Shown here: in pieces, positions 1-38,370 of the stretch
Position numbering within the stretch: position 1 is the stretch's first letter
Layout: every line of letters starts with the position of its first letter
From: Chiloscyllium plagiosum
Lineage: Eukaryota
Assembly (NCBI RefSeq): GCF_004010195.1
Contig: NC_057718.1
Coordinates: 43,842,280 to 43,880,649 of the forward strand
DNA length: 38,370 bases
Direction: 5' to 3'
Notes under the pieces: generated by a model
Seen by the model: the letters and a program-made list of their open reading frames with translations, nothing else
Databases searched by the model: none
What the model was told of the DNA's origin: nothing
Translations under genes and position numbers: made by a program

Positions 1-395
1 ATCCAAATACCTTTTAAATGTTGCAATTGTACCAGCCTCCACCACTTCCTCTGGCAGTTCATTCCATACATGTACCACCCTCTGCATGAAAATGTTGCAT
101 CACGTTAGCCAACCTCCAGTCTTCTGGCACCTCACCTGTGACTATCGATGATACAAATATCTCAGCAAGAGGCCCAGCAATCACTTCTCTAGCTTCCCAC
201 AGAGTTCTTGGGTACACCTGATCAGGTCCTGGGGATTTATCCACCTTTAACCGTTTCAAGACATCCAACGCTTCTTCCTCTGTAATCTGGACATTTTGCA
301 AGATGTCACCATCTATTTCCCTACAGTCTATATCTTGCATATCCTTTTCCACAGTAAATTCTGATGCAAAATATTCATTTAGTATCTGCCCCATT
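1..395 (-). mobile_element. CR1-clade LINE ORF2 fragment with large internal deletion near 100
   Basis: ORF 59-394: LNEYFASEFT..KSPGPDQVYPRTL..VPEDWRLANV; 1-98 matches the CR1 3' region also seen at 20290 and 37770. Confidence 0.95.
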
Positions 396-1010
396 TTCTG
401 TGACTACTGAAGTCACAGTTACATCACAGCTTACCCTGAGACGCTCATCTAGTTAGTCATCATACCCAAATCTAAACATTTCTCCCCTAAGTACTTTTGC
501 AGTTTCTATCATGATTAACTAAAACTATTTTCTTAACATTACTAACTGGAGCATTTAACTAAAAGTATTCCCTTTAAGATTGATCAATTGTACTTCCAAG
601 TCAACCATCTCCCATCAAAATCTATTATCCATAGATTCAAGCACTGCAGAGATCTCACAATTCTCCCTGATGTGGTCATCTTGTGCGATGCAGATGGTGT
701 TAGCCTGAAGGTTGACCTGGAATTGTATATATTGTAAATATGACACTGGCTCAAGTCATGCTCCAGCATGATCAGATCTTAAGTTCTGGATCTTTGGCCT
801 AAAGTGGAGAGTGTAGTGTGTATTCCAGGTGTGGAAAAGTTACTGCCACAATATGCTGATCCAGAGGTGTTAGGAAAGGTTTGGTATTGTTGGTAAAGGC
901 AAAAGCTGAGACTTGAGTCATGGCCTTCCTAGCACTCAGGCTCAGTGATTTGCATCTTGTGCACCACTCTCCTGGATCCTGCAGACATTTGGTTCATTTG
1001 TTCCACTCCA
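396..1010 (-). mobile_element. Gypsy LTR retrotransposon 3' fragment (integrase tail, PPT, start of 3' LTR)
   Basis: TTSGRIVRSLQCLNL resembles the TRSGR..P.RL.L Gypsy pol end; minus-strand PPT AGGGGAGAAA (479-488) immediately followed by TGT at 478. Confidence 0.6.
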
Positions 1011-1043
1011 TCCACTTCAAATTGAATTGTATCCAAAATATGT

Positions 1044-1205
1044 GATCTGACCTCTTCTTAAATATATTAATGAGTTCACTGCCTGTTGTCAGTGAAAACG
1101 CTAGCTCCTAAATCAAGGTTCACTTGAAAATCCGAACCAGTGGACCTCTTGTGAACAGTCTTGTGATTTATTTTTAATTATCATCTCATTACCATGTCAT
1201 TTCCA
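1044..1205 (+). pseudogene. USH2A-like pseudoexon (exon 33-like)
   Basis: DL..TAC..SS*IKVH..VNSLVI..LSSH vs human DL..SAC..SSWVLLY..VDSPVL..LDSR; multiple stops. Confidence 0.5.
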
Positions 1206-1402
1206 TTTAACGATGAGTTGATGGGGGGGTGAAACTGGAAAGTAGTTTCTAAAATCTTTAGTAATTGGATATAAATAGGTTAAATGAGCTCATTAGAATT
1301 CTATATTTAAGCTAGATGAACAAAGATGTTTTGCCAACTATAATGAATTGTCGATATACCTTTTTTGAGTCTGAGTAAATTATATTTCTCTGGCAAATTT
1401 AG

Positions 1403-1567
1403 GTGGAATGAACCTGCAGAAATTAATGGTCATCTTGAACTTTACTTTCTATATGTTTGGGCCAATGAAGAGAATTTAAGGAACATAAATGTAATAGCTC
1501 CCAACTAGTTGTGAATTTCACTGTGGGATAATTTGAAACTGAGACAAAATACTTTATAAAACTTTCT
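1403..1567 (+). pseudogene. USH2A-like pseudoexon (exon 34-like, FN3)
   Basis: tttag|g TGG acceptor, then WNEPAEINGHLELYFLYV..(frameshift)SSQLVVNFTV..ETKYFIKLS vs human WKQPRKISGILERYVLYM..NSTELFQDHML..GNKYLIKLG; frameshifted, donor reads GC. Confidence 0.85.
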
Positions 1568-1659
1568 GCATCTATGTGCTATTAAAACTTAAAATGTTGA
1601 AATCTATGTTAACGGTTTTATGCCAACCTTGTGAGATTTTGATTTTTAAAAATAATCTG

Positions 1660-1797
1660 TTAGTATATGATGTGTTGTCTGGAAAGGGTCTCCATATGGA
1701 CAAACATAATGGCATAACTAAATTTGTAATCCAAAGTGCCCCTTTTCCATCACTTTGTGTTCACCTGCAAATTTTACCAACTCAAGCCACATTGAAT
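1660..1797 (+). pseudogene. USH2A-like pseudoexon (exon 35-like, weak)
   Basis: HNGITKFVIQSAPFPSLCV aligns without gaps to human PEGVPAPKAHSYSPDSFNV; expected position in the series. Confidence 0.3.
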
Positions 1798-2466
1798 TTA
1801 GGATTACTTTCTAATTGAAATATTACTTGGGGGAAAAAAAAGATTATTAGCTGCTGAGAGGGCACAGGTTCAATACTATGCAAGGTTTTAAATTCGTAGG
1901 AAATGTGATTGAATCAATGCCCTGACATCATCTCAGCCATTTCTGGGTTTGCTGATGAGGCTTTCAGATAGGTAACTTTTATTTGTGAAAACTTACTGTT
2001 TCATCAAGGCATACTAACTTTAATTGTTAGAAATATATTTTCTGGGCTGTCTGCAACCCACTGGAATCAATTAAGTGAGAATGGAAAGTAACAGCAGCTA
2101 CCTTCTCCTCAGCCATGTGTCACTCCACACTGCAGAGGGAACAGACCCCAAGAAACAGCTTAAACAATGTGAGGCCCCCAATACAAGGTATACAGGCAGG
2201 AGATTAATTTGACATTCAGGATTTCAGTACAGGTCCCTGGTAATATTTCTAATGTCCTTTCCAGTGGGAGAGATGGGCATTACTGCCAGTGGCTATCACA
2301 AGAACATGACCCATAACTCCCACTTTGGTTCTCTGTCACTCGACAAAGATGCAAGTTGTCTTTACCCACAAGGAGATAAAGCAGAGAGTTATGCTCATGA
2401 GAGATGGCTTGAATGGAGGGGAGAGGAGGGAAGGAGGAAACATATGAATAGTGACTGTGAGGCATA

Positions 2467-2600
2467 GGAACTAAGGGATATGGGGATAGTTCGGGTAAAT
2501 GGCATTGAAATGCCCATCAGCCATGATTGAATGGCGGAGTGGACTTGATGGGCCAAATGACCTTACTTCCACTCCTATTTCTTATGGTCTTACGGTCTTA
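2467..2600 (+). mobile_element. CR1 3' end with (TCTTATGG)n-type tail
   Basis: KGYG end of ORF2, 3' UTR gatgggccaaatgacc, tandem tail. Confidence 0.85.
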
Positions 2601-3614
2601 TAGGAGTGAGATGGCACAAAGGTAGGGATGTGTTGTTGGTCCAGATGGAGATGTAAGGATGTGCCTGGAGAGAGAAAATTAGTGGAGGTGTAAAGTGTGC
2701 AGCCTGAGAAGTACTCAGCTGGAGGATGCTAGGAAAGACCAAAGTGTGGGACATGGTAGTTGAAAGGACACCACTCATCATTCCTAGTCTGTTGTGATTC
2801 TTGATTGTCTTGGTGCAATGTCTCCAGATTGGTGGAGATTCACGCTGCTGCACATTTCAACATTGAAAACACTCTATACTCAGTGCTGGGAAATCTTGCT
2901 TTTTGAGGTGCTATAGAGATCCACAATGCCAGCACTTTTAAAATGGCTGCTCGAGCTTTCCACTCTTTCCCCATTTTAGTGAGTTTTTGGAGGAGCAGGC
3001 CTGCCCCCTCTCGGTCTGGCAAGCTAAAAGCTCCAAAGCCTCCATTTTTAAATAGAATATCTGACAGCTTTTTGCTATACGGCCCAACAACAATGTGGTC
3101 GCAATAATTTTGTTTTTCAACACACCTTACCAAGACAGGTATATAAGGAAAGATTTAATAGATTTCTCTGGCCTTTGGGATCTCTGATTAAATTATGTTC
3201 ACTCGCTCAGGGTTCCATTGTTAGATTGAAGAATGCATTAAATCCTTTAAAGTCGATGAATCCAAAATCTGCAGGAGTCTCATCTACACCCTAACTTGTG
3301 AGATCATCATCTGCAATGGACCCTACTACATTCACTGCAATGTACTTACCTGGTGCTTCTGCTCTTCAGCATACAAACTCTATACGGTTTGATCTCTCTT
3401 GAATTGTTTTATGTATAACTGACTACCCTGGTCTTTCTATGGATTTTCAGGATTTCCGAAGGCTTTCTATACGGTCCCACAAAAGAGATCAATGTGTAAA
3501 ACAGAAATGCGTTGATTTGGGCATTGTGTATTGTCATAGGGAGGCCACTGGTTGGCAGATAGAAAAAAAAACTTGGCAATTAAAAAGTTTTTTTTGAGTG
3601 GCAACAAGAAACTA

Positions 3615-3814
3615 TGATTTGGAGGTGCCGGTGTTGGACTGGGGTGTACAAAGTTAAAAATCACACAATACCCAGGTTAAAGTCCAACAAGTTTAATTGT
3701 AAGCACACTAGCTTTCGTTGCTCCGAAACTACCACCTGATGAAGGAGTGACACTCTGAAAGCTAGTGTGCTTCCAATTAAACCTGTTGGTCTATAACCTG
3801 GTGTTGTGATTTTT
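3615..3814 (+). mobile_element. Fold-back non-autonomous PLE derivative (family B) with hammerhead core
   Basis: Inverted arms ~3654-3717 / ~3756-3817; 12-bp TSD aacaagaaacta (3603-3614, 3815-3826). Confidence 0.8.
3733..3767 (+). ncRNA. Minimal type I hammerhead ribozyme motif
   Basis: CAC-CTGATGA-A-GGAG(TGACA)CTCT-GAAA-GCTA-GTG: stem I CAC/GTG, stem II, palindromic AGCT stem III, CUA cleavage triplet. Confidence 0.7.
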
Positions 3815-4740
3815 AACAAGAAACTAGTGGGGTATCACAGAGATCAATGCTTGGATCCGGCCATTCGTAGTAAATATTAATGATTTAGACAAGGAACTAA
3901 ATATTATATACAACTAAGTTTGCAGATGACATAAAGCTGTGTGGGAGCTGTGACCTGTGAGTAGGATGCAGAGATGATTCAGACAAATGGATTAAGTAGG
4001 CAAAAACACGGCTGATAAAATATATTGTGGATAACTTTTTTATTATTCACTTTAGATTCAAAAACAGGAAAACATATTATTAACAGAATGACAATAGATT
4101 GGGAACTAAAAGTGCTACAAAACCTAGATGTCCTTGTACAGCAGTCACTGAAAGTGGAACTGACTGTGAAGAAGGCAAATGGTATGTTAGTCTTCATAGC
4201 AAGAAGACTTGAATACAGGAGCAGGTATGTCTTGTTGCAATTTTATCGGGCCTTCATGCGACTATGCCAGGAGTATTGTAGTTTTGGTGCCCTTACCTGA
4301 GAGAGAATGTTCTGGCTATAGAAAGAGTATAACAAATGTTTACCTGGCTGATTCCTGGGATGACTAATGTATGAAGAGAGAATGGATCAGTTAAGATTAT
4401 ATTCACTGGAGATTCAAGAATGGGGAAGAGATCTCATAAAAACCTATACAATTTTTACAGGACTAGACAGTGTATACTGCAGGAAGGAGGTTTCCAATGA
4501 CCAGGGAGTTTAGAACCATGGAGCAAAGTTTACAGATAAGCAATTAGCAATTTAGGACTGAAATAAGGAGACATTTCTTCACCCAAAGAATGGAGAGTTA
4601 TCTACCACAAAAAGCAGTCAAAGCAAAAACAGAATATTTTCAAGTAGGAGCTGGATATAGTTCTAAAGGGATCAAAGGGTAGTAGGAGAAAGCAGGAATG
4701 GGGTACTGAGTTGGATGATCAGTCATCACATTGAACGATG

Positions 4741-4982
4741 TGGAAGTGCCATGTTGGACTGGGGTAGACAAAGTTAAAAATCGCACACACCGGGTTGTAG
4801 TCCAACAGGTTTATTTGGAAGCACTAGCTTTTGGAATGCTGCTCCTTCATCAGATAACTAGTGGAGTAGGAATTCTGTGTCCAATAATGCTACTTCACTA
4901 GCTACCAGACGAAGGAGCAGCACTCCAAAAGCTTGTACTTCCAAATAAACCTGTTGGGTTATAACCTGGCGTCATGTGATTT
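4741..4982 (+). mobile_element. Fold-back PLE derivative (family B), degenerate hammerhead on each strand
   Basis: 16-bp TSD atcacattgaa(c/t)gatg (4725-4740, 4983-4998); inverted arms; minus-strand CTGATGAAGGAGCAGCATTCCAAAAGCTA near 4824-4852. Confidence 0.8.
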
Positions 4983-5059
4983 ATCACATTGAATGATGGA
5001 GCAGCCTCAAAGAGCCAATTGGTCTCCTCCTGCTCCAATTTTCCATGGATCAAAGATTT

Positions 5060-5420
5060 TCAAATAGCTGCAGGAGAAGCAGTGACTGGGTTTGGTTGAT
5101 CAGTGCTGACGTTGGCTCTCTGAAATTTAGTAGGGAATCAGCAAGGTAATTTTTGATTCTTCTTACAATTTCTCCTGATGGGTTTTGTCAAAACCACTCT
5201 ATTGTTGTTAGATTGGTGTCGTCATCACTGCCACCATGGCTTGTGGTTTGGTTCTACTTCGACTAATTTTTGAATTTCTCTTTGGGTATTTTGTTGTCAG
5301 CTCGAGGTTGGAAAGATTTCCTTCGATTATGGGTGACTGAGGTCCGACACTGATCAGTTTCTTTCAAAATCCTTTATTGACACCATAGGACATTCTCCTC
5401 TTCTGGATACAGTCAAATAA
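5060..5420 (-). mobile_element. Gypsy integrase C-terminal remnant
   Basis: Minus strand PSGEIVRR..YL resembles the G..RRNRRHL motif. Confidence 0.4.
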
Positions 5421-5431
5421 ACTAAAAATTA

Positions 5432-5660
5432 AGTAGTAAAATACTATGGATACTGGAGATCTGAAAGAAAAACCAAACGTGCTGGAGAAATTCCGCAGAT
5501 TTGGCAGCGTCTGTGGAGAGTGAAGCTGTTAACTCGAGTTGGGTATGGCCATTATTTGGCTTTGAAGAGATGTCATATCAAGTTCAGAATGCTAACTCTG
5601 TTTCTATCAAAGAGATGGTGTCAAACCTGCTGAATTTCTCCAGCACTTTCAGTTTTTATC
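5432..5660 (+). mobile_element. Old fold-back PLE derivative (family C)
   Basis: ggatactggagat head; inverted arms gtgctggagaaatt..cag / ctgctgaatttctccagcac; homologous to 18645-18903. Confidence 0.65.
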
Positions 5661-6208
5661 TCTTTTCTATAGAAGATTCCAATTCTATTATTTGAACATG
5701 ATTGCTGATATTATTGTTGCACCATGATATACATCACTATCTCATTACTCAATAATAACCAAACAGGACAAGACAGACACTATTGAAGCAAACTAGTCAG
5801 AAGCATTATCGAGTGAAAGTATAGGTGAATGATAGCAGATGTTTAATATTGAATTCACTTTATTGCAGAATAAATATATATGCCCTAAGGCAAGAAGTCG
5901 ACTTACCAAATAAAACTGCTTTTGTCAACAAAACAAGTAAGACATGACCCAATTAAAGAAAAGAACATGCTGAAATGAAAAGAATAGAATATATCTACAG
6001 AAGTGGCAGAAATGTAACAGCAAAAGAAGGCAAAAAAGCAAGTCAGAGCTGAAAGAAGGATTATAGTGATTGGAACCAGCTGGATGTTGTTGAGTATAAG
6101 ATCCATGATTGGGCTTGTTAACCTGGCCCGATCAGGAAAGCCCGAGCTCACTAATGTAACCAGGAGATTAAGCACTACCGCTGTTTAAAAAAAACTGGAA
6201 TAGGAGAT

Positions 6209-6355
6209 CCATAAACAGGTCCAGGCAGCTTTGTGTCTTTCACTGTGTCTCACACCTGTGCGCACACACAACATGGGTGCTGGGGAAAAATAAGCACACG
6301 CAGTTAGGCGGTAGTGTGGGGTTGGTTTTTAAAAAAAAAAAGAATTTTTAAAAAA
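6209..6355 (+). mobile_element. Tx1-clade LINE 3' fragment, copy a (internally deleted)
   Basis: ccataaacaggtccaggcagc fused directly to the 3' UTR, hairpin and A-rich tail. Confidence 0.75.
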
Positions 6356-6368
6356 TGGAACATAAGAT

Positions 6369-6748
6369 CCATAAACAGGTCCAAACAGCAGGCTGTAGTG
6401 GGGGTCATTATGGCTAATTGCCTGCCCCCTTCCATGGTTACGTCTGTGCCCGGGTGCCGTGGAGAAGCAGCACGTGTTGTCAATCAACACCCTTGCGGTT
6501 TTCAGGGAGAGGTGGGCACTGCAGGGAATGGAGTGTTTTATTTCCCCATCCAATCTATTTTGATTTAATCCCTGTCCTCCCCTTCACTGTTTAATCACGC
6601 AGCATTGCCCTTTGATGAGAAGGGTGACTGTTTGTCACTGGCCACTTGGGTCTTTCCTTTCTTCCTGGTGGTGGAAATTGAATAAAGATTTATACACCTG
6701 TTGTCTTTCACTGTGTCTCACACCTACATACACACGACGTAAGAAAAA
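6369..6748 (+). mobile_element. Tx1-clade LINE 3' fragment, copy b
   Basis: INRSKQQAVVGVIMANCLP..SILI* ORF2 C-terminus plus 3' UTR with AATAAA. Confidence 0.8.
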
Positions 6749-6871
6749 ACCAGGAGAGATCAGGTGCAAAAGAAGTAACCAGGAGATTTAGAGTCTCCTC
6801 AGTTTAGAAACAAAAAGGTGTAACCAGGAAATTAAGCACTACCGCTGTTTAAAAAAATGTAACCAGGAGAT

Positions 6872-7286
6872 CTATAAACAGGTCCAGGCAGCGGGCCATG
6901 GAGGCGTTCATTATGGCCGATTGCCTGCCCCTCTTCCATGGTTAAGTCCATGCCTGGGTATCTCTGGAGAAGGAGCACACGGTGTCTACCACACTCTTGA
7001 GGTTTTCAGGGAGAGGTGGGCACCTCCAACTCTATTTTGATTTAATACCTGTCCTCCCCTTCACTGTTTGATCACGCAGCACTGCCCTTTGAGAAGGGCA
7101 CTGCTTGTCACAGGCCACTCGGGTGTTTCCTTTCTTCCTGGTGGTGAAATATAAATAAAGATTTACACACTTGTTGTTCTTCACTGTGTCTGACATTTGC
7201 ACACACGTGACATGGCTCTGGGGAAAATATAAACACTACTGTTATTAGGCAGTAGTGTGGGGGGAAATGAAATAAAGCAAAAAATA
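6872..7286 (+). mobile_element. Tx1-clade LINE 3' fragment, copy c
   Basis: Same unit, preceded by TGTAACCAGGAGAT (6858-6871) and followed by A-rich tail plus TATAACCAGGAGAT (7287-7300). Confidence 0.8.
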
Positions 7287-7452
7287 TATAACCAGGAGAT
7301 TTAGACTCTCCTCAGTTTAGGCGACTGACTATGTGCTGGATGCTACTGTTGGTTTCTGATTTTTTTGGGGGGAATCCCAATTCCTGAACTGGCTGATTTA
7401 TTTAGCCAGCTTGTTAACTGGTATTCCTTTAAAAAAAATGTAACCAGGAGAT

Positions 7453-7862
7453 CCATAAACAGGTCCAGGCAGCGGGTTGTGAAGGGGATCGTTATGGCTG
7501 ATTGCTTGCCTTTCTTCCATGGTTATATTCAGGTCTGGGTGTCCCTGGAGAAGGAGCACAAGGTGTAAACCAACACACTCGAGGTTTTCTCGGAGAGGCG
7601 GGCACCGCGGGATGTCGATTGTTTTATTTCCCCCCTCCAACTCTATTTTGATTTAGTCCCTTCCCTCCCTTTTCACTTTTTAATCACGCAGCATTGCCCT
7701 TTGATGTGAAGAGCACTGCTTGTCACTGGCCATTCTGGTGTTTCCTTTCTTCCTGGTGGTGGAAATTGAATAAAGATTTATACACTTTGTGTCTTTCACT
7801 GTGTCTCACATCTGCACACACACAACATGGGCGCTGGGGAAAAATATAAGAACTACTGCTAA
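7453..7862 (+). mobile_element. Tx1-clade LINE 3' fragment, copy d
   Basis: INRSRQRVVKGIVMADCLPFFHGYIQVWVSLEKEH; preceded by TGTAACCAGGAGAT (7439-7452). Confidence 0.8.
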
Positions 7863-7981
7863 TGTTGGTTTCTGTCTTTTTGGGGAACCTGATTCTTAAA
7901 CTGACTGAATTATATAGTCAGTTTATTAACTGGTATTCCTTTTTATTGAAGACTGATTTCTAAACTGGTTGATTTACACAA

Positions 7982-8189
7982 TGTGTTTCAGGTGTATTTC
8001 AGTTCTCATTAGGGAACTGTTGCTTCACTGGCTGGTTACAGCCTGTGTGTTAATCTTTTCTGTCAGGAATGTCAGGGGTTCTGTTCACTCAAAGTTGGCT
8101 CTGAGGGAGCTGGATCAGTGTCAGAGACTTCCACATGGAGATAAAAGGTGACTTGATAACAGGATATCAGCCTCTGTGGAGTTCTTTCA
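7982..8189 (+). mobile_element. Related short LTR-like element
   Basis: TG start; 3' end ataaaaggtgacttgataacaggatatcagcctctgtggagttctttca homologous to 9972-10021 and 23606-23651. Confidence 0.55.
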
Positions 8190-8199
8190 ATGCCAGTTC

Positions 8200-8412
8200 C
8201 ACCATATTCATTAATTTGGTCCTGCCTGTCCATCCTATTAGACTTATTTAACATTGACTTTGTCCTCAAATCACCCCACATACTGACCAACTACTCTTTC
8301 AAATACCCATCACACTAGTTTAAACCTTCCTGATTGGCACTAGGAAACCTCCCTGCTAGTGTGTCTCTAGTTTAGGTGCAACTGGTTCTTCTTGTACAGG
8401 TCCCACCTGCCC
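8200..8412 (-). mobile_element. CR1 ORF1 (esterase-like) fragment
   Basis: Minus strand GRWDLYKKNQLHL matches the W.RWDLYK.DGLHL motif. Confidence 0.75.
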
Positions 8413-8450
8413 TTTAAGTAGCACTTTTAAAAGAAATGTAACCAGGAGAT

Positions 8451-8930
8451 CCATGAACCGGTCCAGGCAGTGGGCCATGGAGGGGGTCATTATGGCAGAT
8501 TGCCTGCCCCTCTTCTGCAGTTACATTCGGGCCCAGGTGTCCTTGGAGAAGGAGCACCCAGTGTCCACCACACCCTTGAGAGTTTCAGGGAGAGGTGGGT
8601 ACCGCGCGGTGTGGAGTGCATTATTTCCCCCTCCAACTCTATTTGATTTAACCCTTGCCCTCCCCTTCACTTTTTAAATCACACAGCATTGCCCTTCGAT
8701 GTGAAGGGAACTGCTTGTCACTGGCCACTCAGGTGTTTCCTTTTTTCCTGGAGGTGGAAACTGAATAAAGAATGATACACCTGTTGTCTTCCACTGCGTC
8801 TCACACCTGCGCATGCACAACATGGGTGCTGGGGGTAAAATAAGCACTACTGCTGTTAGGTGGTAGTGTGGGGGTTTTATAAAAATGAAAAAGAAAAAAT
8901 GAAAAAAAGAGAAGAAAGATAAGAAAGACA
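8451..8930 (+). mobile_element. Tx1-clade LINE 3' fragment, copy e
   Basis: NRSRQWAMEGVIMADCLPLFCSYIRAQVSLEKEH; long A-rich tail; preceded by TGTAACCAGGAGAT (8437-8450). Confidence 0.8.
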
Positions 8931-9435
8931 ACATGAACAGAGATGTAGCATCTCCTCAGTTCAGGGGGCTGACTCTGAGCTGGCTGGCCATACAGCCAGT
9001 GTGTACTGCTGCTGTTGGTTCAGATGAAGAGGAGGTTTTTTGTTGCCCCGCTGTCTGAAGAAGACATTTGATTTTGAGTTTTCTTTATTATTTTTTGTGT
9101 TTGTCTTTCTGATTTTCTTTCTATTTTATCCTTTAATTTGAGCTGTGTTCAGCTGCACAAGCAGCTAACACCACCACTGCTGCTGCAGCAGCCGCAGCCT
9201 AGGCCTGCTCCCACTGCTGTGTCCTGGGCCTCACCTACACCTGACAACTATTACTTCTGCCTGGGGCCTGCCGACACTGCTGCTGCCTTGGGCCCCACCC
9301 AGACATAAGCACTGTTGTTGCTGCCTGGAGCAGCAACTGTTGCTGCCTGCTGCTACTTGGGGCCTACCTCTACTGCTGCTGCCTGGGCCCCACCCAGACT
9401 TAAGGACTGTTTAAAAAAAAATGTAACCAGGAGAT

Positions 9436-9850
9436 CCATAAACAGGTCCAGGTAGTGGGCCATGGAGGGGGTCTTTATGACCAATTGCCCGCCTCCCTTC
9501 CACAGTTATGTTTGGGCCCAGGAACACATGGTGTCCACCGAGACCCTCAAGATTTTCAGGGAGAGGTCGGCACCGTGTGGTGTTGAGTTTCCCCCCTCCA
9601 ATTCTATTTTGGTTGAACTCCAGCTCTCCCATTCACTTTTTTGATCACTCAGCATTGCTCTTTATTGAGGAGGTCACTGCTTGTCACTGGCCACTTGGGG
9701 TTTCTTTTCTTCCTGTTGGTGGAATATAAATAAAAATTCCTACACTTGTTGTTCTTCACTGTGTCCTACACCTGCACACACAACACGGGTGCTGGGGAAA
9801 AATAAGCACTACCGCTGTTAGGCTGTAGTGTGGATAAAAAAGAAAAAAAA
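9436..9850 (+). mobile_element. Tx1-clade LINE 3' fragment, copy f
   Basis: EH.VSTETLKIFRERSAPCGVE; hairpin 9807-9830; A-tail; flanked by 9422-9435 and 9853-9866 copies of the 14-mer. Confidence 0.8.
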
Positions 9851-10434
9851 TAGATAACCAGGAGATTTAGACTCTTCTCGGAAAAGAAATATAACCAGAA
9901 AATGAGAATCTCCTCAGTTCATGAATTCACTCCAAGCTGGCTGGCCACAGCCAGTGTACTGTGCACAAGTAAATAAAGGGTGATTTGGTGACGGGATACC
10001 AGCTTCTGTGCAGTCATTTCAGAATACAAAATGAAATTTGCAAAGGATATCAAAACTAACACGATTCTTTACAAATATATTAGAGAAAAGGGACAATTTG
10101 AAATGGCTTCAGCTATTTTAACAGACTTGTTGAAAAATTGCTTTATATCCATCCTTACAGACAGACAAAGGACAATATAGCTAACAGTCCAAAGAATAAT
10201 GAGTCAAGAATTGGAGCACACTAAGGTTGATGTTAATTAAGTACTGAAAAAGGTAATGTACTAATAGCTGATAAATTCTTAGGAACTGACAGTTTATTTC
10301 TCAGGTGAGGAAAGTTGGTGAGGAAATTGCAGATTTATTTTTTGTCATAATCATCTAAAATTTTCTTGATTCAAGAATTGTCACTCTATATTGGAAAAAT
10401 GGAAATGTTACTCCATAAACCAAGAATGTTTTGT

Positions 10435-10572
10435 GCATTATTCATGGACTATCAGTGGTATGGTCAGCATTTATGGTCCATCTCTAACTACCTTTGAGAA
10501 GGTAGTGAGCTGTCTTGATAAATCGTAGCAATCTGTATAGTGAAGGTATTAACAGTTCTGTTAAGTGGGGGA
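10435..10572 (-). mobile_element. Old retroposon 3' end fragment (same family as 18262-18420)
   Basis: cagcatttatggtccatctctaactacctttgagaaggtagtgagctgtcttga is homologous to 18305-18357. Confidence 0.5.
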
Positions 10573-10791
10573 AAATGATCTCAATGAGCTCTGTGAGCAA
10601 CCCAAAATTCCATGCAGATCATTCACAAATCAGACCCTACATATCACCATATCTACTCAGCCATGCTAACATATCTTAACATACTGCAATAAATAAGGCA
10701 CGCACAAGTATATTTTCTCATGACTTCTGTAAGGTAAGAATTTCTTCAGTTAGCAGAAACATCAATAAGTTAAGAGAGAATAAGTGAGCAT

Positions 10792-10894
10792 GATCGTAAC
10801 CTCAACAACCATCTGATGAAGGAACAGTGCTCCGAAAGCTAGTGCTTCCAACTAAACCTGTTGGACTATAGTCTAGTGTTGTGTGATTTTTAAC
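10792..10894 (+). mobile_element. Single-arm PLE derivative (family B)
   Basis: Matches right arm of 3615-3814; aagttaagaga repeated near both ends. Confidence 0.75.
10810..10844 (+). ncRNA. Minimal hammerhead ribozyme motif with intact core
   Basis: CAT-CTGATGA-A-GGAAC(AGT)GCTCC-GAAA-GCTA-GTG. Confidence 0.7.
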
Positions 10895-11727
10895 AAAGTT
10901 AAGAGAAGCATTTTGAGATATTCTGAAAGTATGTGTGGTGTTGTGGAACAGTGAACACATACTGTATGCGTAACTCCTTTATAGAAACACAGAAATATTC
11001 TTGGAAAATATTTCTTATGCTAGGCAGTACACTTCTTATCTTGTTCAACAAAGTATTATAAGAAATATTGCCTTCAGAAGTACCCAGCCATGCAGAATTC
11101 AACTGGGACTTTCTGCTAGCTTCATTCATCTACTTCAATGCTAAATAAATTCTTCATTTTACCTCCAGTTGTATGTGCAAATCACTTGGCACAGACCAAT
11201 TCTTCCTTAATTATCGGCTACTTCCTAATGAATTCCACCACCAGTTTTATATTAATTTGTTCTTAGCTGTTTTTATACACCTTTTTCCCACTTATTTGTT
11301 CAACATTGTGAAGGGTTCAAATACTAAGGCAAGTATATCATCATTAGGAAGCCGGCAGCAGGAGCATAAATTAGAGCTTTTTTGGTACCATAAAGGGCAA
11401 ACATTTCTAAATGGTATGAGAAAAAATTTCATACTGTTCTTGAGAAAGAATGATTTAAGTTTTGTCAACAAAATAGGCAAATGGAATTTTGATGTACTTA
11501 AAAAGCATGTAGTCTACAGACCTTTGTGTATTCTGAAATAACTTTAATTTATGTACTGATTTTGAAATTGTGTTGTAGTAACATTTACATTTATTTGTCT
11601 AAAATTCCTCTGACCACTACTTTAGCAAAGGTGTTAATTAATTTATTACAAAAAGGGAAGAATTTCCATTTAAATAGACCCTCTATTATCATAAAGTGCT
11701 CTACATCGAGTGAAGTGTTTCAATGAA

Positions 11728-11826
11728 GTGTAATCACTGAATAATCATGGGAGTAAAATACAGCAGCCAACACAGCGAGACCCAACAGCTGTGATAGACG
11801 ATCTTCAGGCAAGGCTATGTCCACTT
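11728..11826 (+). pseudogene. USH2A-like pseudoexon (exon 36-like)
   Basis: Starts (G)VITE* (human GVITSY) and ends LQA..PL|gtaag (human VQACTAKGCALGPL|) with an intact GTAAG donor at 11827; internal deletions. Confidence 0.55.
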
Positions 11827-11901
11827 GTAAGATTTCATTATTCCAAAATGGGATAAAGAGGAAAACAGGATATGACTCAAGTGCTCCTGCCCTAATCCTG
11901 T

Positions 11902-12000
11902 AACATGGTCGTGTTAAGCTCTCAGGAGAAAGAGGTAGGTTGCAAACCTGCATGCAACAATCCCAATGCTATTCGCTCCATTGCAGGGGTGTACTTTCAG
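11902..12000 (+). pseudogene. USH2A-like pseudoexon (exon 37-like)
   Basis: NMVVLSSQEKEVGCKPACNNPNAIRSIAGVYF vs human NVFVKTQGSRKAHVRWEAPFRPNGLL..TGIFY. Confidence 0.4.
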
Positions 12001-12081
12001 ATACCCAAAATTTTTCATGGAGTTGAGATGGCTTCTGATAGCTTCTAAAGGAGGTGTGGTTCATGCTATCTCAGGCAAGTC

Positions 12082-13372
12082 ATAAAACATAGAACATAGA
12101 ACAGAACAGTGCAGAACTGGCCCTTCGGCTCTCAGTATTGCGCCGACCTGTGAACTAATCTAACCTATCCCTCTACACTATCCCATCATCATCCAAGGAT
12201 TGTTTAAATCTCCCAAATGTGGCTGAGGTAATTACATTGGCAGGCAGGGTATTTCACGCCCGTACGACTCTCTGAGTAAAGAATCTGCCTCTGACATCTG
12301 TCTTAAATCTATCACCCCTCAATTTGTAGCTATGTCCCCTCATACAAGCTGAAATCATCATTCTAGGAAAAAGACATCCACTATCTATCCTATCCTCTGA
12401 TCATCTTGTATGTCTCTATCAAATTCCCTCTTAGCCTTCTTCTTTCCAATGAGAACAGGTTCAAGTCTCTCAGCCTTTCCTCATAAGACCTTCCTTCCAG
12501 ACCAGGCAACATCCTGGTAAATTTCCTCAGCACCTTTTCCAATACTTCCACATCCTTCCTGTAATGGGGCAACCAGAACTGTACACAATATTCAAGTGCA
12601 GCCGCACTAGCATTTTGTATAGTTGCAGCATGACATTACGGCCCTGGAACTCAATTCCTCTACCAATGCAACCTAACACACTATATGACTTCTTAACAGC
12701 ACTATCAACCTGGGTGGCAACTTTCGGGGATCGATGTACATGGACTCCAAGATCCCTCAACCCTCCACACTACCAAGAATCTTTCCATTGACCCAGTATT
12801 CTGCCTTCCTGTTATTCTTCCCAAAGTGAATCACCTCACATTTATCTGCAGTGAATTCCATTTGCCACCCCTCAGCCCAATTCTGCAGATTACCCAATTC
12901 CCCCTGCAACCTTTTTCCACACTGTCCACTACTCCAGCGACTTTAGTGGCAACTTACTAACCCATTCACCTATGCCTGCGTCCTAGTCATTTATAAAAAT
13001 GACAAACAACAGTGGTCCCAAAACAGATCCTTGTGACACACCACTAGCAACTGGACTCCAGGCTGAAAATTTTCCATCAACTACCACTCTCTGCCTTCTT
13101 ACAGAAAGCCAGTTTCTAATCCAAACTGCTAAATCACCCTCAATCCCATGCCTCTGCATTTTCTCCAACAGCCTACCATGTGGAACCTTATCAAATGCTT
13201 TACTGAAGTCCATGTACAACATGTCAACTGCCCTACCTTCATTCACATACTTGGTCATCTTCTCAAAAAACTCAATGAGGTTTGTAAGACATGACCTGCT
13301 CTTGACGAAATCATGTTGGCTATCTGCAATCAAATTGTTACTTGCTAGATGATTATGAATCCTATCATGAGC
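12082..13372 (-). mobile_element. CR1 LINE, RT region to 3' tail
   Basis: ORFs [46 protein letters not shown]; tandem tail catagaa at 12088-12101. Confidence 0.97.
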
Positions 13373-13544
13373 CATGGGGGAGTTCTAAATAGATAATTTT
13401 AAAGGTTTTGCTAACTTTACATGTTATAATGTAACATGTCATAAGTTAAGCATGTTTTTGATGCAATGATTGTTAGGGTTTGTTTAGTAAAGGTAAATAA
13501 CAATTAAATTGACCAGATTTGACCAAATTGACTGGTATAGGTCT

Positions 13545-15355
13545 GAGGCAATGGACAAGCTGCTATATGACAGCTTGGAGATTGTGGACTGGTCCATACT
13601 CAAGAACTCAGCAGCCAGCTTAATGAGTATGTCACAGACTTCACCAGTAAGTGTGTAGAGGACTGCCTGCCAAAGAAGTTAATCAGAGTGTTCCTCAATC
13701 AAAAACAATGGATGAATCAGAAAATCCACTTCCTACTGAAATCCAGGTCTGAGGCATTCATGTCAGGTGACCCTGACCTATACAGGAAATCTAGGTACGC
13801 AGAACCATCAAGGATGCCAGAATAAACTAGAATCCCAGACTAAGTACACAATCAGACGTCAACTGTGGCAAGGTTTACATGATATAAAGGGCTACAAAGT
13901 GAAGCCAGGTAGAGTCACTGATAACAATGCATCTCTCCCTGATAAGCTCAATGTATTCTCTGCTCATTTTAAACAGTGAAATTATGTCACCTGTCCCAGC
14001 AGCCGTGGGTGCATCTGTACCCACGGGCACCACCACAGACGTCAGATCAGCCTCCTTGAGGGTGAATCCATGGAAAGCGACTGGCCTGGATGGAATCCCC
14101 ACCGTGCACTCAGATCCAATGCAAACCAGTTGGCAGGAGTATTTGTAGACATCTTTAACCTCTCCTTACTATATTGTGATGTTCCCACTTGCTTCAAGAA
14201 GACTGCTATCATCCCGGTGCCAAAGATAAATCAGGCAACCTGCCTTAATATCTACTGCATGGTGGCTCTGACATCCATCATTAAGAAGTGCTTTGAGAAG
14301 TTAATAATGGCACGCATCAATTCCAGCCTCCCAGGTTGCCTTAATCTGCTACAATTTGCCTATTGTCACAATTGGTCCATAGCAGACGCCATCTCCCTGG
14401 TCCTACATTCTGGATAACAATGAAACATGAGCCAGACTCCTATTTATAGACTTTAGTTCCACCTTCAACACCATAATTCTAATAAAACTCATCTCCAAAC
14501 TCCAAGACCTCGGACACTGCTCTGCCTGTTTGCAACTGGATCCTTGACTTCCTGACCCACAGATCACAATCAGGAAGGGTAGGTGACAACACCTTCCCCA
14601 CAGTGATCCTCATCACCAGTGCCGTGCAAGGCTGTATACTCAGCCCTTTACTATACTCCTTATACACTCACAACTAAGTAGCCAAATTCAGCTCTAACTC
14701 TATTTACAAATTTGCTGATGACACCACCACAGTGGATTGGATCTCAAACAATGACAAGACGGACTACAGGAAAAAGGTAGAGCGCTTAGTGGCATGGTAT
14801 AAAGACAACATTTTTCCCTCAGTATCAGCAAAATGGAGGAACTAGTCATCGACTTCGGGAAGTAGAGTGACTGTCTGTAGTGAATGGTGCCGAGGTGTAG
14901 GTAGTCATGAGCTTCAAGTTCCTAGGAGTAAATTTCACCAACGGTCTGTCCTGGTGTATCAATGCTACAGTCAAGAAATCACACCAACACCTCTACTTCC
15001 TCAGAAAGGTTAGGAAATTCAGAATGTCCACAATGACTCTTACCAAGGACCCCTCCCACACCAGTTATACTTTCTTCCACCCTCTTCCATCAGACAGAAG
15101 ATACAAAAGTTTGAAAATATGTACCACCAGACTTAAGCACAGCTTCTTCCCCACTGTTATCCGACTTAAGAATAGACCTTTCAAAAATTAGAGTTGATTT
15201 TCTCTGCATCTTCTCTGTAGCTGAAACATTGTATTCTGCTTTCTGCTCCATTACCCTAATGTGCTTAAGTAAGGTATGATTTGTCTGGTTAGCATGCAAA
15301 TCAGTACTTTTCACTGTATCTTGGTACCTGCAGCATTAATGAATCAAATCAAAAA
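13545..15355 (+). mobile_element. Rex1/Babar-type LINE, 5'-truncated, degenerate RT
   Basis: KATGLDGIP, QLAGVFVDIFNLSL..VPTCFKKTAIIPVPK, DFSSTFNTI, QGCILSPLLYSLYTH, KFADDTT, LYFLRK..KF; tail atcaaatcaaa. Confidence 0.85.
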
Positions 15356-16104
15356 ATTGTGAAAATGGAAATATCTTCAGATGGATTAGATTAACTTATC
15401 CAATGGTTAAGTGCTCTTCATCATTGAATTGCACCAGGATTTAACTTTTATACCTGCCCTCTGATCTTTTCATTGTTAAAATAGTCAGCCATCTGTTCAG
15501 CCCTTGATGCAGTGGACTGATCTGTTCCTCTACCTCAAAGGCTTTAATGTGTTTACCTCTGAAGGCTTTGGCACAGTTGGTAAAACAATAGAATGTCATT
15601 GTGAATGTTTGGCTTATTTCTAAACATCATGAATGGTTTCAGTTCAGTGGAGTCTTTTGTTACAGCTGCTAAGCTGCTGTAAACTCAACTTAGGCTGATG
15701 ATCTCTCAAGACATATATGTTTTTTTTAAAAGTAGTTCTTGAAAGATTGTTGTTGGTTTATCTTAACTTTGAGTTCCTCAGTGTTTCTTTTAAGTGGAGT
15801 TTGAACAGATGATTGCTTCTTCTGATAGTTTTATGAGAATTTTAAATATATTATCATACGGCTCATGAGTTTTACTCAGCAGTGAGTGGGCGATGAAGAT
15901 GAGATGGGTAAGTAGGCAAGGGATGCTAGTGGGGATGCCTATGTACCCATGTACAGAACTGTGTCAGAATCCAATGAATAGAAGGGGATGTTGTAACTTC
16001 CTGCTTTGGTGTCTGCTTGCCTCTGTTCTCCCTCAGCCTTACTTTGTGAGGTGGTGGCTCTGACTCCAGCCCATTGCTACTATCCTTCTATAGAAATAGT
16101 ATGA

Positions 16105-16248
16105 GTAATGGTGAAGTCGCCATAGCCTTACCAGATCTTAGGGCTGCTTCCTCATTGCAGAGGGGATGACTGATGGTGTTTTAACCTGAGGATCACCATA
16201 CCTTAAGTGAGAGGAGAGGCTGAGAAAGTGAGCCAGTCATGGTAACCT
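16105..16248 (-). mobile_element. SINE-like repeat fragment; second copy in opposite orientation at 23150-23256
   Basis: 16108-16215 aligns with the reverse complement of 23150-23256. Confidence 0.6.
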
Positions 16249-16269
16249 CTGCCTGTAGGCACTGCCAGG

Positions 16270-16425
16270 CAGAAAGTGGGATTGTGACATTGAAAATCCT
16301 TCCAATTTGTGATTTTTGCCCCAAAAAGGGAAAATCGAACCCAAGACTACCATCTCATCTGGGTGATGAAATGACCAGTAGTGCAGCATTTCTTCAGTAC
16401 TGCACTGTTCTTTCTTGAAAATAGT
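16270..16425 (-). mobile_element. Degenerate DeuSINE-type fragment
   Basis: Minus strand cagtgcagtactgaagaaatgctgcact..cagatgagatg resembles the recalled Deu-domain consensus. Confidence 0.5.
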
Positions 16426-16509
16426 TTCTAACCCAGTGATAAGAGAGCAACCATCGAATATAAGTGCGCATGAGATTGTTCTGCTAAAATAATTGAAAAG
16501 GAGTTCAGA

Positions 16510-17003
16510 CTGCAAATTGGAAAGGATGGAGAAAAGGTTTATAAGGGTGTTACCAGAACTGGAGGGTTTGAGTTATAAGAGAAGGGTGAATAGGCTGGGA
16601 CCATTTTCACTGAAGCATAGCGGCTTGAGGGGTGACCTTATAGAGGTTTACAAAATCATGAGGGGAATAGATAAGGTGAATAGCAGATGTCTTTCCCAAA
16701 GGTAGGGGAGTTTAAAACTAGATGGCATATTTTAAGGTGAGAAGAGGGATTTAAAACAGACCTGAGGTGCAATGTTTTCACAGTGGTTTGCATGTGGAAT
16801 GAACTGCCAGGGGCAGTGGTCGAGTGAGGTACAGTTACCACATATAAAAGCCATATGGACAGATACATGAATAACAAAGGTTTGGAGGGATATGGGGCAA
16901 ATGCAGGCAAATGGGATTAGTTTAGTTTGGGAAACCTGGTTGGTATGGATGAATTGGACCTGAAGGGTCTATTTTTGTGCTATGTGACTATATGACTCTA
17001 TGA
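16510..17003 (+). mobile_element. CR1 3' fragment
   Basis: LRGDLIEVYKIMRGIDKV; tail ctatgactctatga. Confidence 0.95.
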
Positions 17004-17067
17004 TACATCTGTGCAGTGTTCATAGCTCTAATGCCTACTGACATGGTCCTGGTGCATTTCCTTAAAG

Positions 17068-17200
17068 ACGAGAAACTGTTTCTTCAATCTGACTTGATGG
17101 GTACAGCTAAGGCACTTTTATGTATGAAACATCCAATAGGGTCTTGACTTTGATCTACAACTTTACAAATATGCTCTTAGTGACAGAATCTGTAAAAGAA
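17068..17200 (+). pseudogene. USH2A-like pseudoexon (exon 38-like)
   Basis: tttccttaaag acceptor; ETSNRVL..DLQ(fs)FTN(fs) vs human EETNLWVLIDGLVPFTNY. Confidence 0.55.
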
Positions 17201-17488
17201 AATGAAAAGCTTTCTTCCAATATTGTTTTGAAACATTTGATCTAAAATCAGACCTATTCAAGTCAATGTCAAATTTGATTATTTGAAACAACTACCCCTA
17301 ATAATTATTGTCATATTGCTAAATTAATTTCATCTGTTAAAATGACAAATTACATTAATCCAAACACAGGTGATTAAAATCTGATAGTTATTTCAGGAAA
17401 GATATGACACTTTGGAAACTTAATTCAGCTGCAAGTGGGCATGATCCAATGCAAAATTATAATTTATCAGCATGTTTAGATCTCTAAG

Positions 17489-17595
17489 CTCAGATTGAAG
17501 TTTAATCTTAGTACCATGTAATAGTAACGTCCTTGTAGGTCATGTGGGCATCAGCTGTAGCTCAATTGAGATATCTATTTGGATACTAGACTATT
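17489..17595 (+). pseudogene. USH2A-like pseudoexon (exon 39-like)
   Basis: aag|CT-CA-GAT start (human ag|CT CCA GAT = APD); TSL*VMWAS at 17527-17553 vs human TSLQVVWST; RY motif downstream. Confidence 0.7.
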
Positions 17596-17669
17596 GCATT
17601 GAAGTGACATTAACATTTCTGAGACCACAGATGATACTTGCCTGACAGGAAGCTTTAAAACAAAAAAAA

Positions 17670-19040
17670 TGTAAAGTACTCAGGGAACTATAGGGTCATT
17701 GGTTTGACATCATCAATAAGAACACATTTTAAGGGCATCATTAACAATACAGTACATGATTCTTTAGATAGAGGGCTCATATTTGAGACTCTCAAAAACA
17801 GCTTCAAAGAGAGATGATGTATTACAAATCTGATTTCTTTTAAAAGAAGTCAGCATGATCTTAGGTGATTGAACCTTAGGCATTGTTTATTAAGCCTTCC
17901 AGAATTTCTGTTTCAGAAGGTATCGGGCAAGAGGCTTATCTAAATGATCAAAGCCTTTGTACGGTAATAGATTGTACTGGATTGAAATCTGCCTGGAAGG
18001 CTGTATGCAGATTTTGTTATAGGCAGATGTTGTTGCATAGCGAGCTCCAATGTACCAAAGGAAACAGTATTGGGTGTATTGGTCTTTTTTCACTATTCTG
18101 ATGAATTATGATAAATGTAGATGCAAGCTTTGAAGTGACATTAACATTTCTGAGATCATAGATGATACTTGCCTGCTTTAGGAAGATCTTGATGTGTTGA
18201 ATATTTGAACTCGTAGCTGCAAAATAATGTTTAACTTGGAAAAATGCAGTGCTCAGGGTGTTTGTTTTTATTCATTGCTGTATTCTGGGCATCACTACCT
18301 CGACAAGCATATCCATAATTGCCCTGGTGAAAGTGATGGTGAGCTGCCTTCTTGAACCAGTGCAGTCCTTGGGATGGAGGGACACCCAAATGCTTTTAGG
18401 AAGGGTGTTAAAATACCAATGAAGGCATGTGGCAACGTTAAAGTTAAATACAAATAAGCTTTCAGGGTAAGTCATTGAAGTAGGTGGAGAAAGGAAATGA
18501 TTTGGATGTTTTAATGTGTATATCTCTAAATGTTCATGAACAATGATGGAAAGTATTAGCTAGAAGTAAATGAGTACATCCAATTAACAATTGACTGTAA
18601 TGCAAAAATGACAAGACCATTGTCAGGCATCATTTAGAATATTATACACATAAAAACAAGAGCAGAAATTGCTGGAAAAACTCAGCAGGTCTGGCAGTAT
18701 TTGTGGAGAGAAATCAGAGTTATTGCTTTGGGTCCAGTGACCCTTCATTAGAGGGCCCTGTGTTCTGAGGAAGGATCACTGGACCCGAAATATTAACTGT
18801 GATTTCTCTCCACAGAATGCTGTCTGCTGAGTTTTTTTGTTTCATTTTGCAACAGTTCTGTTTTTGTTTCTGATAGCCAGCATCCACAGTTCTTTCAGTT
18901 TTTATTTAGAATATTACGTCTAGTTTGGACTTCTCCCATGGTTGATGATATTGAGGGTCTGGAAAGAATACAATGGAGAACTGCTAGGTTAACACATCAT
19001 TTGAACCATCTTAGTTATGAAGACTGAATAAAAGAGTTAG
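17670..19040 (+). mobile_element. Very old CR1/L2-like RT remnants with nested inserts
   Basis: NYRVIGLTS, C.TNL, HLEYY..VWT..DIE.LERIQ motifs. Confidence 0.5.
18645..18903 (-). mobile_element. Fold-back PLE derivative (family C) with hammerhead-like core
   Basis: 13-bp TSD atttagaatatta (18632-18644, 18904-18916); inverted arms; CTGAGGA-A-GGATC(ACTG)GACCC-GAAA at 18765-18790. Confidence 0.75.
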
Positions 19041-19418
19041 AATTCACATCACATCTATTCACTCATCAGTCCTGCGCTCACTGACCACTGTTGGCTACCA
19101 AACATGCAACACATTGACTTTAAAATTTTAATTCTCATTCATAAATCCCTCTGCACTTTCTGTTTCTCTAATATTTGCAGCATAACAAAAATTCTCATAA
19201 AGTACAATGATGTAGCTGATCACATGTCTGATATCAGTAAGAAAGAACAGATCAGTCTAGAATGAGTATGTGAAGAGTGAGATCTTATACACTACAATGA
19301 AGAGCTATATTTGATAACCTGCTCGATACAGATATTGATAAAGAAGTGCTGTGAAGCATAGGGAGTTGAATGACCTCACTTAGTGTTAAGGAGCAAACAG
19401 TCTCTGGAACAGTGTATG

Positions 19419-19431
19419 TGGAGACCCCCAC
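19419..19431 (+). other. Putative tRNA-Trp primer-binding site
   Basis: TGGAGACCCCCAC vs PBS-Trp TGGTGACCCCGAC (11/13), between 5' LTR and gag. Confidence 0.45.
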
Positions 19432-20143
19432 AGCCCAGATATACTCTTGACCGGTACGCCACTGTGCAGGTAACACTATTGGCTTAAAGATAAAACTTAG
19501 TGGCAATGATGGAAAACAGCTCCAGAACCGGAACCAGAGTCCAAGGCTGAAAAGAAGAGAATTTGAAAGCAAGACAAGACTTGGAAGGCTCTGGGGGGGA
19601 TAAAATAGGCTGGAAAAGGAGGAAACTCCAAAGGTAGGAGACGTATATTATACAGCTACTGCGCAAGATGACTCCATACAGTAGGGACACAAACTTTAAA
19701 AGATTTTGAAACCCAGTCTCAAATCGACAATACTCTGAAGAATAAAAAGACAGGATTGAACTCTTTAACAGCAAGAAGGAAAAACCCAAATGATCTCCCA
19801 GGTTAGTCAGGTGCAATATTCCACAGGAATAACAACTGCGGTAAAAACTTTACCATGACCTCAATGACTTTACAATGCAGAAGGCCTACAACAAAGCCAG
19901 AGGTGGGAAATTTGGAAGTGGCTGTGATGTTCAATATAATAGCTGCAGGCTTACATGAGAAGTAATAGCATCATCAAGTCAATGCAATTTTTCATGCCAT
20001 AGCTTCAGAAGCTGGCGCTGTGGAGTATGCTACATTGATTAGTTTAGCCACGAAAGACATTTAGTGAGAGAACAGGTGAGATTAAATCAGAGGTCTAAGT
20101 ATTTGGGAGAGTCAATCAATGTCTTTTTAGTAGATGTTTAACA

Positions 20144-20712
20144 TAGAGTCATAGAGATGTACAGCATGGAAACAGACCCTTTGGTCCAACTTGTCCATGC
20201 CAACCAGATATCCTATATTAATCTAGTTCCATTTGGCATCACTTAGCCCATATCCCTTTAAACCCTTCCTATTCATATATCCATCCAGATGCCTTTTAAA
20301 TGTTGTAATTGTACCAGCCTCCACCACTTCCTCTGGCAACTTATTCCATACACATACCACCCTCTGCATGAAAAAGTTGCCCCTTAGATCCCTTTTAAAT
20401 CTTTCCCCTCTCACCTTAAACAAATGCCCTCTAGTTCTGGACTCCCTCACCCCAGAGAAAAGACCTTGTCTATTTATCCTATTCTTGCCCCTCATGATTT
20501 TATAAATCTCTTTAAGTTCACCTCTCAGGCTCTGATGCTTCAGGGAAAAACAGTCCCAGCCTATTCAGCCTCTCCCTATTGCTCAAACCCTCCAACCCTG
20601 GCAACATGCTTGTAAATCTTTTCTGAACCCTTTCAAGTTTCTAATCTAATCTAATCTAATCTAATCTAATCTAATCTAAATCTTTTCTGAACCCTTTCAA
20701 GTTTCACAATAT
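20144..20712 (-). mobile_element. CR1 3' fragment inserted in Gypsy gag
   Basis: TRGHLFKVRGERFKRDLRGNFFMQRVV..WN.LP; tail catagagtcatagag. Confidence 0.97.
20642..20676 (+). repeat. (TAATC)7 microsatellite flanked by a perfect 29-bp direct repeat
   Basis: taaatcttttctgaaccctttcaagtttc at 20613-20641 and 20677-20705. Confidence 0.95.
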
Positions 20713-21699
20713 CTGTCAGAACATTGTAGTACCAGATCTATGAAGGGTGAATTAATTAGATGGTGTATTGTCATTGGTCTGAGGAATGAGAAGCCAGCAG
20801 ATTTCCCTCAATCCAAGGGGCATTTTTTATTGGAGCAGGGAATCCATTTTCCTACACAGGCAGAAATCAAAACAAAAAAATTAGCTAATACTGTGATAAA
20901 ACATCGAATTTCATCCAATATATTCAAATGTGTAGGGCCCCAAATGGAGTTGTCATTCTCCTGAAAGTCCAGCAGATTGGCAAAGAGCAGGACTCAACAT
21001 CATTGACCATACTAAGTTGTGCAAACGTGGGTCCAAGTAGAATCACATGTACAATAAATGTCCAGGAAGGGGAGCTGAGGTGTGATCAGACTGGTCAGTT
21101 GGGCTACTTCTTAAAATGGTGTAGATTAATGGCATGTTCACCACCTCAAAAGTAAAAAAAAATTCTGTTAAAGAAAAATTCCCTGAAAAATGGAAATTAT
21201 ACAACAAAGAAAATGTTCAAGAAGATACAGAACCAAGAAGTAAAAGCAACATTCCAGAGTAAGTCAAAGAAGGTCAAAATAGATTTTAAACAGAATAGTT
21301 GATATAGGAACAGCCGTTTTATGACTGATAGACAATTGCCATGGCTGAAGACTGAGACTCAGACTAATAAAGATAAAATGCCATGGTCCAGATCTTTAGG
21401 TGCCTGAGCAAACCACCCCATTGCTTAATCACGGAAGACAAAGCATCATTGAACTACTATATATACTGAGTAATCAGAATGCTTCATAATTGAGCAGAAA
21501 TGGATGAATTTACCTAAGCATCTTAGAGAGAATCAATGCAATGCTTCAGATTGAAGAGGGGAAAATGTTTTGGAAAGATTTTACAATCCTATTTAAAGTT
21601 TTGAGTGATAAATCCATACTGCAGCTTTTCAAGTTGGCATTATTACTCATTGTAAGATGTTTTGCTATTGTCTACTTTCCAGGTAGGCATCCATATATC

Positions 21700-23145
21700 T
21701 AGTGTGGTAGAGAAAACATACACTTTCTAGTTTATTGAATTTTGTGTCTTGAATGCAATGCAATTTAAGCATAAAGCAACTAATGTGAATGCTATGTAAC
21801 AGAGACTGAGAATGAAGTAGATGGTAGGACTTATTTTTTTCCAAATCCTAAGTTGTTCTCCCACCAAGTTCATATGACACTGATGTAGTAGTTGGCATTT
21901 AAGGCAATCCCCAGCAACAACCCTTTCAGATCCTTGCACAATATCTTCCACCAAGATTTCTTTTGCCATTATAAATACTTCTATATATTTGTGAATATGT
22001 AATTACTTTTGCTATGACTGCATTTCCCATTAATTATCTGTCTTCACAAATTCAGGCAGTCTGGAGATTTCACTGTTTACCCAGCATGCACTCTTGCAAC
22101 TTGGAAGATTAGTAGATCTCTGGATTGAAGACGACTGACCTCGAAGCTGTTCCAGACAGTGTGAGGTCTAAGAGTCATTTTAATTCTAATGTTCCTCATT
22201 GGGTTTGTCCCAAATCAGGGATTAGTTGGCAATTGATTTGCAATATGATATTCCTGCATTCATTCCTTCAGCTATATGAACAATTTAGTCTGCAGTTTGT
22301 TGAGTGATCTTACCTTTCCTGATAAGGTCGGTATTCACACCTGTTACGCTAAGTCCAAATGTGTCAACCATCTTGCATGGTCATGCTTATTAAACTGTGG
22401 AGTTTGCTGATCTGATGGGGCTGCTTCTTATGCCCACAAAACTATCAAAGTATAGATAGATGTAGAGTCAACTTCAAAGATTGAATGGGGAGCTGGGTCT
22501 TTAGCTTTCTGCCCATCAGCAATTCTGTGAATGGTTAACTATACTAGTGTCTGGTGGAGTGGTAATTTAACAATGCTGTGTGAAAAACAGCATTTTTCTT
22601 CAAAAAATATTTGTCATTTGGACCCCACACTTAGCTTCCCCAGTTGGTTATAAATGCCTCAACAAATGTGATATCCAAATTGACTGCAATTTTGATAAAG
22701 CATTTCATAGCAAACTGTAATATGTTATCTAGCATGACCCCATCAGGGATGCCATGCATTGCAAATATTTCATGCAAGACCAAGACAACTACATTAAGTG
22801 ATGATACATAACATTTCACTTATATCCACTGTGGAAAAATAATCAATGGCAATAAGATAAAGCTTACTGTAAAAAATGAATAAGCTAGTGCCCACCCATT
22901 CTCATAGTTAAATGGGAAAGTTAACAGTTTCAGTAAGCTCTGACCTGTGCATATGCAGGTGGATTATGAGAATTCCAATCTCTTGAGATCCTAGGCCACC
23001 AAACTGCAGGCCAAAATATGGCTTTGCAACTGGTGATCCTTAAGTATCCTTGGTGTATCTTATCGAGAATATCTTCCCAAAGTGAAGCTTGATTGTACCA
23101 GCCTATTATCACATGTCAGTAATTTGTCCACAATTGTGAAGTTCT
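21700..23145 (-). mobile_element. Second Gypsy element 3' portion (integrase, PPT, LTR) in opposite orientation
   Basis: ILDKIHQGYLRITSCKA..WWPRIS; IFAMHGIPDGVMLDN..QF; TVKSPDCLNL* followed by purine tract and TG; AATAAA near 21735. Confidence 0.75.
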
Positions 23146-23312
23146 GATCAGGCTCATGCCTGAGGCATAGTGACCCTTAGGTTAAACTCATGACCAGTCA
23201 TCTCTATGTAATGAGAGAACAGCCTTATTGTCCTCTGAGACTATGGTGACTTTATCCTTTTCTTAACAATCTATTTCATCTGTTGATGATGGTTTGACCA
23301 AATTAGAAACAA

Positions 23313-24490
23313 GATAGAGTCATATATCATGGAAACAGACCCTTCAGTCCAACTAGTCCATGCTGACCAGGTTCCTAAAGTAAATTAGTCCCACCTGCCA
23401 GTTTTTGACCCATATCCCTCCAAACATTCCTCTAGTGATTTATCCAGGTAGATATAGTTGACTATGAGATCCTTGATTGGGGTTGTAAATCTGGGCCAGT
23501 CAGGAAACCTTGATTGACCAATATAAACAGGGAATTTGGAATCTCCTCAGCCCAGGAGACTGGCTTGGAGCTGGCTAGCCACAGCCAGTGTACTGTGTAC
23601 TGCGTATAAGTGACCTGGTGGCAGAATACCAGCCTCTGTGCAGTTATTTCAATTTCCTATTCATGTGTTTATCCAAATACCTTTTAAATGTTGCAACTGT
23701 ACCTGCATCTGCCACTTCCTCTGGCAGGTCATTCCACACACAAACCACTCTCTGTGTAAAAGAAGTTGCCCCTCATATCCTTTTTAAATCTTTCTCCTCT
23801 CAACGCTACTTTGAACACCCCCACCTTAGGAAAAGACCTTTGCTATTCACCTTTTCTATGCCCCTCATGATGTTATAAACCTCCAAAAGGTCACCCCTCA
23901 ACCTCCTACACTCTAGTGAGAAAGGTCCCAGCCTTTTCAGTTTGTTTTTATAATTTAAACCCTCAATTCTGAGCAAATACCTGGTAAATCTTTTCTGAAC
24001 TCCCTCTAGTTTAATAATATCTTTCCTATAACAGGCAGACCAGAACTGGACACAGTATTTCAGAAGAAGCCTCAACAACATCTTATACAAACTCAACATG
24101 ACATCCCAACTCCTATACTCAAAGGTTTAGCAATGAAGGTAAGCATGCTAAATGCCCCCTTAACCACCCTGTCTACCTATGATGCAAATATAAAAGAATT
24201 AAGTACCTTTATCCCTTGATCTCTGTTCTACAACACTACTAAGGGTCCTACCATTAATTGTATAAATCCTGCCCTTGTTTGTTTTACCAAAATGCAGTAG
24301 CTCACGTTTATCCAAATTAAATTCTATTCACCACTCCTCAGCCCATTGACCCAATTGATGAAGTCTTTTTGTAATCTTAGATAACCTTCATCACTGTCCT
24401 CTTTACCATCAGTTTTGGTGGCATCTGCAAACTTACTAGCTATGCCTCCTGTATTCTCATTGAAATTATTTATATAAATGGCAAAAAAAA
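23313..24490 (-). mobile_element. CR1 LINE RT to 3' tail
   Basis: SKFADATK, YCVQFWS, RRLRGDLLEVY; tail atagagtcata. Confidence 0.95.
23431..23651 (+). mobile_element. Uninterrupted short solo-LTR-like element inserted in CR1
   Basis: Splits CR1 at aaac.ttcc|tattc with a ttcc-like duplication; TATAAA at 23523; ends TTTCA; homologous to both ends of 6062-10021. Confidence 0.7.
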
Positions 24491-24742
24491 ATTGAACCCA
24501 GTGGATTTTGGCAGATACCCTCAGGGTAAAAGTCAAGATTGCTGACTACATTTATGACACCATTCAGGCAGTATTAATTCAATGGCATACTGTTTAGGAT
24601 CTCCTGTGCACCAGAGATTTTCCAAAAGGCAACATTGAGACTTATGGGAAACCGGAAATGGCAAAACTAAAGAAACATGACCAGAAGGTCAGGATATGCA
24701 AAAGGCAGTACATAATGTAGGCTTTGCATTAAATTCAAAATG

Positions 24743-24949
24743 GGAGAAAGTGAGGACTGCAGATGCTGGAGATCAGAGCTGAAAAATGTGTTGCTGGAAA
24801 AGCGCAGCAGGTCAGGCAGCATCCAAGGAGCAGGAGAATCGACGTTTCGGGCATAAGCCTGAAGAAGGGCTTATGCCCAAAAAGTCGATTCTCCTGCTCC
24901 TTGGATGCTGCCTGACCTGCTGCGCTTTTCCAGCAACACATTTTTCAGG
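24743..24949 (+). mobile_element. Fold-back PLE derivative (family A), ~80-bp near-perfect hairpin with hammerhead-like centre
   Basis: 14-bp TSD ttaaattcaaaatg (24729-24742, 24950-24963); arms 24779-24858 / 24868-24948; CTGAAGA-A-GGGC(TTAT)GCCC-aAAA-aGTC at 24859-24886. Confidence 0.85.
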
Positions 24950-26040
24950 TTAAATTCAAAATGTCAACACTCTGAAATAGTAATTACATTTCTGGGACAC
25001 CTCAGCCAAAAATAAAGCATCATGGTTAATCCAAGGTATACAAATGCCATCAATGAATTTGACAGCACTAGAACGCTTAAGTAATGCACAACATTTCTTT
25101 GGCATGAGAAATCAAGTGACAAAGTTAATCTGAATTTAGCCAGAATGATGCAACGTAAAAGAGACCTTTAGAAAAAGGGCAAGCAATTGTTGTGCAGTCA
25201 AGGACAGACTACAACTTTTGAAAGGATGAAAGACAAGTTATTTTCTACTAATATTCTAGCACATTCCAGTTCAGGCTTATTCATTACAGTAGTCATAGAT
25301 ACATCATCCACAGGACTAGAAATAGTCCTTAAATAAATTCAATCTGACAGGAGATGAAATATTTTCCTTTTAAAATCAAGAGCATTGACTAAAAGACTGA
25401 ATCGAGTTTAGAGAAGGAAGCATTTGCAGTTACATGGGGATGTGAAAGATTCACATGGACTGAAATGTTAGGTCAAAACAGAACACAAACCTCTGGTAAC
25501 ATTGGGACTGAAATAAATCTCAACAATGCACCTATCCTTGCCAAGATTCAGGCTTAGGCTTATGAGGTGTGACAGTTATGTAATCTTTGTTGCAAACATG
25601 GCGTAAGTACTATCAGGCAGATGTTTGAATGCAGGAGTGTATGGAACAGAAAAAAGGTCTACATTTTTGGACAAAAAGTAAAATCTCATTGTATGATAAT
25701 CATAACATTTCCCTGGCAAGAGAAGGAAGACTTAAACAAATTTGTGCAGCTCAAAGGATGACAAGAGGTGCACAAAGGTCAGTCAACTCAGGCTATAAGG
25801 ATAGTTGTGCTATAGTCTGGTAGTTCAAGGGCTGAAAGGTACCAAAAGCAAAACCAACATGACAATAGGGGAAGATTTATTGGTAAAAGGTAGTTAGAAT
25901 GGATATAACACAGTCAATGCAAAAGGAAATTCTGCAGAAACTCCACAGAGACACCCAGGTACCACAAAGTGCTGAGTAAAAGAACAGGATGCAATGTGTT
26001 AGCCAGGCTTACATTTTGTCATGCCATACACAGCCAAGCA

Positions 26041-27819
26041 TCAAGAGTGTGGTGCTGGAAAAGCACAGCAGTTAGGCAGCATCCAAGGAGCAGGAGAATT
26101 GACGTTTCAGGCAAAAGCCCTTCATCGGGAATGAGGAGGTGAGCTGAAGGGGTGCTAAGATAAATAGGAGAGGAGCGGGGGGGGGGGGAGGGTAGCTGAG
26201 AGTGTGATAGGCAGATGGAGGTGGGGGTAATGGTGATAGGTCGGAGGAGAGATGGACTAGTAGGACAGGTCATGAGGGCGGTGCCAATTGTAAGTTTGGA
26301 TCTGGGATAAGGTGGGGGGAGGGGAAATAAGGAAACTGCTGAAATCCACATTAACACTGTGGGGTTGGAAGGTCTTGAGGCAGAAGATGAGGAGTACTTC
26401 CTGAGGCATCGGGTGGTTAGGGAGTGGTGATGGAGGAGACCCAGGACCTGCATGTCCTTGGCAGAGTGGGAGGGGGAGTTGAAGTGTTCAGCCACTGGGT
26501 GTTCAGCCATTGGTTGGTGCAGGTGTCACAGAGATGTTCTCTGAAGCATTCTGCAAGTAGGTGTCCTGTTCCCCAATATTAGAGGAGACTGCATTGGCAG
26601 CAATGAATACAGTAAGTGACATGTGTGGAAGGGTAGGTAAAACTCTGATGGATGTGGAAGGCTCCTTTGGGGCCTTGGACGGAGGTGAGGGGGAAGGTGT
26701 GGGCATATGTTTTGCAATTCCTGCGGTGACAGAGGAAGGTGCTGGGAGGGGATGGTGGGTTAGTGGGAGAGCGTGGACCTGACAATAGCATCATGGACAG
26801 AATGGTCTTTATGAAAAGTAGATAGGGGTGGGCAGGGAAATATATCTCTGGTGGTGGGGTCCATTTGTAGGTGGCGGAAACAGTGGAGGATGATACAGTG
26901 TATACGGAGGTTGGTGGGATGGAAGGTGAGGACCAGGGGGGTTTTGTCCTTGTTGCGGTTAGAGGGGTGGGGTTCAAGGGTGGACATGCGGGAAGTGGAT
27001 GAGATGCACTGGAGGGCATCATCAACCATGTGGAAGGGGAAATTGCATTTTTTAAAGAAGGAAGCCATCTGTTGTGTTCTGTGGTGGAACTGGTCCTCCT
27101 GGGAGCAGATGCAGCAAAAGTGGAGGAATTAGGAATAAGGGATAGCATTTTTACAGGAGGTAGGATGGGAGGAGATGTAGTTCAAGTAGCTGTGAGAGTC
27201 AGTGGGTTTGTAGACGATGTCCGTGTTGAGTCGGTCACTGTTGATGGAGATGGAGAAGTCCAGAGAGGGGAGGGAGGTGTCTGAGATGGTCCAAGTGAAC
27301 TTAAGGTCGGGTGGAATGTGTTGGTGAAGTTGATGAACTGTTCAACCTCCTTCTGGGAGCACAAGATGATGCTGATACAGTCATCAATGTAGCAGAGGAA
27401 AAGGTGGGCAAAATAGACTGTTCCACGTATCCGATAAAGAGGCAGGCATAGCTGGGGCCCATGTGGGTGACTATAGCTATGCTTTTTGTTTGGAGGAAGT
27501 GGGAGGATTCAAAGGAGAAATTATTGAGGGTGAGGACCAGTTCAGCCAAATGAATGAAAGTGTCAGTGGAAGAGTCCTGGTGGGGAAGTCGGGAGAGGAA
27601 GAAACGGAGGGCTTGGAGGCCCTCATCGTGCTGGATCTAGGTGTACAGGGACTGGATGTTTATGGTGAAGATGAGGCTTTTTGGGCCAGGGAAATGAAAG
27701 TCTTGGAGGAGGGAAGGGCGTGGGTGGTGTCCAGAATGAATGCAGGGAGTTCCTGGACCGGGGGAATAGGACAGTATCAAAGTATGTGGAGGTGAGTTCG
27801 GTCAAGCACCAAGCTCCAA
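26041..27819 (-). mobile_element. Penelope-like element (RT + GIY-YIG endonuclease), 5'-truncated and frameshifted
   Basis: ELVLTLNNFSF..LQTK..MGPSYACLF; PLVLTFHP; THVTYCIHCCQCSLL / IGE; PVAEHFNSPSH; terminus matches family A arms; 13-bp TSD acacagccaagca (26028-26040, 27820-27832). Confidence 0.93.
26097..26132 (-). ncRNA. Hammerhead motif in the PLE terminus (one core substitution)
   Basis: Minus strand ATTC-CcGATGA-A-GGGC(TTTT)GCCT-GAAA-CGTC; palindromic ACGT and GUC triplet. Confidence 0.6.
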
Positions 27820-28207
27820 ACACAGCCAAGCACCTTCAAAGACACTGATTACATCAAGATTTTCACAAAGGCAATAGGAAAGATTGGCAAATGAACTTGT
27901 TCATTTATAAAGGGAAGATGAGTTTAGTCCTAGTCAGCTGTTATCTGAGATGGATCAAAATGGCAAGATTTCATTCAGCCACAACACCCTGGTTTGTGAT
28001 AATAGTCTCCTGTAAGAACAGACAATGAACTACAATTTCTAAACAAGGATTTCAGGAACTTCACATTGGAAGCAGCCATCAATTAAGTCACAAGCTCTCC
28101 ATTTTGTCCTTAGACAAATAAAGAAACAGTTAAAGAAATCACGACTACAAAGTCACTGAATCATAAGAATTCAAGCTAACAATCAGCTCTACTTCCTTAC
28201 AGCATCA

Positions 28208-30010
28208 CATAGTCATCGAACTATACAGCACAGAAACACACCCTTCCGTCCAACTCATGCAAACCGATCAGATATCCTTAACTGATCTAGTCCCATTTGC
28301 CAGCATTTGGCCGATATCCCTCTAAAGCCCTCCTTTTCATGTACCCATCCAGATGCCTTTTAAATGCTGTTATTGTACCAGCTTCCATCACTTCCTCTGG
28401 CAGCTCATTCCAAGTACACACCACCCTTTATGTAAAAACATTGCCCCTCAGGTCTATTTTAAATCTTTCCTCTCTCAGCTTAAACCTATGTCCTTTAGTT
28501 TTGGACTCCCCTACCCGAGAAAAACCTCTTCAAAATAATCAAGTTAGGGAGACACAATTTCCCATGCACAAAGCCATGTTGACTATCCCTAATCCCGTGC
28601 CTTTCCAACTGCATATTAATCCTGTCCCTCAGAATCCCCTCCAACAACTCACCAACACTGTTGTCAGGCTACTGGTCGATAGTTTCTTTACCAGCTTTCT
28701 TAAATAATGGCACCATGTTAGCCAACCTCTAATCTTCCAGCACCTCACCCTTGGCTATCGATAATACAAATATCTCAGCAAGAGGCCCATTAATCTCTTC
28801 CCAAGTTCTGGGATACACTTGATCAGGTCCTGGGATTTATTTAACTTTATGCATTTTAAGACATCCAGAACCTCCTCTTCTGTGATATGGACATTTTTCA
28901 AGATATCTCTAGCTTGCATGTCTATCTCCAGAATAAATACTGACGTGAAATATTAATTTAGTATCTCATCCATCCCATGTGGCTCCACGTACGGGGCGGT
29001 ATGGTGGCTCAGTGGTTAGCTCTGCTGCCTCACAGCACAAGGGTCCTAGGTTCAATTCCAGCCTTAGGTGACTGTCTGTGTAGATTTTGCACATTCTTCC
29101 TGTGTCTGCATGGGTTTCCTCCCACAGTCCAAAGATGTGCAGGTTAGGTGAATTGGCCATGCTAAATTGCCCATAGAGTTAGGTGCATTAGTGAGAGGGA
29201 AATGGATCTGGGTGGGTTACTCTTTGGAGGGTCGGTTTGGACTTGTTGGGCCGAAGGGCCTGTTTCCACACTGCAGGTAATCTAATCAATATAGATGGGC
29301 TTGTTGATTTTACAGACACCAATTCTCTCCCTAGTTATTCTTATGCCCTTAATGTATTTCTAAAATCTCTTTGTATTCTCCTTAAACCTATTTGCCAAAA
29401 CTATCTTATGTCCTTTGACCTTCTGATTTCCTTTTGGAGTATATTCCTACTGCCCTTATCCTCCTCTAGGAATTCATGATCCCAGCTGTCTATACCCGAC
29501 ATATCCCTCCTTCCTTTTCTTGACTAGAGCCTCAATTTTTTTGTCATCCAGCATTCCCTATACTTACCAATCTTGCTCTTTGCACTAACAGGAACATACT
29601 GTCCCTGAACTCTCTATCTCATCTTTGAAGTCCTTCCACTTTCCAACCATCTCTTTATCTGCATATAGTCTCTTCGAATCGACGTTTGAAAGTTCCTGCC
29701 TAATACCATCAAAATTGGCCTTACTCCAATTTAGAACTTTAACTTTTAAATCAGGTCTACCCTTTTCCATAGCTATCTTAAAACTGATAGAATTATGATG
29801 ACTGACCCCAATGTTTTTCCTCACTGACAACTCAATCACTTGCCCTGCCTTATTTTCCAGAGAAAGTCACTTTGGGCTCATTTTTGAGAAGATACATCCA
29901 CATACGGAGTCAGAAAATGTTCTTGTACACGCTTAGCAAATTACTCTCCATCCAAGATCTTAACACAATGGCTGTCCCAGTCTATGTTTGAAAAGGTAAT
30001 ATCCCCTACC
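28208..30010 (-). mobile_element. CR1 LINE (endonuclease/linker to 3' tail, with internal deletions) inserted in Gypsy integrase
   Basis: SHHNSISFKI..LNWSKANFDGIRQEL; 3' UTR at 28208-28330. Confidence 0.93.
28993..29287 (+). mobile_element. HE1-type V-SINE (tRNA-derived)
   Basis: Box A TGGCTCAGTGG, box B GGTTCAATTCC, V-domain tttgcacattct..tgggtttcc, CR1-like tail ending taatctaatc. Confidence 0.9.
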
Positions 30011-30739
30011 AATATCTTTGATCAAAAGGCATTTACCAATAAAATTATTCATAGAGGTGGTTGTCAACAAACATCCCAGTTTTAGATCACCACCACAAGC
30101 TCTACATAATCCCTCAAGTCCATAAGAGAGTAAAACAACTCAAGAAATATTACTGCAGAGACAATATAACTCTTGACCTGGGCAAAAACTGTGCATTAAA
30201 GGCCAGGGAAGACAATCTGGCCAAGGAACAGGCATTTAGAGATCATGGTCATCAGACAAACAAATCAATTAAGATCTTGTTTTATCAGAGCATCTGAAGG
30301 GACATTTGGGAACAACAGAAGATATTTATCTTATTCCACCCAAGAAGTGATAAGAAGTGCAACTATTACAAGGTTTGGGACAGCCATACCTTTACTTCAT
30401 CAGACAGCGTTCAGATTGATACAACTGTTCCTGACACACAGCCATACTATCACCAGAGTGTGGAATTCAAGTGAACCAGATCAGGATGTCCAGTCAGACT
30501 CAGATTTGAATTTTGGGCAGGGAACTGGGTGAGATGGTGATTATGGGAATAATAATGTTAATGATTAAAGAAGACCATTTAAGTAAATAAATGTTAACTA
30601 CTAGAATAAGGTAAATCAAATAGCAAGAAACTCTGGGGTAATGTACTGTGCTCAGATTCATATGAAACAAAGTAATGTACCTGGTGGCACGACGCTGACA
30701 TCAGGAAGAGAAAAGATACCAGTCTAGAATGAATATGTG

Positions 30740-30838
30740 GGTCAGGCACCATCCGAGAAGCCTGACCTGCTGTGACTTTTCCAGCGCCATAGTTTATCAA
30801 CTCTGATTCTCCAGCATCTGCAGACCTCATTGTCTCCA
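30740..30838 (-). mobile_element. Family A PLE derivative with the hairpin centre deleted, inserted in Gypsy 3' LTR
   Basis: 14-bp TSD agaatgaat(a/t)tgtg (30726-30739, 30839-30852). Confidence 0.75.
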
Positions 30839-31240
30839 AGAATGAATTTGTGAAGAGTAAGATTGTTTGAGTGACCAGTTTGTTTCAATTAAGTGGGTTA
30901 GGCATCCCCAGGGATTCAATTTTATATGCTGGAAAAGACAGAACTCGGTTAGATGTCAGGTGGATGGTTATTTATCTAGAGACTAACTGACCACTGGAAC
31001 AGACTTATGGCTTATATGGAGGATGTTGAATCACTGAATTGTGTCAGGCAAGAATTGGGTTTGCTTCTGACTGAGAGCAAAGTTACATCAGGGAGGTACT
31101 GTGTAGAATTTTGATCATCTAATGAGGCCAGAGATGAAGGTCTCACATTCCATTCCATTAGCTGACTTGGATTTTTACCTGGTATTTTTCATCTTGCAGA
31201 GATTCATGTGGTTTCAAAAGATGTCATGGTTGTACATAAT

Positions 31241-33041
31241 AGGCTGAATCTTACATTTTATTTGTGGCTATATGTCAGTCGCACCAGATTTCACGGAGGG
31301 TTATTCCCTACGAGGTCAAACAGGATCTCTTGCCATATCTTACTGACTTACTTAATTAACTATCTACCCAACCTGAATGGGGTCCTCTCACTTGATTCTA
31401 CCACTGACTGTATCCAGCTTGCCTCGGTACTGCCAGGATATTCTGGAAAAGCATCCATGGCATAGGCGCCATCTTTAAAAGGTTGTGTCACACCCTGATG
31501 AGCACCGTTAGTCTGCAGATCTCCTGCACAGTTCCTGCTAAATTTGCTGGGTGTTGTAGGGAAGGAAAAGAAATGGACATGGATCTCAAAATCCTGGCAG
31601 ATGGGATGGTGCAGAAGCTGGACATTCTGTTACCCAGCACTGATAGTGGAGGTTGCAACACCAAACCATGTCAACCTGGTCAGTTCCCAACCCCCTCCCA
31701 GGTCAGTGAAGTTTCAGCTGTCTGGAAGAATGCACAGCAAAGCAGAAAGCAAGTAAATGACTTTCCCCACTCCACCAGCGTTAAGTGCCTTCTCTCTGAT
31801 TCCTCACATTCTCTGCCACTGTACCCACCACTCACTAAGGCTCATGTTCTACCACTTTCACTATTTCCTACAATATTTTCCCTCTCTCGCTGTCACTCAC
31901 CCCAAGTCCCGACACCACTATTTCTGCATTCCTCTATGCAGTCTGCTCACTCACTCGGGACACCTCCTACCTGCACTGCACTAAAACAGCCACAATGTTC
32001 ATCTTCTTTAATATCTGCCTCTCTCTCATTCCAAGAAGAAAACAGCTCATAAAGGGACAGAAAGAGTCACAGTGGGTGTTGGGCTGCCTGGCATTTGGCT
32101 CTTCACCCATTACAAGGAGAGGAATTGACCCTGCCCCTGACTGCTCCGAGTGACTGACTGACCATGTCCAAGCACTTGGACTGATATTGGGGCTGCCCTT
32201 GACTTACTGTGCCAGCTCCCCAACAGTCCCCCCACACCCCCAACCAATCAAAGGCTATGTTCCTTGAGTTGACTGTGGACTGCTGACAACCATGACAATC
32301 TTGCTAGCTTTGTGTCTGTGCTAAAAGGCAATACAGCAGGGCTGTGAGCTAGGTGTCTCTGGTTGATAGACAACGTGCAAAACGTCAAGGCCAAGAAAGG
32401 CAAGGCAAAAATGCATTGAACATTCAGGTAGGCTCAAGAGAGAGTGAGCACTAAGAGAGCGTGGCTGGAGAAACAAACAGGTCAAGTCCATGACCTTAGT
32501 CCATGTTGCTGAACTCAAAGTTTCCTCAATGGAGTATTGCAATAATACTTGCCATTGCACCTCTCAAGACGTATTATTGAAGTGCATAAGCATACTATAA
32601 ATGGATTGAGAATGTGCATGAGGATTCTTAGAGACTGGCAATGTGAGATGTCATGTTGGGTGTATGGGTTAGTGCCATAAAATGTACCTGAACAATTTGT
32701 GCCTGATGCCCAGCATGAAGGTCCTTTGGTGCAAGTGGCAAGCTAAAAATTCACCAGGTTTCCGCTCTGACATCCAAGTCGAGATTTCTTGTCATCTAAT
32801 TTGCTCATGGCAGGTGGTAAGATAGGAGGCTGCATATTAAGAGGCAAAATTTCCTATTAATCTAAGTCATTAATAAGCAATAATTCCCCTTAAAAAGCAA
32901 CTCACCATGCCCTGGCTTCCATGTTCAGAACATAGTTACAAGATGTGATGAGTTGATCCCAACATTGAGATAGGCTTGTCCGGACTTTTCACATGATTCT
33001 GCCACAACCCTCATTGTGCAGGCCCTAGTAACATTTCAGCT
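31241..33041 (+). mobile_element. PIF/Harbinger DNA transposon derivative with decayed Myb/SANT-like gene
   Basis: Imperfect TIRs aggctgaatcttac (31241-31254) / gtaacatttcagct (33028-33041); DLKILADGMVQKLDILLP..VSAV..QQSRKQVND (31573-31765), pyrimidine-rich intron, then KKTAHKGTER..GVGLP (from 32036). Confidence 0.7.
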
Positions 33042-33143
33042 ATTTCCTGTTTGTTATTGTTCCGACATTCATATGTTCAGAGGGCTGTTAAAAGGTCAAA
33101 AAGGAAGAAATTCCATTATCCAGTTCAAATACATAAAATCAAT

Positions 33144-33240
33144 AATTTTCTCCAACATTTCCGCGATCAATTGTGCTCATTTTGATTTAATACATTAGAA
33201 GGAAGTTTTCCCTCATATTGCCAATTTCTGCAAATTTATC
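33144..33240 (+). pseudogene. USH2A-like pseudoexon (exon 40-like)
   Basis: IFSNISA..DLIH*KEVFPHIA vs human LFSNPSA..DLQPYTEYMFRLVA. Confidence 0.7.
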
Positions 33241-33269
33241 AAGTCAAGATATACTTTAATTTTGTCTTT

Positions 33270-33830
33270 CAACATGCAAACCCTAAATATTTGGTGGAAA
33301 TCCTCAATTTGTCATTACTCATGGCTTCAACATATGGATCATCAGCAGGACAAAGAGTCACAGCCAGTGTCTTTCAGTGCGCCTCAATTTATGTGTGGAT
33401 GAATTATATCATAAGTTGAAGGATAAATCTAAGAAGACAGAATGATTAAATCAGCAATGCAGTTTGTAGTCAACCAAAAAGACTGTCACTCCAACTTACA
33501 CATCAAAAAACCAGCAACCAACTTGGAATTGGAGATGCTATGACTGGAGAATAAATATACTGCAGGGAAGACTGCCTTTTAATATAAAAACAGAAAGAGA
33601 AAGAAAGACTCAGCAGTTCTGGCAGCATCTGGGAGTTAACATTTTGTGCACAATATACCTTTTCTTTGGAACTGTGATTGGAATCATGTTTTAATCTCAT
33701 CTCATCTTTTAGAAGGAACCATTAGGTAGAGTTATTTAATGCTGTAAAAATAATGTACAATGGTTTTAGGCACTTCATAGATGCATAAAGTAAAATGAGC
33801 AAAGTGATTTTCTCAGCTTAATTGTTTTGT
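33270..33830 (+). pseudogene. USH2A-like pseudoexon (large exon 41-like), interrupted by a PLE-derived insert
   Basis: VITHGFNIW vs VITHYNIY; ungapped NLCVDELYH..K..CSL*STKKTV vs NCTVMHLHP..K..CSLSPESQTV; after the insert RHFIDA*SKMS vs MRFIDKTSALS. Confidence 0.75.
33583..33675 (+). mobile_element. Degenerate single-arm PLE derivative (family C) inside exon 41-like segment
   Basis: aaaaacagaaa..actcagcagttctggcagcatctg..gagttaacattt matches the arms at 5470 and 18655. Confidence 0.6.
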
Positions 33831-34199
33831 GATAATAGAAGAGTAGAATGTAGTACACTTAAAACTAAAAAATGACGACACAATTTCTAAAAAAATATAG
33901 TGGGAAGGAATAAAATAGCAAGAATTACATTGGAGAACTTCTTCCTTCCTGTTCCACCACTGGGGAAGTTTCCAAGCATTGGGCAAGAATCAGACAGCAA
34001 GGCAAATCAGTTGTCTACTCCATGGAGGCAAGCATTTGAACTGCATAATTGAGGGTCAATTACAATCCAATTTATGAGATCTCGAGCAGTTTGGCAATGG
34101 CAGCACCTGGTCACATGGAGAGACCACCAACTCTATGGAAGTGGCTTCCCTGAGTTAGCACAGCGAACCATCCAACCTGGGAATCCATTACCAAAAGAG

Positions 34200-35140
34200 G
34201 AGATTTCAGGGACAAAAACCAGTCCCTACAACAGAGTACAAATGCTTAAGTAATGTTCAGAGGTAAGGTTGATAGATTCAAGTGTAACCGATGTAGAAAA
34301 GCAAGGCATTATGATTTTCTTAGCAATTGCGAGTGAAGGTCTACATGAACTTATTGCTTAAGCATTAACATCCAAGTAGAGAAAAGATCCCCCAAAAGAT
34401 TTGGATCACATTAGAAGACCGATTCAGTATCAGATTAAACTTCTATAATCATCAAATATAACTCATGTCGGTTAAATATAAATGTCCAGAATCCATAGGC
34501 CTCTTCATGAACAGATGATGAGAAAAGAACACACTTCTGGTTTTCAGATGGTTTTCTGGTTTTCAAAATTGTTGAGTTGGTTCTTGCATCCATCCCAATG
34601 GCAACTTCCCAAAAAGATTTGCCAGACAAACCAAAGAATGGAAATAAGTGCAAAGTGATTCTTACAGGTCAATAAAGCCTACAGGGCCTAATCACAAACT
34701 TTATGTTGACACAATGATGCCTAAACTGAGCCAAGAATGTGGATGGGACAGCCTTCTGCATGCACCAAGGAAATAAGTGATGAACACAGGTTTCACATTG
34801 TCAATTTTGAGATAAACATCAGTGTCATCACACCAGTGTTTACAAAAATTGATATTATCTGTCCTTAAAAAACTGCTCCTTGTATTAATGAAGATTGATA
34901 CAAGGTATATGCCAATACAGTACACCTGCAAGTTCAAAAAAGATGTACCCATTGATATGGAAAGACTTGAACAAGCCTATGAATGTAAAACCTTTTGCAC
35001 AAATCAGTTCACCAATTCCATGTGTGGGATCAATAATCCTGGAATGCTAGAACAATCAATCTGCCTGGACATCTCAGATGTTCTACATCATAAATATGGC
35101 TGGATCAGAAATTGCATGTATACCAGCATGCTGTGACCTC
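34200..35140 (+). mobile_element. Degenerate Gypsy-like gag/protease remnant
   Basis: KQGIMIFLAIASEGL, KIW..LEDRF, IVELVLASIP, MKIDT (D-T-G protease-like), ICLD motifs. Confidence 0.5.
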
Positions 35141-36441
35141 TTAGTAGTCACAATCCATGGAATCAAGACCAAAATCAGAGACAAAACGCAAACTGTGATG
35201 TAATATTAAACAAACACTTGAAGAACTGAATCTGAAAAAAGAACAGAAAATGTCACTTTCTTCTAAATTTAGAGAGAAAAAAATTTCAGATCTCTGTTTT
35301 GGAGAGAAATGTGAATGTTCAAGAGGGAAACGCCGAACTACTAAATCAAGATAAATACAAACTTGAAATATTATCTCTGAGCTTATAAGGTATTTAGGGG
35401 ATACCTCTGCTCAGTTCATAATGATAAATGAACATCTGAAAGAGAAAATATAAAGGATGAACTATCAGGGTGAACTAGAAGTTTTGTGTTAGAAATACAT
35501 TTAAAATATTGCCAGTTTATGGAAATACCTGGATCAATTTATGAATTAAACAGATCAGATTCAGCAGGAGCAGCTACAAAAGCGTCACCTTGAACTAAAA
35601 GCAATTATGGAAAAATGGCAAATCAGTAAATGTCACTTGTGAGACTGTCCATTAAAAGGAAGTAAAAAGAACTTAAACAACACCTAGAGGAAATTTAAAA
35701 ATACCAGTGAGTCAGCAAGTGGAAGTGGTCCAGATCTAAAAAAAACAGAGAAGGAAAAAAGGTTGGAAAGGCTTGATAGTGATTAAAGGAGTTTATGAAA
35801 GAGAAACATATGCTGGACCAACAAAAGGCTAAATCTTTGACAACAGAAGAATTCAGTGTGTAAAACCAGAAGTTTCAGTATAACAGTCTTAATAATTAGA
35901 ACAGTAAGTGCCAAGATGATGTCAACCACTTGGATTCCCATTTAGGAATTAGATCAGTCAGTGGCTGGTGTAGAACAAACGTTGAGTGTTGTGTGTCAGA
36001 ATAGGAAAATTCTGGAACAGCGGCAGCAGTCAATGAAAGAAATGCTTGATAACCCAAATAGGAGTGACTCATAACATTGCTGATAATTGTGCACATTAAA
36101 GACACCGCCAAACAAAATCAACATCATGATATCTGGATGTGTCAGCCCATTATCTCCACATTGCAGAGACTCATAGGCTCACTTGTTACTGCAGTTAACC
36201 TTTACTTTAAGAAGGATTTTACCTTCAAAATGGTTCACTTTTAAGGACTTGTGCTGTGTATATACACCTCACACGATTAGCACTGTTTTAAGCCTTACAC
36301 CGAGAACTCATGATCTAACACCTTTAAAATGGGGCAAACTATTCAGCCTTGGCAACAACGCCACCAGAAAAGGTTATGCTGCACTGACGTGTTTCTCCCT
36401 CTCTATATAGGGCAAGGTGGCACAAACCAAAGGCAGGAGGA

Positions 36442-36738
36442 GATTAGATTACCTACAGTGTGGAAACAGGCCCTTCAGCCCAACAAGTCCACACCGACCC
36501 GCCGAAGCGCAACCCACCCAGACCCATTCCCCTACACCTAACACTACAGGCAATTTAGCATGGACTTTCACCTAACCTGCACATTTTTGGACTGTGGGAG
36601 GCAACCGGAGCACCCAGAAGAAACCCACGCAGACACAGGGAGAATGTGCAAACTCCACAAGGTCAGTCGCCTGAGGCGGGAATTGAACCTGGGTCTCTAG
36701 CGCTGTGAGGCAGCAGTGCTAATCACTGTGCTGCCCAC
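36442..36738 (-). mobile_element. HE1-type V-SINE
   Basis: Reverse complement of the 28993-29287 family; attagattac tail. Confidence 0.9.
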
Positions 36739-36773
36739 AAAAGAACAGAATTTGTTCAACTGATTACTTTAAT

Positions 36774-37048
36774 GATTAGATTACCTATCGTGTGAAAGCA
36801 GGTCCTTTGGCAAGTCCACACCAACCCTCCGAAGTGCAACCCACCCAGACCCATTCCCCTGCACCTAACACAACAGGCAATTTAGCATGGCCAACTTACT
36901 AACTGCAAATCATTTGGACTGTGGTAGGAAACCCATGCAGATATGGGGAGAATGTGCAAACTCTACACAGGCAGTTGTCCAAGGCAGGAATTGAACCTGG
37001 GTCCCTGGTGTTGTGAAGCAGCAGTGCTAACCACTGAGCCACCGTGCT
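36774..37048 (-). mobile_element. HE1-type V-SINE, second tandem copy
   Basis: As above; box A/B in 36985-37045. Confidence 0.9.
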
Positions 37049-37138
37049 AATAAATCTAATGAAAAACGTGGACAGGGTTAGAGGTGAGGTGCAGGGACTA
37101 GCCCCGATGGAGGAGATGGTAGTCCTCATTATTGGAGT

Positions 37139-37251
37139 AGAAAGTGAGGACTGCAGATGCTGGAGAAGAAGGACTCATGCCCGAAATGTCGATTCTCCTG
37201 CTCCTTGGATGCTGCCTGACCTGCTGCGCTTTTCCAGCAACACATTTTCAG
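37139..37251 (+). mobile_element. Family A PLE derivative lacking the left arm
   Basis: 14-bp TSD ctcattattggagt (37125-37138, 37252-37265). Confidence 0.8.
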
Positions 37252-37619
37252 CTCATTATTGGAGTGCCAATAGCTGAGGCTGGGACTGGAGCAGGGGGTT
37301 GGAAACCACGTGGAATTATATTTCAATAACTGCTTTTGTGCAGCCAAGGAAAAGGAAGGAAATACAAATTTATGATGATGACAGCTGGAGTTCTCTCCTC
37401 ACCTGTTTATCTCTTCATCTCAGAATAAAAAGCCTAGTGAAAAAGTAATCTGAGGAAATAACTTTTCTCTGAGAACTCTAGAATATCTACATGTCTTCCT
37501 ACTGCTGAGGATTTCAAGGTACAATTAACAATTGTGGTCTCAGGTTAAGAATCTAACAGCTTGAGGATTGGTTAACTGCATAACCTTTATTTTCCTGTCT
37601 GTATCAGGCACACTCCTTT

Positions 37620-38370
37620 TAGAGTCATAGTGTCATAGAGATGTACAGCATGGAAACAGAACCTTTGTCCAACCCGTCCATGCCGACCAGATATCCCAAC
37701 CCAATCTAGTCCCAACTGCCAGCACCCGGCCCATATCCCTCCAAACCCTTCCTATTCATATACCCATCCAGATGCCTCTTAAATGTTGCAATTGTACTGG
37801 CCTCCACCACGTCCTCTGGCAGCTCATTCCATACATCTACCACCCTCTGTGTGAAAACGTTGCCCCCTAGGTCTCTTTTATATCTTTCCCCCTCACCCTA
37901 AACGTATGCCCACTAGTTATGGACTCCCTGAGCCCAGGGTAAAGACTTTGTCTATTTATCCTATCCATGCCCCTCATAATTTTTTAAACCTCTAAAAGGT
38001 CACCCTTCAGCCTCCAACACCCCAGGGAAAACAGCCCCAGCCTGTTCAGCCTCTCCCGATAGCTCAAATCCTCCAACCCAGGCAACATCCTTGTAAATCT
38101 TTTCTGAACCCTTTCAAGTTTCATGACATCCTTCCGATAGGAAGGAAGGAGACCAGAATTGCACGCAATATTCCAACAGTGGCCTAACCAATGTCCTGTA
38201 CAGCTGCAACATGACCTCCCAACTCCTGCACTCGATACTCCGACCAATAAAAGAAAGCATACAAAATGCCTTCTTCACTATCCTATCTACCTACGACTCC
38301 ACTTTCAAGGAGCTATGAACCTGCACTCCAAGGTCTCTTTGTTCAGTAACACTCCCTAGGACTTTACCAT
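37620..38370 (-). mobile_element. CR1 3' fragment running off the window end
   Basis: LERVQKRFTRMLPGLEDLSYRERLNRLGLFSL; tail agagtcatagtgtcatagag. Confidence 0.97.

Follow-up and report, generated by a model that had tools for sequence, protein, structure and literature searches.

The locus and its peptide motifs

The window is the whole stretch of Chiloscyllium plagiosum DNA analyzed here, 38,370 nucleotides in length. Near its start, at positions 1403-1567 of the plus strand, the evidence supports a decayed, intron-flanked FN3 exon with the geometry of USH2A exon 34. A first-pass annotation had gone further, reading FN3-type peptides on the plus strand as about ten consecutive segments of usherin. 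The strings are present, with starts at 1404 (WNEPAE), 1544 (TKYFIKL), 11730 (VITE), 17527 (TSL*VMW), 33145 (IFSNISA), 33311 (VITH), 33458 (CSL), 33774 (FID), 36226 (QNG), 36279 (STVLS), 36380 (CTD) and 37300 (WKP), but DLQ.FT has no match within one frame of the window, and motifs of three letters often arise by chance: CSL, FNI, QNG and FID have dozens of matches over the two strands. The long isoform of human USH2A (NM_206933.2) has 72 exons, 5,202 amino acids and 32 FN3 domains, according to PMC10258241 and PMC9399374. The proposed beginning of the series near residue 2110 agrees with the published exon limits, which place the start of exon 33 at Asp2109 and the end of exon 42 at c.8558. 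Among nine candidate segments, one passes, two are weak hints (exon 38- and 39-like), four are plausible by eye only, and two, the start of the VITE segment and IFSNISA, have evidence against them.

The exon-34-like segment

In a frameshift-aware profile built from 86 real FN3 domains, whose training motif was picked after the segment had been viewed, 1403-1567 (plus strand) scores 62.6 half-bits and exceeds 400 of 400 shuffles (mean 42.4, maximum 55.8; Gumbel P 0.0018 for one strand). The place ranks first among 204 of equal size, and the second-best plus-strand score in the 38 kb, 39.3, lies within the null range. The match, at 1404-1570, appears once a frameshift is allowed, and no other segment was confirmed in this way. 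Two reading frames of the segment complement each other in the HMM, the one covering positions 19-51 and the other positions 52-76. Without frameshifts, six-frame hmmsearch was not significant (top score 11.2 bits versus 11.1 for the reversed window, with 1 of 15 shuffles at 13.0), and plain tblastn with 131 FN3 frames did no better on the window than on the reversed window. None of 23 frames matched Pfam PF00041 (fn3) at E values of 10 or less, the pieces being half-domains; a further Pfam scan took in 20 chosen frames. In the Atlas, an FN3 cluster came third for this piece (0.83), which serves as a lead only.

The splice geometry points to a particular exon. Human exon 34 extends from c.6486 to c.6657 (published limits) and starts one base before Trp2163. 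In the window, a canonical acceptor (tttag) is followed by G and then TGG (ag/G TGG), which gives the same phase; a YAG is so placed before just 27 of the 735 plus-strand TGG triplets. The length is 165 nt versus 172 nt in the human exon, and Ser stands 22 codons ahead of the terminal Leu, as Ser2196 does relative to Leu2218. These two are the matches among four tabled human residues checked in register; Gln2201 and Pro2210 do not match. The profile match begins at the acceptor and finishes at the exon limit, which indicates that introns were retained.

Within these limits the exon is broken. A frameshift lies near 1480-1500, the first frame ends at a stop at 1506-1508, the second contains TAA at 1529, and the donor is GC where GT is expected. 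Such lesions in an intron-flanked FN3 exon are those expected of an unprocessed pseudogene, the term that the first-pass annotation applied to the entire series. The lesions, each read from the assembly sequence, could conceivably stem from misassembly of a gene that is in fact intact, but several kinds of lesion in one exon together with many residue changes, and the recovery of 0.92-0.93 of sampled words of 1000-3600 in contigs of four runs from one sample (which may be the source sample), leave this explanation hardly any credence. Two further organisms share 0.37-0.39 and 0.24-0.26 of the sampled words, an observation that was not counted as evidence.

Position-matched references came from invertebrate multi-FN3 loci in metagenomes (L002, L111, L050, L093 and L106), which are distant and which we take to be usherin-like; annotation tools call them fn3. 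The position-matched domain of L002 aligns over its full extent, positions 1-55 on 1404-1564, and shares a Pro-less I(L)NG loop with the shark segment. The exon-34 place ranks 2 of 204 with the position-matched piece, and with a single invertebrate query the segment, like the other predicted places, stays at the null level. Unlike the shark segment, the invertebrate loci are intact open frames, and they are too distant to give significance alone. Word searches found no relative, a window-derived pattern had no match in metagenomes, exact look-ups returned 0 of 8, and searches of the PDB gave no chain named usherin. Two bacterial repeat proteins retrieved by a profile search of 1.84 billion proteins are unrelated and were rejected as spurious.

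Other candidate segments and repeats

With the distant invertebrate pieces, the exon 34 and 38 places rank first or second and those of exons 33, 36, 41 and 42 lower. Since the references are distant and even exon 34 is at the null level with a single query, blank ranks reflect low power as much as absence. Upstream, a candidate exon-33 relic at 1045-1195 (plus strand) is recognizable by eye only: its acceptor is lost, GT stands at 1196, and it measures 151 versus 160 nt. It ranks 75 of 206 with the FN3 profile and 51 and 64 of 206 with invertebrate pieces, and some of its residue matches to usherin are presumed.

The VITE..PL segment at 11728-11826 (plus strand) ends in a canonical donor (gtaag) and is doubtful as exon 36, with 99 nt versus 152 and no AG acceptor. 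Matching splice phase, claimed wherever an acceptor survives, is lacking here and is found at exon 34 and, 3 nt off, at the exon-39 acceptor. The VITE place ranks 42 of 252 (FN3 profile) and the exon-36 place 63 of 110 (invertebrate piece). The 5' half of the segment resembles an old shark SINE, a tentative reading that would cover 11670-11790; checks of it were blank.

The two weak hints lie close together. A candidate exon-38 relic at approximately 17100-17260 (plus strand) ranks 1 and 2 of 164 with position-matched invertebrate pieces in a gappy alignment whose score is equaled by 16 of 100 shuffles; it ranks 76 of 164 with the FN3 profile, and BLASTP on it returned nothing. The candidate exon-39 relic at 17480-17595 (plus strand) has the in-phase acceptor just mentioned, and at 17527 its T S L stop V parallels the human residues P T S L Q V, read from the oligonucleotide ASO_39E and consistent with the tabled Pro2448 and Val2453. 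It ranks 173 of 340 with the FN3 profile, and a 49-nt duplicated repeat piece follows directly at 17596.

The IFSNISA motif at 33145-33165 (plus strand; rank 252 of 304, FN3 profile) is probably a chance match, because 160 nt would then remain for exon 40 and the start of exon 41, which require 210 or more. Like the VITE segment, it departs from the phase and length of the USH2A exons. A candidate exon-41 relic at 33235-33950 (plus strand), seen by eye only, contains stops at 33443 and 33467 and a SINE fragment near 33584-33680. Its places rank 118 of 134 and 96 of 102 with the FN3 profile and 168 of 262 and 102 of 102 with invertebrate pieces. For its CSL motif (33458), the human table has Arg at residue 2608, where the Cys of that motif would be expected. 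The 5' part of a candidate exon 42 at 36195-36400 (plus strand), likewise by eye only, has a tgcag acceptor at most 7 nt from the expected place, TAA where Trp2744 would fall and motif spacings off by 11-16 nt; it ranks 42 of 158 (FN3 profile) and 179 of 218 (invertebrate piece), and the WKP place ranks 69 of 240 (FN3 profile). Exons 35, 37 and 40 were not found in the window.

SINE insertions within exons had also been proposed, and the islands resembling exons 41 and 42 indeed have SINE copies within or next to them. Three copies separate the CTD motif from the WKP motif; one of them, at 37139-37251 (plus strand), is young and flanked by a 14-bp target-site duplication at 37125 and 37252. 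Rfam had no matches in 1-36400.

Origin of the segment

One of the nine candidate segments is shown to exceed chance. We consider it likely that this segment, 1403-1567, derives from exon 34 of this shark's own USH2A gene. The segment has the phase, the first Trp and nearly the length of the human exon, and the candidate later exons follow in the human order and strand; unlike human USH2A, the window shows a frameshift, stops, a changed donor and retroelement insertions. PMC7617844 describes a single copy of USH2A, located next to ERRgamma, for both lamprey and jawed vertebrates. We favor, at a probability of about 70%, the view that the window is the decayed middle (exons 33-42) of this gene and that no long usherin is made. 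A transcript including the exon-34-like segment would stop at 1506, and one skipping exon 34 alone (172 nt) would shift the frame, so that the region probably bars production of the long transmembrane isoform. Once a first lesion had arisen, selection would have lapsed, exons would have drifted and retroelements would have accumulated. Because the broken exon likely comes from USH2A, full-length usherin has probably disappeared from this lineage; the share of the window in this case is one firm exon and not proof of loss. The LamNT, EGF, LamG, transmembrane and PDZ-binding parts lie outside exons 33-42 and hence outside the window, as does the short isoform (exons 1-21). It is possible, and here proposed tentatively, that the lineage dropped the whole usherin ectodomain and keeps only the membrane anchor and the PDZ-binding tail. 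No report of USH2A loss in this lineage was found in the literature searched, no RNA data set is listed as containing words of 1000-3600, and no neighboring gene of the USH2A synteny set (ESRRG, SPATA17, EPRS) was recognized within the window.

Alternatively, the gene might persist in shortened form, with the dead FN3 exons skipped or with downstream exons yielding just the anchor and tail. Exons 33-35 together amount to 480 nt and are in frame, and in zebrafish usherin is again expressed and correctly localized once the exons for one FN3 domain (30-31 or 39-40) are removed (PMC10258241). The 38 kb contain no intact FN3 exon, however, where the human gene has ten exons over the same span, and we regard such persistence as unlikely. 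Slightly less likely still is that 1403-1567 alone is real and derives from another FN3 gene, of the PTPRQ, sidekick, DSCAM or neogenin type, the remaining motifs being chance. The significant match is indeed to FN3 in general, a generic FN3 profile scores the segment equally high (65.1, reached by 0 of 100 shuffles), short motifs are frequent, and none of the other eight segments passes. Against this, the first codon, the phase and the length agree with USH2A exon 34, the motif without the usual Pro resembles the position-matched invertebrate domain, and the exon 38- and 39-like hints, weak as they are, come after it in order. A dead duplicate, whether ohnologue or segmental copy, with an intact USH2A elsewhere merits little belief: deep decay would fit an old duplicate, and a sister copy was once possible given the origin of the ERR loci in block duplication, but the single-copy status of USH2A stands against it (PMC7617844 for both the ERR loci and the copy number).

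Implications

Loss of USH2A from the animal's own genome would resemble lineage-specific gene losses (unitary pseudogenes) such as that of the short-wave opsin in cartilaginous fish, likewise a sensory gene; unlike the opsin case (PMC12361510), the gene inferred here is a structural gene of hair bundles and photoreceptors whose relic is still in place. In developing hair bundles usherin builds the ankle links, and in photoreceptors it is located at the cilium; zebrafish mutants lose photoreceptors, with impaired hearing in one line (PMC12226551). A vertebrate lineage living without the long isoform would reveal a possible replacement and raises the question of whether the ankle links and the ADGRV1-whirlin-PDZD7 complex are kept. 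In people, loss of USH2A causes deaf-blindness, and USH2A defects account for most cases of Usher type 2. If the ectodomain is truly lost, this lineage would build its hair bundles and photoreceptors with no usherin link, a structure that other vertebrates retain, and would amount to a natural knockout. Should just the tail survive, it would bear on the minimal usherin sought by exon-skipping therapy (PMC10258241) and would constitute a natural mini-usherin, showing how little of the protein is still useful.

A degenerate FN3 exon

The sequence at 1403-1567 (+) is an FN3 domain. When the window was scanned with a purpose-built frameshift-aware aligner, 1401/1404-1570 (+) was ranked first by both a profile of 61 generic FN3 domains and one of 86 FN3 domains out of 27 selected metagenome loci, with scores of 65.1 and 62.6 half-bits; the next-best + strand scores were 40.2 and 39.3 half-bits, and the top score was reached by none of 100 shuffles. 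With 400 shuffles the null was 42.4 ± 4.2 (maximum 55.8), corresponding to a Gumbel P of 0.0018 for one strand. Two reading frames adjoin in the HMM, the first covering model positions 19-51 and the second 52-76. With frameshifts forbidden the best score fell to 55.5, and a plain HMM search without frameshifts did not return the region as significant. Within the span of the first-pass annotation, an usherin (USH2A)-like fossil gene at 1044-37320 (+), the frameshift-aware search with FN3 profiles yielded a significant match at this one place.

The metagenome loci, at least 128, were collected with a generic FN3 pattern from 6 of the 64 parts of the collection and are mostly FN3 frames of animal type. 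The training motif was picked after the exon-34-like segment was known, and the segment does not have its second Pro. Among the invertebrate multi-FN3 contigs, we take L002 and L111 to be usherin pieces from around exons 32-38, and L050, L093 and L106 from around exons 41-42; domain tools label all five as fn3 only. Long multi-FN3 open frames with the look of animal usherin were seen in L065/L066, L110-L115, L046/L047, L056/L057, L041/L042 and L020, one metagenome frame of this kind running for 1,405 codons with zero stops; L041 and L020 look vertebrate.

According to entries in Table S2 of PMC9399374, human USH2A exon 33 ends at c.6485 and exon 34 extends to c.6657 (172 nt), its first whole codon being Trp2163. 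The window has the acceptor tttag followed by G TGG; YAG occupies that position at 27 of the 735 TGG codons on the + strand. The terminal Leu plus one codon places the exon end at 1567, which gives a length of 165 nt, and GC follows. In register from the 3' end, two of four tabled residues match (Ser2196, Leu2218) and Gln2201 and Pro2210 do not, the Pro2210 site being one base away from a Pro codon. The position-matched domain of L002 aligns over its whole length with one frameshift, and a Pro-less loop is common to both. With L002 and L111 as references, the exon-34 place ranked 2 of 204, at a score attained by 37 of 100 shuffles. This geometry suggests that 1403-1567 derives from USH2A. The disabled FN3 exon is real and has the geometry of USH2A exon 34; it probably sits inside an USH2A pseudogene.

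The other segments

The usherin-type motifs were located on the + strand by pattern search (TKYFIKL at 1544, VITE at 11730, IFSNISA at 33145, VITH at 33311, WKP at 37300), although the three-letter ones have dozens of further matches on both strands, and most are too short to carry meaning by themselves. Pfam returned no FN3 match in 23 frames across the islands.

For exons 38 and 39 there are weak hints. The exon-38 place (17100) took ranks 1 and 2 of 164 with the matched piece, but in a gappy alignment, and BLASTP on the candidate found nothing. In the exon-39-like island (17480), T S L stop V lies at 17527, preceded by an acceptor that is in phase and displaced by 3 nt; a published oligo gives human P T S L Q V (PMC10258241 supplement 1). 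The FN3 profile gave no support at this place.

Exons 33 (1045), 41 (33235) and 42 (36195) and the WKP piece appear plausible against human usherin, and stops at 1109, 33443, 33467 and 36208 fall at what we take to be conserved-residue sites. None of the four stood high among the place ranks, and the exon-42 motif spacings are 11-16 nt off expectation. We take residue 2608 of human usherin to be Cys. Table S2 of PMC9399374 lists Arg2608His for c.7823G>A (row 2514), so either the table or the Cys assignment is in error.

The evidence speaks against two assignments. VITE..PL as exon 36 measures 99 nt against 152 and is without AG; its 5' half, in our judgment, resembles an old SINE. IFSNISA as exon 40 without an extra deletion would require 210 intron-free nt from Ser2492 to VITH, against 160 in the window, a spacing in which the VITH site relative to Tyr2566 is assumed. 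In the proposed run of consecutive usherin segments, exon 34 stands out and exons 38 and 39 have weak hints; the acceptor fits the USH2A phase at exon 34 and, displaced by 3 nt, at exon 39.

Retroelements in the window

The window is repeat-rich, with a GC content of 33-53% per kb over 38,370 nt; it is probably shark DNA, as the first-pass annotation has it and the SINE types suggest. Self-BLAST repeats comprise 9,256 nt, and 19,791 nt remained unmasked under a fuller mask, drawn in part by eye. SINE insertions had been placed inside exons; copies do lie within or adjoining the islands that resemble exons 41 and 42, and a 14-bp target-site duplication flanks one of these copies. A 9-bp direct repeat at 36436 and 37109 encloses a pair of SINE copies together with 65 nt of further sequence. 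It is either coincidental or, perhaps, a target-site duplication left by a single nested insertion. A LINE-like piece at 17596-17644, which closes the exon-39-like island, recurs at 18127-18175 as a 49-nt local duplication (94% identical).

Retroelement relics lie at 12090-13370 (-), 13550-15200 (+), 22640-23150 (-) and 26040-27830 (-), the last Penelope-like as judged by eye only. Pfam matches in them are RVT_1 (reverse transcriptase; 12899-13369, E 6e-18), PF09004 (E 4e-6) and Integrase_H2C2 (E 0.018). The array at 6155-10021, five decayed head-to-tail copies of one repeat unit (spacing about 470-1000 nt, identity 60-87%), is one element amplified locally. The longest + frame, 214 codons without a stop at 31408-32049 outside the mask, had no Pfam match and is probably a transposon relic.

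Likely consequences for usherin

The exon-34-like frame has a stop at 1506; a TAA at 1529 interrupts the second frame, and the donor site has changed. Inclusion of the exon would truncate the protein, and its skipping (172 nt) would shift the frame; no intact FN3 exon within the 38 kb would appear to sustain a shortened form. PMC10258241 describes the long isoform as that of hair cells and photoreceptors and assigns exons 1-21 to a separate short isoform. Long usherin is thus likely not made from the relic, which would be drifting neutrally as retroelements insert.

According to PMC7617844, lamprey and jawed vertebrates have a single copy of USH2A, located next to ERRgamma. Loss of USH2A itself is favoured here over a dead duplicate. 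This ERR paper was the sole match for USH2A and shark as whole words. Among the literature matches listed, with subscription journals mostly outside the scope, none reported loss of USH2A or usherin in sharks, elasmobranchs or cartilaginous fish. From the proposed unprocessed, dead USH2A-like gene, one dead FN3 exon with exon-34 geometry stands, the other eight segments being without comparable support; the window tests support one exon, not loss of the gene. Gene loss that leaves an unprocessed relic is of a well-known kind; the gene and the lineage would surprise an Usher specialist.

Follow-up and report, generated by a model that had tools for sequence, protein, structure and literature searches.

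To our knowledge, few LINEs have a sequence-specific endonuclease, and these are valued as models of aimed insertion. The endonuclease of Tx1L is described as sequence-specific, and Tx1L sits in Tx1D of Xenopus laevis (PMC1950540). According to the main text of Kojima 2015 (PMC4494074), two crocodilian Tx1 families, Tx1-8_Crp and Tx1-4_AMi, prefer LTR retrotransposons, and a Tx1 family is ranked as target-specific when >20% of its flanks are of one kind. The same text describes tandem stacks of SINEU-3 built around a 16-nt duplication. For SINEU-3 and Tx1-Mar in Mariner-N4_AMi, it proposes read-through transcription of the target and weighs ‘hitchhiking’ against independent insertion. By that account, neither LTR preference in Tx1 families nor tandem stacking around a duplication is new (Kojima 2015, PMC4494074).

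The array studied here lies in the window, the whole analysed stretch of 38,370 nucleotides (Table 1). It resembles SINEU-3 and Tx1-Mar in Mariner-N4_AMi, as described in the text of PMC4494074, in that short fixed-length units moved by Tx1 stand in tandem inside another transposon. SINEUs have snRNA-derived heads, whereas the units here are a bare ORF2 end with 3′ UTR and their target is an LTR (PMC4494074). An Rfam scan of 5900-10200 for a small-RNA head returned two weak matches, far below the gathering score, and the units lack the head that marks a SINEU-like SINE. For Tx1-8_Crp and Tx1-4_AMi, the main text gives no position inside the LTR element, whereas the site here is a TATA-like motif (PMC4494074); their hosts are crocodilians, whereas here the host is, judging by protein hits, a cartilaginous fish and the likely preference is seen in the array plus one outside junction. 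Tx1L is the nearest named full-length protein relative (41%, via P0035) and is also aimed at another transposon. That transposon is a DNA transposon, whereas the array targets an LTR and its Tx1 is known from truncated 3′ ends (PMC1950540). The sequence-only reading did not recognise the target. In our literature search, largely outside subscription papers and Repbase, neither an LTR-directed Tx1 from a shark nor a fixed LINE truncation point was found described; the target is nevertheless less novel than it seemed, because crocodilian Tx1 families already prefer LTR retrotransposons (PMC4494074). The principle is already known, and the copy here is old and decayed.

We give about even odds (probability roughly 0.5) to the reading that the array is an old stack of six fixed-start Tx1 fragments (U0 to U5) at the TATA-like site of an LTR, arising from several target-primed insertions of a site-preferring Tx1 that mostly re-copied one truncated founder.

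Table 1. Array components from left to right, followed by the empty LTR copy (positions in the window)
Feature	Position	Strand	Evidence or remark
5′ arm of LTR type A, ending at the target site	6062..6154	+	79/104 columns against the empty copy
Left-most target site, native LTR context, without preceding A-run	6155..6168	+	exact 14-mer; aligns to the empty-LTR TATA site
Mini end 1	6169..6194	+	17 nt equal the LINE tail to the hairpin loop, then T + A8; alignment to U5 tail
Worn site before U0	6195..6208	+	sequence; 69/73 block match
U0: Tx1 fragment with shared 5′ start, tail and A-rich end	6209..6355	+	internal deletion after ~21 nt
Worn site before U1	6356..6368	+	sequence; TGGAA change as at 6195
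U1: Tx1 ORF2 C-terminus and 3′ UTR, without tail	6369..6737	+	
Site, 18 nt of LTR continuation, A-rich stretch	6774..6818	+	read joints tie it to the 60-nt unit 7280-7339
Site, mini end 2, A7, site	6819..6871	+	
U2: Tx1 fragment, tail, A-rich end	6872..7286	+	
A-type site (TATAACC) and LTR continuation; one copy of the 60-nt unit	7287..7340	+	
LTR type B piece, ending TTT + A8	7341..7438	+	73/86 against 7857-7942
Site and U3, tail cut at the junction with LTR type B	7439..7858	+	protein match to P0035
LTR type B 3′ part, ending TTTCA	7857..8189	+	86/112 columns identical to 9886-10021; depth 300-527
Non-LTR, non-Tx1 DNA, antisense repeat fragment (presumably a CR1-like ORF1 motif), then worn mini-like end and A-run	8190..8436	+	translation
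Site, U4, 52-nt A-rich end	8437..8928	+	
Worn site, LTR continuation to ~9002, 400-nt low-copy repeat, TTT + A9	8929..9421	+	depth 10-18
Site, U5, A-run	9422..9852	+	orthologous contigs: organism B 9362-9695, organism C 9195-9646
Two A-type sites, with 13 nt of LTR continuation and an A-rich stretch between	9853..9903	+	
LTR type A 3′ arm, AATAAA (9972), TTTCA end	9904..10021	+	contigs ending at 10021
Empty LTR type A	23431..23651	+	one site, 23522-23535

Identity of the inserts and of the host LTR

The claim that the inserts are Tx1 3′ ends holds up through a chain of similarity. The U3 protein matches P0035 with 47% identity over 60 aa (E 2e-18), and P0035, which has matches below cut-off to RVT_1 and zf-RVT, shares 41% identity over 99% of its length with ORF2 of Xenopus Tx1L. 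Together with the joint alignment, this chain identifies the inserts as the ORF2 C-terminus and 3′ UTR of a Tx1-type LINE, with homology to Tx1L ORF2 by way of P0035. The initial protein search with the 60-aa fragment gave no match, direct BLASTP of the fragment against Tx1L gave no significant match, and Pfam assigned no family to the fragments themselves. A HMMER search with the fragment returned 32 hits, and the 10 examined comprise eight whale-shark gene models, one sawshark hit and one unrelated false match (P0011). Upstream of 8451, 712 reads extend in the ORF2 frame, reading LLLGLAKL, and 865 reads enter poly(A) behind 8876, where a 30-letter poly(A) consensus ends before the downstream flank. 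The poly(A) 3′ end and the 5′-truncated copies of the Tx1 clade are thus both present. The summed read depth of the family is ~5,400, on a scale where the unique flank equals 0. No full-length copy or endonuclease sequence was found within the window or the other collections scanned; pattern scans for relatives gave 0 matches in viral contigs, metagenomes and prokaryote genomes, and scans with the P0035 protein, covering 3 and 167 candidate stretches, gave 0 loci. Of three copies folded, one has a significant tail hairpin (U4, z -2.9).

One could also take the unit for the terminal repeat of a miniature LTR element (TRIM) in a tandem array, as it has a fixed start, begins with TGT, carries ACAACA then TGG near its end and has an A-run that might serve as purine tract. 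This is very improbable and largely refuted, given that the unit codes for a LINE ORF2 C-terminus, that reads continue into ORF2 on its upstream side and into poly(A) on its downstream side, and that the leading 14-mer is part of the middle of another LTR. The combination of non-coding terminal repeat, primer site and purine tract expected of a TRIM was not found.

The empty copy of LTR type A had been said to hold one equivalent site at its TATAAA box, and it does: the site begins TATAAA and is identical to the 14-mer in 10 of 14 letters. Alignment of the empty copy with both arms of the array (103/130 columns identical for the right arm) places the target at the TATA-like motif of this short LTR. 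The type A repeat has the features of a solo LTR, being dispersed and sharp-ended, with TATA-like and poly(A) signals and a short flanking duplication; 351-378 contigs per run stop exactly at 10021 with unrelated flanks. The empty copy lies within another repeat and is flanked by a near-duplication of 5 bp (4/5), the flanking duplication of the array LTR is just 3/4, and the 5′ ends of type A are TA or TC, not TG. The window contains no internal region of the LTR element. The array also contains 335 nt of LTR type B, whose 3′ part is multi-copy, ~220 nt of other DNA and the 400-nt low-copy repeat. Behind 8412, 804 reads continue into other sequence.

Contigs of organism A with 0-1 differences cover 5900-6257, 8101-8489, 8950-9158, 9138-9443, 9423-9661 and 9975-10200, and the X1 contig covers 8101-8489 with 0 differences. 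Organisms B and C carry the same junctions, and the left arm with its flank is spanned by contigs of all three organisms. Since contigs of three species span several junctions, the stack is old and the locus genuine. It is true that, among the contigs listed, none covers the whole stretch, and that 6257-8101 is unbridged by near-identical pieces, as an assembly artefact would predict. Such an artefact is hardly credible, however, when copies stand 16-23% apart, organism A contigs match so closely and the same junctions recur in organisms B and C.

The 14-mer and the fixed 5′ start

At no more than two mismatches, TGTAACCAGGAGAT occurs nine times (6155, 6774, 6819, 6858, 7287, 7439, 8437, 9422 and 9853), always on the + strand and between 6155 and 9866, and nowhere else in the 38,370 bases. 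The chance expectation is 0.55 sites, and none of 100 shuffles gave nine. The sequence-only reading listed ten places, nine of which are these (its 6775 is really 6774); the tenth, at 9890, has three mismatches. Four more worn copies lie at ~6195, ~6356, ~6745 and ~8931. That reading was also right that the site usually follows an A-run, as an A-run or A-rich stretch precedes nine of the ten and native LTR sequence precedes 6155, and about what comes behind, namely a Tx1 fragment (4/10), an 18-nt mini end (2/10) or the LTR continuation (4/10).

The kind of site also differs along the array. Inserts read between the TGTAACC-type sites at 6858, 7439, 8437 and 9422 have like flanks on both sides; each taken singly, U2 and U5 are flanked unequally, by a TGTAACC-type site to the left and an A-type one to the right. 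Because these left and right sites are unlike, some 14-mers would seem to belong to carried-in LTR sequence rather than to be duplications. Reads show that the 14-mer and LTR continuation form a 60-nt unit that is found head-to-tail elsewhere in the genome, and 92 X19 reads carry the joint 7339 -> 7280, as do X5 and X10 contigs.

All six Tx1 fragments begin at one identical base (8451 in U4), a feature that the sequence-only reading missed. The site of each is preceded by TTT and a uniform A-run of 6-9, compared with tails of 19-52 nt behind U2, U4 and U5. The start lies one base ahead of a 10-mer resembling the empty-LTR site, which it matches at 10/10 in U2, at 9/10 in four copies and at 7/10 in one; a match of at least 9/10 is found at 3 of 67,922 background positions. 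Two simple origins of the fixed start were considered and rejected. A deletion between the target and the internal look-alike is rejected because it would leave one motif, whereas the sequence has the two one after the other. Had an element inserted later into the look-alike, the A-run would abut the start without a 14-mer, but the 14-mer is present. It had been proposed that each insertion recreates the site and so builds the array. Independence of the insertions is too simple a view, because the 5′ base is shared, the A-runs are uniform and some 14-mers, as at U2 and U5, appear to be carried in; the occurrence of the 60-nt unit elsewhere also speaks against it.

The units may instead be independent truncations of long Tx1 RNA, with a hotspot built into the element: the ORF2 look-alike of its own target, where new DNA is nicked or captured, so that copies of one standard length keep arising. 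The position of the start ahead of the 10-mer, the star tree of the copies (see below) and the existence of long source copies in the 712 reads are in keeping with this. It is nonetheless quite unlikely: the look-alike is needed once only, in the founder; it was spotted post hoc, and the 10/10 match of U2 is a private change; and the uniform TTT + A-run and the unlike left and right sites are left unexplained. Doubtful too, if less so, is the wider idea of a Tx1 family that homes to the LTR TATA site and whose ORF2 look-alike cuts new copies at one base, yielding a genome-wide standard 430-nt non-coding unit that is re-mobilised with donor DNA by LTR read-through. Depth arithmetic for the junction of 14-mer and fixed start is compatible with anything from none to ~1,000 reads at other loci. 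The cutting and joining of LINE 5′ ends is a poorly understood step, to which a fixed 5′ end beside a target look-alike is relevant, and if the look-alike reading is true, the target preference of a LINE generates its own non-autonomous partner.

Proposed history of the stack

Divergence among the five long copies is 16-23%, and they form a star tree with neither of its two inner branches supported; the star fit is borderline (P 0.06-0.07) and leaves room for one pair sharing a quarter of the decay. The right-hand neighbours of the fragments are of three kinds of sequence, which a local template from 10022 onward cannot supply. Because the copies are this far apart in a star tree and their right neighbours are mixed in kind, several insertion events are favored.

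A somewhat unlikely alternative is that one to three insertions were followed by ancient duplication and rearrangement, at the DNA level, of a block made up of TTT, A-run, site and fragment. In that case a preference of the family for the site may still exist, but the depth of the stack would not be an insertion count. Block duplication accounts well for the single 5′ base in 6/6 fragments, for A-runs that are uniform where the tails are not, for the match of 6155-6229 with 6819-6892 at 69/73 columns and for the repetition of 7857-7942 by 7341-7430 (73/86 columns identical). The junction of U3 with LTR type B looks like a deletion from a U2-type arrangement, and the copies show a mild excess of shared variants (28 observed, 21 expected). 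These variants conflict with one another, however, and no copy pair is supported; the fragments have pieces of unlike kinds on their right, one of them a complete LTR end plus foreign flank; and Tandem Repeats Finder detects no tandem period in the array.

Under the preferred reading of repeated insertion with re-copying, a candidate Tx1 endonuclease would nick the bottom strand immediately to the left of the site, and RNA would be copied at the nick, so that the site ends up in two copies. Most units would then be re-copies of one truncated founder already inside LTR copies, rather than fresh truncations of a long Tx1 RNA. Read-through RNAs from such donors would carry the fragment, its own A-tail, the downstream site of the donor and ~140-560 nt of donor LTR or flank. 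Copying would halt at the left 14-mer, we propose, because RNA and target match there, and the duplicated word is probably TTT + A-run + 14-mer (~25 nt), not the 14-mer by itself. Against re-copying, three carried pieces end in TTT without a nearby AATAAA; in addition, the 6/6 shared starts, the 69/73 block and the TGGAA change common to the worn sites at 6195 and 6356 are explained just as well by local duplication.

Candidate targeting outside the array

A very abundant Tx1 aimed at an LTR promoter would, if true, add a new target. Its insertions would shut down a rival element's promoters or put them to use, and thousands of natural events would be usable for mapping the nick site. Preference for the site outside the array is supported by one independent junction, in another species. 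In a contig of organism C, the LINE tail is followed by 13 A-rich letters and then by the matching LTR type B site, and the depth at this joint is 260, compared with ~35 for single-copy pieces.

Tx1-type fragments and the authenticity of the locus

The array at 6062-10021 contains five long units of 370-430 nucleotides (U1-U5) and an internally deleted one (U0), each of which encodes the degraded end of a protein and then continues into a UTR that contains AATAAA and closes with a tail. A HMMER search with a 42-residue query returned 32 hits; among the 10 looked up, 9 are shark proteins and one is a false hit. A longer relative, P0035, has a 60-residue match to U3 at 47%; it carries RT and zf-RVT matches below the curated cut-offs and is 41% identical to Xenopus Tx1L ORF2 over 99% of its own length. 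Direct BLASTP of the fragment against Tx1L gave no match; via intermediates, the fragment aligns with the C-terminus of Tx1L. In same-species raw reads, 712 depart from the reference at the first base of U4 (agreement 0.93) and continue the ORF2 frame, and 865 enter a poly(A) behind the unit tail. Together with the protein matches, these reads bear out the Tx1 assignment made in the sequence-only reading and indicate that the units are 5′-truncated ends of a Tx1-type LINE, longer copies of which are common. The summed read depth over the five UTRs is about 5,400 against 0 in the unique right flank, so the family has thousands of copies. Any two of the units differ by 16-23%.

This is a real locus and an old one, and junctions were recovered in contigs of three organisms. 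In organism A, contigs agree with six stretches of the region to within 0-1 differences; these take in the left arm through the start of U0 as well as the 8437 and 9422 junctions. Organism C contigs cover 5901-6257 (8 differences, 3 gaps) and 9195-9646, and those of organism B 8245-8491 and 9362-9695. Among the 24 listed of some 90,000 pieces, none runs across the whole stretch, and none near-identical bridges 6257-8101. An assembly artefact or a miniature LTR element, taken jointly, is very improbable as the source of the stack. The array also includes foreign pieces: 335 nucleotides of a second, longer LTR type (type B) with its own end at 8189, about 220 nucleotides of other DNA and a 400-nucleotide low-copy repeat.

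Coordinates of the array's components and of other repeats
Feature	Position	Remarks
LINE tail in U4	8845-8870	11-bp hairpin, z -2.9; of this, the two mini ends retain only the 5′ arm and some of the loop
LTR type B, 3′ part	7857-8189	end identical to that of the short LTR
Low-copy repeat	9003-9411	depth 10-18; one T-rich and one GC-rich part; could be the 5′ region of some element
Duplication in its GC-rich part	9254-9316, 9350-9411	63 nt; end resembles the mini end
Antisense fragment	8300-8412 (-)	translation GRWDLYKKNQLHLN, presumably like CR1/L2 ORF1 esterase; 804 reads carry it on elsewhere
Empty short LTR (type A)	23431-23651	
Site in the empty LTR	23522-23535	starts with TATAAA
Inverted pairs	24779-24948, 4787-4972, 3672-3801, 18702-18814	short, near-perfect, spacers 8-40 nt; first pair 81 nt at 98%
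LINE-like 3′ repeat, at least six pieces	1-98, 16502-16960, 20142-20641, 23314-24030, 28206-28505, 37625-38139	abundant, both strands
(TCTAA)8	20640-20679	end of one LINE-like piece
Reading frames	12983-13384, 13980-14417, 26019-27795	decayed, reverse-transcriptase-like, from other retroelements

The probable target site and its host LTR

A word scan of the 38,370-base window found TGTAACCAGGAGAT nine times with at most two mismatches, all on the + strand and all within 6155-9866, a count never reached in the shuffle control (mean 0.55). Of the ten sites listed from sequence, the tenth (9890) has three mismatches; in addition there are four worn copies, near 6195, 6356, 6745 and 8931. The arms of the array align with the empty LTR at 79 of 104 and 103 of 130 identical columns, and that LTR does hold a single equivalent site (10 of 14 letters identical), as had been proposed. 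Another repeat surrounds the empty copy, which shows a near-duplication of 5 bp (4/5). The array's own flanks agree at 3/4 only, so the two arms may not stem from a single LTR copy. Position 10021 is the precise end point of 351-378 contigs in every one of three contig sets, and the flanks beyond it are unrelated (agreement 0.34-0.35), the pattern expected of a dispersed sharp-ended element.

Two site types can be distinguished, a TGTAACC-type ahead of inserts and an A-type at 7287, 9853 and 9890. U2 and U5 are each flanked by one site of each type, a combination not expected of fresh duplication; the earlier proposal that every insertion recreates its site is not supported in that form. The site preference contained in that proposal is supported by one datum outside the locus: in an organism C contig, the LINE tail and 13 A-rich letters are followed by the matching, TATA-equivalent site of LTR type B at 8064, with a depth of 260 at the joint versus about 35 for single-copy pieces. 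Some preference of the Tx1 family for this site is probable, more so than any single history of the stack.

At other places in the genome, the site and its LTR continuation also make up a 60-nucleotide unit repeated head to tail: 92 reads join 7339 to 7280, and 952 loose read ends lie before 7280 and 591 before 7284. Present in many places, this unit is a subfamily of the LTR or a satellite in which the TATA-like region is repeated, so some of the 14-mers in the array can be native LTR sequence. Joints at 7280-7339 reach back 54-60 letters, positions 7280 and 7284 together account for more than 1,500 loose ends, and the unit occurs in all three organisms.

The common 5′ start and the history of the stack

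Absent from the sequence-only reading, like the two site types, the 60-nucleotide unit and the foreign pieces, is a notable part of the feature: a fixed 5′ end adjoining a target look-alike. The first base is identical in all six units, immediately behind a site copy, which is not expected of independent truncations. TTT and an A-run of 6-9 precede all six unit-leading sites, whereas the tails behind U2, U4 and U5 (19-52 nucleotides) are far less uniform; from this uniformity, the A-runs look copied rather than newly made. One base past the common start begins a target-like 10-mer, noticed after the fact, which matches the site of the empty LTR at 9/10 in four copies, 10/10 in one and 7/10 in one; matches of at least 9 occur at 3 of 67,922 background positions. 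A recurrent truncation hotspot, with the units repeatedly cut at the same base, is an unlikely origin of this shared start.

Taken from one TGTAACC-type site to the next, the central part of the array resolves into three inserts, each comprising a fragment, its own tail, a donor site and donor LTR or flank. Read-through RNAs from other LTR copies with the same truncated founder could have supplied them, and copying would have ended at the left site, where RNA and target match. We give such read-through re-copying of a truncated founder a probability of about one half. A few insertions followed by block duplication would agree with a 73-column block repeated at 69 identities, but the star tree of the units (0/2 inner branches supported) and the unlike right-hand pieces favor several RNA-based events, and we regard block duplication as doubtful, though less so than the hotspot. 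With P 0.06-0.07, the fit to a star is borderline, and it is compatible with two units having a quarter of their decay in common. By depth arithmetic, the fixed-start junction could occur elsewhere in anywhere from none to about 1,000 reads.

Relation to known elements and neighboring repeats

The feature is real and of a kind already known, namely Tx1 LINEs with a target preference that insert into other transposons. Crocodilian Tx1 families prefer Mariner, Harbinger or LTR retrotransposons, SINEU-3 copies stand in tandem around a 16-nucleotide duplication, and transcription from the flanking target is possible there (Kojima 2015, PMC4494074). The main-text parts compared do not give the position inside the LTR elements. 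Sequence-specific nicking is confirmed for the Tx1L endonuclease (PMC1950540). In the literature listings searched, which lack Repbase and most subscription journals, no shark Tx1 is described at the TATA site of an LTR, nor is any fixed truncation point.

Elsewhere in the window, the inverted pairs are likely to be the inverted termini of a different family of mobile elements, and one piece of the LINE-like 3′ repeat hosts the empty LTR.
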